Assembly: GCA_963743885.1 (NCBI GenBank)
Contig: CAVURJ010000002.1
Coordinates: 36,721-100,720 of the forward strand
Length of the DNA stretch: 64,000 nt
Direction of reading: 5' to 3'
DNA from: Candidatus Moraniibacteriota bacterium
GTDB lineage: Bacteria > Patescibacteriota > Minisyncoccia > Moranbacterales > UBA1568
The translations under genes and the position numbers were made by a program. Of this stretch, positions 1 through 64,000 are shown piece after piece. The notes beneath the pieces were generated by a model. The model was not told the DNA's origin and searched no databases. It worked only from the letters and a program-made list of their open reading frames with translations. Within the stretch, counting starts at the first letter, position 1, and each line of letters begins with the position of its first letter.

Positions 1-1
1 G

Positions 2-1426
2 CAAGCAAGCGGGCAGAAAGTTGAAGATCTCCATAAGCATGTCGTCGATCTGATCGAAGTGCCGTGTGATACGTGCGGTGCTGCAATGAAGCGTATCCCA
101 GATGTGCTCGATACGTGGTTTGATTCCGGCTCGATGCCGTATGCCCAGGAGCACTATCCGTTCGCGAACGAGGAGCATTTTAGCAAGAGCTTCCCGGCGG
201 ACTTCATCGCGGAGGGCGTCGATCAGACGCGCGCCTGGTTCTACTATCAGCATGTTCTTGGTACGGCGATCAAGGGGAGCGTTGCCTTCAAGAATGTCAT
301 CGTGAACGGCATCGTGCTCGCTGAAGATGGCAAGAAGATGTCAAAGAAGCTCAAGAATTATCCGGATCCGATGGAGGTGGTCAATAAGCATGGCGCCGAC
401 GCGCTCCGTCTCTATCTCCTCTCGTCGCCGGTCGTCGCAGCGGAGAATCTCAACTTCTCCGAGCGCGATCTCTCGGAGGTCACACGCAACGCGTTCCGCA
501 TGCTCTGGAACTCGTATTCATTCTTCATGACGTATGCCAGCGTCGACCAATGGCAGCCAACAGTTAACAGTCAACAGCCAACGAACTTGCTGGATCGGTG
601 GATCCTTTCCGAATTGCAGATGCTCATCAAGAATCTCGATCAGTCGATGGAAGCGTACGAGATTAACAAAGCGGCGCGCCTTTTCACGCCGTTTATCGAC
701 AATCTCTCGAACTGGTACATCCGTCGTTCGCGCGAGCGTTTCTGGAAGAGCGAAGATGATGGCGATAAGGAACAAGCATACCAGACGCTCTACGACGTGC
801 TCGTGACACTCTCGAAGCTCATGGCTCCTTTCACGCCGTTCTTGTCCGAAGAGATCTACCGCAACCTGACCGGCGAAGCATCTGTACATCTCGCCGATTG
901 GCCGGTAGCTGATGAGAAGTTGATTGATAATGATACGCACGAGAGAATGATGATAACGCGAAACCTGGTGACCCAGGGGCTTCAGAAGCGTACACAAGTA
1001 GGAATAAAGGTGAGACAGCCATTGGCATCTGCGAGCATCTTGGCTGATTTGCCGGCAGAATATAGGGATATCATCAAGGATGAACTGAATGTTAAAGATG
1101 TTATCTTTAGTGTTGCCGAGAGCCTGAAGATGGAGGAGGATATAACGCTTGATATCAATCTTACCGAAGATCTCAAGCTCGAAGGTGAGATGAACGAGAT
1201 CAATCGTGCTATCCAGGATGGGCGGAAGAAAGCGGGCTTCAATGTGGAAGATCGCATCACGCTCGGCTACATCGGCAAGGAGAAGGTCTTCGAGAAGTTT
1301 GGCGACGAGATCGCGAAGAAAGTCCTCGCAACCTCCGTCACGAAGGGTGACCTCGCCGATGCCGAGTATCGCGAAACCGTCACGATCGAAGGTGAAGAGT
1401 TCTCATTCAGTCTGAAAAGAATATGA
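2..1426 (+). CDS. ileS: Isoleucyl-tRNA synthetase, C-terminal ~475 aa (5' end lies outside the window)
   Basis: Open frame from base 2 with no stop. Class I KMSKS signature 'KMSKKLKNYPDP', preceded by 'DTWFDSGSMPYA' and 'DQTRAWFYYQ' blocks typical of IleRS. Stop overlaps the next ATG (ATGA at 1423-1426). Confidence 0.88.
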   Translation, partial: QASGQKVEDLHKHVVDLIEVPCDTCGAAMKRIPDVLDTWFDSGSMPYAQEHYPFANEEHFSKSFPADFIAEGVDQTRAWFYYQHVLGTAIKGSVAFKNVIVNGIVLAEDGKKMSKKLKNYPDPMEVVNKHGADALRLYLLSSPVVAAENLNFSERDLSEVTRNAFRMLWNSYSFFMTYASVDQWQPTVNSQQPTNLLDRWILSELQMLIKNLDQSMEAYEINKAARLFTPFIDNLSNWYIRRSRERFWKSEDDGDKEQAYQTLYDVLVTLSKLMAPFTPFLSEEIYRNLTGEASVHLADWPVADEKLIDNDTHERMMITRNLVTQGLQKRTQVGIKVRQPLASASILADLPAEYRDIIKDELNVKDVIFSVAESLKMEEDITLDINLTEDLKLEGEMNEINRAIQDGRKKAGFNVEDRITLGYIGKEKVFEKFGDEIAKKVLATSVTKGDLADAEYRETVTIEGEEFSFSLKRI

Positions 1427-1962
1427 GCAACGATATCGGCAATTGGCAGGAGCTTGAACGGGAAGAGATATTCAAGAAATACGGACGAGGAATAGAGCGT
1501 GTGCGCTTTCGTCTGCCCAAGGGGAATGAGTCTGATTTCTATCTCCGCTCCGGTCATGACAGCATCGCTTGTTTGGCGCTGACGAAAGACCAGCAGGTAA
1601 TCCTCGTGAAGCAGTTTCGGCCAGGTCCGAAGAAGGTGCTTCTGGAGCTTCCTGGCGGCGGGCTGAATCCTGGCGAATCTTTGGAACAGGCGATGGAACG
1701 AGAACTTCTGGAAGAGACCGGTTATAAGGGGAAAGCGCAATTTCTGACGAGTATCATTCCTGATGCCTATTCCCAGTCGTTCAAGAACGCCTTTGTCGTG
1801 CTTGATTGTGAGAAAGTGGCTGAACCGAAGCTCGAGGATAATGGCGAGGAAGTCGAGGTCGCGCTCATGTCACTCGATGAATTCCGGACGCATATCCATA
1901 CCGGTCAGATGACGGATGTGGAAATCAGCTATCTCTGCCTTGATCACCTCGGATTGTTGTAA
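1423..1962 (+). CDS. NUDIX hydrolase
   Basis: Canonical Nudix box GX5EX7REUXEEXGU in 'GGGLNPGESLEQAMERELLEETGY'. 179 aa. Start overlaps the ileS stop, so translational coupling is likely. Confidence 0.85.
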   Translation: MSNDIGNWQELEREEIFKKYGRGIERVRFRLPKGNESDFYLRSGHDSIACLALTKDQQVILVKQFRPGPKKVLLELPGGGLNPGESLEQAMERELLEETGYKGKAQFLTSIIPDAYSQSFKNAFVVLDCEKVAEPKLEDNGEEVEVALMSLDEFRTHIHTGQMTDVEISYLCLDHLGLL

Positions 1963-1981
1963 TTGTTTTTGAAAAAAGAAA

Positions 1982-2016
1982 AGCCCGCCGGACTGGTTGT
2001 AGTCGGCGGGTTTTTG
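1982..2016. terminator. Bidirectional intrinsic terminator between NUDIX (+) and a convergent minus-strand gene
   Basis: Stem cccgccg/cggcggg followed by TTTTT on plus and preceded by an A-run (T-run on minus). Confidence 0.7.
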
Positions 2017-2026
2017 ATTTTGTGGG

Positions 2027-2884
2027 CTATCTGATTTCCGCGAGCGTTCCGTCGCAGAGGCGGCGGAGCGGCACAGGGGAATCGTCGTGGTAGATGAAGC
2101 CTTCGGCAATCGGATGGTCTTTGCAGAGCTTGCCGCAATCGAGGCAGAGAGCTTTGTCGGCATAGGCGCTTTCGATCGTTCGGAGCTGCGTCCTTGGGAA
2201 TTCCATCTTGGAATAGAAGGCCGTGCATTTCTCCCAAGAGTCGACGACCTTTCCAGTGGTTGCATCGGTCCATTCCGTATATGGACAGACGGAGTATGCG
2301 TCGGTTTCGTGTGCGGATGTGCCGGACTGGATGTATTTCGTCGCGATGATTTCCGGCCGCTGCTTGTTTGCTGTCGATAGGCGGAGCGGTGGTGATCCAT
2401 GCTTGAAGTGATGGAAGAGTCCGAATGGGTCGATGCTTGCTGGCGCTTTCCCGTGTCCGGATTCGTTTCCACATCGGGTGCAGAGAGAGTGCCACCAGAT
2501 GAGGCCGATATCTTGGCCGTTGGAGTTGTTCCATCCGCCGTATTGTCCGACGATAATCGGAGTAGTTCCTTCCATACGAGGAGTGTCACAAATTGGGCAA
2601 CGCGAAGGGACTTCAGCGAAGGTATGCGACGTTGCGTCGATGCGCTTCGTAGAGCTTGATGCGATCGCAGAGCGTTTTTGGGAGGTCTGTGCGTGCAATC
2701 TGAAGCAATGCTGATCCTTCCACGAGGAAAAAACTGTTTGCTTGTATTCCTCGAGGGTGGACTGTCCCCAACGTCCTATCGAATAAATCTTTGCTTTTCG
2801 ATGTTCGACCCGCATCATGATGCCGACGATGATATGCCTGATGACATGGGAAATCGGACGTTTGGTGAGGAAAGCGATGTTCAT
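2027..2884 (-). CDS. Hypothetical Cys-rich protein (285 aa), possible metal-binding; family not recognised
   Basis: Start set at the internal Met 'MNIAFLTK' because AAAGGAG lies 7 nt upstream. A TTGACA-17-TAAAGT promoter sits upstream on the minus strand. Multiple Cys pairs (CPIC, CTRC, CLDC). Confidence 0.6.
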   Translation of the reverse strand: MNIAFLTKRPISHVIRHIIVGIMMRVEHRKAKIYSIGRWGQSTLEEYKQTVFSSWKDQHCFRLHAQTSQKRSAIASSSTKRIDATSHTFAEVPSRCPICDTPRMEGTTPIIVGQYGGWNNSNGQDIGLIWWHSLCTRCGNESGHGKAPASIDPFGLFHHFKHGSPPLRLSTANKQRPEIIATKYIQSGTSAHETDAYSVCPYTEWTDATTGKVVDSWEKCTAFYSKMEFPRTQLRTIESAYADKALCLDCGKLCKDHPIAEGFIYHDDSPVPLRRLCDGTLAEIR

Positions 2885-2932
2885 GACGACTCCTTTCTCA
2901 GTATTCGGTTGGGAAATAACGATTTTCACGGC

Positions 2933-2961
2933 ACTTTAGCAAGTTTGACTCAGGTTGTCAA
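2933..2961 (-). promoter_or_regulatory. Sigma70-like promoter (TTGACA-17-TAAAGT) for the 2027-2884 gene
   Basis: Read on the minus strand: -35 TTGACA, 17-nt spacer, -10 TAAAGT. About 45 nt upstream of the AAAGGAG RBS. Confidence 0.5.
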
Positions 2962-3045
2962 AAGCTAGAGAAAAGCGGAAAATAGATGATGCTAGGCAAT
3001 ATTTCCGTATCCGATACATGATACATACTACGGGATACTTGATAC

Positions 3046-3774
3046 ATGCACATGGAGCTCCGCTACAACGCCGTCATCCTGAAGAAGAAAGAAGTGGGGG
3101 AGACTGACCGTCTCTACACTTTGTATACTTCGAAGCATGGCAAGGTGCAGACGGTAGCGAAAGGCGTGCGCAAGCCGGAGGCCAAGCTCGCGGGTCAGCT
3201 CGAGACGCTCATGCATGGGCTGGTCATTGTGGTGAAGGGGAAGGGCGCGGGCAAGATCGCCGGAGCAGTAGCGGAAAATGTTTTCCCGCATCTTCGGACG
3301 GACGGCGATATTTTGCGGAGGGTCCTCGATACGGTGAACGTCTTCGAGCGTCTCGTCGGATGGGATGAGTCGGATCCGGATCTCTTCCGGCTCCTCTTGG
3401 AGTACCTGCTTCTTGCTGATGGATTGGCAGAAGGGAAGAGGCGCGAAAAGATCGAGCTTCTTTCGGAAGGATTCCTCATGCAGCTCTATGCGCATCTCGG
3501 TTATCGCATCGAGACGGGGACGTGCGCGGTCTCGGGGGAGAAGCTCCGTTCCGGCGAGCAGCACTTCTTCAGTCCGAGCCAGGGTGGGGTGCTCGCGGGC
3601 GGGCATCATCATGGCGATGGCCATACGTTTCCCATCTCCGAGACAGCGATCAAATATATCCGGCTGTTTCTCAATAACCGTCTGGAAAGTCTGGAAAAGG
3701 TCCAGGCGACGGAACGTGAGCTTCGGGAGCTTCGCACGATCTCTTCGCGGTTTTTCCTTTGGATAGAGCGTTAA
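3046..3774 (+). CDS. recO: DNA repair protein RecO
   Basis: N-terminal OB-fold signature 'RLYTLYTSKHGKVQTVAKGVRK' typical of RecO. 242 aa. Confidence 0.65.
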   Translation: MHMELRYNAVILKKKEVGETDRLYTLYTSKHGKVQTVAKGVRKPEAKLAGQLETLMHGLVIVVKGKGAGKIAGAVAENVFPHLRTDGDILRRVLDTVNVFERLVGWDESDPDLFRLLLEYLLLADGLAEGKRREKIELLSEGFLMQLYAHLGYRIETGTCAVSGEKLRSGEQHFFSPSQGGVLAGGHHHGDGHTFPISETAIKYIRLFLNNRLESLEKVQATERELRELRTISSRFFLWIER

Positions 3775-3790
3775 TGTCGCTCTTTGAGCC

Positions 3791-3819
3791 TTGACAAGAT
3801 CTCTGTAGAGGTGTATAAA
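3791..3819 (+). promoter_or_regulatory. Sigma70-like promoter TTGACA-17-TATAAA
   Basis: TTGACA at 3791-3796, 17-nt spacer, TATAAA at 3814-3819. AAAGGAG RBS follows at ~3863. Confidence 0.6.
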
Positions 3820-3878
3820 TAACTTCCTAGTATCTTTACAACCAGCCAGTGAACCGTCGATGAAAGGAGTCTGAAACA

Positions 3879-4904
3879 ATGGGAAATAGGCGTCTTGGAA
3901 TCAAGAACCAAGTCGCGCTTTGGTGGGTATTCGTGATTACTGCTGTCTTCCTGCTGATGAATCTCATGCATGTGCATGAAGATCAACTGCAACCAGCTGG
4001 CGATAAGCCTATCAATCAAAGCGTCCAACCACAACCAATCCAACAAACGCCCGCAAGCACGCAATATGTTGTGCGTCGCGGCGATACCTTGACGAGCCTC
4101 GTGAAGCGTTTCTACAACGGAGATCTTTCCAAGATCGCATCCGTAGCGCAAACGAACCATATCAAGAATCCTGACCTCATTTATGTTGGTCAGACCATCG
4201 TGTTCAGTCACAACTGGACTTCTCCGGAATATGCGAAAGCAAATGCTTCTCCGGAGAAGTTCGCCGTCGTTGGTGGAGCTTCTCGGGACAAGCATATTAC
4301 TACACCTTATTCCGTGAAGCAGCATCGCTCACTGTCGGAAACCCCGACCACTCTCAAGCCTGTTCCTCAGGCAATGGCTACGATTCCGGCGTCGGAAACA
4401 GTAAAACAACCCATCGTAAAAACCTTCTATTCATCTCGACATATCGAAAAGACGGTCCTCGATATACGTGTGCGGTATGGCCATCTCATCGATGCAGCCT
4501 CGAAAATCCACGGTATCGACCCACTCATCATCACTGCCATCATTTACGTCGAATCCAAAGGCAATCCGCGTGCGGAACATCCAGAATCCCATTGTAAGGG
4601 ACTCATGCAACTCGAGGATGGGACGGCAAAGAAGTATGGAGTGACCGACTCCTTCGATCCACGGAAAAACATTTTCGGCGGCACAAAAGTGCTCGCTGAT
4701 TACCTCAACCATCATGCTGGCGGCGACCTCGATCGTGCGTTAGTCTCTTATAATGCCGGGCCTCACTCGAAACTTTTCAAGAAGCCCAGCTTTGATCCTT
4801 CGCGATTTGTGTATGTCCGTCAGGTAAGGGAAGTCTTAAGGGCTATCGACCCTGGCGTAGACGAAGAACGTGTTTTGGTAGGGGGCGGAGAACGATCCTC
4901 TTAG
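3879..4904 (+). CDS. LysM domain + SLT-domain lytic transglycosylase, membrane-anchored
   Basis: N-terminal TM helix. LysM-like 'YVVRRGDTLTSLVKRFY...IKNPDLIYVGQTIVF'. SLT catalytic region 'IIYVESKGNPRAEHPESHCKGLMQL'. Confidence 0.8.
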   Translation: MGNRRLGIKNQVALWWVFVITAVFLLMNLMHVHEDQLQPAGDKPINQSVQPQPIQQTPASTQYVVRRGDTLTSLVKRFYNGDLSKIASVAQTNHIKNPDLIYVGQTIVFSHNWTSPEYAKANASPEKFAVVGGASRDKHITTPYSVKQHRSLSETPTTLKPVPQAMATIPASETVKQPIVKTFYSSRHIEKTVLDIRVRYGHLIDAASKIHGIDPLIITAIIYVESKGNPRAEHPESHCKGLMQLEDGTAKKYGVTDSFDPRKNIFGGTKVLADYLNHHAGGDLDRALVSYNAGPHSKLFKKPSFDPSRFVYVRQVREVLRAIDPGVDEERVLVGGGERSS

Positions 4905-4965
4905 TGTGCAGATATTCTGCATCCGGTCGCGTTCTATTGTAGAATCTTCTGGAAAAATTCCAGGC

Positions 4966-5002
4966 CAAATCCTGCTTGTGCAAACAGCAGGATTTTTTTT
5001 GT
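4966..5002. terminator. Intrinsic terminator
   Basis: Hairpin atcctgct...agcaggat followed by an 8-T run. Confidence 0.7.
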
Positions 5003-5034
5003 TATCAAACGTGATGAATGAGGAAAATGTATAT

Positions 5035-5063
5035 TTGACAAAACATGTAAGAAGGTGTATAAT
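5035..5063 (+). promoter_or_regulatory. Consensus sigma70 promoter TTGACA-17-TATAAT
   Basis: TTGACA 5035-5040, 17-nt spacer, TATAAT 5058-5063. RBS AAGGAAGG immediately before ATG 5101. Confidence 0.7.
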
Positions 5064-5100
5064 ATATTTTCCTAGTAGCTTAAAAAAGGAAGGTGTATAA

Positions 5101-5748
5101 ATGGCTTTATCAAGGGACTTTGTGGCCAGAATGCTTTTTTGGTCGGTTATCGCCGTAGCGGTTCTCATGGCTTTGGGATGCTTTACCCCACGTGAAAACC
5201 GTATCCAGAAGAGCGCTTCTCCGGAGTGGTCTGCTGTAGTAGGTGGGACTTCTCGGGACAAGCAAGCAACAAGTCCCAAGAAATCCCAAGAGCGCCCAGT
5301 CGCTTCTTCCCGTCGCCCGGTAGGTATTAATCGAGGGATCGATTGGCAGGTGGTGGGAATGATTCGCTCACGGTTCGGTTATATCATCCGTGAAGCATCG
5401 GCTACTTACGGAATTCCCGCAACCGTCATCATAGCGATGATTTACGAAGAATCGAAGGGAGACCCGTATGTAATCAGTCCGAAGAATTGCAAGGGGCTGA
5501 TGCAGATCTGCGATAGGACAGCTCAACACTTCAATGTAGGCAATGTCTTCAACCCGCGGGAGAATGTCCTCGGTGGCACGAAAATCCTTTGGGATTATCT
5601 CCACAAGAAGGACGGTGATATCGACAAGGCCTTTTACGCATTTAAGGAAGGCCCGAACGATAAGGCTTTCAAAGACCCATCCTTTGATCCGGCGCAGCAT
5701 CCATATGTGCGCAAGATGAAGGAGACCATCGCGTACCTTTCCGCCTAA
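5101..5748 (+). CDS. SLT-domain lytic transglycosylase (paralog of 3879-4904, lacks LysM)
   Basis: N-terminal TM. Shares the 'AVVGGTSRDK' linker and SLT block 'IIAMIYEESKGDPYVISPKNCKGLMQI' with the upstream gene. Confidence 0.8.
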   Translation: MALSRDFVARMLFWSVIAVAVLMALGCFTPRENRIQKSASPEWSAVVGGTSRDKQATSPKKSQERPVASSRRPVGINRGIDWQVVGMIRSRFGYIIREASATYGIPATVIIAMIYEESKGDPYVISPKNCKGLMQICDRTAQHFNVGNVFNPRENVLGGTKILWDYLHKKDGDIDKAFYAFKEGPNDKAFKDPSFDPAQHPYVRKMKETIAYLSA

Positions 5749-5778
5749 ATGTTTTTCGGGTAACACCCGATATTCAGA

Positions 5779-5817
5779 ATCGCCTATCACATCCGTGTGG
5801 GAGGCGATCTTTTTTTG
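5779..5817 (+). terminator. Intrinsic terminator
   Basis: atcgcct...aggcgat stem followed by CTTTTTTTG. Confidence 0.7.
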
Positions 5818-5833
5818 CTTGAGCTCTATTTCG

Positions 5834-5862
5834 TTGTGAACAGGGGGTTTTTCTGCTAGAAT
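5834..5862 (+). promoter_or_regulatory. Promoter TTGTGA-17-TAGAAT
   Basis: -35 at 5834-5839, 17-nt spacer, -10 at 5857-5862. ~30 nt upstream of ATG 5894. Confidence 0.5.
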
Positions 5863-5893
5863 CACAGTAAATGATACAAAAATATCCTATACT

Positions 5894-7804
5894 ATGTCTC
5901 TCCAAGAACTAAACGAGAAGCTGCACAGCCGTGATGCCGATGCTGGTCTTGGCCGGGAGCAGCGGTCTGGATATGATCCGGATGTTGCACATGCCAGTGT
6001 CGATGGGTTTTCTGGCACGGAAGAGTGGACTCCGGAAAGACCTCCTTCATCATCGGATATCGTATTGTCCGCAGAAGGAATGTTTCGCCGCCGCCGGATT
6101 ATCATCGGTATCGTTTCCATCATCGCTATAACTCTCGCTATTTTGGCTGCATTTGCAATCCGTGGCATGCTGTTCGCTGAGGATCGGGTAGCGTTTTCCG
6201 TTTCCGGTCCGCAGAATGTCGCGAGCGCCGAGCTGGTCACATATACGTTTACGTATACCAACGCTAATTTGGCGGCGCTCCACGACGCGACGCTTGTTGT
6301 GTCCTATCCTGATTCGTTCCATCCGGAGTCTTCCGTACAGGTTAAAACATCTGGTAATCGTGCCGAGATAGCTCTCGGTGATATCGGGCGGAGAGGAAGT
6401 GGTCGAGCATCTATCTCGGGAAAGTTCTATGGATCACGCGGCGAATTAGCTTATCTGCGTGTGACGCTCCGGTATACGCCGAGCAATACCTCTGCCACTT
6501 TCGAGAAAGATGTCCAGTTTGGGGTGAATCTTGCGTCTTCGCCGCTTTCGCTTGAGATTACTGCTCCGCTTGAGATGGCGACCGGACAGGATGTTGAATA
6601 CGTAGTGGATTATCGGAATGATAGCGCGGCGGAGTTTTCTGGCATCAGGCTGTCGATGGAGTATCCTGCCGGATTCAAGTTCTCTAGCGCGGAACCGCGT
6701 CCGTCCGAAGGGGAGTCGGTATGGTATGTCGGGAATCTTGCTGGAAACAGTAGCAGAAAGGTAATCATACGTGGCACACTGGCTGGGACGCGAGATGAAT
6801 ATAAGAAAGTGAGAGGGTTGATTGGCTATCTGCAGGGGGATGGCCAGTTCATCGCGTATAACGTCAATGAGCGCCAGACCAAGATGGTTTCTTCGCCGCT
6901 CTCTATCTATCAAACGATCAATGGACTGTCCGAAGCGAATGTCTCTCCAGGCGAGATGCTTTGGTATGATATAGCGTATCGGAACGATTCTTCTCTCGGT
7001 CTCCGCGATGCCATCATTACTCTCGAAATAGGGGGGCAGTATGTCGATATCTCGCGCCTGCGGCTTCCGAACGGAGGAGCGTATGACGCATCACGTAGCA
7101 TGATAGTCTGGAAGGCTTCCGATGTTCCGGCGCTTTCGCGGCTCGATCCGGGGGAGGAGGGGAAGGTCTCTTTTTCTGTTCCGGTGAAGGAAGCGGCAGC
7201 CATAGGGTCAGAAAAGAACATTTCTATCCGCTCCAGGGCGACGATCGACAGTCCGGATGTCCCGACACCGATCGGATCGAACAAGGGGATTGCGAGCAGC
7301 ATGCTTTACGCGAAACTCAATGCCGTGGTGGCGATGAATCTCCAAGGTTTCTATAGTGATCCGAATCTGCCGAACAGTGGTCCGATACCGCCGGTCGTTG
7401 GTCAGAAGACGACATATTCATTCCATTTGGTACTGGAGAATTTTTCGAGCGATCTGACGAAGTCGAAGGTTTCCGTATCGCTGCCGACAGGAGTTTTGTA
7501 CGAAAGGAAGCATTTGCCGGAAAGCGAAACTATTTCTTGGAATGAGCGGACGAATGAGCTTGTCTGGGAGGTCGGAACCTTGTCTTCCGGGAAGAAGCGC
7601 GAGCTTTCATTTCAGATAAGCATCATTCCTGCAGCGAATCAGGCGGGCAAGGAGGCGATTCTTGTCAATAACGTCTCGTTCTCCGGAATCGATTCGTTTA
7701 CGGAATCGGAGGCGAGTGCATCAATTGGCATGAAGACGACTTTTCTCAGGGAGGATCCATCAATCGGGTCTTCGGGTTTCATGGTGTTGTCTTCCGGAGT
7801 ATGA
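5894..7804 (+). CDS. Membrane-anchored DUF11/CARDB-like repeat protein (636 aa)
   Basis: Single TM helix ~aa 68-90. Several ~100-aa repeats with 'VEYVVDYRNDS', 'LWYDIAYRNDS' and 'GESVWYVGNLAGNSS' patterns typical of conserved-repeat-domain (DUF11) surface proteins. Stop overlaps the tgt start (ATGA). Confidence 0.6.
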   Translation: MSLQELNEKLHSRDADAGLGREQRSGYDPDVAHASVDGFSGTEEWTPERPPSSSDIVLSAEGMFRRRRIIIGIVSIIAITLAILAAFAIRGMLFAEDRVAFSVSGPQNVASAELVTYTFTYTNANLAALHDATLVVSYPDSFHPESSVQVKTSGNRAEIALGDIGRRGSGRASISGKFYGSRGELAYLRVTLRYTPSNTSATFEKDVQFGVNLASSPLSLEITAPLEMATGQDVEYVVDYRNDSAAEFSGIRLSMEYPAGFKFSSAEPRPSEGESVWYVGNLAGNSSRKVIIRGTLAGTRDEYKKVRGLIGYLQGDGQFIAYNVNERQTKMVSSPLSIYQTINGLSEANVSPGEMLWYDIAYRNDSSLGLRDAIITLEIGGQYVDISRLRLPNGGAYDASRSMIVWKASDVPALSRLDPGEEGKVSFSVPVKEAAAIGSEKNISIRSRATIDSPDVPTPIGSNKGIASSMLYAKLNAVVAMNLQGFYSDPNLPNSGPIPPVVGQKTTYSFHLVLENFSSDLTKSKVSVSLPTGVLYERKHLPESETISWNERTNELVWEVGTLSSGKKRELSFQISIIPAANQAGKEAILVNNVSFSGIDSFTESEASASIGMKTTFLREDPSIGSSGFMVLSSGV

Positions 7805-9066
7805 TGGCAGGCTGTATACCAAGATTTCGTCTCGAGCCGGTCGTGGGTGCGTATCGTCGAGGTGTGATTGTTACGGCATCGGGAACCATAAAAACGCCTT
7901 TTTTCATGCCGGACGCGACGAGGGCTGCAGTGCGTGGCGTGACGCCGGATGAAATCAGGGCGAGTGGCATTTCGGCGCTCGTCGTGAATACGTATCACCT
8001 CATGTTACAACCTGGCGAAGCGCTGATAAAAAAGGCAGCAGGACCTGCCCGCAATGCTACGCCCGCCAGCAACGCTTTGCGTAGCAATGCGGACTGGTAT
8101 AGCGTTGCAGGCGGGGGGATTCATCAGTTCATGGGCTGGGCTGGTCCGACACTTTCGGATTCTGGCGGATACCAGGTGTATTCGCTTATCCATAGGAATC
8201 CAGAGATGGGTCGGATCACTGAGGATGGCGCTGAGTTCAAGTCGGTCCTCGACGGCTCGAAGCACCTGCTCACGCCGGAGCGAGCGATCCAGATCCAGTT
8301 TGATCTTGGGGTTGATATGATGGTGTGTCTTGATGACCCGCGTCCGAATAGCGCCGGGGAAGCCGAGGTAGCAGAAGCAGTGGAGCGGACACTCCGCTGG
8401 GCGAAGCGTTGCAAAGATGAATATACGAAGCAAGTCACAGAGCGCGGGCTGACCGAAGAGACGAGGCCGCTCCTTTTCGGTGTGGTGCAGGGTGGGATGT
8501 TTGTGGACCTGCGCGAGCATTGCGCGTCAGAGCTTGCGGCGATCGGCTTCGATGGGTACGGTTTCGGTGGACGGCATATCGATGAGGAAGGCGTTTTTCT
8601 CGAGGAGATCGTTGCGAAGACCGCGGCTGCTATCCCGAAGGATGCGCTCCGGTTCGCGCTCGGCATCGGGACGCCGTCAGATATCGTGCGCTGCCACCTT
8701 CTCGGTTGGGACATGTTTGACTGTGTGATACCGACGAGAGAAGGACGGCATGGCCGTTTGTTTGTCATGAATGACAAGCAAACGGAATTTCCAATTTCCA
8801 ATTTCCAATTTCCAAATAATGATCAAAATCTCAATGACCAAAATGAAGAGGGATCTTTCTATCGAACATTGAATATCAATAATGAACAGTACGGCGAGGA
8901 TTTTTCGCCAGTCGATCCGACGTGCGATTGTGAGCTGTGTACGAAGCATACGAGGAGCTATCTCAAGCATCTCTTCAAGGTAGCGGATCCGCTGGCTGGC
9001 CGTCTCGCCTCACTTCATAATCTCCGCTTCTACGCTCGGCTCATGGAGCGGCTGCGCGGAGAATAA
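7801..9066 (+). CDS. tgt: Queuine tRNA-ribosyltransferase (tRNA-guanine transglycosylase), with two in-frame inserted segments
   Basis: 'TPFFMPDATRAAVRGVTPDEI', 'LTDSGGYQV'-like block, Zn site 'CDCELCTKHTRSYLKHL'. Extra segments at nt 8045-8105 and 8786-8850 relative to canonical Tgt. Confidence 0.85.
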   Translation: MMAGCIPRFRLEPVVGAYRRGVIVTASGTIKTPFFMPDATRAAVRGVTPDEIRASGISALVVNTYHLMLQPGEALIKKAAGPARNATPASNALRSNADWYSVAGGGIHQFMGWAGPTLSDSGGYQVYSLIHRNPEMGRITEDGAEFKSVLDGSKHLLTPERAIQIQFDLGVDMMVCLDDPRPNSAGEAEVAEAVERTLRWAKRCKDEYTKQVTERGLTEETRPLLFGVVQGGMFVDLREHCASELAAIGFDGYGFGGRHIDEEGVFLEEIVAKTAAAIPKDALRFALGIGTPSDIVRCHLLGWDMFDCVIPTREGRHGRLFVMNDKQTEFPISNFQFPNNDQNLNDQNEEGSFYRTLNINNEQYGEDFSPVDPTCDCELCTKHTRSYLKHLFKVADPLAGRLASLHNLRFYARLMERLRGE

Positions 9067-9100
9067 CGGGTATTCACCCCAGGGAAAGCCCTTGACCCAA

Positions 9101-9125
9101 AAACGAACTGATGTTCGTTTCTTTC
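9101..9125 (+). terminator. Probable terminator for tgt
   Basis: aacgaac/gttcgtt hairpin followed by tctttcc. The T-run is weak. Confidence 0.4.
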
Positions 9126-9216
9126 CGCGGCAAGCCGCGGGGTATTATACCCGATTTTACCGGCACTGCGCTCGGAAATGAGAGCTTGCTCTCATTTCTC
9201 TCACTTCGTTTGGTAA

Positions 9217-9253
9217 TAAAAAAAGGCCGCGACAGGAGTACTGTGCGCGGCTT
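9217..9253 (-). terminator. Intrinsic terminator for the minus-strand gene 9272-9583
   Basis: On minus: gccgcg...cgcggc stem followed by TTTTTTTT (A-run 9217-9224 on plus). Confidence 0.65.
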
Positions 9254-9271
9254 TGGTCTTGCTGGCCTTGG

Positions 9272-9583
9272 TTAGTTATTGGGGATGAATTCGACCGAGA
9301 CAGGGAAGCTGTTTTCTTTGTCGTGGGAATTCGGATCGTTGAGGCAGAACCATCCGTCGGGGTCTTTCCCGGTGGAATAGCAGAGAACGATCGCTCTTTC
9401 CACGCAGCGTAGGTGGACGTGGTATTCCGATACCACTTTGATGATGTTGATTTCCGACAGGAAGCCGACTTCGACGGGAGCTCCACCAATGGTTTTGACG
9501 ACGACGATGGTGCTGCTTCTCTCACCTATTGAGATGTTCGTCAATCCGAGTTTTGCAAAAACTTCCGAGAGCAATTGTGACAC
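9272..9583 (-). CDS. Hypothetical protein, 103 aa (GTG start)
   Basis: Perfect RBS AGGAGG 7 nt before a GTG start. Terminator downstream. No recognisable family. Confidence 0.55.
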   Translation of the reverse strand: MSQLLSEVFAKLGLTNISIGERSSTIVVVKTIGGAPVEVGFLSEINIIKVVSEYHVHLRCVERAIVLCYSTGKDPDGWFCLNDPNSHDKENSFPVSVEFIPNN

Positions 9584-9705
9584 GATGTTTCCTCCTTGGT
9601 TGATGTTGATGAAACAGTTGAAATCTTGGCGAGAGCTTCTGTTCGGCAGGGGTATGTTAAAGAGTGATATTCTTTCTATCAGATCGGTATAGTATATGTC
9701 AAGAA

Positions 9706-9740
9706 AAAAGCGCCAGCCGACATGGTCGAGGGGCGCTTTT
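9706..9740. terminator. Bidirectional hairpin terminator
   Basis: aaaaaagcgcc...ggcgctttt, i.e. A-run + stem + T-run. Lies 3' of the minus-strand gene 9760-10107. Confidence 0.6.
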
Positions 9741-9759
9741 CGTTTGGCGGGCGTGGCCG

Positions 9760-10107
9760 TCAGACGATGGGTGCTTCGGATTCGGCGTCGTGGCAGCGGA
9801 GCGCGAGGATGCCGAGCGCTTCGGCGAGGTAGGCCTTGGCGACGAGATCTTCAAGCGTGCCGTTCTTGGCGGCCTCGATGATGGCTTTCAGGCTGCATAC
9901 TTCATGCTGGAGGCCATGATGAGCCGTCTCGAGGTGGCCGGCCGTGAATTCGTGCGTGACAAGGGTCGCAATGAGCCCCGTATCTTCCGGGAGCATTTTC
10001 CGGATGAAGTCGTCGAATTCCGGCGAGAAGAGGACGACATTTTTCGCGAATTCCACGAGCGCTTCGCATGCCAGCGTCTTCTCTTCAGGGGGTATGGTTC
10101 CGTTCAT
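9760..10107 (-). CDS. Hypothetical protein, 115 aa
   Basis: Start set at 'MNGTIPPEEK' because AAAGGAG lies 6 nt upstream. The ORF-track N-terminal extension lacks an RBS. Confidence 0.5.
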   Translation of the reverse strand: MNGTIPPEEKTLACEALVEFAKNVVLFSPEFDDFIRKMLPEDTGLIATLVTHEFTAGHLETAHHGLQHEVCSLKAIIEAAKNGTLEDLVAKAYLAEALGILALRCHDAESEAPIV

Positions 10108-10199
10108 GACGGTCTCCTTTCGATTGCTTGCGGTGATGGTACCAGGCGAACGCGAATGGGATGGAGATGGTGCTGAGAACGAATATGAGTTCAAGCCAG

Positions 10200-10325
10200 T
10201 TATTCCCACTCATTGTTCGCTCCAGATTTCCAGTATGCGTACGCGTAGACGAGGCCGACGATGATGGTGGAAATGATGAGAAACTGGATGTAGCTGTTCG
10301 AGGGATCGATGTGGCTCGGGTCCAT
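10200..10325 (-). CDS. Small hydrophobic membrane protein, 41 aa
   Basis: AGGAGG 8 nt upstream of ATG 'MDPSHIDPSNSYIQFLIISTIIVGLVYAYAYWKSG'. One predicted TM helix. Likely co-transcribed with the 9760-10107 gene. Confidence 0.4.
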   Translation of the reverse strand: MDPSHIDPSNSYIQFLIISTIIVGLVYAYAYWKSGANNEWE

Positions 10326-10381
10326 GATGGTAGCCTCCTTTTGGCTGGAAAGGTTGAAAAAACAGGGAAACACCTGTAGTA

Positions 10382-10433
10382 TTGAGATGTTAAAGAATTG
10401 GCTTATAATACTGAAGATACAATATTTTGTCAA
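10382..10433. promoter_or_regulatory. Divergent overlapping promoter region (glyQS on plus; small membrane protein operon on minus)
   Basis: Plus: TTGAGA(10382-10387)-16-TATAAT(10404-10409). Minus: TTGACA (revcomp of 10428-10433)-17-TATTAT. The -10 hexamers overlap. Confidence 0.45.
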
Positions 10434-10441
10434 CCTTACCT

Positions 10442-11878
10442 ATGGCCGAGAAGAAAAACGAAACATTCGAGAAACTGGTATCGCTTGCGAAGCGCCGTGG
10501 CTTCGTGTTCCCGTCGTCTGAGATCTATGGTGGTTTCGGAGCGATCTACGACTACGGCCATTATGGGACGCTCCTCAAGAACAACATCCGCGACCTGTGG
10601 TGGAAGGCTATGGTGCAGCTCCGCGATGATGTCGTGGGCCTGGATAGCGCCATCTTCATGCATCCGATGGCCTGGAAGGCTTCGGGCCATGTGGATGGCT
10701 TCAACGACCCACAGGTGGACTGCCGGCAGTGCAAGGCGCGTTTCCGGGCAGACCATCTGCTCGAAGAGTTTGGCATCGATGCTGACAAAGCGACTATTGA
10801 GTTCATCAACGCTGAGCTCGGCAAGCTGCGTGAGGCGGACAAGCTGAAATGCGCGAACTGCGGCTCGAAGGATCTGACTGATGCCAAGGTTTTCTCGCTC
10901 ATGGTGAAGTCCAATCTTGGATCACCGACCGAAGCGCTCTCTGAGGAGAATGTCGTGTATCTTCGCCCAGAGACTTGTGGTGGCATTTATCTCGAATACA
11001 AGAATACGGTGAACTCTGCTCGCGTGAAGTTGCCGTTTGGCATCGCGCAGGTCGGCAAGGCGTTTCGCAATGAGATCGTAGCGCGGCAGTTCATCTTCCG
11101 TACCCGCGAGTTCGAGCAGATGGAGATGCAGTACTTCCATCATCCTTCTATGACGAAGGAGAAGTACGAGGAATGGAAGGTGGCACGATGGGCATGGTAT
11201 GCGCTTCTCGGTATCCCGGAGAACAAGATCCGTTTTCACAAGCATGACAAGCTCGCGCACTATGCGTCCGAGGCGTATGACATCGAGTATGATTACGCGA
11301 GCCTCGGCGGCTTTAAGGAGGTAGAGGGCATCCACGCGCGTGGTGACTGGGATCTTTCGCAGCACAGCAAGTTCTCCGGCGAGGACCTCTCGTATTTCGA
11401 TGAGAAGGCGAATGAGCGTTTCATTCCGCACATCATGGAGACGTCTGTCGGTTTGGCGCGCCTTTTCCTCATGGTGCTTGATAATGCCTATACAGAGGAA
11501 GAAGTAAAAGAAGGGGATATCCGCACGGTCATGAAATTTCCGAAGGCGCTCGCGCCGGTCAAGGTCGCGGTTTTCCCGCTCCTCAAGAACAAACCTGAGC
11601 TCGTTGCGAAGGCGCGCGAGGTCTACGACGCACTCAAGCTCGAGTGGCAGTGTGAGTTCGATGATAATGGCAACGTGGGCAAGCGCTACCGCCGTCAGGA
11701 TGAGATCGGTACGCCATACTGCGTGACCATCGACTTCGATACTCTTGGTGACTCTTCGACAAGCTCAGAGCAAGAGAATCTCAAGGACACCGTCACCGTC
11801 CGCGATCGCGACACGATGGAGCAGGTCCGCATCCCGATCGCCGAGTTGAAAGAGTATCTTGCTAAGAATCTGAAATAA
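10442..11878 (+). CDS. glyQS: Glycyl-tRNA synthetase, dimeric glyQS type
   Basis: 'KRRGFVFPSSEIYGGFGAIYDYGHYG' N-terminal signature of alpha2 GlyRS with class II motifs. ATG at 10442 preferred over the TTG at 10427 used by the ORF track. Confidence 0.85.
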   Translation: MAEKKNETFEKLVSLAKRRGFVFPSSEIYGGFGAIYDYGHYGTLLKNNIRDLWWKAMVQLRDDVVGLDSAIFMHPMAWKASGHVDGFNDPQVDCRQCKARFRADHLLEEFGIDADKATIEFINAELGKLREADKLKCANCGSKDLTDAKVFSLMVKSNLGSPTEALSEENVVYLRPETCGGIYLEYKNTVNSARVKLPFGIAQVGKAFRNEIVARQFIFRTREFEQMEMQYFHHPSMTKEKYEEWKVARWAWYALLGIPENKIRFHKHDKLAHYASEAYDIEYDYASLGGFKEVEGIHARGDWDLSQHSKFSGEDLSYFDEKANERFIPHIMETSVGLARLFLMVLDNAYTEEEVKEGDIRTVMKFPKALAPVKVAVFPLLKNKPELVAKAREVYDALKLEWQCEFDDNGNVGKRYRRQDEIGTPYCVTIDFDTLGDSSTSSEQENLKDTVTVRDRDTMEQVRIPIAELKEYLAKNLK

Positions 11879-11891
11879 ATCCGCACAGCGT

Positions 11892-12749
11892 ATGCCGTTT
11901 GAGTTTAAGTTTCTGCGTCCATCTCCGGAGGAAGAGCAGGAGATAAGAAAGCAGAATGAGGAAGTAAAGGAGAATCTAAGGGCACAGAATCCTGATCGGT
12001 TCACGTTGTTCGAGAAATTCCTTTCTTTTGACAAGAAAACCCTTCGTCTGTTGCCGCCTGGTCTGGAAGCGCGATATGTGGAACTTGGGGACGATTGGTT
12101 CAGTATATCTGATGCCTGTGATCGGATGGGTGGAGAAGAGAGATATCGAGAGCTTATTACCGATATCGAAGTTGCTATCGGCAAAAGAAGGGAAATAGTC
12201 GGTTCTTTGAAGAAGAGGATGGTAGAGGTCGGGCAGGATCGTTTGCGTGCATATTTCAATATGCATCAAGCAGAAGATGATGCGTATGAAAGAGGTCTAT
12301 TTGCAATGTTAGATGTATCCAAAGATCAGAGTGCCCTTGATAAGTATTCGTTCGAGCTGGTTGATAAGATACTGCAAGAAGTGGAAGCCGTCGATGTCGC
12401 AGTTGTAGACCAGTGGATTGAGGCTAAGAAGATTGCTGACAGGCAATCAGAGACAAAGCGGCTCAAAGCCGAGAAGACAAGAATACTGCAGTGGCTTCAG
12501 AAAATGTATGGCAAGGAATGGGATGTGATAGTGAAGTTGTGCCAGAAGCTTAATCTCGTGAAGGAAACTCCGAAGAACGGAGAGATGCTCAATCAGCTGC
12601 AGCCGCAAGAGCTTCTAGCCTTGGAGAAGCGGTTCCGCGATGTCGAGGATAAGTTTCGGGGATACGACATGCATTTGTATAGCAGCTCCGAAGAAGATTT
12701 GGAAACCGTCATAGAAGAGGTGCTACAATTGGCATCCGAGCAGCTGTAG
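11892..12749 (+). CDS. Hypothetical coiled-coil protein, 285 aa
   Basis: Long ORF with codon usage consistent with neighbours. Charged/helical composition. No recognisable motif. Confidence 0.5.
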   Translation: MPFEFKFLRPSPEEEQEIRKQNEEVKENLRAQNPDRFTLFEKFLSFDKKTLRLLPPGLEARYVELGDDWFSISDACDRMGGEERYRELITDIEVAIGKRREIVGSLKKRMVEVGQDRLRAYFNMHQAEDDAYERGLFAMLDVSKDQSALDKYSFELVDKILQEVEAVDVAVVDQWIEAKKIADRQSETKRLKAEKTRILQWLQKMYGKEWDVIVKLCQKLNLVKETPKNGEMLNQLQPQELLALEKRFRDVEDKFRGYDMHLYSSSEEDLETVIEEVLQLASEQL

Positions 12750-12766
12750 TGATAATTTAAAATTAC

Positions 12767-13087
12767 ATGTCTGAAAAAGTAAAATTGGTTGTTTTTGTTC
12801 CTCTCTCACATGCGGATGCTGTCAGGCAGGCGCTTGGGGAAGCGGGTGCTGGGAAGATCGGTAATTATGATTTCTGTTCGTTCTCATCCAGAGGTACTGG
12901 ACGCTATCGTGGGAATGAACAATCGAATCCAGTCATTGGTATGGCGGGAAAACACGAGTCAGTCGAGGAAGAAAGAATAGAAACTGTCGTGCCGCGAAGT
13001 ATTTTGAAGGAAGTAATCGAGAAAATGAAAGCAGCACATCCGTACGAAGAAGTTGCATTTGATATATATCCGCTCGAAGAAATCTGA
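12767..13087 (+). CDS. Small conserved alpha/beta protein, 106 aa; resembles the PII-like/NIF3-insert fold (COG3323-like), assignment uncertain
   Basis: 'KLVVFVP..HAD.V..AL.EAGAG.IGNY..CSF...G.G.Y.G....NP' and C-terminal 'HPYEEVAFDIYPL' pattern. Confidence 0.45.
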   Translation: MSEKVKLVVFVPLSHADAVRQALGEAGAGKIGNYDFCSFSSRGTGRYRGNEQSNPVIGMAGKHESVEEERIETVVPRSILKEVIEKMKAAHPYEEVAFDIYPLEEI

Positions 13088-13127
13088 TTCTCTAGATTCA
13101 AGATTCTAAATTCCATATTCTACTAAA

Positions 13128-14396
13128 ATGAAATACCAGAAATACACCCTAAAGAGCGGGCTGCGGGTCATCCTCGCGCCGATGCAGGAGACGGAGACGG
13201 CAACGGTCATTGTGATGACCGGCGTGGGATCGCGCTATGAGACGGAGCAGGAGAACGGCCTCGCTCACTTCCTCGAGCACATGATGTTCAAGGGGACGGA
13301 GCGTCGCCCCAATACCTTCGATATCTCGCGCGAGCTCGATGCAATCGGTGCTGAGTACAACGCCTATACCGCCAAGGACCACACCGCCTACTATGCCAAA
13401 GTCGAGGCGCACCACTGGGGGACCGCGCTCGATGTCGTGTCCGATATCTTCCTTCATTCAAAACTGCCACAAGACGAGATTGATCGCGAGAAGGGGACTA
13501 TCCTCCAAGAGATCAACATGTATGAGGATATGCCGGCGCGCCGCGTAGGCGAGCATTTTGAGAAGCTCCTCTATGGTGAGCAGCCGCTCGGCCGGGAGAT
13601 CCTGGGACCGAAGGAGAATATTAAGCGGTTCAAGCGCGCGGACTTTATCAAGTATCTGAATCGCGGTTATACCGCGGAGAATGTCGTCGTGGGTGTGGCG
13701 GGCAAGATCGACAAGAAGAAGGTGATGAAGGAGATCGAGCGGCACTTCGCGGGCATCCGGACGGGAAAGCGCCCGGCTTTCAAGAAGGTGAAGCAGGTCC
13801 AGGCGAAGCCGGGGGTCTCGGTGTATGCCAAGAAGACCGATCAGACGCATCTTCTCCTCGGCGTGCGGGCGTATGATATGGATCACAAGGATCGGTTTGC
13901 GCTTGCGGTGCTCTCGAATATCTTGGGTGGCAATATGTCATCCCGTCTCTTCATCGAAGTGCGCGAGCGGCGCGGACTGGCCTATCATGTCTCGACATCC
14001 GTCGATACGTACCATGATGCCGGTTATCTGGCGACGCAGTGCGGTGTGGAACATGAGAACTTTGAGAAGGCGCTTACAGTCATCCTTGACGAATACAAGA
14101 AGATTGCGACTGAGCAAGTGAGTGCTGAAGAGCTCTCTCGCGCGAAGGAGAATATCAAGGGGCATTTCGCGCTTGGCCTCGAAGGGTCGGATGATATTGT
14201 CGGCTATCTGGTGACGCAGGAGACCTTGCGTCATGAGATCATCTTGCCGAAGGAACGCATGAAGGCGATCGACAAGGTGACAGCGGACGATGTGCTCCGC
14301 GTGGCGAAGGATATCTTTGTGAACAAAAAGCTGAACTTAGCCGTCATTGGTCCGCGTGTTAATGAAAAGAGGCTGGAAAAATTGCTTTCGTTATGA
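13128..14396 (+). CDS. M16 family zinc peptidase (insulinase-like)
   Basis: Inverted zinc motif HxxEH in 'GLAHFLEHMMFKGT'. 422 aa, typical M16 length. Confidence 0.8.
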   Translation: MKYQKYTLKSGLRVILAPMQETETATVIVMTGVGSRYETEQENGLAHFLEHMMFKGTERRPNTFDISRELDAIGAEYNAYTAKDHTAYYAKVEAHHWGTALDVVSDIFLHSKLPQDEIDREKGTILQEINMYEDMPARRVGEHFEKLLYGEQPLGREILGPKENIKRFKRADFIKYLNRGYTAENVVVGVAGKIDKKKVMKEIERHFAGIRTGKRPAFKKVKQVQAKPGVSVYAKKTDQTHLLLGVRAYDMDHKDRFALAVLSNILGGNMSSRLFIEVRERRGLAYHVSTSVDTYHDAGYLATQCGVEHENFEKALTVILDEYKKIATEQVSAEELSRAKENIKGHFALGLEGSDDIVGYLVTQETLRHEIILPKERMKAIDKVTADDVLRVAKDIFVNKKLNLAVIGPRVNEKRLEKLLSL

Positions 14397-14401
14397 AGCA
14401 C

Positions 14402-14528
14402 CAAATTCAAAATTACAAGCTCCAAATAAATCTTAAACTCAAAATTCAAATTCTTGATCCCAGTTTTGTTTTTTGGATTTGATTATTTTGAAATTATTTG
14501 GAAATTGAGATTTTGAATTTTGGATTTG
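14402..14528. repeat. Interspersed inverted-repeat element, copy A (~125 bp)
   Basis: Left arm CAAATTCAAAATTACAAGCTCCAAATAAATC. Right arm ATTATTTGGAAATTGAGATTTTGAATTTTGGATTTG is its imperfect reverse complement. Conserved internal words TTTGGATTTGA. Exactly fills the gap between the M16 stop and the AI-2E start. Confidence 0.8.
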
Positions 14529-14536
14529 AAAAAGAT

Positions 14537-15562
14537 ATGTCTATGAACGAGCAAGTGAATATCGGGACGAAGATAGCCTTGCGGCTGGCTCTTTTGGCTG
14601 TGGCGGCCTATGTGCTCTATCTCGTCCGTGATGTCGTGCTCGTCGTACTGTTTGCTATTCTGACGGCGGCGGCGCTCTCGCCAATGATTGCCAAGCTGCG
14701 GAAGTGGGGACTGTCCCGCACTGGCGCCGTGATCATCACGTATGCCGTCGTGCTTTTGGGTGGCATCGCGCTCATCTCTGTATTCCTTCCGCTCTTCTTT
14801 TCGGAAGTGAAGAATTTCCTCGCGAACTGGCCAGAGTATACCAAGCGTCTTGATGTATTCTTCTCGGGCATCCAATCATATCTCTCGGCTATTGGTATCG
14901 ATTTTCAGAAGGACCAGCTGTTCCTGGATATCGAGAAAAATATCGCGACCGGGTTTTCGGGCATTTTCACAACGACATTCAATCTGTTCCAGAGCTTCAT
15001 CCATCTGATCGGATTCTTCTTCCTCGCACTCTACCTTTCGCTCGAGGAGAAAGGTATTGAGAAGACATTCCTCATGCTGACGCCGGAAGAATATCATGCG
15101 CATGCCCTCTCCATCGCTTCGCGCATGCAGGGCAAGGTGAGCCAGTGGCTTTTTGGTCAGGCGATCCTTATGCTTATCGCTTTCGCTATGTACTATATCG
15201 GACTCCTCATCCTCGGCGTGCCGTATGCGCTCGCCATCGCCTTTTTCGGTGGTGTGATGGAGATCCTGCCGTATATTGGACCGGTGCTCGCCGCCATCCC
15301 GGCGGTGCTCGTCGGGCTGCTTGTGTCACCATCGCTCGCGATGCTTTCGCTCCTCTTCTATCTCATCGCCCACCAGGTGGAGGCACATATCGTGGCGCCG
15401 CAGGTGATGAAACATTCGGCGGGCCTGAGCCCGGTGGTGCTTATCGTCGCTATCCTGATTGGTGCGGAGCTCGCTGGCGCGCTCGGCATCATACTGGCCG
15501 TCCCGACCGCAATGATCCTCTCGGTATTTGTGGAAGACATGCTCGTCAAACGGGAGGTTTGA
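14537..15562 (+). CDS. AI-2E family transporter (PerM/YdiK-like permease)
   Basis: Eight predicted TM helices. C-terminal 'HQVEAHIVAPQVMKHSAGLSPVVLIVAILIGAELAGALGIILAVPTAMIL' is typical of the UPF0118/AI-2E family. Start taken at ATG 14537; the ORF-track TTG at 14498 lies inside the repeat. Confidence 0.75.
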   Translation: MSMNEQVNIGTKIALRLALLAVAAYVLYLVRDVVLVVLFAILTAAALSPMIAKLRKWGLSRTGAVIITYAVVLLGGIALISVFLPLFFSEVKNFLANWPEYTKRLDVFFSGIQSYLSAIGIDFQKDQLFLDIEKNIATGFSGIFTTTFNLFQSFIHLIGFFFLALYLSLEEKGIEKTFLMLTPEEYHAHALSIASRMQGKVSQWLFGQAILMLIAFAMYYIGLLILGVPYALAIAFFGGVMEILPYIGPVLAAIPAVLVGLLVSPSLAMLSLLFYLIAHQVEAHIVAPQVMKHSAGLSPVVLIVAILIGAELAGALGIILAVPTAMILSVFVEDMLVKREV

Positions 15563-15573
15563 CTACACTAAAT

Positions 15574-15697
15574 CAAAAATTCAAAATTACAAGCTCCAAA
15601 TAAATCTCAAATCATAATTTCAAAACAGAAAACCGGCGATTTTTGGATTTTGAACATTAGAATTTATTTGGAAATTGAGATTTTGAGTTTTGAATTT
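15574..15697. repeat. Interspersed inverted-repeat element, copy B
   Basis: Same arms as copy A (CAAAAATTCAAAATTACAAGCTCCAAATAAATC ... AATTTATTTGGAAATTGAGATTTTGAGTTTTGAATTT). Ends 9 nt before the rsmI ATG. Confidence 0.8.
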
Positions 15698-15706
15698 AAA
15701 ATAGTT

Positions 15707-16381
15707 ATGAAAGAATCTGGTACTCTCTATATCGTTGCTACTCCGATAGGGAATCTCGGTGACGTTACATTACGGGCGCTTGAGACGCTCAAGATCGTCG
15801 ATGCAGTGCTTTCCGAGGATACACGCGTGGCTGGAAAGCTTCTCATGCATTTCGAGATCAAGAAGACGCTTATCTCGTGCCATGAGCATACAGATGAGGG
15901 CAAGCTCGCCGATCTCGTCGCACGCATGGTCGCTGGCGGGTGCTTTGCCTTTGTGTCTGACGCTGGGACGCCGGGACTCTCCGATCCGGGCAATCGGCTG
16001 GTCGCGATGGCGACGGAAGCTGGTATCCGCGTCGTGCCGATCCCGGGTGTGTCCGCGCTCGCTGCCATGGTATCGGTCGCTGGCATCGATATGCGCGAGT
16101 TCATGTTTCTCGGATTCCCGCCGCACAAGAAGGGCCGCGAGACATTTTTTAAGAAAGTGGCCGCCGCTGATATGCCAGTCATTTATTACGAGTCTGTGCA
16201 TCGCGTCGTGAAAAATCTGGAACTTCTAGAATCAATCGCACCCGAGAAGCGCGTCATCCTCGGTCGCGAGCTGACCAAGATGTTTGAGGAGGTCCGCCGT
16301 GGTACGGTCGGTGATATCCGCGCACACTATTGCGAGCACGAGAGCACGGTGAAGGGGGAGTTTGTTATTATAATCCATTAA
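15707..16381 (+). CDS. rsmI: 16S rRNA (cytidine1402-2'-O)-methyltransferase RsmI
   Basis: 'LYIVATPIGNLGDVTLRALETL' and 'VSDAGTPGLSDPG' motifs of the tetrapyrrole-methylase-fold RsmI family. Start at 15707 (MKESGTLYIV). Confidence 0.8.
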   Translation: MKESGTLYIVATPIGNLGDVTLRALETLKIVDAVLSEDTRVAGKLLMHFEIKKTLISCHEHTDEGKLADLVARMVAGGCFAFVSDAGTPGLSDPGNRLVAMATEAGIRVVPIPGVSALAAMVSVAGIDMREFMFLGFPPHKKGRETFFKKVAAADMPVIYYESVHRVVKNLELLESIAPEKRVILGRELTKMFEEVRRGTVGDIRAHYCEHESTVKGEFVIIIH

Positions 16382-16382
16382 T

Positions 16383-16416
16383 CTGTTAACGGGTTCACGA
16401 GTTAACGGGTTATCGG
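16383..16416. repeat. GTTAACG-module repeat (member of the HpaI-site palindromic family)
   Basis: ctGTTAACGggttcacgaGTTAACGggtt, i.e. tandem units built on the 8-bp palindrome CGTTAACG. Confidence 0.6.
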
Positions 16417-16483
16417 AAAGAAAACCTGGATCCCGGCTCGAAGGCCGGGATGACAGAAAGAGAAGATGTTTTTTGGAAAAATG

Positions 16484-16517
16484 AAAAGCCCAGAGGTCGT
16501 TTGACGTGGGCTTTTGG
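16484..16517. terminator. Bidirectional intrinsic terminator
   Basis: aaaagccca...tgggctttt: symmetric stem with an A-run upstream and a T-run downstream. Serves rsmI (+) and the small minus-strand ORF. Confidence 0.65.
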
Positions 16518-16535
16518 TTCCGGTTGACGCGTTGG

Positions 16536-16703
16536 TCAGAACGGAAAGGTTGGGAGGATGGCTTCGGCAAGGTATCCGCCGGCGACCATCAGAAGGATGA
16601 CGAGGGCGAGACCGCCGAATGCTGCGAGCGGAGCCGGAATGTCCTCAAGCGAAAGGGCACGAGGACGATTGAGCGAACCCCAACTGCTGCCATGATTGTT
16701 CAT
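16536..16703 (-). CDS. Small membrane protein, 55 aa (below the ORF-track size cut-off)
   Basis: ATG at 16703 with GGGAG 6 nt upstream. Sequence 'MNNHGSSWGSLNRPRALSLEDIPAPLAAFGGLALVILLMVAGGYLAEAILPTFPF'. Terminator immediately downstream. Confidence 0.35.
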   Translation of the reverse strand: MNNHGSSWGSLNRPRALSLEDIPAPLAAFGGLALVILLMVAGGYLAEAILPTFPF

Positions 16704-16774
16704 GCTATACTCCCAGTAGGTTGAAATGTACTAATGTGTATTATACACCTAAAAATAGATAAAGTCAAGGGCGT

Positions 16775-18235
16775 ATGACTGAAAATACCGAAAACAAGCC
16801 TTTTTATATCACGACGACGCTGCCGTATGTGAACGGCAAGCCGCATGTCGGCTATGCCATGGAAATCATCCAGGCGGACGTCATTGCCCGGTTCCATCGG
16901 CTAGCCGGGGATGAGGTGGTCTTCAATATCGGGACGGATGAGCATGGGCAGAAGATCTATCAGAAGGCGGCCGAGCTCGGCCAGACGCCGCAGGAGTACT
17001 GTGACGCGATGTCGGAGCATTTCCGGGCGCTTCGTGATCTGCTCGGGGTGAGCTTCACACACTTCGTCCGGACGACGGATGAGCATCATATCGCGGCGGC
17101 CCAGGTGTTCTGGCAGCGCTGCGCGGACAATGGAGACATCTATAAGAAGCAGTACCAGGTGAAGTACTGTGTGGGTTGCGAGCTTGAGAAGACGGATTCT
17201 GATCTTGATCATGGCAAGTGTCCGGATCATCCGAACATGGAGCTTGAGTTGATCGATGAAGAGAATTATTTCTTCCGGTTCTCGAAGTACCAGCAGCCGC
17301 TCCTCGATCTCTATGCAGCGCGGCCGGATTTCGTCGTGCCGAGCAATCGGCTGGTAGAGATCAGGAACTTCGTTGAAAAAGGATTGCAGGACTTCAGTAT
17401 CTCGCGTGTGAGAGAGAAGATGCCGTGGGGGATCGCGGTGCCAGGTGATGACAGTCAGGTGATGTATGTCTGGTTCGATGCGCTTGCGAACTACATCACG
17501 ACGCTCGGCTGGCCGGAGAACGAGGCGGACTTCGCGAAATTTTGGCCGGGGACCCAGATCGCCGGCAAGGACAACCTGCGCCAGCAGTCGGCCATGTGGC
17601 AGGCGATGTTGCTTTCCGCTGGTCTTGAGCCGTCGCGGCAGATCCTGATCCATGGGCATATCCTTTCTGCTGGACAGAAGATGTCGAAGAGTCTCGGCAA
17701 CGTAATCGCGCCGGAGGAGCTGACGGAAAAATTCGGTACCGATGGGACGCGCTACCTTCTGCTCGCTTCGGGCAACCTTGAGAGCGATGCTGACATCACG
17801 ATGGAACGTCTGGCGGAGCAGTACAATGCGCATCTCGCCAACGGACTCGGCAATCTCGTGTCGCGGGTGATGAAGCTTTCGGAGAAAATCAGTGAACAGT
17901 CAGCAGCTAACAGTCAGCAAGATGCTGAGAGTACCGAAGGCGAGAAAGTGTTGCTTGATAGCGTGGCAGGATTCATCAGCGAGTATCGTTTCGCTGATGC
18001 ACTCGGCAGGATATGGGAGGTGGTGCGCGAGGCCAACCGCTTCATCGATGAAGAGAAGCCGTGGGAGCTTGTGAAGACCGATCAGGTGAGATTTGATGCG
18101 GTCATGCGGCAGCTTCTGGCCAATATTGCGCTTATCGAAGTGGCACTCCAGCCGCTCCTGCCCGGGACAGCCGAGAAGATCAACCAGGCGCTCGCAACCG
18201 GTGTGACGGAGCCGTTGTTTAAACGTATCGCATAG
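16775..18235 (+). CDS. metG: Methionyl-tRNA synthetase
   Basis: HIGH-region 'PYVNGKPHVGYAMEI', Zn knuckle 'CVGCE...CPDH', KMSKS 'KMSKSLGNVI'. Confidence 0.9.
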   Translation: MTENTENKPFYITTTLPYVNGKPHVGYAMEIIQADVIARFHRLAGDEVVFNIGTDEHGQKIYQKAAELGQTPQEYCDAMSEHFRALRDLLGVSFTHFVRTTDEHHIAAAQVFWQRCADNGDIYKKQYQVKYCVGCELEKTDSDLDHGKCPDHPNMELELIDEENYFFRFSKYQQPLLDLYAARPDFVVPSNRLVEIRNFVEKGLQDFSISRVREKMPWGIAVPGDDSQVMYVWFDALANYITTLGWPENEADFAKFWPGTQIAGKDNLRQQSAMWQAMLLSAGLEPSRQILIHGHILSAGQKMSKSLGNVIAPEELTEKFGTDGTRYLLLASGNLESDADITMERLAEQYNAHLANGLGNLVSRVMKLSEKISEQSAANSQQDAESTEGEKVLLDSVAGFISEYRFADALGRIWEVVREANRFIDEEKPWELVKTDQVRFDAVMRQLLANIALIEVALQPLLPGTAEKINQALATGVTEPLFKRIA

Positions 18236-18254
18236 CTTTTTTTGCTGTATCAAT

Positions 18255-18443
18255 ATGGGAAACGTCTCACTCGATGAAAATGCTGCTCTTGAACGGGAGA
18301 TATCCGATGCGACTGAGGAATTTGTTCGCGATATGGAGCAGATACGGAAGCGGCGTGAAGAACTTCTGGCATCCTGGATGAAGGCAGCAGATGAGAGGCG
18401 GCAGCATGAGATAACAGAGAAGATATATGGCAAAGAATCCTGA
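18255..18443 (+). CDS. Small charged helical hypothetical protein, 62 aa
   Basis: ORF overlaps the start of the next gene by 17 nt. No clear RBS. Call is tentative. Confidence 0.3.
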   Translation: MGNVSLDENAALEREISDATEEFVRDMEQIRKRREELLASWMKAADERRQHEITEKIYGKES

Positions 18444-19857
18444 ACAGGTCCCCGCGTCGCCAAGGATGGAAAAGGAGGCTCTGAGCATCAGCGTAGCCGA
18501 ACTAGGCGATGTCGCCGCCGCTCGGCGCGTGCATGAGGCGTTTCAGAAGGCATTGGTTGCGGCTGATGTAGAGAAAGATTTCTCTATAAGTAGAGGAGGT
18601 TTAGAAGAGATGAAGGCGTATGGTGAACGCGTGGGCGTTTCCCAGGAGAATATCGAGAATCTTGGTCGGGAGATGGGCATCGAAGAGGATCTGGTAGAGG
18701 TCGATCGTGAGGAAATGGTCGTCAGGAACCGTTTTAAGAATCGGCTGCGCCGGTTGGCAGCGCAAGCAGCAGCCGTCATATCGCTCATGTCTCCGAATAT
18801 GTCCCGTGCGGACGAATATATCCAAGAGCCGACTACCTATAGCCAGCCGGCTGAGCCGATTGGACAATCTCAGACTGAAAAGGCATCTGGTGCGGACAGC
18901 GCGGTCCAGGCAGAAGCGGAAAAGCCGGATACTCGGGTCGTGCAGACCGCTGAGATGTCGGATGAGGAATGGGCTCAGTATGTCGCTCGTGAGGAGCAGT
19001 ACCAAGCCAGAGTCGCGTTTGAGAAGGAATTTCGCGAGCGTCAGTTTTCGAGCGAAGATGAAGTGCTGCAAGCTTTGCATGAAGCTGCATCGGGGCATGA
19101 GAATGAATTCCTGGCTGTTTATACGGTCGGGACAGGCGGACGTATCGAGGTTGCTTTCGGAGGGTTCGGCGAAACGGACAGTGTGGCTGGTCCAGATATC
19201 GTGAAACAGGCGCATGATTTGAGATCCGAAGGGAAGAAAATCGTATTTGCGCATACGCACCCTCTTGCGGTATCGAGACGGGCTGCTGCTGCGATGTCGA
19301 CCGAAGGTGCGTTCGAGCGCATGCCGCCGAGTCTTACTGATCTCAGATCCGCTTCTTTGTTTGATTGGCTGGACAGATATGATAATGCCGATAATCGGAA
19401 TGAAATCGACAAGCTGCTCAATGCGACTGAAGTGGTGGCCGTGGATTCTGAAGGCGTTTGGAGGTTTCGTGTTGATTTTTTTCATCCCTATTTTCAGGAG
19501 CAGCGCGAGGCGGCTATAGCGAGTGCTACGATGAAGCACGCACTGACTGGAACGGCAGATGTTTCTAACCTGAAGAAGGTTGAGACGTTTTATTCGCAGG
19601 TGGTCATACCGGACAGCATAGTCATGGAAAAGATGATGCGGACCGCGACGCAAGATCTCCGTGAAGACGGTGCTGCGTTGGCGATTGCGAGTATGACCGG
19701 CTCTATCGTATCCGGTGGCGGGTATGAGTTTACGAACGAACAGATGAAGGTTGGTACTGCTGTCACGCCAGAGAAGAAGACTTCTGCGACAGAGACTTTT
19801 ATAGGGTTTTGCAAAGAAAGAGGCATTGATATCTCCTTTACGCCTTTCAGCCATTAG
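18427..19857 (+). CDS. Hypothetical protein, 476 aa, with a possible degenerate JAB/MPN-like metal motif
   Basis: 'IVFAHTHPLAVS...PPSLTDL' resembles H[ST]HP...PSxxD of JAB/RadC-like domains but with atypical spacing. The antisense 417-aa ORF is Arg/Cys-rich and was rejected. Confidence 0.55.
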   Translation: MAKNPEQVPASPRMEKEALSISVAELGDVAAARRVHEAFQKALVAADVEKDFSISRGGLEEMKAYGERVGVSQENIENLGREMGIEEDLVEVDREEMVVRNRFKNRLRRLAAQAAAVISLMSPNMSRADEYIQEPTTYSQPAEPIGQSQTEKASGADSAVQAEAEKPDTRVVQTAEMSDEEWAQYVAREEQYQARVAFEKEFRERQFSSEDEVLQALHEAASGHENEFLAVYTVGTGGRIEVAFGGFGETDSVAGPDIVKQAHDLRSEGKKIVFAHTHPLAVSRRAAAAMSTEGAFERMPPSLTDLRSASLFDWLDRYDNADNRNEIDKLLNATEVVAVDSEGVWRFRVDFFHPYFQEQREAAIASATMKHALTGTADVSNLKKVETFYSQVVIPDSIVMEKMMRTATQDLREDGAALAIASMTGSIVSGGGYEFTNEQMKVGTAVTPEKKTSATETFIGFCKERGIDISFTPFSH

Positions 19858-19925
19858 GTATCTAGTATCTTGTATTATGTATGGGGGATTTCATACATGA
19901 TACATAATACAGTATACGTAATACG

Positions 19926-21053
19926 ATGCTAGACATTCACGCCCATCTGTACTGGGAGAGCTATGACGCTGATCGCGATGAGATGATCCGGCGCGCTTTC
20001 GACGCGGGTATTGAAAAAATGATCTGCGTGGGGACGGAGCCCGAGGATAATCCGCGCGCCATAGAGGTTGCCGAGAGGTATGAGGGTGTGTATGCTTCCG
20101 TAGGGATACACCCCAGCTTTTTGGATGAGATTGAAAAAGAAGTAGATAGTATATCGAATATCGTATATCGGGACGGATCCGGCATACGACATACGGCATA
20201 CGACATACGGCCGGAGATAATGGAGCGGATCCTGGTGCAGGTAGACAACCTTAAGAGAGTAGCGCAATCTTCGGACAAAGTCATAGCGATCGGAGAGTGC
20301 GGACTGGATTATTATGTGCGCAACGAACAGTCAACAGTTAACAGTGAACAGGGAACAGAAAACAGCGAACAGGGAGTAAAAGAAACAGCGGACGCACCGC
20401 TCAAAAGCGGAACGACCGTTGTTTCTGAAAAACAGAAAGCGATACAGAAAGAGGGGTTTCTGGCGCAGATGGAGGTTGCTCGTGAGCTTGGTGTACCGCT
20501 CATCATCCATACCAGGCCCTCCGCCGGCACTATGGATGCCTACGAGGATCTGTTTCAGATCCTGACTCACAACTTACAACAGACAACGAACAACTCTCCC
20601 ACCCCTCAGTCTCGCGGACTCGACAGCTCCCCTCGGGCAGAGGAGCAGGAACCACAAGCTAACGAATCCGCTAAAAATCACTTATCACTTATCTCTCATC
20701 CCTTATCTTTTGCTATCCTGCACTGCTATCAGGGCGATACCGAAATCACGAAGAAATTTCTCGAATTGCCGAATGTCTATTTCTCATTCGCGGGGAGCAT
20801 CACCTATTCAGTGAAGAAGGCTTTGGTTGGGACGAAAGACGATCCGTCGGAAGTCGTGAAGCTTGTGCCGCTTTCGCGGTTGTTCGTTGAGACTGATGCG
20901 CCGTTTCTGGCCCCGGTGCCGCATCGCGGGGAGCGTAATGAGCCGGCCTATGCCATCGCGACTGCTGAGAAGGTCTGTGAGTTGAAGGGGTGCAGCCGAG
21001 AAGAGCTTGATCAAGCGCTCCGGACGAGCTTTGAGCATGTATTTGACAAATGA
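19926..21053 (+). CDS. tatD: TatD-family metal-dependent nuclease/hydrolase, with low-complexity insertions
   Basis: N-terminal 'MLDIHAHLYWESYD...GIEKMICVGT...YASVGIHP' and C-terminal 'FVETDAPFLAPVPHRGERNEPAYA' TatD signatures. 375 aa against ~255 typical. Insertions at nt ~20170-20215, 20320-20380 and 20570-20700. Confidence 0.8.
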   Translation: MLDIHAHLYWESYDADRDEMIRRAFDAGIEKMICVGTEPEDNPRAIEVAERYEGVYASVGIHPSFLDEIEKEVDSISNIVYRDGSGIRHTAYDIRPEIMERILVQVDNLKRVAQSSDKVIAIGECGLDYYVRNEQSTVNSEQGTENSEQGVKETADAPLKSGTTVVSEKQKAIQKEGFLAQMEVARELGVPLIIHTRPSAGTMDAYEDLFQILTHNLQQTTNNSPTPQSRGLDSSPRAEEQEPQANESAKNHLSLISHPLSFAILHCYQGDTEITKKFLELPNVYFSFAGSITYSVKKALVGTKDDPSEVVKLVPLSRLFVETDAPFLAPVPHRGERNEPAYAIATAEKVCELKGCSREELDQALRTSFEHVFDK

Positions 21054-21071
21054 CTAAAAAAGTGATATACT
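21043..21071 (+). promoter_or_regulatory. Promoter TTGACA-17-TATACT
   Basis: TTGACA 21043-21048, 17-nt spacer, TATACT 21066-21071. Overlaps the tatD stop, upstream of the 21104 gene. Confidence 0.55.
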
Positions 21072-21103
21072 AGTATTTGAATAACTCTTAGCAGCGTATT
21101 CTT

Positions 21104-21541
21104 ATGGACATGCTTGAGAAGGCGTTTGGATCTGTTGGAGTCGGACGGAGCAAGGGAAAAGCGAGTGAAGGAGCGTTTCGTGGCGTAGAGCCGGCTCAGC
21201 CGATTGCGGATGAAAAAGAGCTGAAATTAGGCGATGTTCCAGGGCGCGCGCTTGATGCTACCCGAGCGGAACAGGTCTATACCGATGCTGCTTCCAATAT
21301 GGAATCAGCCATCGAGCGTACTGCCAAGCAGGCGAAGCTTCGTGATGAGATCGCGTTTCTTGAGTCTGAATTGAAGCGGTACGCTGCCAGTTTGGAGCGT
21401 CTTGAGGCGCAACGCAAGCAAGAAAAGGATCTCATGAAAAAGCTTTCTTTGGCGAAACAGATGGATGATCTGCCGAAAGCCATAGAATTTGCAACAGCAG
21501 AAAAGGCAGCGCTTGAAAAGGAATTACAAACTCTCGAGTAG
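21104..21541 (+). CDS. Hypothetical coiled-coil protein, 145 aa
   Basis: ORF preceded by the promoter above. Heptad-rich 'LESELKRYAASLERLEAQRKQEKDLMKK'. Confidence 0.5.
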   Translation: MDMLEKAFGSVGVGRSKGKASEGAFRGVEPAQPIADEKELKLGDVPGRALDATRAEQVYTDAASNMESAIERTAKQAKLRDEIAFLESELKRYAASLERLEAQRKQEKDLMKKLSLAKQMDDLPKAIEFATAEKAALEKELQTLE

Positions 21542-21640
21542 AGGGTTCTTGACAATTCGTGTGCGTGTTGTATGCTGAGCAGTCGGAAAATCCGGCTGCT
21601 TTTGTTCTTTGAGTCCGCTGTCTTTGAAAGGGGGTGGGAT

Positions 21641-22093
21641 ATGATACCGCCGTTGTGGAGGTGTGCATTGATTCCGAATTTGCGCACATTGGGGGTTCTT
21701 CCGGAGAGGTCGGATCCTCTGATAGTGCCGCCTTGTCCGGATGGCGTTGTCGAACGGTTGTCTGACAGGAGGTGCGATACCCAGGCTCGCTGGTTGCGGG
21801 AATCCCTTGAAGATCCAGACGTGGCGTTCATGCTTTTGGCGTATCGGTACAGCCGATGTGACGGGCATGACTCGAAATACGTTGCATACGAATGCAAAGG
21901 GGTTCAGTACGGGATTGATGATCTCGGGGCATTCAAAATGATCGATGGCACCCGCCATGCTATCAGTCCCGAAGAGCTTTTCTCGGATGCGTCTGAAGCA
22001 TTCGGACTGTGGGAGAGGTTCGAGTCGCATATCGAAGGCGTTACCTACAGGTTTATCGATGAGCGTGACGGAACCGCCTTTTTCGAATCATGA
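21641..22093 (+). CDS. Hypothetical protein, ~150 aa
   Basis: Start moved to ATG 21641 ('MIPPLWRC') behind a GGGGGTGG purine tract. The plus frame is more protein-like than the two overlapping minus-strand ORFs. Confidence 0.4.
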   Translation: MIPPLWRCALIPNLRTLGVLPERSDPLIVPPCPDGVVERLSDRRCDTQARWLRESLEDPDVAFMLLAYRYSRCDGHDSKYVAYECKGVQYGIDDLGAFKMIDGTRHAISPEELFSDASEAFGLWERFESHIEGVTYRFIDERDGTAFFES

Positions 22094-22163
22094 GGCGTTC
22101 ATCGGTACGAAGGACGAACCAGATGGGACATGATCCCGTCTGGTATTTTTTTGGACCGATAAA

Positions 22164-22192
22164 TTGACGTCTTTTGGTTTCACTGATAGAAT
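22164..22192 (+). promoter_or_regulatory. atp operon promoter TTGACG-17-TAGAAT
   Basis: -35 22164-22169, 17-nt spacer, -10 22187-22192. About 135 nt upstream of atpB. Confidence 0.55.
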
Positions 22193-22327
22193 AGAAGCGC
22201 TTTTTTGTTCTGAGAAAGGCGTTTTTCTTTTAGTCCAAACTTACTAAACCCCTCCTCTGTCCTCCCCTTGGACCCGCTTCGACGGAGCGAAAGCGAGGTG
22301 AGAAGGGGAGGAGGAAAGAATGCGGAA

Positions 22328-23083
22328 ATGGAAATATCAATCGCAGCGGAAAAATTGTTCGGCATAGGGAGTTTTCCAGTGACCAACGCGTTCATGATCG
22401 GTGTGATTGTGAGCTTGGGATTGGTGTTTGTCACGCAGGTCGTTGTCCGGAAGAAGACGCTTGTGCCGCGTGGGATGCAGAATGTCTTTGAGCTTCTCTT
22501 CGAGGGCGTCCTCTCATTCATCGAGAGCGTGACCCAGGATAAGAAGCAGGCGAGAAGCTTCTTTCCGCTCATCATGACGATCTTCCTCTTCGTACTGTTT
22601 TCCAACTGGATCGGGCTTCTGCCAGGGATGGGCACGATCGGTCTCGTGCATCATACCGCAGAGGGCCATGCGACTATCATTCCGTTCCTTCGCAGCACAT
22701 CGGCCGATCTCAACTTCACCATGGCGCTCTCGCTCATGGTCGTGCTTACGACACAGTTTACCGGCATCGCCGCGCTCGGTATCGTGAAGTACGCCAAGAA
22801 GTTCCTCGTGAGCCCGTTCCATAAGCCGTACGTGCTCGGCACGTTCGTGGGACTGCTCGAGCTCGTGTCGGAGTTCGCCAAGTTTCTTTCGTTCTCTTTC
22901 CGGTTGTTCGGCAATGTGTTCGCGGGTGAGATCCTACTTACCGTCATGCTCCATCTCGTGCCGTATTTCGTACCGTTGCCGTTCCTTTTCCTTGAGATCT
23001 TCGTGGGGTTCATCCAGGCAGCGGTGTTCGCTATGCTGACTCTGGTGTTCATGAAGATGGCGACGATGCCCGCCGAACATTGA
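22328..23083 (+). CDS. atpB: F0F1 ATP synthase subunit a
   Basis: 'LFSNWIGLLPG' and 'FRLFGNVFAGEILL' with the essential Arg. Multi-TM. Start chosen at in-frame ATG 22328 after AGGAGG. Confidence 0.85.
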   Translation: MEISIAAEKLFGIGSFPVTNAFMIGVIVSLGLVFVTQVVVRKKTLVPRGMQNVFELLFEGVLSFIESVTQDKKQARSFFPLIMTIFLFVLFSNWIGLLPGMGTIGLVHHTAEGHATIIPFLRSTSADLNFTMALSLMVVLTTQFTGIAALGIVKYAKKFLVSPFHKPYVLGTFVGLLELVSEFAKFLSFSFRLFGNVFAGEILLTVMLHLVPYFVPLPFLFLEIFVGFIQAAVFAMLTLVFMKMATMPAEH

Positions 23084-23095
23084 TTCAGTTTTTCT

Positions 23096-23166
23096 GTTTA
23101 CGGGTTAACGGGCTAACGAGTTAGAAGGTCTATGAACGCGTTAACTCGCAAACTCGTTAACTGGAT
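23096..23166. repeat. GTTAACG-module palindromic repeat (atpB|atpE junction)
   Basis: cgGGTTAACGggctaacgagtt ... aacgCGTTAACtcgcaaactcGTTAACtgg. Left and right halves are reverse complements (aacgagtt/aactcgtt). Confidence 0.6.
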
Positions 23167-23242
23167 AACTGGATTTGGTGGACAGATACGGAAAATCGCT
23201 CTATAATGGTCAAATGTTAGTAAATTAATCAGTTTTAATTAA

Positions 23243-23476
<234 letters not shown>

Positions 23477-23477
23477 T

Positions 23478-23966
23478 ATGGAAGCGCTTGCGAACCTCGG
23501 TATCGATGGCAAGCTGTTCTTGGCTCAGGCAGTCAATTTCCTGATCCTCCTGTTCATTCTGCGCCGTTATGCGTACAAGCCGATGCTCGAGTTTCTCGAG
23601 AAGCGGACGGAGCGTATCGACAAGGGACTTCGGGACGCCGAGGCGGCCCAGGTGAAACTCTCCGAGATGGAAGAGAAGGAGAAGGAAGTATTGAAAGCGG
23701 CTCGCAATGAGGCCAAGACGATGGTGGCTGCCGCTGAAGAATCCGCCAAGAAGCGCGATGCAGAACGATTGGCTGAGACTGAGGCACGTGTGAAGAAGCT
23801 TCTCTTCGATGCTGAGGCGAAGATCGCTGAGGATCGGACGAAGATGCTCGATCAGGCTAAGAGTGAACTTGCAGAGACGGTCGTGCTCGCTGTCGAGAAA
23901 GTCCTTCGTGAGAAAGTAGACATGGCGAAGGAGAGGGAGATGATAGAGAAGACACTGAAGGGGTAA
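23478..23966 (+). CDS. atpF: F0F1 ATP synthase subunit b
   Basis: N-terminal TM followed by a long charged helix. Position between atpE and atpH. Confidence 0.8.
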   Translation: MEALANLGIDGKLFLAQAVNFLILLFILRRYAYKPMLEFLEKRTERIDKGLRDAEAAQVKLSEMEEKEKEVLKAARNEAKTMVAAAEESAKKRDAERLAETEARVKKLLFDAEAKIAEDRTKMLDQAKSELAETVVLAVEKVLREKVDMAKEREMIEKTLKG

Positions 23967-24107
23967 ATTCAAAATTCAAAATTCAAAATTACAAGCTCCA
24001 AATAAATCACAAATTCTAATTTCAAAACCCAGAACAATATAAGTTACATTTGGATTTTGAGTATTGGAATTTATTTGGAAATTGAGATTTTGGATTTGAG
24101 ATTTCAG
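23966..24107. repeat. Interspersed inverted-repeat element, copy C
   Basis: AAATTCAAAATTCAAAATTCAAAATTACAAGCTCCAAATAAATC ... GAATTTATTTGGAAATTGAGATTTTGGATTTGAGATTTCAG, between atpF and atpH. Confidence 0.8.
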
Positions 24108-24125
24108 TCAACTTTCTGAAGAATT

Positions 24126-24527
24126 ATGAGGCTTTCCATAAGACAATATGCGTTGGCGCTCCTCGATATCGAGCAGGGGATGAGTGCTGATGAGGCGAAG
24201 GGAGCCGGAGAGCGATTTGCTCTCTGGCTTTCGCGCCGTGGAGAAGGACGGAAGCTTGCGAAGATCGTAGCGGAAGCGGAAACGATCGCTCGGGATCGGA
24301 GCAATAAGACGGAGGTCGCGATCACGACGGCATTCGAAGCTGATCAGGAGACGAGGGGGATCCTCACGGGATATGCGGAGAAGTTGTTTCCTGGTAAGCA
24401 TATCGAAGCTGAGTTCCGATCCGATCGGGATATCATTGGTGGTATGACGATACGGAGCAGCGAGACGCTGTATGACGGATCGCTCGCCGCCTCGGTGAAA
24501 AAGCTGCGCACAAGTCTCATGAGGTGA
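24126..24527 (+). CDS. atpH: F0F1 ATP synthase subunit delta (short form)
   Basis: OSCP-like C-terminal 'IGGMTIRSSETLYDGSLAASVKKL'. 133 aa. Operon position. Confidence 0.7.
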   Translation: MRLSIRQYALALLDIEQGMSADEAKGAGERFALWLSRRGEGRKLAKIVAEAETIARDRSNKTEVAITTAFEADQETRGILTGYAEKLFPGKHIEAEFRSDRDIIGGMTIRSSETLYDGSLAASVKKLRTSLMR

Positions 24528-24650
24528 TTTAAGATTTTGGATTTAGGATTTAGGAATAGGATCGTCCAAGCCTCCATTCTTGAATCATAAATCTTAAATC
24601 GTGAATCAGATTCTAAATTCTAAATTCTAGATTCTAAATTCAATCGTATG
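24527..24650. repeat. AT-rich heptad tandem-repeat tract (ATTCTAA/ATTCTAG units)
   Basis: gattctaaattctaaattctagattctaaattc plus ggatttaggatttagga. 7-bp period. Lies in the atpH|atpA gap. Confidence 0.6.
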
Positions 24651-26147
24651 TCAAACCCGCTCATCGAAGAACTGAAGAAGCATATATCGGATTTCCATCA
24701 TGCGCCGAAGGCAGAGGCGGTCGGTACCGTGCTCGAAGTCGGTGATGGCGTCGCACGCGTCGCGGGACTTTCCGAGGTTATGGCTTCGGAAATGGTTGAG
24801 TTTGAGAATGGTGTCATGGGTGTAGCCCTCAACCTTGAAGAGGGTGAGGCAGGCGTGATGCTTCTCGGCGAGACAGGCGACCTGCATGAGGGATCGACTG
24901 CCAAGAGCACCGGGAAGATTCTTTCGGTGCCGGTCGGCGATGATATCATCGGCCGTGTGCTCAATGCTCTCGGTCAGCCGATTGACGGTAAGGGCGATAT
25001 CAAGGAAAAGGCTTTCTACCCGGTAGAGAAGATCGCCCCGGGCGTCATCACTCGTCAGGGTGTCAACCAGCCGCTCCAGACCGGTATCAAAGCGATTGAT
25101 GCGCTTATCCCGGTTGGCCGCGGCCAGCGTGAGCTCATCATCGGTGATCGCCAGACTGGCAAGACCGCTGTGGCTATCGATACGATCCTCAACCAGAAGG
25201 GCCAGGATGTCATCTGTATCTATGTCGCTATCGGCCAGAAGGAATCCAAGGTCGCTCGCATCGTCGCTGAACTGACCAAGGGCGGCGCGATGGAGTATAC
25301 GACGGTTGTGGTCGCTGGCGCTTCGGATCCGTCCGCGCTTTCGTTCATCGCTCCGTATGCCGGCTGCGCGCTCGGCGAGTATTTCATGGACCAGGGCAAG
25401 GATGTGCTCGTCATTTACGATGATCTGTCCAAGCATGCGGTCGCGTATCGTCAGATCTCGCTCATTCTCCGTCGTCCGCCGGGACGCGAAGCCTACCCGG
25501 GCGACGTGTTCTATGTACACTCCCGTCTCCTGGAGCGGAGCGCCAAGCTGAACAAGGATTTCGGCGGTGGATCGATCACGGCGCTTCCGATCATCGAGAC
25601 GCAGGCAGGTGATGTGTCGGCCTATATCCCGACCAACGTCATCTCCATCACTGACGGTCAGATCTATCTTGAATCAGACCTGTTCTACAAGGGTATCCGC
25701 CCGGCACTCAACGTCGGTCTTTCGGTTTCCCGCGTGGGTTCGGCTGCACAGATCAAGGCAATGAAGCAGGTGGCGGGTACACTCCGTCTCGATCTCGCTC
25801 AGTTCCGTGAGCTCGAAGCGTTCGCTCAGTTCGGATCGGACCTTGATGAGAAGACCCGTACGCAGATCGAGCGCGGACGACGCGCGACTGAAGTGCTCAA
25901 GCAGCCTCAGTACCAGCCGCTGTCGGTCGAGAAGGAAGTCTGTGTGCTCTACGCGCTTACTCGCGGGCATCTTGATGATGTGAAGGTTGAGGAGATCGGC
26001 CGATTCGAGCGCGAGTTCCTCTCGTATCTTGAGCATGATGGCAAGGAAGTCCTCGATGCGATCGTGAAAGAGAAAGCGTTGACTCCGGAAGTCGAGGAAA
26101 TGATGAAGAAGCATATTGAGGCGTTCAAGAAGAGCTTCGCAGTTTGA
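24648..26147 (+). CDS. atpA: F0F1 ATP synthase subunit alpha
   Basis: Walker A '[15 protein letters not shown]' with alpha-specific flanks. 499 aa. Confidence 0.9.
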
Positions 26148-26149
26148 TT

Positions 26150-26214
26150 ATTAACGGGTTAACGCGTTAACGAGTTGTATTTCTAACACGTTAACTCGCA
26201 AAACTCGTTAACTG
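26150..26214. repeat. GTTAACG-module palindromic repeat (atpA|atpG junction)
   Basis: attaacgGGTTAACGCGTTAACGAGTTg ... cacGTTAACtcgcaaaactcGTTAACtgg. Confidence 0.6.
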
Positions 26215-26229
26215 GAGAATAAGAAACTC

Positions 26230-27150
26230 ATGGCATCTGCACGAGACATCCGAAGGCGCATCAAAGGCGTGAAATCCACGGGTAAGATCACCCGAGCCAT
26301 GGAGATGATTTCGGCTGTCAAAATGCGCAAGGCAGTGCAGGCAGTACTGGCTATCCGTCCGTATGCGGAGAGTGCTATCGAGCTTTTGAAGCGGCTCAAG
26401 GTCGCTGTCGGAAGCGAGAAGCACCCGCTTCTTACGGTGCGGCCGATCAAGAAAGAGCTCTATGTGATCATCACTTCGAATCGTGGATTGTGCGGAGCGT
26501 TCAATGCACAGATTGCGAAGAAAGTGCGCCAGGCGCTCAAAGAAGATGCGGATCGCGAGAAATGTTTCATCACGATCGGTAAGAAGGGGGATGCGTCGGT
26601 CCGCCGATCAGGTGGCGATATCATCGCGTCGTTTCCGGATGTACTCGGAGCACCGAATGCTGAGACGATGCGTCCTATCGCGCGTGTCATCATGGATGAA
26701 TTCGCTTCAGGCCGCGTAGACCGTGTCGTCATGATCTATACCGACTATGTATCCGTGATGCTCCAGCAGGTGAAGGTGCGCGCGCTGCTTCCGGTCAGGC
26801 TCGAAGATACGCAGAAGGCGATGCATGAAATGCAACCAACGACTGACGACGGACGACTGATGACAGAAGAGGGGAAGGGGAAGATTCCGGCGGAGTATGC
26901 GATTGAACCGTCGCCCGCGACCGTGCTCGACCGGATGGTGCCGCGACTCATCGAGATGGAGCTCTATCATGCGATACTCGAGAGCAATGCATCCCAGGAA
27001 GCAGCCCGTATGATGGCGATGCGTAATGCGACCGATGCTGCCAAGGAGATGTCTGCTGATTTGACGCTCGCCTACAACCAGCTCCGCCAGCAGAAGATCA
27101 CGCAAGAGATCGCCGAGCTGTCGGCAGGTATGGCAGCTGTCTCGCGTTAG
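26230..27150 (+). CDS. atpG: F0F1 ATP synthase subunit gamma
   Basis: 'IRRRIKGVKSTGKITRAMEMISAVKMRKA' N-terminus and conserved C-terminal helix 'ITQEIAELSAG'. Confidence 0.85.
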   Translation: MASARDIRRRIKGVKSTGKITRAMEMISAVKMRKAVQAVLAIRPYAESAIELLKRLKVAVGSEKHPLLTVRPIKKELYVIITSNRGLCGAFNAQIAKKVRQALKEDADREKCFITIGKKGDASVRRSGGDIIASFPDVLGAPNAETMRPIARVIMDEFASGRVDRVVMIYTDYVSVMLQQVKVRALLPVRLEDTQKAMHEMQPTTDDGRLMTEEGKGKIPAEYAIEPSPATVLDRMVPRLIEMELYHAILESNASQEAARMMAMRNATDAAKEMSADLTLAYNQLRQQKITQEIAELSAGMAAVSR

Positions 27151-27220
27151 CGAGACCCTGAGCGAAGTCTGCGGAGTCGAAGGGTGATGGTGTTACAATA
27201 GGATTTCAGACTACAGTATC

Positions 27221-27745
27221 ATGAAGAAGACAGCAAAAAATCTGGTAGTGATTCCGAGTGAGCGCATCATCAAGCGTATTTTCTGGCTGCGTGATGAGAA
27301 GGTAATGCTGGATTCTGATTTGGCAGAAATGTATGAGGTAGAAACGAAAGTTTTCAATCAGGCCGTGAAACGCAATATCGATCGATTCCCGAAAGACTTT
27401 ATGTTTCAGCTTACCGTGCAAGAGTATTCAATCTTGAAGTCACAAATTGTGACCTCAAGTTGGGGAGGAAAAAGAAAACTCCCATATGCTTTTACTGAGC
27501 CGGGTGTGGCGATGCTTTCGAGCGTACTCAAGAGCAAGCGGGCAGTTGCAGTGAATATCCAGATTATCCGGACATTTGTCGAGCTGAGAAAGATGCTCGT
27601 AACACATGAGGCGCTTAGGAAGAAGATCGAAGCAATGGAGCAGAAATATGACAAGCGGTTCAGAGCGGTATTTGATGTATTGCGTCAGCTCCTGAAGGAA
27701 GAGACGGAGCCGAAGAAGAAGATAGGGTTTGCTGCGAAGAAGTGA
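27221..27745 (+). CDS. ORF6N-domain protein (KilA-N-related DNA-binding family), inserted in the atp operon
   Basis: 'EKVMLDSDLAEMYEVETKVFNQAVKRNIDRFPKDFMFQLT...SQIVTSSWGGKRKLPYAFTEPGVAMLSSVLKS' matches the ORF6N domain pattern. No good SD. Confidence 0.65.
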   Translation: MKKTAKNLVVIPSERIIKRIFWLRDEKVMLDSDLAEMYEVETKVFNQAVKRNIDRFPKDFMFQLTVQEYSILKSQIVTSSWGGKRKLPYAFTEPGVAMLSSVLKSKRAVAVNIQIIRTFVELRKMLVTHEALRKKIEAMEQKYDKRFRAVFDVLRQLLKEETEPKKKIGFAAKK

Positions 27746-27830
27746 AGCTGGAATTTTGAATCTGGAATCTTGGAGTTCAAAACCAAAATTCTAGATTCTA
27801 AATTCGAGATTCGGATTTAGGAAGTTGTTT
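27745..27830. repeat. AT-rich heptad tandem-repeat tract
   Basis: ggaattttgaatctggaatcttgg...aattctagattctaaattcgagattcggatttagg. 7-bp period, same unit family as 24527-24650. Confidence 0.55.
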
Positions 27831-27835
27831 GGAAA

Positions 27836-27878
27836 AAAGAAAAGCCCCGGCGCGGTTGCGACAGGGCAGGTGTTCGGA
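27836..27878 (-). terminator. Terminator module AAAAAAGAAAAGCCCCGGCGCGGTTG... (minus-strand orientation)
   Basis: On minus: GC-rich hairpin followed by TTTTCTTTTTT. A near-identical ~30-bp module recurs at 34205-34240. Confidence 0.5.
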
Positions 27879-27889
27879 TGATGAAGGCC

Positions 27890-28120
27890 TCAGTCGATGA
27901 CAATCACGAGATCGTTCGGCTTGATAATGCAGAAACCTCCTGTGCCACGAAGATACCCTGCATTGTAGCCGTCGTCATCGGTGGTGAGTTTCTGAAGGAG
28001 CGGGACGACCCCACCTCGCTCGAGATCTGCGATGCAGATGAACTTGGTATGGGAAGGAACCTCAGAAAAACGATGAGCCCTTCTGAAGGTAACTACGAGG
28101 TTGAAGTTAGTGAGTGGCAT
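27890..28120 (-). CDS. Hypothetical small protein, 76 aa (orphan, divergent from the operon)
   Basis: AGGAG 9 nt upstream of the ATG on minus. Shared terminator module downstream. No recognisable family. Confidence 0.45.
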   Translation of the reverse strand: MPLTNFNLVVTFRRAHRFSEVPSHTKFICIADLERGGVVPLLQKLTTDDDGYNAGYLRGTGGFCIIKPNDLVIVID

Positions 28121-28264
28121 GCTCGGCTCCTATATGCGTCTTGGGTTGGTAAGAGTGCGACTGCTCATACTGGTATAAAAACGAAAAAAAGTCAATCCCA
28201 GTTACATGCGGATATGTAACGGGACAAGTATCTCATAACGTAATTAATCAAGATTTTTCCTTAA

Positions 28265-29665
<1,401 letters not shown>

Positions 29666-29687
29666 TTACTGTTGTTTGGTTAACGAG

Positions 29688-29740
29688 TTTGGCGAGTTAA
29701 CGAGTTGAAAAACCCGTGAACCCGTTAACGCGTTAACGGA
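29688..29740. repeat. GTTAACG-module palindromic repeat (atpD|atpC junction)
   Basis: gGTTAACGAGTTtggcgaGTTAACGAGTTgaaaaacccgtgaacccGTTAACGCGTTAACGg. Confidence 0.6.
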
Positions 29741-29746
29741 TCAACA

Positions 29747-30196
29747 ATGAAATCCATGAATATAAAGTTCAAAATCGTCACTCCAGAACGTACCGTGGTA
29801 GAACAGGAAGTCTACCAAGCGACTCTTCCGGTCGAGGATGGCGAAGTGACCATCTTGCCTGAGCATGTGCCATATGTCGGCGCGCTCAAGGCTGGTGAGA
29901 TTATGCTTCGCCGTGAGATGAATGGCGAGCCGGAGAGCCTGGCGACGTCAGGTGGCTTCGTCGAATTCCATGACAATACGATGGTGATTCTCGCTGATAC
30001 AGCTGAGCGGGCCGAGGAGATTGACCTCGAGCGGGCTGAAGCAGCACGTAAGCGGGCCGAGGAACTGAAGGAAGAGCGTATCCATATGGACGATGAGGAA
30101 TATGCTCGTACAGCGGCGCTTATTGAGAAAGAGATGGCGCGCGTGAGAGTAGCCAAGAAGCATCATAGCCGGCACGGAGTCTCTCTCGGAGAATAG
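29747..30196 (+). CDS. atpC: F0F1 ATP synthase subunit epsilon
   Basis: 'FKIVTPERTVVEQEVYQATLPVEDGEVTILPEHVPYVGALKAGEI' beta-sandwich N-domain followed by a helical C-terminus. Confidence 0.85.
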   Translation: MKSMNIKFKIVTPERTVVEQEVYQATLPVEDGEVTILPEHVPYVGALKAGEIMLRREMNGEPESLATSGGFVEFHDNTMVILADTAERAEEIDLERAEAARKRAEELKEERIHMDDEEYARTAALIEKEMARVRVAKKHHSRHGVSLGE

Positions 30197-30214
30197 ATCT
30201 TGTAGCTTCAGAAA

Positions 30215-30255
30215 AGAAAAAAGCGCGTCCATGAGGCTTCAATGGGCGCGCTTTG
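30215..30255. terminator. Bidirectional intrinsic terminator (end of atp operon / convergent minus gene)
   Basis: aaaaaagcgcgtccat...atgggcgcgcttt: A-run + 7-bp GC stem + T-run. Confidence 0.7.
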
Positions 30256-30263
30256 GGTGTCCG

Positions 30264-30968
30264 CTATCTTCGTACGTGTGATTGTGTGGAGATGGCTCCT
30301 TCCGCATATATCGGGGCGCTATCTGGGTCGTCGGCGGCCTGTCTGATGCGTTCGAGGATGTTTCGGATGCGAGTCGAAGACTGTTTCCATATCCGGAAAA
30401 GCTCCTTCGTCTCGCTAGTGGAACGGAATTCCTCGAATTCTTTGATGAGGGCGGCCGCTTGTTCTGGTGAGGGGATGGTAGCGTCATTGCTGATGCTGAG
30501 ATAGCGTGCGAGATCAGTTGAGCCACTGAAGGCCTCGAGAGCTTTTTCTTGTATGGCTCCATGGAGGATACCGTAGAGAAAGAAATCCTGCGGATGGCGG
30601 TGGCCGTTCTTTTCAGCCATCTTGGCGAGGACGCATGCTAGCGCGTAGGTTTCGGTGGCATTTTTGTAAGCGGCGGCACGATGATCGTGTGGAGCTTCTT
30701 CGATGTGGGTGATTGCTTTGAGAACGCCATCGAATCCGAGGATATTGATGATGCTTTGGACTGAGTGTGGCCGCTTGAGAAGGCGGCTTCCAGAATCTTG
30801 GCAGATCTTGACAGCCTTCTCGAAGAGCAGAGCGACCGCTAACGGTTGGAGAACGAGAAGTTCTGCCAGGTCTTTGAATGACACATCCCTGGTGATGTCA
30901 TCGATCATCTTATGAAGGTTGTTGGCGAATCCTTTGGTGACATACGCTTTTTTCCCGTCTTGCAGCAT
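30264..30968 (-). CDS. Hypothetical protein, 234 aa; possibly an HDOD/HD-related signalling domain (weak)
   Basis: Strong RBS AAGGAG 6 nt before the ATG and a consensus promoter upstream. Helical protein with 'THIEEAPHDH' and 'YKNATETYALACVLAKMAE'. Family assignment is uncertain. Confidence 0.55.
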   Translation of the reverse strand: MLQDGKKAYVTKGFANNLHKMIDDITRDVSFKDLAELLVLQPLAVALLFEKAVKICQDSGSRLLKRPHSVQSIINILGFDGVLKAITHIEEAPHDHRAAAYKNATETYALACVLAKMAEKNGHRHPQDFFLYGILHGAIQEKALEAFSGSTDLARYLSISNDATIPSPEQAAALIKEFEEFRSTSETKELFRIWKQSSTRIRNILERIRQAADDPDSAPIYAEGAISTQSHVRR

Positions 30969-31018
30969 GATGATCTCCTTGTAGATGTTGCGGAAAAAAT
31001 ATTGTCAAACAACAGCGT

Positions 31019-31047
31019 ATTATACATCCATTGTATTTAAAAGTCAA
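31019..31047 (-). promoter_or_regulatory. Consensus promoter TTGACT-17-TATAAT (minus strand) for the 30264-30968 gene
   Basis: Minus-strand -10 TATAAT = plus 31019-31024. -35 TTGACT = plus 31042-31047. 17-nt spacer. Confidence 0.65.
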
Positions 31048-31238
31048 GCATAGTTTCTTGAAAAAAAGCCTCATTTCCGGTAGAGTGGGTAGGTGATACA
31101 TGATTCTACCCCTATGCCCGGTAGTAGAACTTCGACCGGGTATTGGAATCCTTATTATAAAGCATGATTTCGGAGAGTAAACATTAATGGAGGCTTTCTC
31201 AGTTTTTAAAAAGAATTGTCGAAGTTTCACTACCGGGT

Positions 31239-34145
31239 ATGGCTCAAAAAAACTACAATCCGAAGGCAATCGAGGCGAAGTGGCAGAAGTATTGGGAGAA
31301 GCATGGTACGTATCGTCAGTATAGCCGCAAGCAGGGCTTCTATGTGCTCGATATGTTCCCGTATCCGTCGGGAGCAGGACTCCATGTCGGTCATCCGCGC
31401 GGATATATTGCGACGGATGTTGTGGCGCGCTTCAAGCAGCTTGAGGGTTGCGGTGTGCTCCATCCGATGGGATGGGACGCGTTCGGGTTGCCAGCTGAAC
31501 AGTATGCTCTCAAGAACAAGGTGCATCCGTCGATCGCGACCAAGAAGAATGTCGCGACGTTCAAGAAGCAATTGGAGAAGATCGGTCTCACCTATGATTG
31601 GGAGCGCGAGATCAATACGACCGATCCGGAATATTATAAGTGGACACAGTGGATCTTCCTAGAGATGTGGAAGCGGGGCTTGGCATACGAATCGAACGAA
31701 CCGATCAATTGGTGCCCGTCATGCAAGACCGGTCTTGCCAATGAGGATTTGGAGCAGGGGAAGTGCGAGCGTTGCGGGACAGTCGTCGAGAAGCGGCCAC
31801 TCCGCCAGTGGGTGCTTGCCATGACCAAGTATGCTGACCGGTTGCTCAAGGATCTCGATAGTAAGGACCTTGATTGGAGCGAGTCGATCAAGGAACAGCA
31901 GCGTAATTGGATCGGACGGAGCGAAGGTGCTGAGGTTGCCTTTCCGATTGTCGGGACCGAAGAAGAGCTCCGCGTGTATACAACGCGCGTCGATACGATT
32001 TTCGGGTGTACGTACGTCGTGGTCGCGCCTGAGCATTCTTTGCTGAAGAATCAAGAATCAAGAATCAAGAATCAAGAGGAAGTCAGAAAGTATATAAAGA
32101 AGGCGGCGAACAAGTCTGATCTTGAGAGGACGGAACTGGCGAAAGAGAAGACCGGCGTGAAGCTCGAGGGTGTCGAGGCGATCAACCCATTCGATGGGGC
32201 GAAGGTCCCGGTGTATGTCGCGGACTATGTGCTCGGTTCCTACGGTACAGGCGCGGTGATGGCGGTCCCGGCGCATGATGAGCGCGATTTTGAGTTTGCG
32301 AAGAAATATAGTTTGCCGATCAAGCTTTCAGTGGCGCCGTTTTTTTCTGACACAGAAGGTAAAGATGCTGTACGAAAAGACAAGCCGACGGTGCGACGGC
32401 GGACCGCTTATGCGCTCGTCAAGCATTGGAGCGAGGACAAATATATTTGCCTGGATTGGGAGAAATTCGGATGGCATTCGGGGATCATCGGTGGCATCGA
32501 AGAAGGCGAGGACCCGATTGTGGCGGCTTCTCGTGAAATTATAGAAGAGACTGGCTATCAGAATCCGGTATTTGTAAAGTATATCGGGGAAGCGATGCAC
32601 AATTATTTTTATGCCGCTCACAAGGAAGTGAACCGTTATGCGGATGGTGTTGGGATGCTGTTTCAATTGAAGAACGGTAAATGGAACGAGCCAGACAAAG
32701 AAGAAACAAAAAACCATAAGGCAGTCTGGATTTCTGGCGACGAGATGACATCATTCCTTACACTGAGAAACTTCCAATATATGTGGGAAGTCTTGAAAAA
32801 GGGAGAGGAGTGCTATACAGAAGACGGGGTACTCATCGATTCTGGAGAGTTCACTGGGCTTGCGTCGGCAGAGGCAAGGAAGAAGATGACAGCATGGCTC
32901 TCGAAGGAGAAACTTGGCAAGAAGAAGGTGAACTACAAGATGCGTGATTGGACGTTTAGTCGGCAGCGCTATTGGGGCGAGCCGATCCCGCTCGTACATT
33001 GTGAGTTCTGTGGCATCGTGCCGGTGCCGGAGAAAGACCTTCCGCTTCTTCTTCCAAAGGTGAAGTCGTATGAGCCGACCGATACGGGCGAATCGCCGCT
33101 TGCGGCTATCTCGAAGTGGGTGAATACCAAGTGCCCGCAGTGCAAGGGGCCGGCCAAGCGCGAGACCAATACCATGCCGCAGTGGGCGGGTTCGAGCTGG
33201 TACTATCTTCGCTATATCGATCCGAAGAACAAGAAGGCTCTTGTCGACAAGAAGAAGGAGCAGAAGATGATGCCGGTTGATCTCTATGTCGGCGGGACGG
33301 AGCATGCGACAAGACACCTTCTCTATGCACGTTTTTGGCACAAGTTCCTCTATGATATCAAGATCGTCTCTGGCAAGGAGCCGTTCAAGAAGCTCGTGAA
33401 CCAGGGGCTTATCGTGGCATCTGATGGCCGTAAGATGAGCAAGCGCTGGGGCAACGTGGTCAATCCAGACGATATGATCGCAGAGTTCGGGGCGGACGCA
33501 TTCCGTACCTATGAGATGTTCATGGGGCCTTTTACACAGTCGATTGCCTGGAATACCGAAGGTCTTGTCGGGACGCGGCGGTTCCTTGAGAAAGTCTGGA
33601 GACTTTCTCAGAAAACAGTTAACAGTCAACAATCAACGGGGAATAAGAATATTGAGACGTTGCTTCATAAGACAATCAAGAGCGTGACAGAAGATATTGA
33701 AGGATTCAAGTTCAATACAGCGATTAGTTCGCTCATGATTCTTGTGAACGCCCTCGAAAAAGAGCCAGAAATATCACTCATCACTTATCGGACATCTCTT
33801 ATCCTCTTAAGTCCGTTCGCCCCGCATATCGCGGAAGAGCTGTGGTCGCAATTGAAGAATCACCCTTCGACAGGCTCAGGGTCATCCAAAACGGAAGAGA
33901 AATCAATATTCCTTGCTGAGTGGCCGAAGTGGGACAAGAAGAAAATCGTTGAGGAGACGGTGAATGTCGCCGTACAGGTGAATGGTAAGGTGCGCGCTGT
34001 GATCGCGGTCGCCGCTGGAAGCGATGAGGCTGCTGTGAAGGCGCAGGCGCTCGCCGATGCGAACGTACAGACACATATCGCCGGTAAGAACGTCCGTAAG
34101 GTAATCTACGTTCCTGGACGAATCTTCAATATCGTTGTGGGATAA
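31239..34145 (+). CDS. leuS: Leucyl-tRNA synthetase carrying an in-frame inserted NUDIX hydrolase domain
   Basis: 'PYPSGAGLHVGHPRGY' HIGH region, 'TTRVDTIFGCTYVVVAPEH' editing-domain T-rich region, 'KMSKRWGNVV' KMSKS. About 163 aa inserted between 'YSLPIKLSV' and 'DGVLIDSGEFTGL' contains a perfect Nudix box 'GGIEEGEDPIVAASREIIEETGY'. Confidence 0.9.
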   Translation: MAQKNYNPKAIEAKWQKYWEKHGTYRQYSRKQGFYVLDMFPYPSGAGLHVGHPRGYIATDVVARFKQLEGCGVLHPMGWDAFGLPAEQYALKNKVHPSIATKKNVATFKKQLEKIGLTYDWEREINTTDPEYYKWTQWIFLEMWKRGLAYESNEPINWCPSCKTGLANEDLEQGKCERCGTVVEKRPLRQWVLAMTKYADRLLKDLDSKDLDWSESIKEQQRNWIGRSEGAEVAFPIVGTEEELRVYTTRVDTIFGCTYVVVAPEHSLLKNQESRIKNQEEVRKYIKKAANKSDLERTELAKEKTGVKLEGVEAINPFDGAKVPVYVADYVLGSYGTGAVMAVPAHDERDFEFAKKYSLPIKLSVAPFFSDTEGKDAVRKDKPTVRRRTAYALVKHWSEDKYICLDWEKFGWHSGIIGGIEEGEDPIVAASREIIEETGYQNPVFVKYIGEAMHNYFYAAHKEVNRYADGVGMLFQLKNGKWNEPDKEETKNHKAVWISGDEMTSFLTLRNFQYMWEVLKKGEECYTEDGVLIDSGEFTGLASAEARKKMTAWLSKEKLGKKKVNYKMRDWTFSRQRYWGEPIPLVHCEFCGIVPVPEKDLPLLLPKVKSYEPTDTGESPLAAISKWVNTKCPQCKGPAKRETNTMPQWAGSSWYYLRYIDPKNKKALVDKKKEQKMMPVDLYVGGTEHATRHLLYARFWHKFLYDIKIVSGKEPFKKLVNQGLIVASDGRKMSKRWGNVVNPDDMIAEFGADAFRTYEMFMGPFTQSIAWNTEGLVGTRRFLEKVWRLSQKTVNSQQSTGNKNIETLLHKTIKSVTEDIEGFKFNTAISSLMILVNALEKEPEISLITYRTSLILLSPFAPHIAEELWSQLKNHPSTGSGSSKTEEKSIFLAEWPKWDKKKIVEETVNVAVQVNGKVRAVIAVAAGSDEAAVKAQALADANVQTHIAGKNVRKVIYVPGRIFNIVVG

Positions 34146-34204
34146 AGCAATCATCTATCAGTATAGAAAATACCAGGTATGTACTTGGTATTTTTTATGT
34201 TCTA

Positions 34205-34240
34205 AAAAAGAAATGCCCCGGCGCGGTTGTGCGTCGGGGC
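34205..34240 (-). terminator. Terminator module AAAAAAGAAATGCCCCGGCGCGGTTG...CGGGGC (minus-strand orientation)
   Basis: gccccg...cggggc hairpin with a T-run on minus. Near-identical to the module at 27836-27878. Confidence 0.55.
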
Positions 34241-34262
34241 TGGTCGTGGCTTCGAAGGCCGG

Positions 34263-34622
34263 TCACTCTTGTTTCGGGCACTCGGTCACGATGGTGTCCT
34301 CGATGAGGGAGACGGCTACTGCCGAGAATCTGGCTGTCTTGTAGCTCGGTTCTGCCATGACCTTTTGTTCTACATCACGCAGCATGTCGGCTTTGAACGG
34401 CTGGTTGCAAAGCGTAATGGTCGCATTGCCGAAACCGAAGTTGCTGTTGTTATCCTTCAGCATGTAGCTGACAAGATAGGTGTGCTTGTGCAGCTCGATT
34501 GGCTTGCTGGTCGCTGCTGGTTTTGAACTAAGGAAGAACATGAATGCCATGCCGGCTATGAGGTAGGTAATCGCGATTGCCCAAAGCGCGACATGAGTTG
34601 TTTCAACCTTTTTTGATTCCAC
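34263..34622 (-). CDS. Small membrane-anchored hypothetical protein, 119 aa (GTG start)
   Basis: AAGGAG 7 nt upstream of GTG. N-terminal TM 'VALWAIAITYLIAGMAFMFFL'. Shared terminator module downstream. The longer ORF-track version lacks an RBS. Confidence 0.5.
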   Translation of the reverse strand: MESKKVETTHVALWAIAITYLIAGMAFMFFLSSKPAATSKPIELHKHTYLVSYMLKDNNSNFGFGNATITLCNQPFKADMLRDVEQKVMAEPSYKTARFSAVAVSLIEDTIVTECPKQE

Positions 34623-34799
34623 GATGAATCTCCTTGTGAAGTGTGGGGCCGAACAGAATTGGTAAATCAACAACATTCTATGGTAGCACAAAAACATGAA
34701 AAAGTCAATGGCGGTGGATTGGAAATATTCTAAAAATGGCTTGAAATAGCGGAAATGGTATACTAGAAGTATAAAAGATTCTTTTAGGATTTCCTTGTT

Positions 34800-35444
34800 A
34801 TGAAGATTTTCCTTGATTTTGATCGGACGCTCTTTGATCTCGATGCGTTCCATAAGGAAGCGCGCGAGACCTTAGAGGGGCAAGGGCTTCCAGAAGGGGC
34901 GTACCTCGCTTCGAAGCAGCCGTTCTCGACGGCGAGCGGTATGCCTGGCGGGTCATATACGCCGGAGCGGCACGAAGCCGAGCTCAAGAGGTTGTTTCCT
35001 GGAAACGGATCGTCCCTCGCTTCTTTCGTGCGCGGGCTCAATAGGGATGGGCGGCGGTTTGTGTTCCCTGGCGCGGAGGATTTTCTCCGTGAGATAGCGG
35101 AGCACGAGTTGATCATTCTTACCTTCGGCAACGATGAGTATCAGCGGTACAAGATTGCTGGCAGCGGATTGGAAGGCTTGGTCGATCGGATCATCGTGAC
35201 GGACGAGGATAAGTGGGCGGCTATGCGTGCAGAGCTCTCTTTCGGCGAGGAGGCAATCTTCGTGGATGACCACGGTGGATATTTCTTAGAAAAGCCGGAG
35301 GATATCCCGGTTTGCGGCATACACCTGGTGCGCGCCGGCCAGGAAGATTGTGGGAACTGCCTCGCGCATACGCATGTCAGTGATCTCGCTGAGACCTTGC
35401 AGACCATACGAAAGTATCCTCTCAAACAAGCGGATATCCGATAG
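34800..35444 (+). CDS. HAD-superfamily hydrolase
   Basis: Motif I 'FLDFDRTLFD' (DxDxT), motif III/IV region 'FVDDHGG'. 214 aa. Confidence 0.65.
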   Translation: MKIFLDFDRTLFDLDAFHKEARETLEGQGLPEGAYLASKQPFSTASGMPGGSYTPERHEAELKRLFPGNGSSLASFVRGLNRDGRRFVFPGAEDFLREIAEHELIILTFGNDEYQRYKIAGSGLEGLVDRIIVTDEDKWAAMRAELSFGEEAIFVDDHGGYFLEKPEDIPVCGIHLVRAGQEDCGNCLAHTHVSDLAETLQTIRKYPLKQADIR

Positions 35445-35525
35445 GAATTTTCAGGCTGGAGCCAGGGTAGAATGAAATCCGTTTTCGCGGTAGAATGGGT
35501 TGGTAATGGCTATACGGAAAACAGC

Positions 35526-36197
35526 ATGAAAACGACTATTCCCCAGTATCTCCCGCTTGATAAGCCGCTCATTATCTTTGACCTCGAGACGACCGGACTG
35601 GCTGCTGGCGAGGATAAAATCATTGAGCTTGCGTATGAGAAGATTCTGCCGGATGGCGAGATCATTGCATACTGCCAGCGCATCAACCCAGGGCGGCCGA
35701 TTCCTCCGGAGTCGAGCCAGGTGAACGGCATCTACGACAAGGATGTTGCTCTCGCTCCGAGCTTTGCGACGCTCTGCTATGAGCTCTGGAATATGTTCGA
35801 TGGTTCCGATGTTGGCGGCTTCAATGTAACCGGATTTGATCTTCCGTTCTTGCGCGGCGAGTTCGCGACGGTCGGGAAGAACTTCGATTTTTCGCAGAAG
35901 AAGGTGCTTGATGCGAAGATCCTCTATCACAAGATGTCGGCGCGTGACATGTTCGCGCCGAGGAACCTCAGTGCGGCGTACAAGCTCTATTGTGGCAAGG
36001 AACATGTGACAGCGCATACGGGTGCTGGTGACGTGCGGGTGACGGTCGAGATCCTGGAGAAGCAGCTTGAGAAGTATCCGGAGTTCCGCAGCTGGGATTA
36101 CATCGCCGAGCTCCATGGCAACAAGAAGCTCCTCGAGTCGGCTAAGACGGAGCATGCGCCTTTGGTGGAGAAGGGAATGCTAGGCACGTTGTTTTGA
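35526..36197 (+). CDS. DnaQ-like 3'-5' exonuclease (DEDDh family)
   Basis: Exo I 'LIIFDLETTGL', Exo II 'GFNVTGFDLPFL', Exo III 'HTGAGDVRVTVEIL'. Start chosen at ATG 35526, 16 aa before Exo I. The ORF track's 35472 is an alternative. Confidence 0.75.
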   Translation: MKTTIPQYLPLDKPLIIFDLETTGLAAGEDKIIELAYEKILPDGEIIAYCQRINPGRPIPPESSQVNGIYDKDVALAPSFATLCYELWNMFDGSDVGGFNVTGFDLPFLRGEFATVGKNFDFSQKKVLDAKILYHKMSARDMFAPRNLSAAYKLYCGKEHVTAHTGAGDVRVTVEILEKQLEKYPEFRSWDYIAELHGNKKLLESAKTEHAPLVEKGMLGTLF

Positions 36198-36198
36198 A

Positions 36199-36321
36199 GT
36201 TCAAAATTCAAAATAACAAGCTCCAAATAAATTCAAAAACATAATTTTCAAAACGTGAGATCTTATTTTGATTTTGATATTATGATTTATTTGGAAATTG
36301 AGATTTTGAATTTGTAATTTG
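36199..36321. repeat. Interspersed inverted-repeat element, copy D
   Basis: GTTCAAAATTCAAAATAACAAGCTCCAAATAAATTC ... GATTTATTTGGAAATTGAGATTTTGAATTTGTAATTTG. Ends 9 nt before the uppP ATG. Confidence 0.8.
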
Positions 36322-36329
36322 TCTCTCTT

Positions 36330-37097
36330 ATGGATTTTTTCCAAGCGATCATTCTGGGCGTAGTGGAGGGTCTGACAGAATTCCTGCCAGTGTCTTCGAC
36401 AGGGCATCTGATTCTCGCATCGGAACTCTTCCGCATTCCGGAGACAGAATTCCTCAAATCGTTTGAGGTGATCATTCAGCTCGGAGCGATCCTGGCTGTT
36501 GTCGTGCTGTATTGGAGGAAGCTCTTGCTTGACCGCGCAGTCATGGAGTGTATCGCGGTAGCGATCGTACCGGCGCTCGGCGTTGGCTATCTCTTTTATG
36601 CGTCGATCCGGCGGATGCTCGGGTCTGAGACCGTCGTGCTCTGGTCGCTCTTTTTGGGTGGCATCGCCATTATTCTCATCGAGCATTTTCGGAAAGGGAG
36701 AGAGGGGAAGGTTGGAGAAGTGGCTGAGATGAGCTATAAAACGGCGTTTTTCGTCGGGTTGTTTCAGGCGCTTTCGGTGATTCCCGGCGTCTCGCGCGCC
36801 GGAGCGACGATCATGGGCGGGCTTTTGCTTGGAGTGAAGCGGACGGCGATTGTTGAATTCTCGTTCTTGCTTGCGGTGCCGACGATGGTCGCGGCGACTG
36901 GGTATGATCTCTTGAAGCATGGGGCGAGTTTTTCTCGCGATGATTTCGGTTTGCTTGCTGTTGGATTCCTCGTATCATTCATTGTTGCTATTGCAGCGAT
37001 ACGGTTTTTCTTGCGTTTCGTCGGCACGCATACGTTTGTCGCTTTCGGCATCTATCGGATTGTTGCGGCAGTTTTGTTTTTCCTATTTATTCTTTGA
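36330..37097 (+). CDS. uppP: Undecaprenyl-diphosphatase
   Basis: 'GVVEGLTEFLPVSSTGHLIL' N-terminal BacA/UppP motif and 'PGVSRAGATI' second motif. Multi-TM. Confidence 0.85.
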   Translation: MDFFQAIILGVVEGLTEFLPVSSTGHLILASELFRIPETEFLKSFEVIIQLGAILAVVVLYWRKLLLDRAVMECIAVAIVPALGVGYLFYASIRRMLGSETVVLWSLFLGGIAIILIEHFRKGREGKVGEVAEMSYKTAFFVGLFQALSVIPGVSRAGATIMGGLLLGVKRTAIVEFSFLLAVPTMVAATGYDLLKHGASFSRDDFGLLAVGFLVSFIVAIAAIRFFLRFVGTHTFVAFGIYRIVAAVLFFLFIL

Positions 37098-37102
37098 GGC
37101 TT

Positions 37103-37180
37103 GTCATCCTGAGCGAAGCGAAGGATCTCGTTTTGAGATGTTGCTTCGGGATTCCTCGTTACGCTCGGAATGACATGAAA
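37103..37180. repeat. Imperfect long inverted repeat / hairpin between uppP and folD
   Basis: TTGTCATCCTGAGCGAAGCGAAGGATC ... GATTCCTCGTTACGCTCGGAATGACATG. The arms are partially complementary. Function unknown. Confidence 0.4.
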
Positions 37181-37185
37181 CACTT

Positions 37186-38025
37186 ATGACACTACTGTAC
37201 GGAAAACCGGTGGCGGAGAAGATTATGGCGGATACGAAGACGCGTATCGGTGAATCAGGTGTTGTGCCAGGGCTCGCGGTGATCCTGGTGGGGGATGATG
37301 CACCGTCGCACCTGTATGTCGGACTCAAGGAAAAGGCAGCTGCCGAGGTCGGCGTGCGTTTTGAGAAATTCCTCTTTCCGGAGGCGACTGATGTGCGGGA
37401 AATTTTTCATTGCATAGAGGAACAGAATGCCCGGCCGGATGTGCATGGTATCATCGTGCAGCTGCCGCTGCCTGGCGGGTTTCCGACGGACGAGATCATC
37501 GCACATATCGATCCGAAGAAGGATACAGATGGTTTCCATCAGGAAACGCTCCGGAGATTCCTTTCGGGGAATTTTGATGCTTGCCCAGTGTTTCCACGGG
37601 CGATTATCAGCCTTCTGCGCGCATCCGGACAGGTATTCCATGGAGATAAAGGGTTGGTCATAGCGAATTCGAATATTTTAGGAGAGGTGATGCGACAAGC
37701 ACTTGCGATGGAAGGCCTGTCGGCCGAGTATACGCTTTCTTCGGAACCAAGAGAATCAATTGCGTCGGAAGTCGGAGAGGCGCGTGTCGTCGTGACAGCG
37801 TGTGGTATACCCGGACTCGTGATGGGCGAGATGCTTGGAGAAGATGCGATCGTTATCGATGGAGGCATCTCGAGCGAGGGTGGCAAGGTGGTCGGGGATG
37901 CTGATCAGGAAAGTGTCGGGAAAACAGCTGCGTTTGTCTCGCCGGTGCCGGGTGGCGTGGGGCCGGTGACAGTCGCGACGCTCCTGGCTCGCGTGGCAGA
38001 GGCGGCGACTATGTCGAGTTTGTAA
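37186..38025 (+). CDS. folD: Bifunctional methylenetetrahydrofolate dehydrogenase/cyclohydrolase
   Basis: 'LAVILVGDDAPSHLYVGLKEKAAAEVG' and 'PGGVGPVTVATLL' FolD signatures. Confidence 0.85.
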   Translation: MTLLYGKPVAEKIMADTKTRIGESGVVPGLAVILVGDDAPSHLYVGLKEKAAAEVGVRFEKFLFPEATDVREIFHCIEEQNARPDVHGIIVQLPLPGGFPTDEIIAHIDPKKDTDGFHQETLRRFLSGNFDACPVFPRAIISLLRASGQVFHGDKGLVIANSNILGEVMRQALAMEGLSAEYTLSSEPRESIASEVGEARVVVTACGIPGLVMGEMLGEDAIVIDGGISSEGGKVVGDADQESVGKTAAFVSPVPGGVGPVTVATLLARVAEAATMSSL

Positions 38026-38049
38026 AGTTAAAAGTTCATCAAGTTTATA

Positions 38050-38083
38050 AAGAAAAAAAACAGCGTTAGAGCGCTGTTTTTTC
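38050..38083. terminator. Bidirectional intrinsic terminator
   Basis: aaaaaaaacagcgttagagcgctgttttttc. Can serve folD (+) and tRNA-Leu (-). Confidence 0.75.
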
Positions 38084-38100
38084 TATGGTGCCGGGAGAGA

Positions 38101-38120
38101 CCTGCCTGCCGGCAGGCAGG
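38101..38120. repeat. Perfect 20-bp palindrome CCTGCCTGCCGGCAGGCAGG (3' side of tRNA-Leu)
   Basis: Self-complementary. A near-identical copy CCTGCCTACCGGCAGGCAGG sits at 38245-38264 on the other side of the tRNA. Confidence 0.7.
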
Positions 38121-38140
38121 GACTCGAATTGTTTCTTTTG

Positions 38141-38223
38141 TGGGCGAGGAGAGACTTGAACTCTCACGCTGTTGCCAGCATTGGATTTTGAGTCCAACGT
38201 GTCTACCATTCCACCACTCGCCC
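38141..38223 (-). tRNA. tRNA-Leu (anticodon CAA), class II with long variable arm; CCA not encoded
   Basis: Minus-strand read GGGCGAG..GTGG..TTGGA-CTCAAAA-TCCAA-[16-nt variable arm]-GAGAG-TTCAAGT-CTCTC-CTCGCCC-A. 7/7 acceptor stem, T-loop TTCAAGT, anticodon loop with U33 and A37. 83 nt. Confidence 0.8.
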
Positions 38224-38359
38224 TATTTTTTCCGCGTGTCTACCCCTGCCTACCGGCAGGCAGGATTCCACCCGCCTCGCATCGATAAAAGCGAAGCGAG
38301 TCGAGGCGGGCCATCCCGGCCTTTTTCTTGGCTTGAAGGCACAGGGGAAGCATAGGAAA

Positions 38360-38388
38360 TTGATAAGAGCCTGTCAATGGGCTATACT
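38360..38388 (+). promoter_or_regulatory. Promoter TTGATA-17-TATACT upstream of parA
   Basis: -35 38360-38365, 17-nt spacer, -10 38383-38388. Confidence 0.5.
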
Positions 38389-38497
38389 AGGGGAAGAATT
38401 ATGAATCAGGAATAGTGAATCAAGATAAAAACCATAGGTTTTTGTTTTTGGTGTATTTGTTCTTGATTCTTGATTCTAAATTCTTGATTCTTGGGAA
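38380..38497. repeat. AT-rich heptad repeat tract (AATCAAG / TTCTTGA units) upstream of parA
   Basis: gaatcaggaatagtgaatcaag ... ttcttgattcttgattctaaattcttgattcttggg. Confidence 0.55.
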
Positions 38498-39289
38498 ATG
38501 GCTAAGATAATCGGTTTCGTCAATCAGAAGGGGGGCGTCGGAAAGACGACTTCTACGATCAATGTCGCTACCTATCTCGCCGAGGCTGGCAAGAAGGTGC
38601 TTTTGGTTGACCTTGATCCACAGGGTAATGCTTCGTCTGGTCTTGGCATCGATGCTCGGGCACTCGAGAAGAATCTGTATCATGCGATGATTTTGGGGCT
38701 TCCACCGCAGGAGATTATCCTACGTACGGAGACTGAGAATCTGCATATCATTCCGGCAGCGCAGGATTTGGCTGGAGCGGAGATCGAGATGGTGCATATT
38801 GATAGCCGCGAGTTTCGATTGCATAGCGTGCTTCGACAGGTGCGCGCGTATTATGATTACATTCTTATCGATAGTCCGCCGTCGCTCGGCCTCCTTACTA
38901 TCAATGGCCTGGTCGCATCTGATGAAGTGATCATCCCGGTGCAGACGGAGTACTATGCGCTTGAAGGTCTGTCGCAGCTTTTGGGGACGATTGAGCTCGT
39001 GCGTGAGCACTTGCAGCCGAATCTCAAGATCGGTGGTGCACTGCTTACTCTGTATGACCGCCGCAATCGTTTGGCGCGCCAGGTAGTGAATGAAGTGCGG
39101 ACGCATTTTCCTGGGCCAGTGTTTGAGAACGTCGTTCCGCGTTCGGTCCGGCTCGCGGAAGCGCCGAGCTATGGCAAGTCGATTCTCGATTTTGATGCTT
39201 TTTCCAAAGGTGCCCGTGCGTACAAGGGTGTGGTGCGTGAGTTGATTGCTCGGGAAGAAGAGGATAAGAAGAAACTCAAAGTCCTTTGA
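38498..39289 (+). CDS. parA: ParA/Soj chromosome-partitioning ATPase
   Basis: Deviant Walker A 'NQKGGVGKTTSTINVA', 'LLVDLDPQGNAS'. Confidence 0.9.
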   Translation: MAKIIGFVNQKGGVGKTTSTINVATYLAEAGKKVLLVDLDPQGNASSGLGIDARALEKNLYHAMILGLPPQEIILRTETENLHIIPAAQDLAGAEIEMVHIDSREFRLHSVLRQVRAYYDYILIDSPPSLGLLTINGLVASDEVIIPVQTEYYALEGLSQLLGTIELVREHLQPNLKIGGALLTLYDRRNRLARQVVNEVRTHFPGPVFENVVPRSVRLAEAPSYGKSILDFDAFSKGARAYKGVVRELIAREEEDKKKLKVL

Positions 39290-39298
39290 GTTTCTTCG

Positions 39299-39721
39299 GA
39301 ATCAAGAATTGAGAATCATGAATCAAGATAAGAAGACAATCAAATCATTTACGGACCTTGAAGCATGGAAAGAAGGGCACAAGCTTGTTATTCTTGTATA
39401 TAAGGAAACAGAATCATTTCCGCAGAAAGAGATTTTTGCACTGACGAATCAGATGAGGAGATGTGTCGTTTCTATAACATCGAACATCGCAGAGGGTTTT
39501 AGTAGACAATCATACAAAGAAAAAGTGCAGTTTTATTCTATGGCCCTTGGGTCGTTGACTGAATTGCAGAATCAGTTGCTTATTGCGAGAGACGTCGGAT
39601 TTTTGAATAAGGAGAAGTTTAAGCAATTGGCTGATCAGAGCGTTGTTGCACATAAGATTTTGGGTGGATTAGTAAAAAAGTCGAAGGCATATCGCGATTC
39701 TTGATTTTCAATTCTTGATTC
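39299..39721 (+). mobile_element. Putative mini-cassette: four-helix-bundle gene bounded by 19-bp terminal inverted repeats, inserted between parA and parB
   Basis: Left GAATCAAGAATTGAGAATC (39299-39317). Right GATTTTCAATTCTTGATTC (39703-39721), whose revcomp matches the left at 18/19. The repeats abut the start and stop codons of the enclosed gene. Confidence 0.45.
39318..39704 (+). CDS. Four-helix-bundle protein (23S rRNA intervening-sequence protein family)
   Basis: 'FTDLEAWKEGHKLVILVYKET.SFPQKEIFALTNQMRRCVVSITSNIAEGFSRQSYKEKVQFYSMALGSLTELQNQLLIA' matches the PF05635-type pattern. Confidence 0.75.
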   Translation: MNQDKKTIKSFTDLEAWKEGHKLVILVYKETESFPQKEIFALTNQMRRCVVSITSNIAEGFSRQSYKEKVQFYSMALGSLTELQNQLLIARDVGFLNKEKFKQLADQSVVAHKILGGLVKKSKAYRDS

Positions 39722-39730
39722 TTGTATCTT

Positions 39731-40732
39731 ATGGCATCACAGCAATATGGGCTTGGCAGGGGATTGGCATCGCTCATTCCTCCGAAGAAAAATAACGAGG
39801 TGGTCAAGGCAGCACCGTTCCGGATAGAGCCGGTTTCGAGGCCGGCTGCAGCAGCTTTTCCTGATGAGAGTGCTGCTGCACCGGCTGCCGCTCCAACCGT
39901 TGCGGCATCTGTTGCTCCGGTTGCCTCTATGTCCGCTTCCGTTCCGGCTGCAGCGCAGTCTTCGTCGCGCGAGGTGCCGATTGGCGATATCGTGCCCAAC
40001 CCACACCAGCCGCGGCTCCATTTCGATGAGGCTAAGCTTGAGGAGCTTGCACAGTCCATCCGCGAGCACGGCATCCTCCAGCCGCTCGTCGTGAGCCCGC
40101 TTGAGGGCGGGAAATATGAGTTGATTGCTGGAGAGCGCCGTCTCCAAGCATCGAAGCGCGTCGGCCTTGTGATGGTCCCTGTCGTCGTGAAGGACGCCTC
40201 GGAACAGGAGAAGCTCGAGTTGGCGATTATTGAGAATATCCAGCGTCATAACCTCAACCCAATCGAAGAGGCAAAGGCATATCTCCGGCTGGTCGATGAG
40301 TTCGGTTTGCCGCAGGACGCGGTGGCCAAGAAGATGAGCAAGAGTCGGAGTGCGGTATCGAATACGATGCGGTTGCTCCATCTGCCGATCGAGATCCAGC
40401 GTGCTGTCGCGGAAGGGAAGATCAGTGAAGGCCATGCTAAGGCGCTTTTGGCTATCGAGAATCCTGAGAAGCAGCGGGCGATTTTTGATCTCATCATCAA
40501 GGAAGAGCTGACGGTCCGTGAGACAGAGACCAGAGTGCGGAGCATCTCAGTGAAGCCGCACGTGAGGAGCGCGGCGCCGATCAATCCGGATATCTTGTCG
40601 CGCGCGGAGCATCTGACGCAGGCGCTCGGTACCAAGGTGAAAATCGCTCCGTCCGGAAAGGGTGGTAGGGTTGTCATTGAGTATTATTCCCAGGAAGACC
40701 TGGATAATCTTTTCAAGCGTTTGGAAGAGTAG
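39731..40732 (+). CDS. parB: ParB/Spo0J partitioning protein
   Basis: 'GLGRGLASLIP' N-terminal box, ParB box 'LIAGERRLQASKRVGL', HTH region. ATG 39731 preferred over the TTG at 39722. Confidence 0.88.
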   Translation: MASQQYGLGRGLASLIPPKKNNEVVKAAPFRIEPVSRPAAAAFPDESAAAPAAAPTVAASVAPVASMSASVPAAAQSSSREVPIGDIVPNPHQPRLHFDEAKLEELAQSIREHGILQPLVVSPLEGGKYELIAGERRLQASKRVGLVMVPVVVKDASEQEKLELAIIENIQRHNLNPIEEAKAYLRLVDEFGLPQDAVAKKMSKSRSAVSNTMRLLHLPIEIQRAVAEGKISEGHAKALLAIENPEKQRAIFDLIIKEELTVRETETRVRSISVKPHVRSAAPINPDILSRAEHLTQALGTKVKIAPSGKGGRVVIEYYSQEDLDNLFKRLEE

Positions 40733-40862
40733 GTCATCTTGAAAGACATCAAAATATTATATGTGAATAACCCGGGATATTCCACCGGGTTTTTGCTTTG
40801 GGAAAGGGATTCTTTGTGGTATACTAAATAAGATTACAAGAAGAGTAACATCTTCTTTTTTT

Positions 40863-40878
40863 AGGCTTATATAAGCCT
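40863..40878. promoter_or_regulatory. Perfect 16-bp palindrome AGGCTTATATAAGCCT, 8 nt upstream of the first gene of the surface cluster
   Basis: Self-complementary. Replaces the expected SD position. Candidate operator or RBS-occluding hairpin. Confidence 0.4.
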
Positions 40879-40885
40879 CAAAAAT

Positions 40886-41593
40886 ATGGCAGAAGAAGGA
40901 ACATCACCCATGCTTTCTGGGAGTATTGCGGAAGCCTATAGTGGACCGCGTCGGTCGAATAGGTTGTTCGTCTTTTTGACGATCTTTACGGTCATACTGC
41001 TTGCTGTAGCAGGGTATTTTCTTTATGGGCGATATTTTGTTCCTGAGACGGAGGATACACCACAAACTGAGGCTAATCTTCCTGCTCCGACAACGGAGAC
41101 TGCGTCACCGAGGACGGTTTCGGAGCCCGTACCACTTCTTTCGGATGCAAATTATCAGAGCGAGAATTTCCGTGTCGGAGAGATCGCTATCGGCGGTGAA
41201 GCAGAGTTCATTTTGGCGGAGGATACGCCGGATCCTATCGCGGTAAGTGGCATCCGTGGCGAGGCCTTTACTGAGAAGAACCGGCCAGAGGTCAAGTTGG
41301 TGCTTTCTTGGAAGACGAACAAGTTGGCCCGGTCAGAAGTCGCTTATTCCAAGGGGGTTGGACAACCCGAAAAGACAGTGGTCGAGGATGATTACAGCTT
41401 CAACCATAGCGTCGTCATACCCGGTCTTGACCAGGCGTCGACGTATGTGTATTTCATCACCGCGTATGACCGTTTCGGGGGCGAAACGAAGAGTGAATCG
41501 CACGCGGTTTATACCGGTTCGAAGTCCGTCTCACTGTTCGATTTGATCGCGGGTGCGGTAGGTGATGTTTTTGGCTGGGCTGTCAAAAAATAG
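40886..41593 (+). CDS. Membrane-anchored hypothetical protein with FN3-like beta-sandwich region, 235 aa
   Basis: N-terminal TM 'LFVFLTIFTVILLAVAGYFLY'. C-terminal 'EVKLVLSWKTNK...TYVYFITAYDRFG' resembles a fibronectin-III-type fold. Confidence 0.55.
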   Translation: MAEEGTSPMLSGSIAEAYSGPRRSNRLFVFLTIFTVILLAVAGYFLYGRYFVPETEDTPQTEANLPAPTTETASPRTVSEPVPLLSDANYQSENFRVGEIAIGGEAEFILAEDTPDPIAVSGIRGEAFTEKNRPEVKLVLSWKTNKLARSEVAYSKGVGQPEKTVVEDDYSFNHSVVIPGLDQASTYVYFITAYDRFGGETKSESHAVYTGSKSVSLFDLIAGAVGDVFGWAVKK

Positions 41594-41599
41594 GGGTAT

Positions 41600-41625
41600 T
41601 TGACAAGCGAAAAATGTGCTATAAT
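41600..41625 (+). promoter_or_regulatory. Extended -10 promoter TTGACA-14-TGcTATAAT upstream of the giant gene
   Basis: TTGACA 41600-41605, short 14-nt spacer compensated by a TGn extended -10 (TATAAT 41620-41625). Confidence 0.45.
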
Positions 41626-41653
41626 TCGTAGGTGAATCTGGTGCCGAGTTTGG

Positions 41654-44600
41654 GTGAAAGACATGCTGTCATATGTAAGAAATAAAAACCGAAAATCATT
41701 TGCTAAACTCCTGTTCTCCGCGATAGCGGTGGGGGTCATCTGTCTAGGGTGGTACAACATACGACCTGTTTTTGCGCAGTTTGTCGACGCACAGTCAATC
41801 CAGAGAATTGGCTTGTCTGCGTCACTTTTCAACTCTGAGAACCGTATTATCACGAACGGGACCTATGAGGTTCGCTTCGCGATTTACTCCAAGGACCGTG
41901 CGGAAAGTGATGTGTATCCGTCCAATGCCGACGCTGGCAGCCGGCTCTGGGAGGAGACACAGACGGTTTCGGTGAAGAACGGCGTCTTCCGTGTTTTCCT
42001 CGGCTCGGCCAATCCGCTGCCGGAATCGCTCACGTTCAACGAGGGGGATTACTATGTCGGCATGCGGATCGGGACTGATTCTGAGATGGTGCCGCGCAAG
42101 CGTCTCGGATCAGTGCCGCGTGCTATCAACTCGCAGTACCTCGGAGGGAAGCAGGTTGGCACGGGTGCCGGCGATATCCTCACGCTCGGCAACAAGGGTA
42201 AGATCGATATCAAGCAGCTTCCGACCGGGACGGGTTCGAAGCAGCTTGTGCTCGGCAATGATTCCCGCCTCCAGGATTCACACCAACAGAATTCGGATAT
42301 CGGAACTGACTCGACCGTCTTCACGATTGGTGACGGCGCATCGCTCGCAGACAATTTCTTGCTTAACGTTTCTTCAGCCAGCAATACGCCGGCTATCCGT
42401 TTCAATGGATCGACGGGAGCATGGCAGTTTTCGAATGATGGGACGACGTTTGCGGATATTTCCTCCGGCTCAAGCGGAACCTACCTGCCACTTGCTGGCG
42501 GAACGATGACGGGTGCAATCGTTTTCGCTCCGGCACAATCGTTTGCGGACCTGATTAGTCTTGGCGCGGATACAGTCGGGAATTATCTAGCATCTGTTTC
42601 CGGCGGGAATGGCATCGTGGTTTCTGGTTCTGGTTCTGAAGGAGCAACGCCGACGGTATCGCTCAGTCTGCTTGGTTCGGCCGATGGTACCGGGGCTGCT
42701 TCTTCCAACTCCGGTCTTGAATTCCAGGGAGTGGGGTTGAGTGAGCTTACGCTGCTCCAAGGTTGTTCAAATGGGCAGGGGCTCTCATGGAATGATACGA
42801 CGAATGTTTGGGAATGCACGAGCTTTTCTGCTGGGTTGGCAGGAAGCGGGACGGCTGGGTATGCGACGTATTGGAGCGGAGCGAGTTCGCTCGGTTCGGA
42901 GCAGTATCTTTCCTCAGTCCGTGGTGGCACTGGTCTTGATGCATCGGCTGCCAGCAACGGGTCGTTGCTCATTGGCAATGGCTCCGGGTTTACCTTGAAT
43001 ACATTGGCAGGATCGGGGGGTGTGACAGTGACTAATGCTGTCGGGATAATTACTCTTGGTCTTGATGCATTGACATCTGGCACTACGGCGACGACCTATT
43101 CCAATTCCGGTCTTGAGACGACTGCGGACGGTATCAGATTGCTCGGTGGCTGTAACGATGAACAGGTGCTCGCGTGGAACGCTACTCTTGAACGATGGGT
43201 ATGTTCCAACAAGACTGGTGGCACCAGCGATTGGACGAGCACTGGTTCGTACACATATCTGACCGATGCTACGGACGACCTGGTCATCGGCGGCGCGACG
43301 ACGGATGCAGGATTTTTCTTTGATGTTTCTGCTGGGACACTTGCCTTCGAAGGGACGACAGCTGACACATATGAGACGGCCATCGGCGTAATCGATCCGA
43401 CGGCTGATAATACTATCAATTTCCCCAATGTCTCTGGTACCGTTATCACCACCGGCAACCTTTCGAGCATCACTGCTACCGGCACCATCGCTTCCGGCAC
43501 GTGGAATGGCACGACGATCGATGTAGCGCACGGCGGTACGGGCGCTGCCACTTTGAGTGATCTCATCACTCTCGGCACTCATACCGTCGGCAGCTACGTT
43601 TCGACCATCGCTGCCGGCAACGGCATCTCGACCACCGGCGCTTCCTCTGGCGAGACTATCGCTCACACGCTGTCTCTCAAGCTCCTCATCTTAGCCGACA
43701 GCACTGGCGGCACCTCATCCAATTCTGGTCTTGAATTCCAAGGAGTTGGATCGGATTCCTTAGCATTGCTCCAGGGTTGCTCGAACGGGCAGGTCCTTTC
43801 CTGGAATGAAACGACGAGCGTCTGGGAGTGCAATTCTGTTTCTGGCATGGGTGGTGTCACGGGCTCAGCTACTTCTGGTCAGGTTGCCTACTGGGACAGC
43901 TCCTCTTCCATTGCTGGCGAGAACCAGCTTGCTGTTTCGAGAGGTGGTACGGGTATAGGCTCGTACACGATTGGCGATCTCCTCTACGCTTCCGGTGCCA
44001 CGACACTTTCCAGACTTGCTGATGTTGCGACGGGCAATGTACTCATCTCTGGCGGCCTCGGTATCGCGCCATCGTGGGGCAAAGTCGATTTGACGAGCCA
44101 TGTCACTGGCACGCTTCCAGTCGCGAATGGCGGCACTGGAGCTACTTCGCTGAATGATCTCATCACGCTTTCGACGCACACTACCGGCAACTACGTTGCG
44201 AGTGTCTCGAACGGCTCCGGTATCACAGGTGGCAGTGCTGGATCAGAAGGTGCAGCACTTACCCTCGCGATTGATCTCCTTGATTCAGCCGATGGCACTG
44301 GTTCCACATCGTCCAACTCCGGCCTCGAATTCCAGGGTGCAGGATCGAACGAGCTCACCCTCATCCAGGGCTGCTCAAACAACCAGATGCTTCTTTGGAA
44401 CGACACGACCTCCACCTGGTATTGTGGATCGGTTTCAGGTGCCGGCGGTATCGATGGTACTGGCACTGCCGGTTACAGCGCCTATTGGACTGATGTTGAT
44501 ACGCTGGCGAACGAGCAGTATGTCTCGGTTGCGAGGGGAGGGACAGGTCTTTCTGGATCGACCGCCGCGAACGGTACGCTCCTTATCGGCACCGGTACCG

Positions 44601-47600
44601 GGTATGCGCTGGCGACGCTCACGCAGGGTGCGGGCATGACTATTACCAATGGATCTGGCACTATTTCGCTTGCGACGACGCTCGGCGCTTCCGTTGATCT
44701 AGCGACTGAAATCACTGGTACTTTGCCGATTGGCAATGGTGGTACTGGGGTGGCGCTGACTGATCCGAATGCTGATCGTATCATGTTCTGGGATGATTCG
44801 GCGGGCGTGGTTGCTTTTCTGACGCCGGCGGCGAATCTCTCGATCTCCGGGACAACGATCGATCTCGCAGCGTCTGTTCAGCTCGGTGCTGATGGCACGG
44901 ACGGCGTGTTTGCGCTCTACTCTGAGCAGGGCGTGACGGACTACATGACAACCTTCCAGCCCGGCACCCAGACGCAGAATGTCACATACACGCTGCCGAA
45001 CGATGACGGCGCTTCCGGCCAGGTGCTTGTCACCAATGGTACTGGTACGCTTTCGTGGTCGAGTGTTTCCGGTGCGGGTGGTGTGACCGGTACGGGGACA
45101 ACAAACTATGTCGCGTATTGGGATAGCCCGAGCTCAATCGCGGCGGAGCAGTATCTGTCGCTCTCGCGGGGTGGTACGGGGACATCGCTCACCGATCCGA
45201 ATGCTGATCAGATCATGTTCTGGGATGATTCAGCAGGCAATGTCGCATTCCTTGCGCCATCTTCGAACCTTTCGATTTCAGGAACGGGTGTTGATCTCGC
45301 ATCCGCGGTCACGATTGGAAGTTCTTTGCAACTCGGCCAGAATGGCACCGATGGCACATTGACACTCTTCTCCGAGCAGGGCGCGACTGATTATACGACG
45401 GTGTTTCAGCCCGGCACCCAGACGCAGAATGTCACATACACGCTGCCGAACGATGACGGCGCTTCCGGCCAGGTGCTTGTCACCAATGGTACTGGTACGC
45501 TTTCGTGGTCGAGTGTTTCCGGTGCGGGTGGTGTGACCGGTACGGGGACAACAAACTATGTCGCGTACTGGGATAGCCCGAGCTCAATCGCGGCGGAGCA
45601 GTATCTGTCGCCTACGCGTGGTGGTACCGGCGTGGGCACATTCACGCCGAATGGCGTTCTCTACGGCAACGGCACCGGAGCTGTCCAGGTGACGGCAGCA
45701 GGTACTTCGGCGCAGCTTCTTCTTGCGAACGGTTCCGGTGTCCCGACGTTTGTCTCGATGTCGAGCGATGCCACCATTACGAATGCTGGCGTTCTTACGA
45801 TTGCGGCTGATGCGGTTGCTCTCGGCGGAGATACCACTGGCAACTACGTCGCCTCTGTCTCTACTTCCGCGACGACCGGGCTGACGGGCGGATCGGCTGG
45901 CAGCGAAAGTGCCGCGCTTTCGCTCGCATTCGATTATACGAGCACACTCGTCGGCAATCCGAGTCTCGCTGCAGGTAGTGCCGTCTTTGGTACGACCGGT
46001 CTCATCTTCGAGGGTACGACAGCAGATGCTTTTGAGGGCCTCCTGACATTGATCGATCCGACTACTGACAATACTTGGACGCTACCGAATGTTTCGGGAA
46101 CAGTCATTACGACTGGTAATCTCTCCTCTATTACCGCTACTGGCACGATCGCTTCTGGTACGTGGAACGGTACAGTCATCGGTGCCCAGTACGGCGGCAC
46201 CGGCGCAGCGACGCTCACGCCGAATGGCGTTCTCTACGGCAACGGCACCGGAGCTGTCCAGGTGACGGCAGCAGGTACTTCGGCGCAGCTTCTTCTTGCG
46301 AACGGTTCCGGTGTCCCGACGTTTGTCTCGATGTCGAGCGATGCCACCATTACGAATGCTGGCGTTCTTACGATTGCGGCTGATGCGGTTGCTCTCGGCG
46401 GAGATACCACTGGCAACTACGTCGCCTCTGTCTCGAATGGCTCCGGCATCACGGGCGGCAGCGTCGGATCGGAAGGCGCAGCGCTGACTCTCGCAATCGA
46501 CCTCCTCGACTCGGCCGATGGCGCCGGTTCTACTAGCTCTAACTCCGGACTCGAGTTCCAGGGGGCTGGTTCCAACGAGCTCGGGCTTCTCCAAGGTTGT
46601 GCGAACAATGAGGTTCTTTCTTGGAACGACACGACTTCCGTCTGGCAGTGTGCTTCCGTTTCTGGTGTCGGTGGCGTCACAGGATCTGGTGTCTCCGGCC
46701 AGGTGGCCTACTGGGATGGCACCTCGTCCATCGCCGGAGAGAACCAGCTCAGCGTTTCACGAGGCGGCACAGGTCTCGGCACCTACGTCATCGGCGATAT
46801 CCTCTACGCTTCCGGCGCAGCCGCTCTTTCGCGATTGGCGGATGTCGCGACGGGCAATGTGCTCATCTCTGGCGGTGTCGGCATTGCTCCATCCTGGGGC
46901 AAAGTCGACCTGATGAGTCATGTCACAGGCACTCTCTCAGTTGCAAATGGCGGCACGGGCGCCACGACGCTTGCTGACCTCATCACCCTCAGCACCCACA
47001 CCACCGGCAACTACGTCGCCTCTGTCTCAAACGGCTCCGGTATCACGGGCGGCAGCGCCGGATCGGAAGGGGCGGCGCTCACGCTCGCGCTCGGTGCCCT
47101 GACGGCGGACTGGAACCAGACCGGAGCCTTCGACATCGCGCTCGGCAACGCCTCGTCTGAGCTCAAGATCATGGAATCGACCGGAGCCACCTACTACGGC
47201 ATCTTCGACGTGGGGGATCTGAGCGCTGATCGGACGCTGACGGTGCCGAATGTTTCTGGTGTTATCGCGACCGTCGATGGTGCTCAGACCTTTACCTCTG
47301 CGACGTGGAACGGTACAGTCATCGGTGCCCAGTACGGCGGCACCGGCGCAGCGACGCTCACGCCGAATGGCGTTCTCTACGGCAACGGCACCGGAGCTGT
47401 CCAGGTGACGGCAGCAGGTACTTCGGCGCAGCTTCTTCTTGCGAACGGTTCCGGTGTCCCGACGTTTGTCTCGATGTCGAGCGATGCCACCATTACGAAT
47501 GCTGGCGTTCTTACGATTGCGGCTGATGCGGTTGCTCTCGGCGGAGATACCACTGGCAACTACGTCGCCTCTGTCTCGAATGGCTCCGGCATCACGGGCG

Positions 47601-50600
47601 GCAGCGTCGGATCGGAAGGCGCAGCGCTGACTCTCGCAATCGACCTCCTCGACTCGGCCGATGGCGCCGGTTCTACTAGCTCTAACTCCGGACTCGAGTT
47701 CCAGGGGGCATCGAGTAATGAACTGACACTTCTTCAAGGTTGTTCTGATAACAATGTGTTGGCGTGGCAAGATGCATCCAATTCTTGGATCTGCACGAGC
47801 GTCGGTGGCGTGGGTGCTGGTGATATCACTGCCGTAGGCGACGCGACTACCGGTGATGCATTCACAGCTGCTGGCACCTCTGGTACATCGCTCTATTTCT
47901 ATGATGCTGATGGCCGCGGCCAGTTGACGATTGCCAATCTGACAGCTGCGCGGACGTACACGCTCCCGAATGTCTCGGGTACTATCATCACGACCGGCGA
48001 TACCGGATCTGTCACGAGTACGATGCTTGCTGACTCAACCATCGCCGAAGCCGACCTCAGCGTCACCAACGCTGCGACTGCTGGCTACATCCTCTCCTAC
48101 GATGCAGGAGGTGGCTTCACCTGGATCGCCAACACTGGCGGCACCGGATCAAGCAAGTGGACCGACTCCGGCACCATCACGTACCTGACCAGTACGACCG
48201 ATGACGTCGCCTTGGGTGGTTCAACCAGCACGGCTTCCCGCTTCTTCTTCGATGTCACTACGGGGAACCAGATCATCTTCGAAGGTACCGGTGCTGATGA
48301 TGCCAACGAATCGACATTGGTCATCGCCAATCCAACAGCAGACAACACACTCACCATCCCGAACATCACTGGTACCTTCGTCACCACTGGCGATACTGCT
48401 TCCGTCACAGGTACGATGATCACCAACGATACGGTTGTCCTTACGACTGATACCGCTGGTAACTACGTCGCCTCTGTTTCAAACGGCTCCGGTATCACCG
48501 GTGGCAACGGGGGATCGGAAGGGGCGGCGCTCACGCTCGCGCTCGGTGCCCTGACGGCGGACTGGAACCAGACCGGAGCCTTCGACATCGCGCTCAACAA
48601 CGCCTCATCTGAGCTTAAGATCATGGAATCGACCGGCGCTACCTACTACGGCATCTTCGATGTTGGCGATCTCTCATCCGACCAGACCTACTCTTTCACG
48701 ACGGGCGGCACCGTCTGGACTTCAGGCAATGACGGTACCGGTTCGACCCTCGATGCCGATACCCTCGATGGGCATAGCGCTACCTACTTCCAGACCGTTC
48801 TCGCCAACCCGGTGACCGGTACGGGCACTAATGGTTACAATGCCTACTGGAACGGCACCGGCATGCTTGGAAGCGAGCAGTATGTCGCCACCTCGAGGGG
48901 AGGCACCGGTGTTAATGGCTCCGCTGCCGCGAACGGCGCCCTCCTGATCGGCAACAGCACCGGTTACAGTCTCGCGACCCTGACTCAAGGGTCTGGCGTA
49001 ACCATCACCAACGGATCGGGCACCATCACCATCGCGAGCACGCTCGGTACGTCTGTCGACCTCGCGAGCGAAGTGACGGGCACCCTCCCGGTTGCGAACG
49101 GCGGCACCGGCGCCACGACGCTCGCTGACCTCATCACGCTTTCGACGCACACCACCGGCAACTACGTCGCAAGTATCACCAACGGTTCCGGCATCACAGG
49201 TGGCAACGGGGGATCGGAAGGAGCCGCGCTCACTCTCGCTCTCTCGGCGCTTACGGCTGACTGGAACCAGACCGGTGCCTTCGATATCGCGCTCAACAAC
49301 GCCTCATCTGAGCTTAAGATCATGGAATCGACCGGCGCTACCTACTACGGCATCTTCGATGTCGGGGATCTCGCTTCTGACCAGACCTACTCTTTCACGA
49401 CGGGCGGCACCGTCTGGACTTCAGGCAATGACGGCTCAGGCTCGACCTTGGATGCGGATACCTTGGATGGTATCTCATCTGCTTCCTTCGTCCAGACGAG
49501 CGGACTGCTCTTCACTGCGGCCGGCACTTCGGGCAGTAGCCAATCCATCAACCAGGGCGATACACTCACCATCGCGGCTGGCACCGGCATCACAACGACG
49601 GGTGGAGTGACGGATACCATCACCATCGCGAGCACGCTCGGTACGGATATCTCTTCTTCTGAGATTGTTGATGGCACGATCGCGGAAGCTGATCTCAATG
49701 CGACAAATAGTCCGACAGCGGGATATGCACTTATCTATGACGTCGGTGGCGGTTTCACATGGGCGGATACGGGAGGTATGGGCAATTCCAAATGGACCGA
49801 TGCCGGGACGTTCACGTATCTCTCTGGGACTGCAGACAATATCGTAGTCGGTGCATCTACGGAGTCTGGAGCCGCTTTTGAGGTCGATACGGTGAACACT
49901 ACAATCAAGTTGAAAGAGGGCGGTACAACCCCGACGTATTTCGGCATCTTCGATGTTGGCGATCTCTCATCCGACCAGACCTACTCTTTCACGACGGGCG
50001 GCACCGTCTGGACTTCAGGCAATGACGGCTCAGGCTCGACCTTGGATGCGGATACCTTGGATGGTATCTCATCTGCTTCCTTCGTCCAGACGAGCGGACT
50101 GCTCTTCACTGCGGCCGGCACTTCGGGCAGTAGCCAATCCATCAACCAGGGCGATACACTCACCATCGCGGCCGGTACTGGCATTACGACGACGGGTGGA
50201 GCGACGGATACCATTACCATCGCCTCGACTTTGGGTACGTCTGTCGATCTCGCGAGCGAAGTGACAGGTACGCTTCCGGTTGCAAATGGCGGCACGGGCG
50301 CCACGACGCTTGCTGACCTCATCACCCTCAGCACCCACACCACCGGCAACTACGTCGCAAGTGTTTCGAATGGCTCCGGTATCACGGGTGGTAGCGCTGG
50401 ATCGGAAGGGGCGGCGCTCACGCTCGCGCTCGGTGCCCTGACGGCGGACTGGAACCAGACCGGAGCCTTCGACATCGCGCTCAACAACGCCTCATCTGAA
50501 CTCAAGATTCTTGGCTCAGCCGGCACCTACTACGGCATCTTTGATGTGGGAGCGCTTGGATCTGACCAGACCTACTCTTTCACGACGGGCGGCACCGTCT

Positions 50601-53600
50601 GGACTTCAGGCAATGACGGCTCAGGCTCGACCTTGGATGCGGATACACTTGATGGCCACGATACTGCCTACTTCCAGACCGCACTTACCAACCCGGTGAC
50701 CGGTACCGGTACCTCTGGCCAGGTGGCCTACTGGGACGGCACTTCGTCCATCGCCGGGGAGAACCAGCTTTCAGCGAGTAGGGGTGGTACCGGTATCAAC
50801 GGAGCCACCGCTGCCAATGGCACCCTCCTCATCGGCAACGGGACAGGCTACACGCTTGCCACTCTTACTGACGGCGCCGGTATCACGGTGACGGAAGGGG
50901 CGGGCACCATTACCATCGCCTCGACTTTGGGTACGTCTGTCGATCTCGCGAGCGAAGTGACAGGTACGCTTCCGGTTGCAAATGGCGGCACGGGCGCCAC
51001 GACGCTTGCTGACCTCATCACCCTCAGCACCCACACCACCGGCAACTACGTCGCAAGTGTTTCGAATGGCTCCGGTATCACGGGTGGTAGCGCTGGATCG
51101 GAAGGGGCGGCGCTCACGCTCGCGCTCGGTGCCCTGACGGCGGACTGGAACCAGACCGGAGCCTTCGACATCGCGCTCAACAACGCCTCATCTGAACTCA
51201 AGATTCTTGGCTCAGCCGGCACCTACTACGGCATCTTTGATGTGGGAGCGCTTGGATCTGACCAGACCTACTCTTTCACGACGGGCGGCACCGTCTGGAC
51301 TTCAGGCAATGACGGCTCAGGCTCGACCTTGGATGCGGATACCTTGGATGGTATCTCATCTGCTTCCTTCGTCCAGACGAGCGGACTGCTCTTCACTGCG
51401 GCCGGCACTTCGGGCAGTAGCCAATCCATCAACCAGGGCGATACACTCACCATCGCGGCCGGTACTGGCATTACGACGACGGGTGGAGCGACGGATACGG
51501 TGACCATCGCAGCCACCCTCGGTACCGACATCGCTTCCTCCGAGATCGTCGACTCAACCATCGCCGAAGCCGACCTCAGCGTCACCAACGCTGCGACTGC
51601 TGGCTACATCCTCTCCTACGATGCAGGAGGTGGCTTCACCTGGATCGCCAACACTGGCGGCACCGGATCAAGCAAGTGGACCGACTCCGGCACCATCACG
51701 TACCTGACCAGTACGACCGATGACGTCGCCTTGGGTGGTTCAACCAGCACGGCTTCCCGCTTCTTCTTCGATGTCACTACGGGGAACCAGATCATCTTCG
51801 AAGGTACCGGTGCTGATGATGCCAACGAATCGACATTGGTCATCGCCAATCCAACAGCAGACAACACACTCACCATCCCGAACATCACTGGTACCTTCGT
51901 CACCACTGGCGATACTGCTTCCGTCACAGGTACGATGATCACCAACGATACGGTTGTCCTTACGACTGATACCGCTGGTAACTACGTCGCCTCTGTTTCA
52001 AACGGCTCCGGTATCACCGGTGGCAACGGGGGATCGGAAGGGGCGGCGCTCACGCTCGCGCTCGGTGCCCTGACGGCGGACTGGAACCAGACCGGAGCCT
52101 TCGACATCGCGCTCAACAATACCTCGTCTGAACTCAAGATTCTTGGCTCAGCCGGCACCTACTACGGCATCTTTGATGTGGGAGCGCTTGGATCTGACCA
52201 GACCTACTCTTTCACGACGGGCGGCACCGTCTGGACTTCAGGTAATGATGGCTCCGGATCGACCCTTGATGCCGACCTCTTGGACGGTCTCTCATCCGCC
52301 TCCTTCGTCCAGACGAGCGGACTGCTCTTCACCGCGGCCGGTACTTCGGGTAGTAGCCAATCCATCAACCAGGGCGATACGCTCACCATCGCGGCCGGTA
52401 CTGGCGTTACGACGACGGGCGGAGCGACGGATACCATTACCATCGCCTCGACTTTGGGCACGTCTGTCGATCTCGCGAGCGAAGTGACGGGTACGCTCCC
52501 GGTTGCAAATGGCGGCACGGGCGCCACGACGCTTGCTGACCTCATCACCCTCAGCACCCACACCACCGGCAACTACGTCGCCTCTGTCTCAAACGGCTCC
52601 GGTATCACGGGTGGTAGCGCTGGATCGGAAGGGGCGGCGCTCACTCTCGCTCTCTCGGCGCTTACGGCTGACTGGAACCAGACCGGTGCCTTCGATATCG
52701 CGCTCAACAACGCCTCATCCGAACTGAAGATTCTCGAGAGTCTCGGCGATACCTACTACGGCATCTTCGATGTTGGCGATCTCTCGGCTGATCGGACACT
52801 GACGGTACCGAATGTTTCTGGTGTTATCGCGACTCTCGATGGAAGCCAGACCTTCACGTCCGCGACGTGGAACGGCACCGCCATCGGTGCCCAGTACGGC
52901 GGCACCGGCCTCAATACGAGCGCTTCGACCGGCGTCCCGACCATTTCCTCTGGCACCTGGAGCGTCGATACCAATTATCTCTCTCTCGCTCACGGCGGTA
53001 CCAATGCTTCTCTCACCGCCAGTAACGGAGGCATCGTTTATTCTACGGCTTCAGCCCTTTCCGTCCTGGCGGCTAATGCCAACTCCGGCCTTGCTCTCGT
53101 CTCAGGCGGTGCCGGTGCTCCGACCTGGTTCGCTCCGACTGTAGGGTCTGTCATCTTCGCTGGTGCGAACGGGGCATTGTCCTCGAGCAATACGCAGTTC
53201 TTCTGGGACAATACGAACAATTACCTCGGTATCGGTGATGCTACCCCGACGAACCAGTTCGATCTCCTCTCATCGTCAGCTGCGCATAATGGCATCATCA
53301 TTACCAATACCAATGCGGGTAACTACAATCCGATCATGCAGTTCGAGTTGACGGAAAATACACCGCTCTTCACGCTCGGCATCGATGATTCCGATTCTGA
53401 CAAGTTCAAGATTACGACCGGATCGGATATTTCCGGGACCAGCCAGTTCACTATAGATTCGTCCGGGACGACCTCGATCGCCAATCTCAATCTTGGCGCG
53501 ACCACGTTCGACGCGGATGCCGGCATCGTATCGTGGATTGACATGCCAGTGACGTCGTCGGCGACGGCTGGAACGGTGGAAAGTTACACTGCCCAACTTG

Positions 53601-56600
53601 ACGGTAACGCCCTCCTCACTGTTTATGGCGAATCCGATGGCGCCGGTTCTATTCAGAACTCCGGTGTCTCTATCGGTAACTCGACTCTCCAGTCCGGAGC
53701 CAAGTTTGCTGTGACCCAGGCTTTGACCACGACGACCGCCGGTACGATGTACGGTGTCTACAATTCCACGACGGATACCGGCATCGTCACCACGGGTACC
53801 GATACGACCTATGGCGTCTACAATACCGTCACGCGGACCGGTGCGACGGGCGGTACGATCAGCAATTATGGAGAGTACATCAGCCTGACCGGCGACACGG
53901 GTGGCACCAGTATCAACACTGGCCTCTATGTCACCGTCACCGGAGCGGATACCAATTATGCAGCCAACTTCATGGGTGGCAATGTTGGTATCGGCGACAG
54001 TACACCTGCTGCGCTTCTTACCGTCGGCAGTGGGGATCTCTTCCAGGTGAACAGCTCCGGTCAGGTCGCAGCCGGCACCTGGCAGGGTACAGTCATCGGT
54101 GCCCAGTACGGCGGCACCGGCGCAGCGACGCTCACGCCGAATGGCGTTCTCTACGGCAACGGCACCGGAGCTGTCCAGGTGACGGCAGCAGGTACTTCGG
54201 CGCAGCTTCTTCTTGCGAACGGTTCCGGTGTCCCGACGTTTGTCTCGATGTCGAGCGATGCCACCATTACGAATGCTGGCGTCCTTACGATTGCGGCTGA
54301 TGCGGTTGCTCTCGGCGGAGATACCACTGGCAACTACGTCGCCTCTGTCTCGAATGGCTCCGGTATCACCGGTGGTAGCGCTGGATCAGAAGGAGCAGCC
54401 CTCACCCTCGCCCTCGGTGCTCTCACGGCTGACTGGAACCAGACCGGAGCCTTCGACATCGCGCTCGGCAACGCCTCGTCTGAGCTCAAGATCATGGAAT
54501 CGACCGGAGCCACCTACTACGGCATCTTCGACGTGGGGGATCTGAGCGCTGATCGGACACTGACGGTGCCGAATGTTTCTGGTGTTATCGCGACCGTCGA
54601 TGGTGCTCAGACCTTTACCTCTGCGACGTGGAACGGTACAGTCATCGGTGCCCAGTACGGCGGCACCGGCCTCAATACGAGCGCTTCGACCGGCGTCCCG
54701 ACCATCTCCTCTGGCACCTGGAGCGTCTCCTCATCTCTTGGTGTCACTTTGGGAGGCACCGGCACGACGACCCAGTTCACTCCTGGCTCCATTGTTTTTG
54801 CTGGAGCAAGCGGCGTTTACAGTCAAGATAACGCCAACTTCTTCTGGGATGATACGAACAACCGGCTGGGTATTGGGACGGTGAGTCCTAGTGCGTCGCT
54901 TGATATCTATGGTACGTCCAATGCGCTCCGGCTCTCGTATGACAGCAGTAATTACGCGACATTGTCGACAGCTAGTACTGGAGATTTGTCAATCACGAGT
55001 TCGAATACGAGTGAGGCGGCAGTCGTGATCGGGACGGGCAGCGCCCAAGATGTTTCTGTTCAATTCGATGGAGCTTCTTACGATTATTTTTCTGGTCTTG
55101 ATCATACCACTGGCATGTACATGGTCGGTCCCGGATTTACAGTGCAGGGTGGGAACGCGGCGCTTACGATCGCTTCAACTGGGAATGTCGGCATTGGTAC
55201 AGGTGCTACAGCGCCAACTGCCCGCTTGGATGTATCGCTTGGTTCTACTTCAACAACAGGCGCTACGGAATATAGTGTTCGCAATACTCTCTCTGATACC
55301 GGCATCGTCACCACGGGTACCGATACGACCTATGGCGTCTACAATACCGTCACGCGGACCGGTGCGACGGGCGGTACGATCAGCAATTATGGAGAGTACA
55401 TCAGCCTGACCGGCGACACGGGTGGCACCAGTATCAACACTGGCCTCTATGTCACCGTCACCGGAGCGGATACCAATTATGCAGCCAACTTCATGGGTGG
55501 CAATGTTGGTATCGGCGACAGTACGCCTGCTGCGCTTCTTACCGTCGGCAGTGGGGATCTCTTCCAGGTGAACAGCTCCGGTCAGGTCGCAGCCGGCACC
55601 TGGCAGGGTACAGTCATCGGTGCCCAGTACGGCGGTACTGGTCTTAATACTTCCGCTTCGACTGGCGTTCCGACCATCTCTTCCGGCACGTGGTCTGTCA
55701 ATTCTGCGCTTGGCGTGACGACTGGCGGTACGGGCACGACGACCCAGTTTACTTTAGGTTCCATCGTTTTTGCTGGAGGATCCGGAGTCTATAATCAGGA
55801 TAATGCCAATTTCTTCTGGGATGATACGAACAATCGTCTCGGTATTGGCACGACTACTCCGAATGCTGGCCTCGATATCCTGAAGACAACCGCTCAGCTC
55901 CGTCTCTCATATGATGCATCGAACTACACGGCCTTTACGGTGGCGAGTGATGGGTCCATCATGATCGATCCGAGTGGCAGTGGCAACAACGTCCTCACAA
56001 TTGGTGATGGGGGAGCGACGGATCAGAATGTTCTTTTCGATGGCAATACGAATGACTACTATGTCGGTCAGGATGATACGGATGATAGTCTGAAGGTTGG
56101 TCTCGGGTCGGCAGTTGGCACCAATACCTATCTGACGGTTGCATCCGGTGGTAATGTGACAGTCAATACGGGGCAGCTTAACGCGTCGGCAGACGGTGTC
56201 GTGACCAAGGTAAATGCTGGAAATTGCAGCGATTCGACGTTTGCGACTGATACGGACGGCACGTTGTGCGTCGATTCGACAAGCGGTTCTGAGCGCCTCT
56301 ATTTCCGCGAGGGTGGTGCTTGGAACTATATCGCCAAGACAGGCGGTTTCCAGATTCCGAATTATGAGACAGCGCCACAGGATGATCTGACAGCCCAAGC
56401 CGAGGGCTCTCTGGAACAGAATACTGAGGATGTATCGCATTACCCTGAGTATTTGACTGATCGCATGCAGCCAGGCGAACTGCTTATCCCGTATGTCGAT
56501 GAATACCTTTCGGATGGCGCGGTCCATGGTTTGTATGCTCGTTTTACGGATGTGAAGGACGCGATGTTCGCTGATGAGAGGGCGGAGATTGCTGAGCTCA

Positions 56601-57292
56601 AGAGTTCGGCAGATTCATTCCTTGAATTGTACGGCCGCGTCGATGACATAGAGCGGGGATTGAGTGCGCTTATCGATCCGGAAGATGGGGAAATCGCGCT
56701 TGTGAAGAATAGTGTTGCTGATGCGCAGCGGAGCATCGTGGGATTGGATGGCCGGATGACGGTTCTGGAAAGCCAGGTCGCGGCGCTGTATGAGTTTTAC
56801 ACGAGCACCGAGCTCGGCAGTATTGTTACGAAGGATGTGACCGGTAGCGTCGATCTTTTGGATGGTAGCCTGACAGCGCAGCTTGTGCAGGCTGGTCTTG
56901 TCAAGGCGGATCTGATTGAGGGTGTCATTTCTGGCGGCATAGCTATTGAGAATGCTGATGAGACATCGCAGACCATTGGCACGGCGGTTATTTGCCCGAT
57001 TGTCACGGACACGGATAGCGATGGCAAGGATGACTGTTCAGGTATTGATATAGCTGATGCTGATGCGGTAGCGGATCAGGATGGTACGTATGTGGAGGTC
57101 AAGACCAAGGCGATGATTCCGATGGTCAACGGCTCTCGTGTCTTCACAACCTTCAAGGACAACCCGAATGCGTTCAGTTGGATCGAGAAGATCAAGGATG
57201 AAGACGGAGAATATGTCGGTTTCAAGATCCGTCTCGATAAGGCAGTGACCGCCAAGGTGAAGGTTGATTGGCTCTTGGTTGAACAGAAATAA
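41654..57292 (+). CDS. Giant secreted/cell-surface Thr/Gly/Ser-rich repeat protein (5212 aa), probable fibrous adhesin
   Basis: Single uninterrupted frame. N-terminal signal/anchor 'FAKLLFSAIAVGVICLGWYNIRPVFA'. Recurring modules 'LPVANGGTGATTLADLITLSTHTTGNYVASVSNGSGITGGSAGSEGAALTLAL' and 'TGATYYGIFDVGDLSSDQTYSFTTGGTVWTSGNDG'. Distinct C-terminal ~330-aa non-repetitive domain. Start may be GTG 41654 or ATG 41663. Confidence 0.85.
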   Translation: MKDMLSYVRNKNRKSFAKLLFSAIAVGVICLGWYNIRPVFAQFVDAQSIQRIGLSASLFNSENRIITNGTYEVRFAIYSKDRAESDVYPSNADAGSRLWEETQTVSVKNGVFRVFLGSANPLPESLTFNEGDYYVGMRIGTDSEMVPRKRLGSVPRAINSQYLGGKQVGTGAGDILTLGNKGKIDIKQLPTGTGSKQLVLGNDSRLQDSHQQNSDIGTDSTVFTIGDGASLADNFLLNVSSASNTPAIRFNGSTGAWQFSNDGTTFADISSGSSGTYLPLAGGTMTGAIVFAPAQSFADLISLGADTVGNYLASVSGGNGIVVSGSGSEGATPTVSLSLLGSADGTGAASSNSGLEFQGVGLSELTLLQGCSNGQGLSWNDTTNVWECTSFSAGLAGSGTAGYATYWSGASSLGSEQYLSSVRGGTGLDASAASNGSLLIGNGSGFTLNTLAGSGGVTVTNAVGIITLGLDALTSGTTATTYSNSGLETTADGIRLLGGCNDEQVLAWNATLERWVCSNKTGGTSDWTSTGSYTYLTDATDDLVIGGATTDAGFFFDVSAGTLAFEGTTADTYETAIGVIDPTADNTINFPNVSGTVITTGNLSSITATGTIASGTWNGTTIDVAHGGTGAATLSDLITLGTHTVGSYVSTIAAGNGISTTGASSGETIAHTLSLKLLILADSTGGTSSNSGLEFQGVGSDSLALLQGCSNGQVLSWNETTSVWECNSVSGMGGVTGSATSGQVAYWDSSSSIAGENQLAVSRGGTGIGSYTIGDLLYASGATTLSRLADVATGNVLISGGLGIAPSWGKVDLTSHVTGTLPVANGGTGATSLNDLITLSTHTTGNYVASVSNGSGITGGSAGSEGAALTLAIDLLDSADGTGSTSSNSGLEFQGAGSNELTLIQGCSNNQMLLWNDTTSTWYCGSVSGAGGIDGTGTAGYSAYWTDVDTLANEQYVSVARGGTGLSGSTAANGTLLIGTGTGYALATLTQGAGMTITNGSGTISLATTLGASVDLATEITGTLPIGNGGTGVALTDPNADRIMFWDDSAGVVAFLTPAANLSISGTTIDLAASVQLGADGTDGVFALYSEQGVTDYMTTFQPGTQTQNVTYTLPNDDGASGQVLVTNGTGTLSWSSVSGAGGVTGTGTTNYVAYWDSPSSIAAEQYLSLSRGGTGTSLTDPNADQIMFWDDSAGNVAFLAPSSNLSISGTGVDLASAVTIGSSLQLGQNGTDGTLTLFSEQGATDYTTVFQPGTQTQNVTYTLPNDDGASGQVLVTNGTGTLSWSSVSGAGGVTGTGTTNYVAYWDSPSSIAAEQYLSPTRGGTGVGTFTPNGVLYGNGTGAVQVTAAGTSAQLLLANGSGVPTFVSMSSDATITNAGVLTIAADAVALGGDTTGNYVASVSTSATTGLTGGSAGSESAALSLAFDYTSTLVGNPSLAAGSAVFGTTGLIFEGTTADAFEGLLTLIDPTTDNTWTLPNVSGTVITTGNLSSITATGTIASGTWNGTVIGAQYGGTGAATLTPNGVLYGNGTGAVQVTAAGTSAQLLLANGSGVPTFVSMSSDATITNAGVLTIAADAVALGGDTTGNYVASVSNGSGITGGSVGSEGAALTLAIDLLDSADGAGSTSSNSGLEFQGAGSNELGLLQGCANNEVLSWNDTTSVWQCASVSGVGGVTGSGVSGQVAYWDGTSSIAGENQLSVSRGGTGLGTYVIGDILYASGAAALSRLADVATGNVLISGGVGIAPSWGKVDLMSHVTGTLSVANGGTGATTLADLITLSTHTTGNYVASVSNGSGITGGSAGSEGAALTLALGALTADWNQTGAFDIALGNASSELKIMESTGATYYGIFDVGDLSADRTLTVPNVSGVIATVDGAQTFTSATWNGTVIGAQYGGTGAATLTPNGVLYGNGTGAVQVTAAGTSAQLLLANGSGVPTFVSMSSDATITNAGVLTIAADAVALGGDTTGNYVASVSNGSGITGGSVGSEGAALTLAIDLLDSADGAGSTSSNSGLEFQGASSNELTLLQGCSDNNVLAWQDASNSWICTSVGGVGAGDITAVGDATTGDAFTAAGTSGTSLYFYDADGRGQLTIANLTAARTYTLPNVSGTIITTGDTGSVTSTMLADSTIAEADLSVTNAATAGYILSYDAGGGFTWIANTGGTGSSKWTDSGTITYLTSTTDDVALGGSTSTASRFFFDVTTGNQIIFEGTGADDANESTLVIANPTADNTLTIPNITGTFVTTGDTASVTGTMITNDTVVLTTDTAGNYVASVSNGSGITGGNGGSEGAALTLALGALTADWNQTGAFDIALNNASSELKIMESTGATYYGIFDVGDLSSDQTYSFTTGGTVWTSGNDGTGSTLDADTLDGHSATYFQTVLANPVTGTGTNGYNAYWNGTGMLGSEQYVATSRGGTGVNGSAAANGALLIGNSTGYSLATLTQGSGVTITNGSGTITIASTLGTSVDLASEVTGTLPVANGGTGATTLADLITLSTHTTGNYVASITNGSGITGGNGGSEGAALTLALSALTADWNQTGAFDIALNNASSELKIMESTGATYYGIFDVGDLASDQTYSFTTGGTVWTSGNDGSGSTLDADTLDGISSASFVQTSGLLFTAAGTSGSSQSINQGDTLTIAAGTGITTTGGVTDTITIASTLGTDISSSEIVDGTIAEADLNATNSPTAGYALIYDVGGGFTWADTGGMGNSKWTDAGTFTYLSGTADNIVVGASTESGAAFEVDTVNTTIKLKEGGTTPTYFGIFDVGDLSSDQTYSFTTGGTVWTSGNDGSGSTLDADTLDGISSASFVQTSGLLFTAAGTSGSSQSINQGDTLTIAAGTGITTTGGATDTITIASTLGTSVDLASEVTGTLPVANGGTGATTLADLITLSTHTTGNYVASVSNGSGITGGSAGSEGAALTLALGALTADWNQTGAFDIALNNASSELKILGSAGTYYGIFDVGALGSDQTYSFTTGGTVWTSGNDGSGSTLDADTLDGHDTAYFQTALTNPVTGTGTSGQVAYWDGTSSIAGENQLSASRGGTGINGATAANGTLLIGNGTGYTLATLTDGAGITVTEGAGTITIASTLGTSVDLASEVTGTLPVANGGTGATTLADLITLSTHTTGNYVASVSNGSGITGGSAGSEGAALTLALGALTADWNQTGAFDIALNNASSELKILGSAGTYYGIFDVGALGSDQTYSFTTGGTVWTSGNDGSGSTLDADTLDGISSASFVQTSGLLFTAAGTSGSSQSINQGDTLTIAAGTGITTTGGATDTVTIAATLGTDIASSEIVDSTIAEADLSVTNAATAGYILSYDAGGGFTWIANTGGTGSSKWTDSGTITYLTSTTDDVALGGSTSTASRFFFDVTTGNQIIFEGTGADDANESTLVIANPTADNTLTIPNITGTFVTTGDTASVTGTMITNDTVVLTTDTAGNYVASVSNGSGITGGNGGSEGAALTLALGALTADWNQTGAFDIALNNTSSELKILGSAGTYYGIFDVGALGSDQTYSFTTGGTVWTSGNDGSGSTLDADLLDGLSSASFVQTSGLLFTAAGTSGSSQSINQGDTLTIAAGTGVTTTGGATDTITIASTLGTSVDLASEVTGTLPVANGGTGATTLADLITLSTHTTGNYVASVSNGSGITGGSAGSEGAALTLALSALTADWNQTGAFDIALNNASSELKILESLGDTYYGIFDVGDLSADRTLTVPNVSGVIATLDGSQTFTSATWNGTAIGAQYGGTGLNTSASTGVPTISSGTWSVDTNYLSLAHGGTNASLTASNGGIVYSTASALSVLAANANSGLALVSGGAGAPTWFAPTVGSVIFAGANGALSSSNTQFFWDNTNNYLGIGDATPTNQFDLLSSSAAHNGIIITNTNAGNYNPIMQFELTENTPLFTLGIDDSDSDKFKITTGSDISGTSQFTIDSSGTTSIANLNLGATTFDADAGIVSWIDMPVTSSATAGTVESYTAQLDGNALLTVYGESDGAGSIQNSGVSIGNSTLQSGAKFAVTQALTTTTAGTMYGVYNSTTDTGIVTTGTDTTYGVYNTVTRTGATGGTISNYGEYISLTGDTGGTSINTGLYVTVTGADTNYAANFMGGNVGIGDSTPAALLTVGSGDLFQVNSSGQVAAGTWQGTVIGAQYGGTGAATLTPNGVLYGNGTGAVQVTAAGTSAQLLLANGSGVPTFVSMSSDATITNAGVLTIAADAVALGGDTTGNYVASVSNGSGITGGSAGSEGAALTLALGALTADWNQTGAFDIALGNASSELKIMESTGATYYGIFDVGDLSADRTLTVPNVSGVIATVDGAQTFTSATWNGTVIGAQYGGTGLNTSASTGVPTISSGTWSVSSSLGVTLGGTGTTTQFTPGSIVFAGASGVYSQDNANFFWDDTNNRLGIGTVSPSASLDIYGTSNALRLSYDSSNYATLSTASTGDLSITSSNTSEAAVVIGTGSAQDVSVQFDGASYDYFSGLDHTTGMYMVGPGFTVQGGNAALTIASTGNVGIGTGATAPTARLDVSLGSTSTTGATEYSVRNTLSDTGIVTTGTDTTYGVYNTVTRTGATGGTISNYGEYISLTGDTGGTSINTGLYVTVTGADTNYAANFMGGNVGIGDSTPAALLTVGSGDLFQVNSSGQVAAGTWQGTVIGAQYGGTGLNTSASTGVPTISSGTWSVNSALGVTTGGTGTTTQFTLGSIVFAGGSGVYNQDNANFFWDDTNNRLGIGTTTPNAGLDILKTTAQLRLSYDASNYTAFTVASDGSIMIDPSGSGNNVLTIGDGGATDQNVLFDGNTNDYYVGQDDTDDSLKVGLGSAVGTNTYLTVASGGNVTVNTGQLNASADGVVTKVNAGNCSDSTFATDTDGTLCVDSTSGSERLYFREGGAWNYIAKTGGFQIPNYETAPQDDLTAQAEGSLEQNTEDVSHYPEYLTDRMQPGELLIPYVDEYLSDGAVHGLYARFTDVKDAMFADERAEIAELKSSADSFLELYGRVDDIERGLSALIDPEDGEIALVKNSVADAQRSIVGLDGRMTVLESQVAALYEFYTSTELGSIVTKDVTGSVDLLDGSLTAQLVQAGLVKADLIEGVISGGIAIENADETSQTIGTAVICPIVTDTDSDGKDDCSGIDIADADAVADQDGTYVEVKTKAMIPMVNGSRVFTTFKDNPNAFSWIEKIKDEDGEYVGFKIRLDKAVTAKVKVDWLLVEQK
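45647..54351 (+). repeat. Nested near-identical segmental duplications inside the giant gene
   Basis: ~215-bp block identical at 45647-45862, 46220-46434, 47363-47577 and 54137-54351 (copies 2 and 3 are 1143 bp apart). ~600-bp block identical at ~48020-48600 and ~51536-52120. Further copies at 49930-50250, 50540-50660 and 51210-51500. Confidence 0.85.
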
Positions 57293-57323
57293 GGTAAAGA
57301 GTTAAGAAGGAAAAGAAGACAGG

Positions 57324-60300
57324 ATGACAAAGGGATATATGAAACCTGAAAGGCGATTAGGAACAATTCTGTGGAGGGCGGCACCTGTTCTGGTTGTTTT
57401 TGCGATTATCGGAGCGGCCGGTTTCGGTTTGGTAAGGCTATGGCAGCATGAGATGGCAGTGATTATTCCTGATGAACTGGCATCTGGGACGGCTCGCACG
57501 GTCACGCTGGTAGCTGGAAAGGATTATCACGTATCGGGTCAATCAGTTGTCGAGAACGTACCGGACAACGAGATGCTTGCTGCTTTTCCGATGCTTCAGG
57601 ACGGATTTTCCGATCTTTCATTTTCGATGGATGCTGATGCGAATATCGCAAAATCAGCTATTGAAAAGACGGTTTCCCTGTCTGAGAGTGCTGGTCGGGT
57701 GGCGAGTGAATATTCACTTGATGGAATGCGTATTACGACAGAGTATCGTGAGAATGATTCTATTTCAAAACAGTCTGAAAATCAGAAGATGCTTGGCGGA
57801 GGAGAGGGGAGTATATCTATCAAGCAGACGATAACGTTGAAGAACGATCAGGACCAGGAAAAGAAGGTGGCTTTTTCCGTACGGACTAAGATAGCGGCAG
57901 ATAAGGTCGTATGGGATGGCCGCGAATACCGGCTTACCGGTCAGCATGAGACATTTCGTGCTTACGAGAAGACGGCTTCCGTGCCGGAATTCGCCAAGGA
58001 TATGGGACAGAAGGATCTCAAGGGTATCGATGCGTTCAAGGACTATACGCACACCTATACGGTCGGTTCCTCGCTCTCGTTCGCCGACAAGGATGGGAAT
58101 ATGGCCGATTATGATTGGAGTGATGCGCTCGCCTTTCATCCGGAGGTGGTCGCTTATCGCGAGGGTGATGCGTCGTATATCGAGCTCCGGCTTTCGGGGG
58201 TCACGGTTCCGGCGTATGGCGAGACGGTCATCGATCCGGACTATGACCTGGCATCGGGAGCCGGCTACACGGCACGCTACGATGGGGCGTACATAAACAA
58301 TAGCATCAGTTCGATTGCCGTCAGCGATGTGAATGGCGACGGTTTCTCTGATCTCGTCATCAGTTCGCCGTATGCGAGTAATAATAGTCGCACTGGCTCT
58401 GGCTCTGTCTATATCGTATTCCGCAAAGCCGATTCTCCCAGTGGAGTACAGAGTCTTGATGTCGCTGCACACTACAACATCCGCTATGATGGGGCAGCGG
58501 CAGGCGATACTTTCGGGTCAGCAGTGGTCGTCGGCGATGTGAATGGCGATAGCCATTCTGATCTTATCGTCGGTGCATCGACCGCGAGTAATAATAGCCG
58601 CTCCTATTCCGGTTCCGTCTACGTCTTCTTCTCTACCCTGATTGACGATGTCGGCGCCACGACGGGTAACAATCTCGACCTCGCTACCGGGACCAACTAC
58701 AACATCCGCTATGATGGGGCAGCGGCAGGCGATACTTTCGGGTCAGCAGTGGTCGTCGGCGATGTGAATGGCGATAGCCATCCTGATCTTATCGCTGGTG
58801 TGCCGTATGCGAGCAATAATAGTCGCTCCGCTTCCGGTTCCGCCTACGTCTTCTTCTCTACTCTGATCGATGATGTCGGCGCCACGACGGGTAACAATCT
58901 CGACCTCGCTACCGGGACCAACTACAACATCCGCTATGACGGCGCGGAGGCAGGTGACTTTATGGGGCAGTCTGTCACAACAGGCGACGTGAATGGCGAT
59001 AGTTATCCCGACCTCGTGTTGGGCACACCGGACGCTGGCAACAATGCCCGTTCTGGGTCTGGCTCCGTCTACGTCTTCTTCTCTACTCTGATCGATGATG
59101 TCGGCGCCACGACGGGTAACAATCTCGACCTCGCTACCGGGACCAACTACAACATCCGCTATGACGGCGCGGAGGCAGGTGACTTTATGGGGCAGTCTGT
59201 CACAACAGGCGACGTGAATGGCGATAGCCATTCTGATCTTATCGTCGGTGCATCGACCGCGAGTAATAATAGTCGCTCCGCTTCCGGTTCCGCCTACGTC
59301 TTCTTCTCTACTCTGATCGATGATGTCGGCGCCACGACGGGTAACAATCTCGACCTCGCTACCGGGACCAATTACAACATCCGCTATGATGGTGCGGTCG
59401 CAGGTGACTATATAGGACAGACTGCCACAACAGGCGACGTGAATGGCGATAGCCATCCTGATCTTATCGTCGGTGCATCGACCGCGAGCAATAATAGTCG
59501 CTCCGCTTCCGGTTCCGCCTACGTCTTCTTCTCTACTCTGATCGATGATGTCGGCGCCACGACGGGTAACAATCTCGACCTCGCTACCGGGACCAATTAC
59601 AACATCCGCTATGATGGTGCGGTCGCAGGTGACTATATAGGACAGACTGCCACAACAGGCGACGTGAATGGCGATAGCCATCCTGATCTTATCGTCGGTG
59701 CATCGACCGCGAGTAATAATAGTCGCTCCGCTTCCGGTTCCGCCTACGTCTTCTTCTCTACTCTGATCGATGATGTCGGCGCCACGACGGGTAACAATCT
59801 CGACCTCGCTACCGGGACCAATTACAACATCCGCTATGATGGTGCGGTCGCAGGTGACTATATGGGGCAGTCTGTCACAACAGGCGACGTGAACAGCGAC
59901 GGTTATTCGGATATGATCGCTCAGACACAAGCGTCTTCGGGGGATGATCTTGTGTACATCTTATTCTCTACTTTGATTGACGACGTGGGCGCCACCACCG
60001 GCAACAATTTTGATTTGGCTACGAGCACTAATTACAGTGCGCGCTTTGATGGTGCGCCGTCGCTGGGCACATATGTCGATGGCCGATTAGCTATCGGCGA
60101 CGTGAACGGTGACGGTATAGATGATCTCGTGATTGGAGGAGTGAGTATCTATGTTATTTTCGGCGGACAGCATCCTACGGGAAACCGTTTGCTTACGGTG
60201 GCCGGGAATTATAATATCCGTTATAACAGCGTTAGCACTCATATTGCCATCGGCGACGTGAACGGCGACGGTTTCTCTGATCTTGTTATCGGTTCATCAT

Positions 60301-61802
60301 CCGCGAGCAATAATAGTCGCTCCTATTCCGGTTCTGTCTACGTCTTCTTCTCTACTCTGATCGATGATGTCGGCGCCACAACCGGTAACAACAAAGACCT
60401 CGCTACTGGTACCAACTACAACATCCGCTATGATGGTGCGGTCGCAGAGGATACTCTCGGGTCAGCAGTAGTCATCGGCGACGTGAATGGCGATAGTCAT
60501 CCTGATCTTATCGTCGGTGCGCCGTATGCGAGCAATAATAGTCGCTTTCATTCCGGCTCCGTCTACGTCTTCTTCTCTACTCTGATCGATGATGTCGGCG
60601 CTACGACCGGTAATGACAAGGATCTGGCTACCGGGACCAACTACAACATCCGCTATGACGGGGTAGTTACGAGCGGATATTATGGCGAAGCGCTGTTCAC
60701 TGGCGACGTGAACGGCGACGGTTATGCTGATCTTGTACTCGGTAATGGGAACACGAGTTACAATAGCCGCGCCTATTCCGGTTCCGCCTACGTCTTCTTC
60801 TCTACCCTGATTGACGATGTGGGCGCCACCACTGGTAACAATCTCGACCTCGCTACTGGTACCAACTACAACATCCGCTATGATGGTGCGACTGCCAGTG
60901 CTCGGTTAGTTGGCGCCGAGGGAGCTATTGTTATTGGTGATGTAAATGGCGACAGCCACCCCGACCTTATCGTCGGTGCGCCGTATACGAGTTATAATAG
61001 TCGCTCCGCTTCCGGTTCCGCCTACGTCTTCTTCTCTACCCTGATTGACGATGTGGGCGCCACGACCGGTAACAATCTCGACCTCGCGATAGGGACCAAC
61101 TACAACATCCGCTATGATGGCGCGGCCGCCGAGGACAGGCTGACATACGGGGAAAATAGCAAAGTATTGACGGCTGGCGATGTGAATGGCGACGGTTATC
61201 CTGATCTTGTGTTCGGATCGTCATATATTGATAACAATAGCCGTTCTTACTCTGGCTCTGTCTATGTCCTCTTCTCTACCCTGATTGACGATGTGGGCGC
61301 CACGACCGGTAACAACAAAGACCTGGCTACCGGGACCAACTACAACATCCGCTATGATGGCGCGGCCGCCGGTGATTGGCTGGCTGGCTATTCGGGAGTG
61401 ATTATCGGGGATGCTGATGGCGACGGCCACCCCGACCTCGTCTTCGGTACGTCGCTGGCCGACAATAATTCTCGGACGAATTCTGGCGCGCTCTATATGC
61501 TTTCTTCTACTCTGATTGATGATGTCGGCGCTACGACCGGTAATGACAAGGATCTGGCCACCGGTACCAACTACAGCATCCGCTACGATGGGGCTCTTGC
61601 TAATGACGGACTTGCCTCTGTTCCGGAAACCATTGCCATCGGCAATCTGGGCGGCAAAGCGAATCTCGCGTTTTGTGTAGGGACAGGACCATATAATAGC
61701 GGCTCCGTCTATATTATCGAAAAAGGTGGCCCATCAGCTCATCAGCCGTTCGGTATCCAGGGCCAGGCCAAGTTTAATGGCGCCATCAAGCTTGGGCACT
61801 AG
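57324..61802 (+). CDS. Membrane-anchored FG-GAP (integrin-alpha-like beta-propeller) repeat protein, 1492 aa
   Basis: N-terminal TM 'VLVVFAIIGAAGFGLV'. At least 14 tandem ~73-aa repeats of 'GDVNGDG(F/Y/H)xDL(V/I)xG...NNSRS.SGS.YVFFSTLIDDVGATTGNNLDLATGTNYNIRYDG', matching the FG-GAP consensus (Ca-binding DxNxDGxxD loop). Confidence 0.8.
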   Translation: MTKGYMKPERRLGTILWRAAPVLVVFAIIGAAGFGLVRLWQHEMAVIIPDELASGTARTVTLVAGKDYHVSGQSVVENVPDNEMLAAFPMLQDGFSDLSFSMDADANIAKSAIEKTVSLSESAGRVASEYSLDGMRITTEYRENDSISKQSENQKMLGGGEGSISIKQTITLKNDQDQEKKVAFSVRTKIAADKVVWDGREYRLTGQHETFRAYEKTASVPEFAKDMGQKDLKGIDAFKDYTHTYTVGSSLSFADKDGNMADYDWSDALAFHPEVVAYREGDASYIELRLSGVTVPAYGETVIDPDYDLASGAGYTARYDGAYINNSISSIAVSDVNGDGFSDLVISSPYASNNSRTGSGSVYIVFRKADSPSGVQSLDVAAHYNIRYDGAAAGDTFGSAVVVGDVNGDSHSDLIVGASTASNNSRSYSGSVYVFFSTLIDDVGATTGNNLDLATGTNYNIRYDGAAAGDTFGSAVVVGDVNGDSHPDLIAGVPYASNNSRSASGSAYVFFSTLIDDVGATTGNNLDLATGTNYNIRYDGAEAGDFMGQSVTTGDVNGDSYPDLVLGTPDAGNNARSGSGSVYVFFSTLIDDVGATTGNNLDLATGTNYNIRYDGAEAGDFMGQSVTTGDVNGDSHSDLIVGASTASNNSRSASGSAYVFFSTLIDDVGATTGNNLDLATGTNYNIRYDGAVAGDYIGQTATTGDVNGDSHPDLIVGASTASNNSRSASGSAYVFFSTLIDDVGATTGNNLDLATGTNYNIRYDGAVAGDYIGQTATTGDVNGDSHPDLIVGASTASNNSRSASGSAYVFFSTLIDDVGATTGNNLDLATGTNYNIRYDGAVAGDYMGQSVTTGDVNSDGYSDMIAQTQASSGDDLVYILFSTLIDDVGATTGNNFDLATSTNYSARFDGAPSLGTYVDGRLAIGDVNGDGIDDLVIGGVSIYVIFGGQHPTGNRLLTVAGNYNIRYNSVSTHIAIGDVNGDGFSDLVIGSSSASNNSRSYSGSVYVFFSTLIDDVGATTGNNKDLATGTNYNIRYDGAVAEDTLGSAVVIGDVNGDSHPDLIVGAPYASNNSRFHSGSVYVFFSTLIDDVGATTGNDKDLATGTNYNIRYDGVVTSGYYGEALFTGDVNGDGYADLVLGNGNTSYNSRAYSGSAYVFFSTLIDDVGATTGNNLDLATGTNYNIRYDGATASARLVGAEGAIVIGDVNGDSHPDLIVGAPYTSYNSRSASGSAYVFFSTLIDDVGATTGNNLDLAIGTNYNIRYDGAAAEDRLTYGENSKVLTAGDVNGDGYPDLVFGSSYIDNNSRSYSGSVYVLFSTLIDDVGATTGNNKDLATGTNYNIRYDGAAAGDWLAGYSGVIIGDADGDGHPDLVFGTSLADNNSRTNSGALYMLSSTLIDDVGATTGNDKDLATGTNYSIRYDGALANDGLASVPETIAIGNLGGKANLAFCVGTGPYNSGSVYIIEKGGPSAHQPFGIQGQAKFNGAIKLGH

Positions 61803-61890
61803 TAAACCCACAAACAGCGGTCCGACTGCTGTAAAGAAGTGATAAAGCCCAAATTTCAGAGCCCAAAAAGCCAAATAGACCACAGAACCT

Positions 61891-62250
61891 ATGACTCAAA
61901 GCCCAAATAAATACCGACTACTAGAAACCCGAACGACGGAATTCGCAAAGCGTATAATCCGTCTGTGCAAGGCTCTTCCGAAAAATATGATAAATTATCG
62001 GTTGATAGATCAGATTGTCCGATCGGCTGGTTCGGTTGGAGCAAATTATCGGGAAGCCAATGAAACGGTGGGGAGAAAAGATTTCGTGTATCGTATCCGT
62101 ATAGCAAGGAAAGAATGCAAAGAGACAGAACATTGGTTGGATCTTATCCGAGAGGCGAATGCGGAGTTTGATGCGAGAATGGATGAATTATTTCGAGAAT
62201 GCCTCGAGATAAGGAAAATCCTTTCCGCCATCATTAAAAAATCGAAGTAG
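61891..62250 (+). CDS. Four-helix-bundle protein (IVS-protein family), second copy
   Basis: 'IIRLCKALPKN...RLIDQIVRSAGSVGANYREANETVGRKDFVYRIRIARKECKETEHWLDLI' matches the same family pattern as 39318-39704. Confidence 0.7.
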   Translation: MTQSPNKYRLLETRTTEFAKRIIRLCKALPKNMINYRLIDQIVRSAGSVGANYREANETVGRKDFVYRIRIARKECKETEHWLDLIREANAEFDARMDELFRECLEIRKILSAIIKKSK

Positions 62251-62402
62251 AAAGAGGTTGTTTCCCGTTTGAATTTTCGTGTTTTGTGCCCTATTTGGTT
62301 TTCTGTGTTCTGATTCTTGTGCTCTGTCTGGCTTTTTGTGCATTGGTTCCTGTGTTCTCTTAAGTCATTAGAAAATTAGATATTCGGTATTCATATACAT
62401 AT

Positions 62403-64000
62403 ATGTCTGACTACGGTTTCACCAAACACAGAGCCTTCCAATGGATGTTCATCATCATAATTCTCATGGGGGGCGTTTTCGCGTACTATCATTTCCGTTC
62501 TTATGCAGCGGTGACGCTCAATAAAATATCTGGCGGGACGGTCAAGCTGGATACGTCGCAGAACAGCCAATTGACGAACGGCCTAGTGGGCGAGTGGTCG
62601 TTCAATGGCGCGGACATGTCCGGTACCACGGCCTATGACCGGAGCGGCCAGGGGAACAACGGCACGCTCACCAACGGCCCGACGCCGGCTATTGGTCAGG
62701 TTGGCCAGGCGCTCTCGTTTGATGGAACAGATGATTATGTGAATGTTGGGAAAAGTGTTGGCGCGAGTACGATGACTGTGACTGCCTGGGTGAAGCCGGA
62801 TTTCTCATCGCAGTATAATTCCGGGCGTCACTGCATCATTGCCGCAGCTGCAGCCACGAATTATTTTAGTGTGTGCTACGCCGGGGACTATAGTAGCATA
62901 CAAGGATGGATCACGCGCTTTCGCGGTGGCGGCGTGACTGACAATGAATCGTATGGGATCCGAAAAACGACGAATAATGGTTTTCAAGGAAATTGGATAT
63001 TTGTCGCTGTTACGCTCGATAAGGATGTCGGTGCGAAGATATATGAGGATGGCGTGCTTCAAGGTTTCAGTCCGGGCACGACGGGTATCATGGGGAGCAA
63101 TACCGCTGTCGTTATCGGCAATAACGGCAGCGGAGCGGGTTTTTGGAAAGGCGCTATGGATGAGGTGCGCGTGTATAATCGTGTACTGCCAGCAAGCGAG
63201 GTCTGGGATCTTTATCAATTGGGAGTGGCGGATAAGGCTAGCTCGGCATCGAGTCAGGGCGATCCGCTCGAAAAAGGCCTTGCGGGTTATTGGAATCTTG
63301 ATGATGGGAGCGGGACGACTGCTACGGATGCTTCGGTGAATGCGAACAATGGCACGCTTACCAATGGCCCGACATGGAGTACGGGACAGATCGGCGGCGG
63401 TGCTGTCTTTGATGGGACGGATGATTATGTATCGATAAGCAATCCTCCGGTGGTAGGATGGCCGCTGACAATGAGCGTATGGTTCAAGACGACGGACGCG
63501 ACCGCGAGTTACCGATCTATGGCGGCTTTGCTTGGTGTTAATTCGTTTGCGATTTTACAGTTCGATCTCTCCAGTTGTGGCGGCCCCGGGAAGGTAAAGT
63601 ATATTATCCGGGATAATGGCGGTAGCGTTTTAGCGCAGAAATGCTCGTCAACCGATTTGAACGATGGTATGTGGCATCATGCAGTAGGCGTGAGCTCATC
63701 AGCGAGCGATCATAGGCTGTATATAGATGGGGCATTGCAAGGAAGCGACGCTACTGCTTTAGGGGCAACGACGTTTACTTCTATGAGGATAGGAACCAAG
63801 GTATCGGGTGATCAGCACTTCCCCGGGTCTCTTGATGATGTCCGCGTCTATAGTCGCGCCCTCTCCGATGGCGATGTCGCCAAGCTCTACAGGACGACAG
63901 CGCCGGATGATCCAGATACGGGACTTAAGGGCTATTGGAGTTTCAATGGTACTGATGTCTCCGGTACGACGGCCTACGACAGAAGTGGGAGCGGGAGTAA
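62403..64000 (+). CDS. Membrane-anchored LamG/concanavalin-A-like (Laminin_G_3-type) repeat protein, 5' part (runs off the window)
   Basis: Hand translation from ATG 62403 shows no stop through base 64000, so it is absent from the closed-ORF track. N-terminal TM 'WMFIIIILMGGVFAYY'. Repeated 'L.G.W.F.G......D.SG.GNNGTLTNGPT...G.GQ.G.AL.FDGTDDYV' and 'MDEVRVYNRVLPASEVWDLY' / 'LDDVRVYSRALSDGDVAKLY' LamG_3 signatures. At least 3 domains. Confidence 0.7.
   Translation, partial: MSDYGFTKHRAFQWMFIIIILMGGVFAYYHFRSYAAVTLNKISGGTVKLDTSQNSQLTNGLVGEWSFNGADMSGTTAYDRSGQGNNGTLTNGPTPAIGQVGQALSFDGTDDYVNVGKSVGASTMTVTAWVKPDFSSQYNSGRHCIIAAAAATNYFSVCYAGDYSSIQGWITRFRGGGVTDNESYGIRKTTNNGFQGNWIFVAVTLDKDVGAKIYEDGVLQGFSPGTTGIMGSNTAVVIGNNGSGAGFWKGAMDEVRVYNRVLPASEVWDLYQLGVADKASSASSQGDPLEKGLAGYWNLDDGSGTTATDASVNANNGTLTNGPTWSTGQIGGGAVFDGTDDYVSISNPPVVGWPLTMSVWFKTTDATASYRSMAALLGVNSFAILQFDLSSCGGPGKVKYIIRDNGGSVLAQKCSSTDLNDGMWHHAVGVSSSASDHRLYIDGALQGSDATALGATTFTSMRIGTKVSGDQHFPGSLDDVRVYSRALSDGDVAKLYRTTAPDDPDTGLKGYWSFNGTDVSGTTAYDRSGSGS

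Follow-up and report, generated by a model that had tools for sequence, protein, structure and literature searches.

A four-helix-bundle gene embedded in inverted heptad arrays in the parA-parB spacer of a Candidatus Moranbacteria genome

In a Candidatus Moranbacteria (CPR) genome, the parA-parB spacer holds a small four-helix-bundle (4HB) gene with inverted repeats at both ends. The locus raises the question of whether gene and repeats form a unit that came to this site together and, if so, what kind of unit it is. The initial annotation of the 64-kb window (the whole stretch of DNA analyzed here) proposed a small selfish or mobile module with terminal inverted repeats. Our preferred reading, to which we give a probability of about 0.6, is an intervening sequence (IVS)-type gene cassette, in which the start and stop codons of a 4HB gene are embedded in inverted arrays of 7-nt repeats (heptads) and the whole is inherited and relocated as a unit. 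Its anatomy matches that of the 23S rRNA IVS with an S23p ORF, but it is found outside rRNA. All features given with coordinates below lie on the plus strand of the window.

Two 4HB genes and their flanking arrays

The gene between parA and parB (HB1, 39318..39704, 128 aa) had been assigned to the 4HB (IVS) family, and profile searches confirmed this, with matches to PF05635 (23S_rRNA_IVP; 119.4 bits against a cutoff of 33.8, E = 1e-34) and TIGR02436 (114.5 bits against a cutoff of 24). Among solved structures, HB1 matched PDB: 2gsc (XCC0516; E = 3e-19) and also 2rld. The conserved family motif RxxxSxxxNxxE (Lin 2006; PMC3936711) is present in the translation (...QMRRCVVSITSNIAEG..., corresponding to R48, S52, N56, and E59), and R48 and E59 are invariant across alignment A2. 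Comparison of HB1 with its ortholog at locus L081 gave a dN/dS of 0.05; the ORF is apparently under strong purifying selection and not simply junk.

The repeats were originally described as 19 nt long and flush with the start and stop codons. The inverted repeat is real, but its arms are 32 nt each (39299-39330 and 39690-39721, 88% complementary) and run into the ORF by 13 nt at the 5′ end and 15 nt at the 3′ end. The left arm (39299..39330) reads GAATCAA, GAATTGA, GAATCAT, and GAATCAA followed by GATA, with the HB1 start codon (39318) inside it; the right arm (39690..39724) is made of nnnATTC heptads and takes in the final four codons of the ORF together with its stop codon (39702-39704). Four to five heptads make up each array, GAATnnn on the left and nnnATTC on the right, and a period of 7 was detected in both arms by TRF (right-arm span 39696-39724) and as GAAT chains. 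Transposon-style ends, as the term terminal inverted repeat had implied, are not what flanks this gene; the arms are arrays of 7-nt repeats comparable with those of the Coxiella 23S IVS (PMC4990558). The inverted repeat has a local alignment score of 23.2, compared with 8.2 ± 1.3 (maximum 14) in 500 dinucleotide shuffles (z = 11.3) and a 95th percentile of 10.6 in a same-geometry control at 500 random window positions.

The second 4HB gene (HB2, 61891..62250, 119 aa; PF05635 E = 4e-22, 78.9 bits; TIGR02436 96.8 bits) had also been noted as bracketed by inverted matches, and the inverted-repeat search agreed. Its left arm (61841..61888) and right arm or arms (62281..62341) pair as 61841-61888 with 62281-62328 (48 nt, 73%) and as 61861-61884 with 62318-62341 (24 nt, 83%), with a score of 19.6 against 8.9 ± 1.4 in dinucleotide shuffles (z = 7.5). 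The HB2 arms differ from those of HB1. A chance or low-complexity artifact of A+T-rich spacers would be in keeping with the low-complexity arms, for which several pairing registers are possible, but the z scores of both cassettes refute it, as do the nine GAAT/ATTC chains in the window against 0.01 expected and an enrichment confined to lag 7; we give this explanation practically no weight.

The initial annotation had suggested a search for target-site duplications, and none was found at either cassette. Nine bases separate each HB1 arm from the neighboring gene (left, GTTTCTTCG; right, TTGTATCTT), and the two stretches are unrelated and share no duplication. No transposase or recombinase was found at the HB1 locus.

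The parA-parB operon and its empty sites

HB1 is preceded by parA (38498..39289, 263 aa; Pfam AAA_31, CbiA, and ParA) and followed by parB (39731..40732, 333 aa; Pfam ParB_N, HTH_ParB, and ParB_C), the ATG of which is at 39731 and not 39734. A single promoter-like site was seen, TTGATA and TATACT separated by 17 nt (38360..38388, 10 of 12 consensus positions), upstream of parA, and this same box, TTGATAATCATTTGTCAATGGACTATAAT, is kept before parA in relatives. Transcription would be predicted to start at around 38395. No strong promoter-like or terminator-like sites were found between parA, HB1, and parB, and HB1 is, on these predictions, read from the parA promoter.

Hairpins recur along this putative transcript. 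The parA 5′ leader contains an ORF-less heptad hairpin (38394..38492) with arms at 38394-38430 and 38456-38492 (37 nt each, 25 nt apart, 73% complementary) and a predicted RNA fold of -41.6 kcal/mol (z = -5.4). Like the HB1 cassette, it is built from GAATnnn and nnnATTC heptads, and identity between its right arm and 39696-39724 is 93%; the same right arm is also 93% complementary to the HB1 left arm. A perfect 14-bp hairpin (39268..39297) covers the parA stop codon and ends 1 nt short of the HB1 left arm; it is present in the minimum-free-energy fold of the whole transcript. A hairpin is also found at the parA end in L081 and L161, with different sequences, and its preservation despite these differences implies compensatory changes. 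In the minimum-free-energy fold of 38394-39735, the HB1 arms pair with each other over 29 of 32 nt, with a predicted duplex energy of -35.7 kcal/mol, and the fold of 39260-39760 has a z score of -4.

Sixty Moranbacteria loci were compared, 59 of which contain both par genes (L019 is without parA). The premise that parA and parB are normally adjacent was borne out: they are neighbors in 59/59 loci, with a 4HB gene between them in none (0/59), so that empty sites do exist in relatives. The spacer in these 59 species is either 3–30 nt long or an ORF-less hairpin of other short repeats. An orthologous parA-parB cassette with arms was present in four other metagenomic relatives, including L081, L161, and L162; as these are armed, the gene was not encountered between parA and parB without its repeats. 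A single origin of the parA-parB cassette was considered, but occupancy is scattered over the ParA+ParB tree (a crude neighbor-joining tree without support values, with four carriers), which suggests, without proving, repeated loss or transfer. The cassette appears to be retained across a group of species under purifying selection, and a host function also fits. Replacement of the cassette was considered as the source of the L161 arms and was set aside because the L161 protein is 76%–79% identical to other parA-parB cassettes versus 68% to that of the GTAT-type locus L121, identities that make an in situ change of the arms equally likely.

Heptad arrays with and without the gene

Heptad hairpins are generic in the intergenic spacers and leaders of the source genome. 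A 4-copy family of ORF-less hairpins with CAAAATT heptads occupies 14388..14535, 15562..15705, 23972..24104, and 36197..36320 of the window, and no target-site duplication is visible around the four copies. The last of these lies between an exonuclease-like gene and uppP, a spacer that is 6–26 nt long in L003, L009, L012, and L024 and that contains a GTAT-type hairpin in L016 and L023. An intergenic inverted pair of GAAT and ATTC heptad arrays is located at 27744..27817, and an intergenic GATTTAG/TCTTAAA hairpin followed by an array of five ATTCTAA units at 24526..24644. The LeuRS coding sequence contains a perfect (AAGAATC)4.6 array of the cassette-arm heptad (32046..32077); it was rejected as an element footprint because there is no length insertion compared with T. 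thermophilus LeuRS (one residue difference). ORF-less hairpins with cassette-type arms thus exist, one of them before parA with the same heptads, and in the window such ORF-less heptad hairpins far outnumber the 4HB cassettes; therefore, the arms might pre-date the gene at a given site.

HB1-type genes (58%–87% identical) with GAATnnn/nnnATTC arms were recovered from 59 non-identical metagenome loci in many contexts: their 135 neighbor proteins form 75 clusters, among them enolase, PIF1 helicase, KhpB, Fic, and T4SS pilin. Across the 59 loci, the length of GAAT chains spaced by exactly 7 nt has its mode at 4 on either side of the gene, compared with 0–1 at control gene ends; of the 49 loci with a chain of at least two, 41 have an ATG that overlaps a GAAT core. 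Lag-7 autocorrelation reached 0.71–0.73 in the flanks of 75 loci, versus 0.40–0.45 at other lags and 0.40 in controls, and 88% of 68 loci had an inverted-repeat score above the 95th percentile of shuffles. The genes point in the same direction as their neighbors (63/67 upstream, 62/68 downstream), with median gaps of 30 nt upstream and 22 nt downstream. Both arms switch type together (GAAT/ATTC, GTAT/ATAC, and GATTTA/TAAATC), and arm type tracks protein clade. Between L001 and L056, the arms are identical at 23/23 and approximately 35/36 bases and are better conserved than the ORF, whereas the flanking housekeeping genes are 65%–70% identical at the DNA level. A few loci are exceptions with direct instead of inverted arrays (L119, L139, L168, and L172). 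In plasmid copies from four other, non-CPR phyla, period-7 or period-8 arrays adjoin 14/14 genes examined, and approximately 10 of the 14 array pairs are inverted as judged by eye, including AAGGTTT/AAACCTT, GGGTGTA/TACACCC, and GACAGAG/CTCTGTC. Two cyanobacterial plasmid copies are directly downstream of an integrase gene.

The same arms across contexts, together with the empty sites in relatives, indicate that the gene and its arms come and go together as one unit. The proposal of a small selfish or mobile module is upheld in that the unit is discrete and occurs in diverse contexts and against empty sites; transposition itself was not caught. No near-identical pairs of 4HB cassettes at different sites were found among these loci and, with neither target-site duplications nor a transposase at HB1, movement was not seen in the act. 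A non-autonomous DNA transposon, MITE-like with a passenger gene and served by a transposase or tyrosine recombinase acting from elsewhere, would explain inverted ends flush with the unit (although these are tandem arrays), the patchy distribution over many contexts, ORF-less derivatives such as the 4-copy family within 22 kb, and the integrase gene directly upstream of the two cyanobacterial plasmid copies. It is nevertheless improbable: besides the unrelated outer flanks of HB1, no transposase adjoins any inspected locus, the bias in orientation relative to neighboring genes is very strong, and the arms consist of internal repeats whose number and sequence differ among close relatives, unlike transposase-binding ends. 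For the IVS-type cassette, relocation by hairpin-mediated template switching or recombination would be favored over the action of a transposase.

The arms could instead belong to the site, as host punctuation of polycistronic transcripts that serves processing, stability, or translation insulation and is found in most spacers of this genome; a 4HB gene would then simply have ended up in the loop of one such hairpin. Heptad or octad inverted pairs are present in many window spacers and leaders, and about half of the relatives have them in the parA leader and parA-parB spacer with species-specific sequences. The HB2 right arm is homologous to an ORF-less parB-X spacer of L003 (score 28, shuffle maximum 15), which also fits this explanation; the HB2 left arm has no significant match to that spacer (score 13, shuffle maximum 16). 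However, GAAT-type arms stay with HB1-type genes across dozens of unrelated contexts and genomes, their type follows the protein clade, arrays also accompany the non-CPR copies in four other phyla, and the L001 and L056 arms are near-identical amid diverged flanking genes. We regard punctuation as unlikely. The caution, in the initial annotation, that the repeats might be just a generic AATCAAG tract was half right since heptad hairpins are generic in this genome, yet the arms travel with the gene.

If gene and arms do constitute an IVS-type cassette, then the arms would pair in the parA-4HB-parB transcript into a duplex of approximately 32 bp that would hide the 4HB start codon and, by analogy with the rRNA elements, may be long enough to serve as an RNase III substrate. 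Cleavage of this kind would release the 4HB RNA from the host transcript and leave parA with its own 3′ hairpin as a cap, and such excision could allow the element to be tolerated in operons and in rRNA. Arm mismatches include 60 G:U and 67 A:C; with no excess of G:U over A:C, there is no signal of pairing selected on the sense RNA, and DNA-level quasi-palindrome correction could be another source of the concerted arm changes. A plain stem alone would need neither a conserved core nor a 7-nt register. That the pentameric 4HB protein also binds the arrays is suggested by their strict 7-nt register, their conserved GAAT core, and the presence of four to five units in each arm.

Avd, a related protein, binds nucleic acid. 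It could be that the arrays are primarily protein-binding sites, with the 4HB pentamer a sequence-specific regulator that contacts one heptad per subunit and, at this locus, was domesticated to control the parAB operon by way of the leader array and those flanking its own gene, and with pairing secondary. According to Lin et al. (2006; cited in PMC4990558), PF05635 family members form pentameric toroids. Four conserved bases and three variable ones in strict register, with a mode of four to five units per arm, would suit such a regulator, as would the direct-orientation exceptions, which retain arrays and lose pairing, the greater conservation of arms than ORF between L001 and L056, and an ORF under purifying selection. 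The parA leader and the cassette also share a heptad type in the window, in L161 (both GTAT), and in L162, but the L081 leader is of another heptad type than its cassette. Simple co-inheritance would equally predict the association between arm type and protein clade, and many heptad types occur in the window beside only two 4HB genes. We consider a primarily regulatory role rather unlikely, though somewhat less so than host punctuation.

Relation to known elements and heptamer repeats

The 4HB gene is regularly wrapped in arrays, at 59 CPR loci and in 14/14 plasmid copies, which ties PF05635 to heptamer repeats; the package of gene and arrays occurs in operons as well as in rRNA. To our knowledge, PF05635, with thousands of members and solved structures, has no known function; for thirty years, the intervening sequences of rRNA have been labeled selfish with no known mechanism of mobility; and the heptamer tandem repeats that are over-represented in many bacterial genomes have been described, even in recent work, without an interacting protein. 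We tentatively propose, as an idea that may well prove wrong, that PF05635 pentamers are the partners of bacterial heptamer arrays, one 7-nt unit of RNA or DNA per subunit, with gene plus arrays as the autonomous form, ORF-less arrays as derivatives, and the IVS as the form resident in rRNA. If true, the heptamer arrays and hairpins of CPR, cyanobacteria (STRR), Xanthomonas, Bacteroidota, and Beggiatoaceae would be derivatives, and a single mechanism would cover three orphan phenomena. IVP genes in cas operons, earlier treated as CRISPR-associated, may be insertions of the cassette. For CPR biology, the arrays stand out as one of the main constituents of intergenic DNA in a genome that is very compact.

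Several other systems share single features with the cassette. Avd of diversity-generating retroelements is related in its four-helix-bundle fold and likewise assembles as a pentamer, and HB1 has weak matches to Avd profiles (PF22296, E = 2e-5; NF033474, E = 4e-4). HB1 was rejected as an Avd given an NF033474 score of 20.6 bits against a cutoff of 80 and its parA and parB neighbors; neither a reverse transcriptase nor template and variable repeats were found at the HB1 locus. An integron gene cassette was discarded because arms lie on both sides and overlap the start and stop codons and no integrase is adjacent. As for an anti-phage defense protein, neither HB1 nor HB2 had a PADLOC match at E ≤ 0.01. 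The omega repressor of pSM19035, a ribbon-helix-helix dimer, binds heptad-repeat operators in a partition and copy-control system. Those operators resemble the arrays described here in being direct and inverted arrays of 7-bp units before a parA-type gene; they differ in unit sequence and in having a ribbon-helix-helix binder instead of a 4HB protein, and the arrays here are not limited to par genes.

Correia elements of Neisseria, ERIC, REP/BIME, and MITEs in general are short hairpin repeats of intergenic regions that undergo co-transcription and processing, and Correia hairpins in mRNA are RNase III substrates. The ORF-less hairpins described here are similar to these elements in that they are approximately 100–150 nt long, multi-copy, located between co-directional genes, and variably present among relatives. 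Unlike these elements, they have arms made of 7-nt unit arrays and not unique terminal inverted repeats, they show no TA or other duplication, and their full-length form is protein coding without a recognizable transposase.

Heptamer repeats are known as STRR in heterocystous cyanobacteria. They have been reported as GGGAATC/GGGGAYT in Xanthomonas and Nostoc (PMC4692102), as TAACTGA in Beggiatoaceae, cyanobacteria, and Bacteroidetes (PMC4679880), and at recF/recO in Nostoc (10.1101/2022.06.06.494920). They share with our arrays the 7-nt unit, 3–6 units per array, an intergenic location often abutting or overlapping start codons, and length and sequence that vary between close relatives, and the taxa concerned overlap those rich in PF05635 paralogs. 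The published repeats were described without an associated gene, whereas the arrays here form inverted pairs that surround a PF05635 gene or derive from one. A 4HB or IVS protein is not mentioned in PMC4692102, PMC4679880, or the passages on heptamer repeats in 10.1101/2022.06.06.494920, and among the open-access full texts searched, none was found that connects heptamer arrays with PF05635 genes located outside rRNA.

The cassette can also be compared with the rRNA IVS of Leptospira, Coxiella burnetii, Brucella, and Xanthomonas, and with CPR rRNA insertions, which encode 23S_rRNA_IVP. In the Coxiella 23S IVS, the S23p ORF follows three to four tandem GACAGAT heptamers, and RNase III cuts the stem (PMC4990558). 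RNase III excision has been demonstrated for the rRNA elements only, and the RNase III signature motif is absent from the 64-kb window, a result that does not extend to the genome as a whole. The rRNA elements lie in helix 25 or 45 of 23S rRNA; HB1, by contrast, lies in a protein-coding operon, flanked by parA and parB with no rRNA there. The Coxiella ORF is decaying and probably untranslated, whereas that of HB1 is intact. What HB1 and the rRNA IVS have in common is a PF05635 protein, an ORF in the loop of a long stem formed by flanking inverted repeats, tandem heptamers immediately ahead of the start codon (GAATnnn for HB1, GACAGAT for Coxiella), a sporadic distribution that has been read in the rRNA elements as horizontal transfer, and a position within a transcribed host unit in the sense orientation.

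A 4HB gene under purifying selection within inverted heptad arms

The 128-aa product of the ORF at 39318–39704 (HB1), situated between parA (38498–39289) and parB (39731–40732), matches PF05635 (E = 1e-34) and TIGR02436, carries the family motif RxxxSxxxNxxE, and is similar to the solved pentameric protein XCC0516. Strong purifying selection acts on this four-helix-bundle (4HB) gene (dN/dS 0.05 compared with the relative L081). The inverted repeat described around it in the initial annotation is present (z 11.3 versus dinucleotide shuffles, and far above random window positions of the same geometry), but it is larger than claimed: the arms at 39299–39330 and 39690–39721 are each 32 nt long and 88% complementary. 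The arms are 7-nt tandem arrays, with GAATCAA, GAATTGA, GAATCAT, and GAATCAA on the left and the complement on the right, and the ATG and TGA of HB1 both belong to them.

A hairpin of 14 perfect bp at the parA stop (39268–39297) lies 1 nt ahead of the left arm; after processing, it could shield the 3′ end of parA. It recurs in the cassette-bearing relatives L081 (2951–2980) and L161 (about 2945–2972) with differing sequences, which implies compensatory changes. In L162 (2950–2975) and L164, the parA stop codon sits within the heptad array of the left arm (…CCGGAATCTAGAATCTAG); thus, the element has taken the place of the final host-gene codons.

Presence and absence of the cassette at the parA–parB site

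The window belongs to a Candidatus Moranbacteria (CPR/Patescibacteria) genome: the best GTDB relatives of ParB are all Moranbacteria, with identities of up to 94% for ParA and up to 71–75% for ParB. Sixty Moranbacteria loci were compared; parA and parB are neighbors in all 59 that contain both, as the initial annotation had supposed, and its proposed empty-site check found spacers devoid of a 4HB gene in 59/59. These spacers take two main forms, either 3–30 nt or 80–210 nt, the latter mostly occupied by an ORF-less hairpin whose arms are, in many species, tandem 7–8-nt repeats of species-specific sequence. A few instead have other GC-rich inverted repeats or are unclassified (about 50–270 nt). 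The spacer is also tolerant of other insertions: in L057, an unrelated 618-nt insert (3383–4000) carries a SET-domain-like ORF and no 4HB gene. Elsewhere near the par operon, 4HB genes were found 3′ of parB in L001, L002, and L056 and 5′ of parA in L047, and inverted repeats hug those of L001, L056, and L047, with L002 being ambiguous.

Orthologous parA-4HB-parB arrangements with arms were found in closer relatives through the protein, with 4HB, ParA, and ParB identities of 87%, 89%, and 67% in L081/L082; 79%, 89%, and 64% in L161; and 80%, 81%, and 64% in L162–L164. On a crude ParA+ParB tree, the 4HB, hairpin, and empty states are intermixed.

Downstream of parB, the window has a 5212-aa ORF (41654–57292) that contains long internal repeats, followed by a 1492-aa ORF (57324–61802) with two blocks of 225-nt tandem repeats (58471–59893 and 60248–61369). 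In L001, L003, and L007, a LamG-like gene, X, lies directly 3′ of parB; therefore, giant genes occupy the interval between parB and X in some genomes only.

Generality of the gene-and-array unit

A metagenome scan with HB1 yielded 80 loci at 58–87% identity. Nearly every HB1-type gene has GAATnnn heptads 5′ and nnnATTC heptads 3′, extending into the ORF on both sides. Across 59 non-identical loci, GAAT chains at exact 7-nt spacing had a mode of 4 (range 0–6) on each side, compared with 0–1 in controls from the far ends of neighboring genes, and, among the 49 loci with a chain of at least 2, 41 had an ATG that overlapped a GAAT core. Lag 7 alone was enriched (0.71–0.73, versus ~0.42 for lags 4–11 and 0.40 in controls). 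When 4HB genes were tested for flanking inverted repeats, as the initial annotation had advised, 88% of 68 loci scored above the 95th percentile of shuffled sequences. Matches were also seen between left arms and the right arms of other loci, which indicates that arms are common to the family, and arm type tracks protein clade (GATTTA/TAAATC in one clade; GTAT/ATAC in L161 and L121). L001 and L056 share identical arm sequence over 23 and about 35 nt, and their flanking housekeeping genes are 65–70% identical at the DNA level. Contexts are diverse, with 75 clusters among 135 neighbor proteins (including enolase, PIF1 helicase, PD-(D/E)XK nuclease, KhpB, Fic, T4SS pilin, LamG proteins, and DsbD); HB1-type genes nearly always point in the same direction as both neighbors, from which they are separated by medians of 30 and 22 nt. 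In L119 and L139, the downstream heptads are direct rather than inverted relative to the upstream array and may be the left arm of another element immediately after.

A tblastn search of plasmids located PF05635 genes in cyanobacteria, Riemerella, Azospirillum, and Gemmatirosa. Period-7 arrays adjoin the 4HB gene in 14/14 loci inspected (period 8 in three), and about ten array pairs appeared inverted by eye, including AAGGTTT/AAACCTT in Riemerella, GGGTGTA/TACACCC in Calothrix and Nostoc punctiforme, TCAGGAG/CTCCTGA in Nostoc C052, GACAGAG/CTCTGTC in Azospirillum, and GGAGATA/TATCTCC in Picosynechococcus; Pseudanabaena and Gemmatirosa arrays are direct. In L174 and L175 (Calothrix brevissima and N. 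punctiforme), the 4HB gene and its GGGTGTA/TACACCC arms lie directly 3′ of a tyrosine recombinase/integrase gene. Loci L168, L178, and L171 have cas operons split by a 4HB gene, each with heptad arrays: cas6-4HB-cas4 in Pseudanabaena galeata and Anabaena sp. 90 and cmr2-4HB-cmr3 in Picosynechococcus. Genes for this protein (IVP) within cas loci are already known (PMC3936711); those earlier read as CRISPR-associated may be insertions of this cassette-type element.

The second 4HB gene of the window, HB2 (61891–62250), is bracketed by inverted matches, as had been proposed; its arms (48 nt at 73% and 24 nt at 83%; z 7.5 versus shuffles) are unlike those of HB1. An ORF-less parB–X spacer in L003 has a right arm homologous to that of HB2; similarity between the left arms was not significant.

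ORF-less hairpins also occur in the window. A promoter-like site conserved in relatives (TTGATA-17-TATACT, 38360–38388) is followed directly by a parA leader hairpin of the same GAAT heptads (arms 38394–38430 and 38456–38492, 25-nt loop). Relatives have either a leader of about 10 nt or one that forms a heptad hairpin, the type of which differs between species; leader and cassette are both GAAT in the window and L162, both GTAT in L161, and TCAAAAA and GAAT, respectively, in L081. A CAAAATT-heptad hairpin family has four spacer copies (14388, 15562, 23972, and 36197), and the exonuclease-uppP spacer measures 6–26 nt in L003, L009, L012, and L024; in L016 and L023, a GTAT hairpin occupies it. 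TRF identified >20 period-7 and six period-8 arrays in the window, mostly intergenic inverted pairs, and GAAT/ATTC chains of at least 3 units number nine versus 0.01 expected. One family of period-8 inverted pairs (GTTAACGR/AACYCGTT; spacers 23096–23174, 26151–26213, and 29679–29737) is the octamer counterpart of the heptad hairpins.

The cleanest tandem repeat of the window, a perfect (AAGAATC)x4.6 at 32046–32077, shares its heptad with the cassette arms and lies in frame in the LeuRS gene, coding for KNQESRIKNQE in a variable linker; no length insertion was found there relative to T. thermophilus LeuRS. Period-7 arrays at 20151–20707 (ATATCGA, CATACGA, GAACAGT x6.9, and ATCACTT) lie inside a mechanical ORF (19926–21053), so either this is no gene or arrays occur in coding sequence as well. 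Two further inverted repeats were noted: a non-heptad 23-nt repeat just upstream of LeuRS (31114–31136/31218–31240, 87% complementary, 81 nt apart), which may be a regulatory leader structure, and a 32-nt repeat (38090–38121/38244–38275) around the minus-strand tRNA-Leu(CAA) (38140–38223), based on the palindrome CTGCCTGCCGGCAGGCAGG, with a similar motif in L020 upstream of an X-like gene.

Putative processing and comparison with rRNA intervening sequences

The anatomy and generality of the cassette, its variable occurrence, and selection on its ORF are demonstrated by the sequence comparisons; the steps that follow are inferred. The parA-4HB-parB genes are probably co-transcribed: a single promoter-like site was identified, and nothing strongly resembling a promoter or terminator lies between them. 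In the predicted fold of 38394–39735, the cassette arms pair together (29/32 nt; duplex −35.7 kcal/mol), and the leader and parA-stop hairpins likewise form. An alternative duplex between the leader right arm and the cassette left arm (−37.2 kcal/mol) is equally stable and would loop out parA. By analogy with rRNA elements, the ~32-bp arm duplex would be an RNase III substrate; such cutting would excise the 4HB RNA, and the parA transcript would then end in a protective hairpin. The 7-nt register, conserved core, four to five units per arm, and direct-orientation exceptions go beyond a plain stem and are not explained by one, which suggests that the arrays are also putative recognition sites, with the pentameric 4HB protein as the most economical candidate partner. 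Concerted arm change (GAAT to GTAT) is compatible with selection for pairing and also with DNA-level quasi-palindrome correction plus slippage; arm mismatches comprise 60 G:U versus 67 A:C, which favors neither. Neither a target-site duplication nor a transposase, both raised in the initial annotation, was found at the locus, and no near-identical second copy was found.

Elements in rRNA with S23p (PF05635) ORFs and inverted repeats, and PF05635 as a multi-copy family, are already known, and heptamer repeats, which abound between genes, are unexplained (PMC4692102; PMC4679880; 10.1101/2022.06.06.494920). In the literature searched, we found no report of non-rRNA PF05635 genes from different phyla lying regularly within inverted heptamer arrays, of 4HB and array packages splitting operons, of ORF-less versions filling spacers, or of a link between the arrays and 4HB proteins. 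The first three features suggest that heptamer arrays and 4HB proteins may belong together, an attractive but unproven extension. In the Coxiella 23S rRNA intervening sequence (IVS), three to four GACAGAT heptamers precede the start codon of an S23p ORF, and RNase III cuts the stem (PMC4990558). The cassette has the same parts and, by this likeness, is best described as an IVS-type element located outside rRNA.

Follow-up and report, generated by a model that had tools for sequence, protein, structure and literature searches.

A giant protein of a Candidatus Moranbacteria bacterium read as a very long surface fibre related to phage tail fibres and Bdellovibrio MATs

Results and Discussion

Gene B of the window (the whole 64,000-nt stretch of DNA analysed) encodes a protein of 5,212 aa that is judged fairly probable to be a very long extracellular fibre, belonging to a family resembling phage tail fibres, in which the MAT fibres of Bdellovibrio are the characterised members; the same degree of confidence extends to the mechanism proposed below. 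The source organism is a Candidatus Moranbacteria (CPR). Homologs were drawn almost entirely from Candidatus Moranbacteria/Moraniibacteriota and place the genome in this group, in keeping with the earlier note, which had supposed a CPR-like organism from the letters alone. This tiny bacterium is probably dependent on a host, and the B locus offers a concrete candidate mechanism by which bacteria of this kind could hold on to other cells.

Organisation of the locus

The cluster consists of A (40886-41593, 235 aa), B (41654-57292), C (57324-61802, 1,492 aa) and E (62403-64000, the 5' part of an ORF that continues past the end of the window), all on the plus strand with exported or membrane-anchored products, together with the small four-helix-bundle (4HB) gene D (61891-62250, 119 aa, plus strand). 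The four same-strand surface genes described in the earlier note were recovered as ORFs at the coordinates it gave. Exactly one N-terminal hydrophobic segment was found in each of A, B, C and E and none in D, and the signal or anchor sequences and extracellular-type domains claimed for the four large products were borne out. The conserved fibre gene cluster takes up approximately 2% of the genome and is flanked by housekeeping genes (LeuRS, BacA, FolD and ParAB). A surface-type protein with DUF11 is encoded elsewhere in the window, at 5894-7804.

N-terminal domain and module mosaic of the giant protein

Translation of B is more likely to start at ATG 41663 than at GTG 41654, since the resulting sequence MLSYVRNKN fits the ortholog consensus MxxYVKNKN. 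The start and a predicted Sec signal peptide with a conserved PVFA/Q cleavage motif occupy 41654-41779 (plus strand, as are all parts of B), as judged from a hydrophobic segment at aa 14-36, an AF2 helix at residues 2-35 and the consensus of 34 orthologs (MxxYVKNKNxK...PVFAQ). Directly after the signal peptide lies a confidently modelled beta domain of ~110 aa. It forms part of a conserved, beta-rich N-terminal 'fibre base' domain (aa 43-175; 41780-42178) identified by AF2 and profile search, for which AF2 returned a beta-sandwich with pLDDT ~90 across aa 50-155. A profile of this domain (A4) matched 20,556 representative proteins (E≤1e-3); by this measure of sequence similarity the domain defines a putative superfamily of more than 20,000 representative proteins. 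It is found at residues ~35-160 of complete, S74-ending fibres of 0.8-1.4 kaa and, in other phyla, occurs in fusions with phage tail collar, collagen or H-lectin domains.

The region from aa 176 to 3838 (42179-53167) is a mosaic of shuffled, duplicated fibre modules, delineated by DNA self-matches, motif counts and tail-fibre matches. Module types include GGTG/LITL, paired-Cys and TADWNQ-YYGIFDVG-LDADxLDG among others, and seven copies of the motif class GGTGA..L.DLITL..HT.G.YV, quoted in the earlier note, were counted in B. Gly, Thr, Ser and Ala account for 52% of residues, and the Cys pairs are regularly spaced, which is consistent with an extracellular protein. Within B, 87% of the length recurs at an identity of at least 40% and 21% at an identity of at least 98%. 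At the DNA level, self-matches of 76-100% identity extend to 1.26 kb, and repeats of 99-100% identity reach ~450 bp.

Repeats this similar and this long are the sort that could lead to mis-assembly, inflating a gene of ~2,300 aa to the length seen. Most relatives in the databases are also 'partial', their assemblies breaking in this gene, and the fibre gene is split into fragments in two related loci (L001 and L002). An artefact of assembly is nevertheless decidedly improbable, as the 15.6-kb reading frame of B is uninterrupted, intact relatives of 3,186-5,603 aa are present in independent assemblies, and the repeat copies form a mosaic of identities rather than a simple tandem inflation. The lengths of B orthologs range from ~2,160 to 5,603 aa, and forms of 3,703-4,318 aa occur within one 90%-identity cluster.

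No family in Pfam or NCBIfam matched B, and B alone gave no match to PDB sequences at E≤0.01. Modules of the mid-region matched cyanophage tail-fibre and structural proteins (E 2e-8 to 7e-4) and PHROG 31660 (tail fiber, E 2.5e-6), the latter, a weak match, being the only PHROG match in the cluster. Apart from the two end domains, B was modelled poorly by monomer AF2 (pLDDT 58-62), and structure comparison of the B models yielded no significant fold match.

C-terminal region of the giant protein

The mosaic is followed by a beta-helix-type region (aa 3839-4849; 53168-56200), recognised from the positions of its capping-loop motifs and from a family profile (A1). The motifs, FFWDxxNNxLGIG and VGIGxxxPxxxL, are present in five copies in B, at 3858, 4111, 4405, 4618 and 4729. 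Beyond this region B was described in the earlier note as having a unique C-terminal domain, and the last 372 aa indeed lack internal copies elsewhere in the protein.

A Cys-containing module delimited by alignment (aa 4850-4963; 56201-56542), with the pattern CSDSTF..DGTLC..YFRxGGAWxY..GFQIPNYE..PYVDEYLSDGAVHGLYARF, sits where relatives carry the S74 chaperone-protease. The Cys module was found in 11 of 24 related Moranbacteria loci, in which S74 and Cys-module forms are about equally frequent. It shows no homology to S74 (hhalign probability 0.08%) and had no match in Pfam, PDB or PHROG. Four relatives (P0052, P0072, P0068 and P0058) carry S74 with an intact SDxxxK Ser-Lys motif, whereas the catalytic position in B aligns as SDSTFA, without Lys, and a search of aa 4783-5212 with PF13884 (Peptidase_S74) gave no hit even at E≤10. 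With neither an S74 domain nor a catalytic Lys, B was ruled out as an S74-type fibre.

The Cys module is followed by a predicted coiled coil (aa 4964-5051; 56543-56806), represented by helices 305-347 and 353-392 of the AF2 model and by a weak profile match to trimeric coiled coils, and finally by a conserved terminal beta domain ending VDWLLVEQK (aa 5052-5212 and the stop codon; 56807-57292). Few parts of the protein are as conserved as the terminal domain, which in this respect does not resemble a tip that determines specificity. Since S74-type relatives would lose this domain by cleavage, its role may lie in assembly and not in adhesion. One homolog is named a trimeric autotransporter adhesin by JGI; this assignment was rejected for B, which has no YadA or autotransporter Pfam hit and ends in a soluble beta domain.

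Relationship to MAT fibres and phage tail fibres

Relatives of B bear the annotation 'tail fiber domain-containing protein' and contain PF13884. The link to MAT fibres, the prey-recognising mosaic adhesive trimers of Bdellovibrio bacteriovorus (Caulton et al. 2024, PMC10769870), comes from profile A1, which includes S74-bearing relatives. Searched against PDB sequences, A1 matched Bd2133 (8ond, E 1.1e-9), Bd3182 (8ojn, E 9.3e-6) and Bd1334 (8oml, E 3.7e-4), all in the beta-helix region of the B family, as well as the S74 regions of phage long tail fibres (6f45, 8jov) and MyRF. The use of tail-fibre HMMs, suggested in the earlier note, proved the right lead, the B family sharing homology with both phage tail fibres and the MAT fibres of Bdellovibrio. 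From these comparisons, the best reading of B is a very long, MAT-like, presumably trimeric surface fibre of the non-S74 type.

The MAT ground plan is a signal peptide followed directly by the N-domain (PMC10769870); likewise, at the level of architecture only, the signal peptide of B directly precedes a conserved beta-rich N-terminal domain of ~130 aa. Both have a long beta-rich fibre with VGIGxxxPxxxL-type capping loops, both families are divided into S74-terminated and non-S74 (NS74) forms in which end modules are swapped, and both are encoded by chromosomal genes of bacteria that live, or in the case of B probably live, on other bacteria. B differs in being approximately five times longer (5,212 aa against constructs ending at residues 922-1,151; PMC10769870) and in consisting, over 87% of its length, of recently duplicated modules that were undetected in the solved Bdellovibrio fragments. 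Its S74-type relatives have a coiled coil and an extra conserved domain of ~170 aa after S74, and in B itself the novel Cys module replaces S74. Whereas the Bdellovibrio genome holds 21 MATs (PMC10769870), B is a single locus in the window, beside parAB and preceded by the gene for a membrane protein of its own. In a CPR bacterium, moreover, the fibre is unlikely to be attached to an outer membrane, since the CPR bacterium Vampirococcus is described as single-membraned (PMC8080830).

Compared with the S74 fibres and tailspikes of phages (K1F endosialidase, T5 pb1 and S16 gp37), the B family shares the SDxxxK motif of its S74-bearing members, the profile matches to 6f45 and 8jov, and shaft modules that match cyanophage tail fibres. 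These modules, together with the S74 domain of relatives, could be taken to mean that the giant gene is a captured phage gene, left over from a prophage or tailocin. Such an origin is extremely improbable. No further genes for phage structure, lysis or integration were found, the flanks being the housekeeping genes listed above; the gene occupies the same chromosomal position in different Moranbacteria species; B has a Sec signal peptide, a feature absent from phage fibres; and its C-terminal 1,430 aa had no match in 50,697 phage genomes. B is, in addition, many times longer: no phage tail-fibre protein is known to come near 5,212 aa.

In Vampirococcus lugosii, a CPR predator, giant membrane proteins that contain integrin and fibronectin domains were proposed as attachment fibres (Moreira et al. 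2021, PMC8080830). In description, the likeness to B lies in a CPR bacterium with a reduced genome investing in giant membrane-associated proteins (1,392-4,163 aa; PMC8080830). Vampirococcus belongs to another CPR lineage (Absconditabacteria), and the account given of these proteins is in terms of generic adhesion domains, with no link to tail fibres or MATs in that description (PMC8080830).

Gene A, promoters and the upstream palindrome

The product of A (40886-41593, plus strand) is a predicted type II membrane protein with a TM segment at ~aa 27-49, a Pro/Thr/Glu linker and a putative FN3-like beta domain. Its only support in Pfam was a sub-threshold match to Pur_ac_phosph_N (PF16656, FN3-like; E 0.003, 18.5 bits against a cutoff of 30), and the same weak match was obtained for the A orthologs of L001 and L027.

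A consensus scan predicted a promoter for A at 40798-40825 (plus strand; TTGGGA-16-TATACT) with an extended -10 element, TGGTATACT, at 40817, and TGnTAnAnT-type elements occur upstream of the A orthologs in four loci (L001, L014, L018 and L019). The sequence and a motif survey gave a further extended -10 promoter element, TGCTATAAT, for B at 41617-41625 (plus strand). The motif is present in nine plus-strand copies in the window; six are intergenic, five of them within ~70 nt upstream of a gene start.

Downstream of the conserved extended -10 promoter, within the predicted 5' UTR of A, lies the perfect 16-bp palindrome AGGCTTATATAAGCCT (40863-40878), present as reported in the earlier note, which had put it forward as an operator or translational switch for the cluster. 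Its position fits such a role, in that it ends 8 nt before the ATG of A, where a ribosome-binding site would be. Comparison with relatives gave the proposal no support, the palindrome being absent upstream of all five A orthologs examined; perfect 16-bp palindromes occur four times in the window, where ~0.7 would be expected, and B has its own promoter, so that the palindrome could influence A at most. A regulatory function for the cluster is therefore improbable.

Genes C and E

C (57324-61802, plus strand) encodes an N-terminally anchored FG-GAP repeat protein, identified by Pfam, repeat listing and tandem DNA repeats of period 225. It matched FG-GAP (PF01839) over 15 stretches (E 1.5e-111, 363.5 bits against a cutoff of 22.1). 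The FG-GAP assignment and the DxNxD loops of the earlier note were upheld, but its count of 14 blades was not: C contains ~16 repeats of 75 aa, with 15 intact loops. E (62403-64000, plus strand) encodes an N-terminally anchored Laminin_G_3 repeat protein with a TM segment at aa 10-29; the 532 aa visible matched PF13385 over two stretches (E 1e-44, 152.8 bits against a cutoff of 27.6). Its score of 58 bits against the TafC fimbrial equivalog fell below the cutoff of 410. C and E are clear Pfam members of the families of integrin-alpha FG-GAP propellers and of LamG/concanavalin-A-like lectins, respectively, and C shares with integrin-alpha the Ca-binding type of DxNxD loop. The integrin propeller has seven repeats, whereas those of C number ~16 and are near-identical, and both C and E differ from these families in having a bacterial N-terminal membrane anchor.

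Conservation of the locus in Moranbacteria

Absence or loss of synteny in relatives had been named in the earlier note as weakening an attachment system; the locus is instead syntenic beside parA/parB. The order ParB, A, giant gene was found in all five loci that reach that far, taken from species-representative genomes and two others. L027 does not reach parB and has an A-like gene directly upstream of the giant gene. With the window, A directly precedes the fibre gene in seven of seven cases (L001, L002, L014, L018, L019 and L027 being the others).

FG-GAP, 4HB and/or LamG genes adjoin the fibre gene in most loci. Gene content and order vary: of the 24 loci, 12 have an FG-GAP gene after the fibre gene, two have LamG downstream of it and L001 has LamG upstream. 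LamG_3 proteins of 842 and >2,604 aa are encoded in the fibre loci of L001 and L027, respectively. The proposal that the four proteins form one 'apparatus' was not upheld, with FG-GAP following in only about half of loci, LamG present in few and the order unfixed. They may alternatively constitute a surface-protein island, in which fibre, FG-GAP and LamG proteins act independently at the envelope (for example in an S-layer-like coat, in cell-cell cohesion or in the binding of nutrients or polysaccharides) and are clustered only because giant genes for exported proteins accumulate in a permissive region beside parAB. This is in line with the variable order and content, the unrelated genes (AAA_14/DUF4143) interspersed in L027, the separate promoter motifs of A and B and the DUF11 protein elsewhere in the window. 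Against it stand the unbroken pairing of A with B, the start of C only 31 nt downstream of B, neither promoter motif nor terminator being found in between, and the fact that fibre, FG-GAP and LamG proteins are again encoded together in distant relatives whose loci are rearranged. An island fits the locus data equally well as a single apparatus; as an explanation of the cluster it is considered unlikely, though far from negligible.

Proposed mechanism

On the fibre reading of B, the protein would be exported by Sec and its signal peptide cut at the conserved VFA/Q. The N-terminal beta domain would then stay near the cell and dock on a surface component, for which the best candidate is the product of A, the putatively FN3-like type II membrane protein whose gene always lies immediately upstream. 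The ~4,600 residues of duplicated beta-rich modules would form a presumably trimeric shaft. The tip of Bd2133 spans 150 Å in 370 aa (PMC10769870); by rough extrapolation from it, the shaft might measure roughly 0.2 micrometre, about the size of a CPR cell. The distal end would comprise the beta-helix region with its capping loops, the Cys-stapled module, the coiled coil and the terminal domain and, because the S74 Ser-Lys motif is missing, should remain on the fibre without self-cleavage.

By analogy, the fibre would most likely make contact with another cell or surface, host or prey, together with the membrane-anchored FG-GAP propeller and LamG proteins, and the B locus may thus serve in adhesion or host attachment. 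Recombination between the internal repeats could change shaft length and module content rapidly. MAT-like fibres are an already known family, of which B is best read as a non-S74 form whose small membrane-anchored partner has its gene upstream in every case.

The 4HB cassette

The 4HB cassette noted earlier within the cluster is present (61841-62328, plus strand), as found by Pfam, inverted repeats and RNA folding. Its gene D (61891-62250) is 23S_rRNA_IVP/Avd-like, matching PF05635 of the 4HB family (E 3.9e-22, 78.9 bits against a cutoff of 33.8), and a second 4HB ORF is found at 39246-39704 (118.8 bits, same cutoff). A diversity-generating retroelement (DGR) came into question, given the Avd-like nature of 4HB proteins and the abundance of DGRs in CPR genomes, and was rejected: the annotated ORFs of the window include no RT, and mismatches specific to adenine were seen in no repeat pair, the strongest bias towards a single base being 0.69, on 13 mismatches. 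D is bracketed by 48-nt imperfect inverted repeats (61841-61888 and 62281-62328), and in RNA folding the flanks of the cassette pair (z -2.87). Membership of the surface system was not sustained, the cassette being a separate inserted element. The same architecture occurs in four relatives, and another 4HB element bracketed by inverted repeats lies between parA and parB in the window.

Organisation of the cluster

The five genes of the cluster lie on the plus strand, which carries nearly all genes of the window. Gene A encodes a small, putatively FN3-like membrane protein (40886-41593, 235 aa) and gene B a giant putative fibre protein (41654-57292, 5,212 aa); these are followed by gene C (57324-61802, 1,492 aa), gene D (61891-62250, 119 aa) and gene E, which runs from 62403 to the window end. 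These boundaries, taken from an ORF map, agree exactly with those in the earlier note. The products of A, B, C and E carry export signals, each having a single N-terminal hydrophobic segment; none was found in D. Pfam assigned C to FG-GAP (E 1.5e-111, 15 stretches), E to Laminin_G_3 (E 1e-44) and D to 23S_rRNA_IVP, a four-helix-bundle (4HB) family (E 3.9e-22), while the only match to A was a sub-threshold one to the FN3-like Pur_ac_phosph_N. Protein C had been credited with 14 blades; counting gave instead approximately 16 repeats of 75 aa with 15 DxNxD loops. The remainder of the window is housekeeping in content (aminoacyl-tRNA synthetases, RecO, TGT, ATP synthase, LeuRS, RNase T, BacA, FolD, tRNA-Leu, ParA and ParB), and neither phage genes nor a reverse transcriptase were present in its annotation.

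Conservation of the locus in relatives

Proteins A and C of the window had no exact counterpart in public assemblies. Homology searches with B were run using end fragments, such as the C-terminal 833 aa. Homologues of the N-terminus belonged nearly all to Candidatus Moranbacteria/Moraniibacteriota. Most homologues were labelled 'partial', indicating that assemblies usually break within this gene.

The locus is conserved. A closed 1.22-Mb Moranbacteria genome (L001) has the order RNase T, BacA, FolD, ParA, ParB, LamG_3 protein, small ORF, A-like gene and giant gene. In a second relative (L002) FolD, ParA and ParB are followed, after intervening genes, by an A-like gene, a giant gene that is fragmented and carries Peptidase_S74 near its end, a small ORF and an FG-GAP gene. 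Scanning a single genome for each species with an alignment of the terminal domain of B (A3) yielded 24 loci. The order ParB, A, B was observed in every fetched locus extending that far (L001, L002, L014, L018 and L019). Twelve of the 24 have an FG-GAP gene downstream of B; a 4HB gene directly follows B in four, and LamG is nearby in three. On a 177-kb metagenomic contig (L027) the order is FG-GAP (1,589 aa), A-like (347 aa), giant fibre (5,603 aa, with S74), four small genes and LamG_3 (>2,604 aa). A and B form an invariant pair across these orders; FG-GAP and LamG genes are often close by, but their position shifts. The earlier note had named a lack of synteny among relatives as grounds against an attachment role; the A-B order was found to be kept.

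Directly after the first fibre gene of L001 (CP064975.1), at 18906-22403, come a gene of 236 aa and another giant gene (>2,185 aa), which may represent a tandem second fibre unit. Fourteen of the 24 loci (L004, L006-L008, L010, L012-L014, L016, L019, L020 and L024-L026) are titled 'uncultured Bdellovibrionales bacterium'. These have Moranbacteria synteny, with ParA identity to the window of up to 94% (L019), and judging by these sequences the title almost certainly stems from an error in taxonomy mapping. As B does resemble the MAT fibres of Bdellovibrio (see below), such a title could mislead.

Architecture of the giant protein

The orthologues of B share the N-terminal consensus MxxYVKNKNxK...PVFAQ, whose residues are typical of a Sec signal peptide and include an AxA-like cleavage site, and which favours ATG 41663 as the real start of B. 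Monomer models (AF2) were confident for the two end domains only. The first of these, residues 50-155, was predicted as a beta-sandwich (pLDDT ~90). This base domain also occurs beyond the lineage: searched against 1.84 billion proteins, a profile of it (A4) retrieved 20,556 representatives with E<=1e-3, of which 5,050 had E<=1e-10, placing it in a very large, unnamed superfamily of more than 20,000 representatives. Proteins from other phyla combine it with phage tail-collar, collagen or H-type lectin domains, and complete CPR proteins of 0.8-1.4 kaa carry it at residues ~35-160, followed by a fibre that ends in S74. The domain had no match in PDB, PHROG or Pfam.

The shaft is modular and duplicated. 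Residues 241-4840, or 87% of the protein, recur elsewhere in B at no less than 40% identity in a fragment self-BLAST, falling to 42% at >=90% and 21% at >=98% identity, and the underlying DNA is a mosaic of duplications of up to 1.26 kb that are 76-100% identical. Modules that recur include those of the GGTG/LITL, paired-Cys and TADWNQ/LDADxLDG types. Cysteines are regularly paired (371/388, 500/517, ... 4858/4872, 5114/5128), as expected of disulfide-stapled extracellular modules. Part of the repeat region matched cyanophage tail-fibre and virion proteins (E 2e-8 to 7e-4) as well as a tail-fibre PHROG, and five copies of the capping-loop motifs FFWDxxNNxLGIG and VGIGxxxPxxxL lie within residues ~3840-4850.

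Orthologues range in length from ~2,160-2,380 aa (L014, L018 and L019) through ~4,500 aa (L002) to 5,603 aa, and a single 90%-identity cluster holds forms of 3,703, 4,205, 4,245 and 4,318 aa. Together with the near-identical internal DNA repeats, these variants indicate that shaft length evidently changes quickly by recombination. Near-identical repeats could also be held to have inflated B during assembly. Such an artefact is unlikely to explain its extreme length, since the 15.6-kb frame is uninterrupted and giant relatives occur in independent assemblies.

The last 372 aa are unique within B: a Cys-containing module comes first, then a predicted coiled coil, and lastly a terminal beta domain (pLDDT 85-94, AF2) ending in VDWLLVEQK. 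Relatives retrieved with the C-terminal 833 aa often carry Peptidase_S74 (PF13884), the tail-fibre chaperone-protease, and are named 'tail fiber domain-containing protein'; on alignment these S74-type relatives show an intact SDxxxK, then a coiled coil, then the same terminal domain as B. S74 is absent from B, where its position is taken by the Cys module, which has no catalytic Lys. The same module occupies this position in four other proteins, and it was found at 11 of the 24 loci. A degenerate S74 was discounted as the source of the Cys module by profile-profile comparison (hhalign probability 0.08%), pointing instead to a module swap. Neither the Cys module nor the terminal domain of B had a match in PDB, PHROG or Pfam, and they constitute two newly defined domains. 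The terminal domain is among the best conserved parts of the family and would be cleaved off in S74-type relatives; its role may therefore lie in assembly or trimerisation and not in determining specificity.

Relationship to known fibres

Searched directly by sequence, B alone gave no hit in Pfam, NCBIfam or the PDB. A profile of the C-terminal part of the family, S74-bearing relatives included, matched a phage long tail fibre in the PDB (6f45, 3.7e-10), three 'mosaic adhesive trimer' (MAT) fibres of Bdellovibrio (Bd2133, 8ond, 1.1e-9; Bd3182, 8ojn, 9.3e-6; Bd1334, 8oml, 3.7e-4) and MyRF (1.2e-4), the alignment with Bd2133 spanning the capping-loop motifs. On this profile evidence the fibre region of B is homologous to MAT fibres. 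Fold searches with two AF2 models of B returned nothing significant; the best of the weak matches were T4 gp34, Bd2133 and phage depolymerases and tailspikes. Searched by tblastn, 50,697 phage genomes contained no match to the C-terminal 1,430 aa. A prophage origin of B was ruled out, as no phage genes lie nearby.

[quoted passage not shown] B has the MAT ground plan, the likeness of the N-domain being one of architecture only and that of the fibre region one of homology through the profile. In contrast to the Bdellovibrio proteins, B is hugely expanded; its end module is a novel one of non-S74 type and is accompanied by an additional terminal domain, a dedicated partner gene lies upstream, and the locus is a conserved one in a phylum that is different and host-dependent. 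It is best classed as a MAT-like, tail-fibre-derived surface fibre, which takes the MAT/tail-fibre family beyond Bdellovibrio, where it has been characterised so far, to a host-dependent bacterium of a very different kind. Among the papers that could be searched, none tied CPR bacteria to S74 or MAT-type fibres. An account of the CPR predator Vampirococcus proposes giant membrane proteins with integrin and fibronectin domains as its attachment fibres (PMC8080830).

Proposed role in attachment

Database annotation already hints at a 'tail fiber domain'; the function described here is one that we infer for B. The protein would assemble as a trimer, with its base domain next to the cell, possibly docking on protein A. 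Scaled from Bd2133, in which 370 aa correspond to 150 A, the shaft would measure roughly 0.2 micrometre. Its distal end or lateral modules would bind the surface of another cell, and the FG-GAP and LamG proteins would act as co-adhesins.

A tentative joint reading, which we consider possible but rather unlikely, is that tail-fibre-derived, MAT-like fibres, mounted on a dedicated FN3-like membrane protein, are what Moranbacteria and by extension many CPR bacteria use to recognise host cells and keep hold of them. Length and modules would be retuned rapidly by recombination between internal repeats, and the distal end exchanged between a self-cleaving S74 and a non-cleaving Cys module. Were this true, the fibres would form a host-range system resembling phage receptor-binding proteins and built into the cell, and the locus of fibre, FG-GAP and LamG genes beside parAB would be the core attachment organelle of the lineage. 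To our knowledge, host attachment in CPR/Patescibacteria is known only for cultured Saccharibacteria, through type IV pili, with nothing known for most lineages, Moranbacteria included. As a candidate for host attachment in a lineage still uncultured, the locus is specific, conserved, defined in sequence and testable; it comprises a tail-fibre-like surface fibre whose base domain is recognisable, its dedicated partner gene and two alternative distal modules.

Predicted promoters and palindromes

The extended -10 motif TGnTAnAnT precedes both A (40817) and B (41617), and similar elements precede the orthologues of A. Six of its nine plus-strand occurrences in the window are intergenic, five of these within ~70 nt upstream of a gene start, and the motif is probably the main promoter signal in the organism. 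The copies at 40817 and 41617, like those at 16703, 27191 and 34756, lie shortly upstream of gene starts and have no good -35 element at standard spacing. The 31-nt gap between B and C contains neither promoter nor terminator, making co-transcription of the two likely.

A 16-bp palindrome (40863-40878) lies within the 5' UTR of A and had been put forward as a candidate operator. Comparative support for this is absent: the palindrome is not conserved upstream of the five A orthologues examined, which rules it out as a conserved regulatory site, and it is one of four perfect palindromes of at least 16 bp in the window, against ~0.7 expected. The other three, of 16-20 bp, are at 38101-38120, 29722-29739 and 31723-31738; the 20-bp example lies between folD and tRNA-Leu. 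These probably act as terminator or processing hairpins.

4HB cassettes and hairpin elements

All 4HB genes examined (PF05635, 23S_rRNA_IVP/Avd-like) were bracketed by imperfect inverted repeats of 32-48 nt, so that in the RNA the entire ORF would lie in the loop of a long stem. Elements of this architecture lie at 39299-39721 and 61841-62328 in the window and at four genes of relatives (L013 3986-4484, L018 8915-9375, L003 1272-1729 and L015 4103-4532). The 23S rRNA intervening sequence has a similar stem with an ORF in the loop, whereas the 4HB genes here lie between protein-coding genes. Their sites include the parA-parB junction, the position after the FG-GAP gene and that after the fibre gene, and insertion sites differ between genomes. 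The two window genes are not copies of one mobile element, being 23% identical and sharing no flanks. A diversity-generating retroelement was likewise discounted, there being no reverse transcriptase and no adenine-biased repeat pair.

Four A/T-rich intergenic hairpins of ~130 nt that lack an ORF, here termed 'empty', lie in the window at 14403-14539, 15577-15709, 23998-24077 and 36203-36320. Those at 14.4, 15.6 and 36.2 kb were ~80% identical when aligned and gave folding z-scores of -2.9 to -4.7. The core of the hairpin arms, CAAATAAAT...ATTTATTTG, is the one that brackets the 4HB ORF in L013 (4007-4463), so that the hairpins resemble 'empty' stems of 4HB cassettes, MITE-like or RNase III-site-like in character. 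Hairpins and cassettes look like a single class of intergenic stem element, similar to the rRNA intervening sequence, with or without 4HB cargo.

Other features of the window

Two SLT-domain lytic transglycosylases, one with LysM, and after them a 636-aa DUF11-domain protein are encoded at 3879-7804, a probable second cell-surface or cell-wall gene group. An ORF6N-domain gene (27221-27745), similar to phage Rha/antirepressor genes, lies between those for the gamma (26230-27150) and beta (28277-29665) subunits of ATP synthase and has its own extended -10 motif at 27191. LeuRS (31239-34145, 968 aa) contains an internal NUDIX match (E 5.6e-8) at aa 412-505, flanked by the editing domain and the second half of the catalytic domain; a further, separate NUDIX gene is found at 1423-1962. 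The TatD-family DNase at 19926-21053 is 375 aa long and matches a 253-position profile from end to end, implying an insertion of ~120 aa.

Follow-up and report, generated by a model that had tools for sequence, protein, structure and literature searches.

A giant fibre gene in a Moranbacteria-like bacterium with a central shaft probably shaped by in-frame recombination between module copies

Repeat-built giant proteins

RTX fibrillar adhesins are giant secreted fibres in which the interior repeats are identical at the DNA level and the end repeats are divergent. The number of repeats differs by strain, and short-read assemblies of these genes are truncated or 'partial' (bioRxiv 10.1101/2025.09.30.679566). 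The gene described here lies in a window of 64,000 nucleotides from a Candidatus Moraniibacteriota genome (assembly GCA_963743885.1, contig CAVURJ010000002.1, positions 36,721 to 100,720). Its product would likewise be a giant fibre, anchored through the N-terminus and binding through a distal C-terminal region, with a near-identical interior and divergent ends, and its homologues are also often incomplete in short-read assemblies. Unlike the RTX adhesins, it lacks a BIg extender, an RTX beta-roll and a T1SS signal, its host is a Patescibacteria bacterium, and its repeats form a combinatorial mosaic of short module types at 34 offsets instead of a tandem array of one domain.

The cagY gene of Helicobacter pylori carries dispersed direct DNA repeats whose recombination products are all in-frame and generate size variants of a surface protein (PMC2194252). 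The present locus is similarly a single gene packed with direct repeats in an in-frame geometry. The two have no sequence relationship, however, and the giant protein lacks a VirB10-type domain. Size variants within populations are documented for cagY, whereas those of the giant gene are predicted. In addition, cagY variation is tied to immune evasion, whereas the modules here are under purifying selection.

The long tail fibres of Synechococcus phages S-CBS1 and S-CREM2 share a modular mosaic build and a distinct C-terminal tip with the giant protein, and their shaft modules are 41-76% identical to its own over 29-75 aa. A total of 101 stretches in IMG/VR (more than 100 viral contigs) match the modules. 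In contrast to these fibres, the giant gene is chromosomal, with a predicted signal peptide and conserved cellular synteny; its tip is missing from viral contigs and it lacks Peptidase_S74. In length, too, the protein exceeds typical phage fibres several-fold.

Giant proteins presumed to act in adhesion are found within Patescibacteria themselves. Patescibacterium danicum encodes FhaB-domain proteins of >4000-6000 aa with no full-length homologue found, and the authors speculate that their domains are reshuffled via homologous recombination (PMC11809585). They belong to a different family from the protein studied here, which contains neither FhaB nor DUF2341; recombination was speculated in that case, whereas here its traces are seen in the sequence and the mechanism is deduced from them. 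The 'giant genes' of Omnitrophota and other bacteria are repeat-rich, fragment short-read assemblies and have proposed adhesion roles (bioRxiv 10.1101/2023.11.21.568195), all of which applies to the present gene. Their products are at least 30,000 aa long with enzymatic, HEAT or dockerin domains, and are unrelated to it in sequence and architecture.

Organization of the giant gene

The giant ORF is a single open frame (Table 1) in a window sequence free of N throughout. An independent gene call on the Logan assembly starts it at ATG 41663, giving 5209 aa. The translation opens with a predicted signal peptide or anchor for Sec export, consisting of a basic n-region (RNKNRKSFAK), the hydrophobic stretch LLFSAIAVGVICLGW and VFA^Q. 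The unique N-terminal domain is 63% identical to that of relative L026 and 47% identical to that of L027, and also occurs in P0007. It is followed by a Gly/Thr/Ser/Ala-rich shaft of about 16 module types, each 19-115 aa long. Its N-proximal part (aa 298-640) consists of positional orthologues, nearer to the copies of other genomes than to those of the same gene, and the module order TEYVEK is common to the giant gene, L003 and L026. The tip is lineage-specific and carries the motifs GFQIPNYE and PYVDEY..DGAVHGLYARF.DVK followed by a coiled coil and a beta-domain. Its family is small, comprising 252 representative clusters, and within these proteins of up to 5166 aa the domain is C-terminal or nearly so.

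A search of the giant protein against Pfam and NCBIfam gave zero matches. In AlphaFold monomers the C-terminal domain reached a pLDDT of 59, but about 85 over its last ~110 aa, and one shaft super-module was modelled poorly (pLDDT 54). The original prediction of a surface fibre agrees with the signal peptide, the modules in common with phage tail fibres and the conserved tip, although the picture of a trimeric fibre is drawn only from sequence analogies. A low-confidence promoter candidate precedes the ORF; the promoter scan made no call there because the spacer is 14 nt.

Table 1. Features of the giant gene and its neighbours in window coordinates
Feature	Position	Strand	Description
orf235, conserved upstream partner	40910..41593	+	N-terminal transmembrane helix and beta-rich ectodomain; synteny in L003, L008, L026, L027; 227-aa product found unchanged in an independent assembly
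Possible promoter	41600..41625	+	TTGACA, 14-nt spacer, TGCTATAAT (extended -10); read from sequence
Giant ORF	41654..57292	+	5212 aa from GTG 41654; 15,639 nt, single open frame
Predicted N-terminal signal peptide or signal anchor	41654..41776	+	read from translation
Unique N-terminal domain	41777..42544	+	aa ~42-297; without internal repeat; kept in orthologues
Old, diverged shaft modules	42545..44953	+	aa 298-1100; module string TEYVEKNTEYLTEYL...
Exact-repeat zone (homogenised central and distal shaft)	44957..55635	+	cassettes of modules V, T, E, Y, L, W, F, I, A, K, R, S, H, Z
220-nt block, copy 1	45642..45861	+	V module into GNYVASVS motif of T
407-nt exact block	46160..46566	+	modules N/R-V-T-E up to GLEFQG motif; twin 47303-47709
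569-nt exact block	48032..48600	+	modules A-K-T-W up to ADWNQ...ALNN motif; twin 51551-52119
437-nt exact block	50210..50646	+	modules L'-T-W-F; twin 50906-51342
341-nt block, one mismatch	53774..54114	+	Z module; twin 55295-55635
Conserved C-terminal tip domain	56291..57289	+	aa 4880-5212; with invariant alignment columns
FG-GAP repeat protein, conserved downstream	57324..61802	+	gene call starts ATG 57339

The flanking genes are housekeeping genes (aaRS genes, ATP synthase, TGT, ParA/ParB), and the locus is part of the cellular chromosome of a Moranbacteria-like Patescibacteria bacterium. Relatives are recorded as Moranbacteria or Moraniibacteriota. The order parA-parB-orf235-giant-FG-GAP is conserved in L003 and L008, L026 and L027 retain the upstream genes, and L028 retains FolD-ParB and FG-GAP around the locus. 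The orthologues use the same module vocabulary and grammar. Complete syntenic orthologues measure 2175 and 2394 aa, L005 at least 3688 aa and the L028 locus about 15 kb, compared with 5212 aa here; the shorter ones come from short-read MAGs and could be collapsed assemblies, so the range is possibly exaggerated. These differences between orthologues lend indirect support to the length variation that had been proposed.

Exact repeats and their geometry

All of the identical blocks named in the original prediction exist, within about 5-15 nt of where it placed them. A block of ~215 bp at four sites proved to be 220 nt long, with exact copies at 45642, 46215-46434 and 47358-47577 and a copy with 1 mismatch (151 + 68 nt exact) at 54132-54351. 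The ~600-bp block expected at ~48020 and ~51536 is the 569-nt exact pair of Table 1, which extends to 590 nt at 99.2% identity. The copies at 49942, 50533 and 51229 are 92-96% identical with a 239-nt exact tract. The 437-nt and 341-nt pairs and a 161-nt pair at 44957/45407 are new. The 341-nt copy at 55295-55635 is the last exact repeat of the gene, and the repeat zone is broader than first described. Exact repeats 100 nt or longer cover 5593 nt (36% of the gene), and some k-mers of the zone are present up to 6 times. The longest exact repeat spans 569 nt. Across 100 codon shuffles the longest one averaged 14.9 nt and never exceeded 19 nt, and its counterpart in the remaining 41 kb of the window measures 31 nt.

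A higher-order period of 1143 bp had been proposed for the gene. The spacing itself is correct for copies 2 and 3 of the 220-nt block and stems from the 407-nt pair, which also includes the pair noted earlier at 46437/47577, but it is a single spacing among 34 offsets and not a period. That diagonal carries just 407 identical nt and a further ~100 nt over which similarity fades, with background identity on either side, and TRF, which covers periods of up to 500 nt, detected no tandem array in the gene. Inverted repeats were likewise not found in it. The 54 repeat diagonals and the 34 offsets between exact pairs 50 nt or longer are without exception divisible by 3.

Recombination and selection among module copies

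The original prediction attributed the blocks to very recent duplication or to gene conversion still in progress, and the relationships among the copies fit this description. Central modules show an identity of 0.9-1.0 to a sister copy elsewhere in the gene versus about 0.65-0.8 to other genomes, while the N-proximal copies show the reverse pattern. Across the eight T-W copies 86 sites are polymorphic and switches of donor can be seen, single copies changing donor two to three times inside 261 nt. The four-gamete test is violated by 547 of the 1128 informative site pairs, and the incompatibility clusters by distance to a degree reached in 0 of 2000 permutations. Identity rises from background to 100% and falls back over 30-60 nt, often within a module that is still homologous beyond. 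The chimeric copies and their genome-wise clustering therefore point to recombination within the gene and to a central shaft that evolves in concert. Zero divergence between copies suggests that the process is ongoing.

The modules are under purifying selection. Among codons that differ between copies, 915 (81%) are synonymous versus 218 non-synonymous, 74% of the differences fall at third codon positions and 32% involve adenine. Module number and order would therefore vary, and not epitopes, and the suggestion of antigenic sequence variation is not supported.

The locus is probably a chromosomal gene for a Sec-exported 5,212-aa fibre, whose central blocks were made by in-frame recombination between module copies. 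The identical blocks would be the footprint of homologous recombination inside the gene, with copies exchanged by gene conversion and by unequal crossing-over. RecA would presumably be required; neither recA nor the host or partner organism is in the window. Exchanges would begin and stop in motifs common to several module variants (GNYVASVS, GLEFQG, ADWNQ, DADTLDG), and the frame would be kept in every exchange because all repeat offsets are multiples of 3. The expected outcome is concerted evolution of the central shaft, with cassettes gained, lost and re-ordered. Shaft length and module order would shift while selection maintains the module sequences and both ends stay fixed. Hypothetical single deletions between repeats give proteins of 2382-5062 aa, and length variation may be ongoing in the population. 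The N-terminus is probably at the cell with the tip distal, and the fibre may help the bacterium to attach to a host cell or partner cell. In-frame recombination of repeats is familiar behaviour of bacterial surface-fibre genes, although this family itself is uncharacterised.

Alternative explanations

The gene and its repeats could be genuine while their order, copy number, chimeras and 15.6-kb length were made or distorted by the assembler through mis-threading, collapse or over-expansion. This account is unlikely, but the assembly hazard raised by the original prediction is real. Built independently from the same population (run ERR12035942), a k=31 Logan assembly matches the gene exactly at its two unique ends and resolves nothing else of it. 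The assembly breaks off 30 nt inside the first exact repeat and picks the gene up again 29 nt short of where the last one ends, the second break point having been predicted beforehand from the repeat map. The interior corresponds to about 165 nodes in the k=31 graph, and contig ends cut the homologues at 12 of 25 genome loci and at both metagenome loci. K-mer assemblers demonstrably cannot resolve these repeats, and since only the unique ends are covered, cassette order and copy number in 44957-55635 are provisional. Donor switches fall where three copies match exactly (e.g., 89-101 nt at 52031/48512/50399); graph paths can switch there, and de Bruijn mis-threading via shared exact stretches would yield the same chimeric copies. 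With all offsets divisible by 3, wrongly ordered cassettes would still read in frame. Against an artefact, the 10.7 kb of repeats contain no N, stop or frameshift, and the recorded source of the exact ParA and orf235 is a contig of 0.2-1 Mb, which suggests use of long-range information. Moreover, the closest relative, L028, has a locus of the same size on an independent 346-kb contig, with exact repeats of up to 457 nt. Long exact internal repeats also occur in other relatives (408 nt in L017, 239 nt in L014, 221 nt in L005), and the genome-wise clustering is independent of cassette order.

A one-off recent burst of segmental duplications without gene conversion, in a gene that is now stable and whose identity reflects youth, is a still less probable account. 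Zero divergence fits very recent duplication, and several blocks start at module boundaries with a different module upstream (e.g., the 5′ end of the 569-nt block), as expected from insertion of a duplicated cassette. However, identity often stops in mid-module where the remainder is homologous at 50-85% (E after the 407-nt block, W after the 569-nt block), and the repeated donor switches and pervasive four-gamete failures also argue against a burst. The pattern is found again in L028, where another cassette (VTEYL) is the amplified one, and therefore the process recurs in the lineage.

Programmed antigenic or host-range diversification by a diversity-generating retroelement (DGR), by site-specific inversion or by the use of silent copies as a source of cassettes is largely refuted. 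The protein is surface-exposed, Patescibacteria are rich in DGRs, and 2 kb upstream (39318-39704) lies a small ORF of the IVP family, a four-helix bundle that weakly matches bAvd in Pfam. However, the 24 larger ORFs scanned in the window gave no match to a reverse transcriptase, invertase or recombinase, the gene is without inverted repeats, silent cassettes are absent because every copy sits in the expressed ORF, and the synonymous bias, third-position excess and adenine share are opposite to a DGR or diversifying selection.

That the gene belongs to a prophage or tailocin as a tail-fibre gene is equally implausible: a weak PHROG tail-fibre match, the cyanophage and viral-contig matches and relatives with Peptidase_S74 named 'tail fiber domain-containing' are outweighed by zero virion, terminase or integrase family matches in the same 24 ORFs (all matched ORFs being housekeeping), a position between parB and the FG-GAP gene in at least five genomes, the predicted N-terminal signal peptide and a tip with no relative in 2.9 million viral contigs.

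The FG-GAP gene carries near-identical 225-nt arrays of its own (58471-59893 and 60248-61369). The independent contig reaches only as far as 58500, which is 29 nt inside the first exact repeat of that gene.

Repeat geometry of the giant gene

The giant gene is a single open reading frame on the + strand (41654-57292) that codes for 5212 aa counted from GTG; an independent gene call places an alternative start at ATG 41663. Its exact repeats occupy a zone extending from 44957 to 55635, and those of at least 100 nt make up 36% of the 15,639-nt gene. The identical blocks of the original prediction are all found, a few bases from the positions given there, and three that it lacked (437, 341 and 161 nt) are listed with them in the table. 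The longest exact repeat of the gene measures 569 nt, against 14.9 nt on average and 19 nt at most in 100 codon shuffles and 31 nt in the remaining 41 kb of the window, so that the identical blocks are real and far above chance.

Repeat blocks of the giant gene and features of its two neighbours
Feature	Position	Strand	Description
220-nt block	45642, 46215, 47358; 54132	+	first three exact, fourth with one base different
407-nt block	46160/47303	+	exact
569-nt block	48032/51551	+	exact
Similar copies	49942/50533/51229	+	92-96% identical
437-nt block	50210/50906	+	exact
341-nt block	53774/55295	+	one mismatch
161-nt block	44957/45407	+	
FG-GAP gene	57324-61802		1492 aa, 15 FG-GAP repeats
Tandem arrays of the FG-GAP gene	58471-59893 and 60248-61369		225-nt (75-aa) unit, 89% and 73% identity, exact tracts up to 224 nt
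orf235	40910-41593		N-terminal transmembrane helix, Pro/Thr-rich linker, beta-rich domain

Repeat offsets are multiples of 3 on 54 of 54 diagonals, as are all 34 offsets between exact copies that share 50 nt or more, and with offsets divisible by three every recombination product is in frame. Dispersed direct repeats whose recombination products are always in frame are known from H. pylori cagY (PMC2194252), and those of the giant gene likewise yield only frame-preserving products. The giant protein does not belong to the CagY family, whose defining domains are absent from it. A higher-order period of 1143 bp had also been proposed; this value is one spacing among 34, on a diagonal that holds 407 nt of identity and ~100 nt of decaying similarity. 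With identity confined to a short part of the diagonal and no tandem array detected in the gene by TRF (which covers periods up to 500 nt), tandem periodicity and a 1143-nt period are rejected.

Probable exchange between module copies

Along each diagonal, identity passes from background to 100% and back to background within 30-60 nt. Several blocks end inside modules that are still homologous beyond the end at only 50-85% identity, as happens in module E past the 407-nt block and in module W past the 569-nt block. The end points fall on motifs that recur across many module variants (GNYVASVS, GLEFQG, ADWNQ..ALNN and DADTLDG). An alignment of the eight repeats of adjoining T and W modules (261 nt, 86 polymorphic sites) contains visibly chimeric copies: copy 3431 tracks 2258 and then 2887/3119, copy 3628 has three donor changes, and the last third of copy 4215 is identical to 1774. 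The four-gamete test fails for 547 of the 1128 informative site pairs, and incompatibilities between neighbouring sites are fewer than in any of 2000 permutations (p < 0.0005). Provided that the assembly is right, these T-W copies have recombined.

Comparison with homologous loci of other genomes separates the interior of the shaft from its ends. Modules at aa 298-640 are nearer to the copies of other genomes than to copies within the gene; the TEYVEK order of the N-proximal modules is common to two other loci (L003 and L026), and the distal RS-H-Z...H-tip arrangement is also common to relatives. Copies between ~aa 1330 and 4650 have a nucleotide identity of 0.9-1.0 to a sister within the gene, against 0.65-0.8 to any copy elsewhere. 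In comparison with L028, the closest relative (70% aa identity), the nearest copy lies within the gene itself for 14 of 14 T and 8 of 8 W modules, and for all nine T copies of L028 it lies inside the L028 gene; the exceptions are N-proximal copies and one L copy only. This clustering of T and W copies by gene indicates concerted evolution. The interior repeats are thus homogenised and the terminal ones divergent. Fibrillar repeat adhesins are described as having identical interior extenders, divergent end extenders and truncated short-read assemblies (bioRxiv 10.1101/2025.09.30.679566), and the giant gene behaves alike, including the broken short-read assemblies.

L028 has amplified another cassette, VTEYL, with exact repeats of up to 457 nt, and exact repeats also occur in L017 (408 nt), L014 (239 nt) and L005 (221 nt), so that the repeat behaviour belongs to the family and not to a single assembly. 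Lengths at the syntenic locus range over 2175 aa (L008), 2394 aa (L003), at least 3688 aa (L005), ~15 kb (L028) and 5212 aa (window). The L028 locus (GCA_037201605.1, JBBCGM010000002.1, 3853-18892) is called as a succession of ~14 ORFs that switch frame 10 times, and some of its exact-repeat offsets are not divisible by 3; these irregularities reflect either decay of the gene or indel errors from noisy long reads in the assembly. A search for near-identical fragments of the giant gene from other samples found none, the best shaft match being 70% identical, and the best match among GTDB representatives is 50% identical.

A less likely alternative is that the assembler followed a wrong graph path where copies share exact sequence, which could in principle produce chimeric copies in the assembled sequence. 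Such threading would leave untouched both the clustering of copies by genome and the recurrence of the repeat pattern in independent assemblies. The very recent duplication or gene conversion of the original prediction is borne out by the chimeric copies, the four-gamete failures and the clustering by genome; its further suggestion of antigenic variation is not supported by the pattern of substitution. Differing codons between copies comprise 915 synonymous and 218 non-synonymous changes, 74% of the differences fall at third codon positions, and adenine is involved in only 32%. The modules thus appear to be under purifying selection in sequence, so that what varies would be how long the shaft is and how it is built, not the sequence of its epitopes.

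A scan of the 24 larger ORFs of the window gave no match to a reverse transcriptase or an invertase, and a DGR target is rejected on the missing reverse transcriptase, the low share of adenine and the third-position excess. Biased conversion seen as a GC3 shift is rejected because the GC3 of the repeat zone (0.656) lies inside the range of the other genes (0.54-0.71), the higher GC of the zone being due to its Gly/Thr/Ser/Ala-rich composition. Neither inverted repeats nor an invertible segment were found within the giant gene, and an invertible segment is rejected for want of the former.

Assembly of the repeat zone

Proteins identical to ParA and orf235 of the window are on record from a 0.2-1 Mb contig and from short contigs of Logan, an independent k=31 assembly of run ERR12035942 from the same population. 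The Logan contig with orf235 (4932 nt), mapped by offset, ends at window position 44986, having entered the first exact repeat (44957) by 30 nt; the giant product is cut there to 1108 aa, equal to (44986 - 41663 + 1) / 3. A second break was forecast from the repeat map as a contig starting 29 nt short of the point where the last exact repeat finishes (55635), with a product from 55607, and the exact product of 561 aa was found on a 2895-nt contig of ERR12035942. This contig runs into the FG-GAP gene and stops at 58500, 29 nt into the first exact repeat of that gene. When k-mer multiplicity (k=31) is mapped over the window, the unique runs are 41600-44986 and 55606-58500 (2895 nt), the same as the Logan contigs, and the interior of the giant gene resolves into ~165 nodes with k-mers occurring up to six times. 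Copy numbers in this map are ~4 on 45642-45792, ~2 on 48032-48541 and ~6 on cores of 36-47 nt.

Both unique ends are therefore independently confirmed to the base, and the interior is beyond k-mer assembly. Cassette order and copy number between 44957 and 55635 rest wholly on such long-range information as may have gone into the source assembly. The assembly hazard raised by the original prediction is thus seen directly, in independent k=31 contigs that break where the repeat map puts the first and last exact repeats; of that prediction, recombination or recent duplication and the hazard stand, and the 1143-bp period and antigenic variation fall. In other genomes a contig end interrupts the homologue at 12 of 25 loci, as it does at both metagenome loci, and the L026 contig stops as its Z module starts repeating. 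Recombination inside exact repeats makes no new k-mers, so contig look-ups are blind to size variants. Fragmentation of giant genes by repeats is documented (10.1101/2023.11.21.568195), and the giant gene illustrates in practice how much trust a metagenome-derived gene of this size deserves: its interior 10.7 kb is not confirmable by any k-mer assembly, and family protein lengths from MAGs (many 'partial', some possibly collapsed) are not to be taken at face value.

Architecture of the fibre and its relation to phage fibres

The N-terminus of the giant protein, read by eye in translation, has a basic n-region and then a hydrophobic h-region up to a cleavage site between VFA and Q; an export signal and an extracellular location are predicted. 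A unique N-terminal domain common to orthologues precedes a shaft of repeat modules (~aa 298 to 4840) and a conserved C-terminal domain of ~330 aa with the invariant motifs GFQIPNYE and PYVDEY..DGAVHGLYARF.DVK, a coiled coil and a beta-domain. With HMMs derived from its own sequence, the shaft divides into ~16 module types (19-115 aa), which follow one another as TEYVEKNTEYLTEYLDYDYVTKNVTEYLTWRVTEKAKTWFYLTWFIA-WFITWFYLTWFIAKTWFITWRS-H-Z-VTWRSH-ZSH. Pfam, NCBIfam and PDB-sequence searches, shaft and N-terminal domain included, match no part of the protein. The C-terminal tip defines a small family (252 clusters among 1.84 billion representatives) of proteins ranging from fragments to 5166 aa, in which it lies at or near the C-terminal end, and no viral relative of it was found. 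AlphaFold2 monomers are poor for the C-terminal domain (pLDDT 59) and mostly coil for a shaft super-module (pLDDT 54). A Foldseek search of the PDB with the former gives nothing significant (best E = 0.015), with local hints to receptor-binding tips of tailspikes and a trimeric lectin, and weak coiled-coil matches to reovirus sigma-1 are a hint that the fibre may be a homotrimer.

The shaft resembles phage tail fibres. Its modules have short matches to annotated fibre proteins of the cyanophages S-CBS1 and S-CREM2 (E = 3e-4 to 8e-4) and to the PHROG tail-fibre family phrog_31660 (E = 7.7e-5), and 101 IMG/VR stretches match as well. Unlike phage fibre genes, the giant gene stands among housekeeping genes in conserved cellular synteny, with no phage, prophage or tailocin cluster. 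It is a cellular gene, though its modules are shared with phage tail fibres. The phage matches (H1-H6) comprise Synechococcus phage tail-fibre proteins and Vibrio phage hypothetical proteins, and shaft modules also match, at 60% over 70 aa, a contig binned as a giant-virus MAG (L030, IMGVR_UViG_GVMAG-M-3300024252-27_000001), which suggests that the fibre-module vocabulary is widely shared.

Membership of named families is rejected in each case. The Peptidase_S74 chaperone domain (PF13884) of 'tail fiber domain-containing' proteins is absent from the giant protein; some relatives carry it (proteins P0008, P0009 and P0012 and the L028 ORF 16072-18249). Pfam and NCBIfam give no BIg extender, C-terminal RTX beta-roll or T1SS signal of RTX adhesins, and no FhaB/haemagglutination-activity domain or DUF2341 of FhaB-type giant exoproteins. 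Pfam finds no YadA-type anchor, head or stalk domain of a trimeric autotransporter adhesin, a name found solely in JGI entries for distant homologues. Among bacterial surface-fibre genes such behaviour is ordinary. Particular to this protein are the combinatorial, non-tandem mosaic of ~16 module types, the combination of a phage-shared shaft vocabulary with a cell-specific tip, and the fact that curated families cover none of it. It defines an uncharacterised Patescibacteria fibre family outside all Pfam and NCBIfam models.

Proposed evolution of the shaft

Homologous recombination between in-frame module copies, through unequal crossing-over and gene conversion, would account for what the sequence shows: repeats with their particular geometry, mosaic copies and concerted evolution. 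Such recombination, presumably RecA-dependent and active at the present day, would repeatedly homogenise, duplicate, delete and re-order mid-shaft cassettes, while the tip stays fixed together with the modules nearest the anchor and those at the distal end; the naming of the two ends follows the orientation that we infer for the fibre. The shaft would then evolve through concerted in-frame cassette exchange under purifying selection. Single deletions between the 46 exact-repeat pairs now present give computed products of 2382-5062 aa, which match the orthologue range. Giant adhesin-like proteins have been reported from Patescibacteria, with recombinational reshuffling as a speculation (PMC11809585).

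The giant protein is a candidate attachment fibre of an uncultured lineage, presumably acting on a host. An unlikely extension of this reading is a recombination-tunable 'molecular ruler', in which one Moranbacteria population would continually yield fibres differing in length and module order (~2,400 to >5,000 aa) while anchor and tip stay constant, tuning reach to different host envelopes, with a shaft vocabulary exchanged with the tail fibres of phages infecting the same hosts. If true, it would be a cellular counterpart of phage fibre mosaicism, serving episymbiont attachment.

Genomic setting and neighbouring features

The window encodes aminoacyl-tRNA synthetases, ATP synthase subunits, TGT, FolD, ParA and ParB, nearly all on one strand, and is cellular chromosome rather than phage. 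The giant gene is flanked by orf235, a small membrane protein gene, and by the FG-GAP gene. The order parA-parB-orf235-giant-FG-GAP is found again in L003 and L008. In L026 and L027 the upstream genes are retained, and the contigs then run out; the L028 locus is bounded by FolD-ParB on the upstream and by FG-GAP on the downstream side. Synteny of the FG-GAP gene with the giant gene thus extends to several genomes. The product of orf235 is 52-64% identical in L003, L008 and L026 and 35% in L027, has one weak Pfam match (Pur_ac_phosph_N, E = 0.003) and may belong with the giant protein in one surface apparatus. The three genes, conserved as neighbours, make a concrete candidate for the apparatus with which uncultured Moranbacteria attach to their hosts.

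The records of the best relatives are named Candidatus Moranbacteria or Moraniibacteriota. MAG titles for L002-L005, L008, L009, L012-L014, L017, L020 and L022-L025 read 'uncultured Bdellovibrionales', 'Saccharibacteria' or 'Gammaproteobacteria', and some of these, L003 and L008 among them, show the parB/FG-GAP synteny; such titles on Moranbacteria-type loci are probably taxonomic mislabels or contaminated bins.

Several smaller features lie elsewhere in the window. An ORF of 476 aa amid housekeeping genes (18427-19857) has no Pfam match at E <= 1e-5. The LeuRS ORF (31239-34145, 968 aa) has a NUDIX Pfam match (E = 5.6e-8, aa 412-505) between the editing domain and the remaining catalytic core, and contains three overlapping GAATCAAGAA motifs (7-nt period, nt 32048-32071), a motif that is also found flanking parA. 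Heptamer repeats, (TTGATTC)n / (GAATCAA)n, occur at 38460-38490, 39299-39330 and 39690-39721, and as inverted repeats bracket parA and a 128-aa four-helix-bundle ORF (39318-39704). The Logan record of this ORF has precomputed Pfam matches to 23S_rRNA_IVP and, weakly, to bAvd, and an ORF after the FG-GAP gene (~61891-62250) resembles it by eye. The sole tRNA gene of the window, tRNA-Leu(caa) at 38140-38223, lies between 32-nt GC-rich inverted repeats (38090-38121 / 38244-38275) that are 81% complementary.
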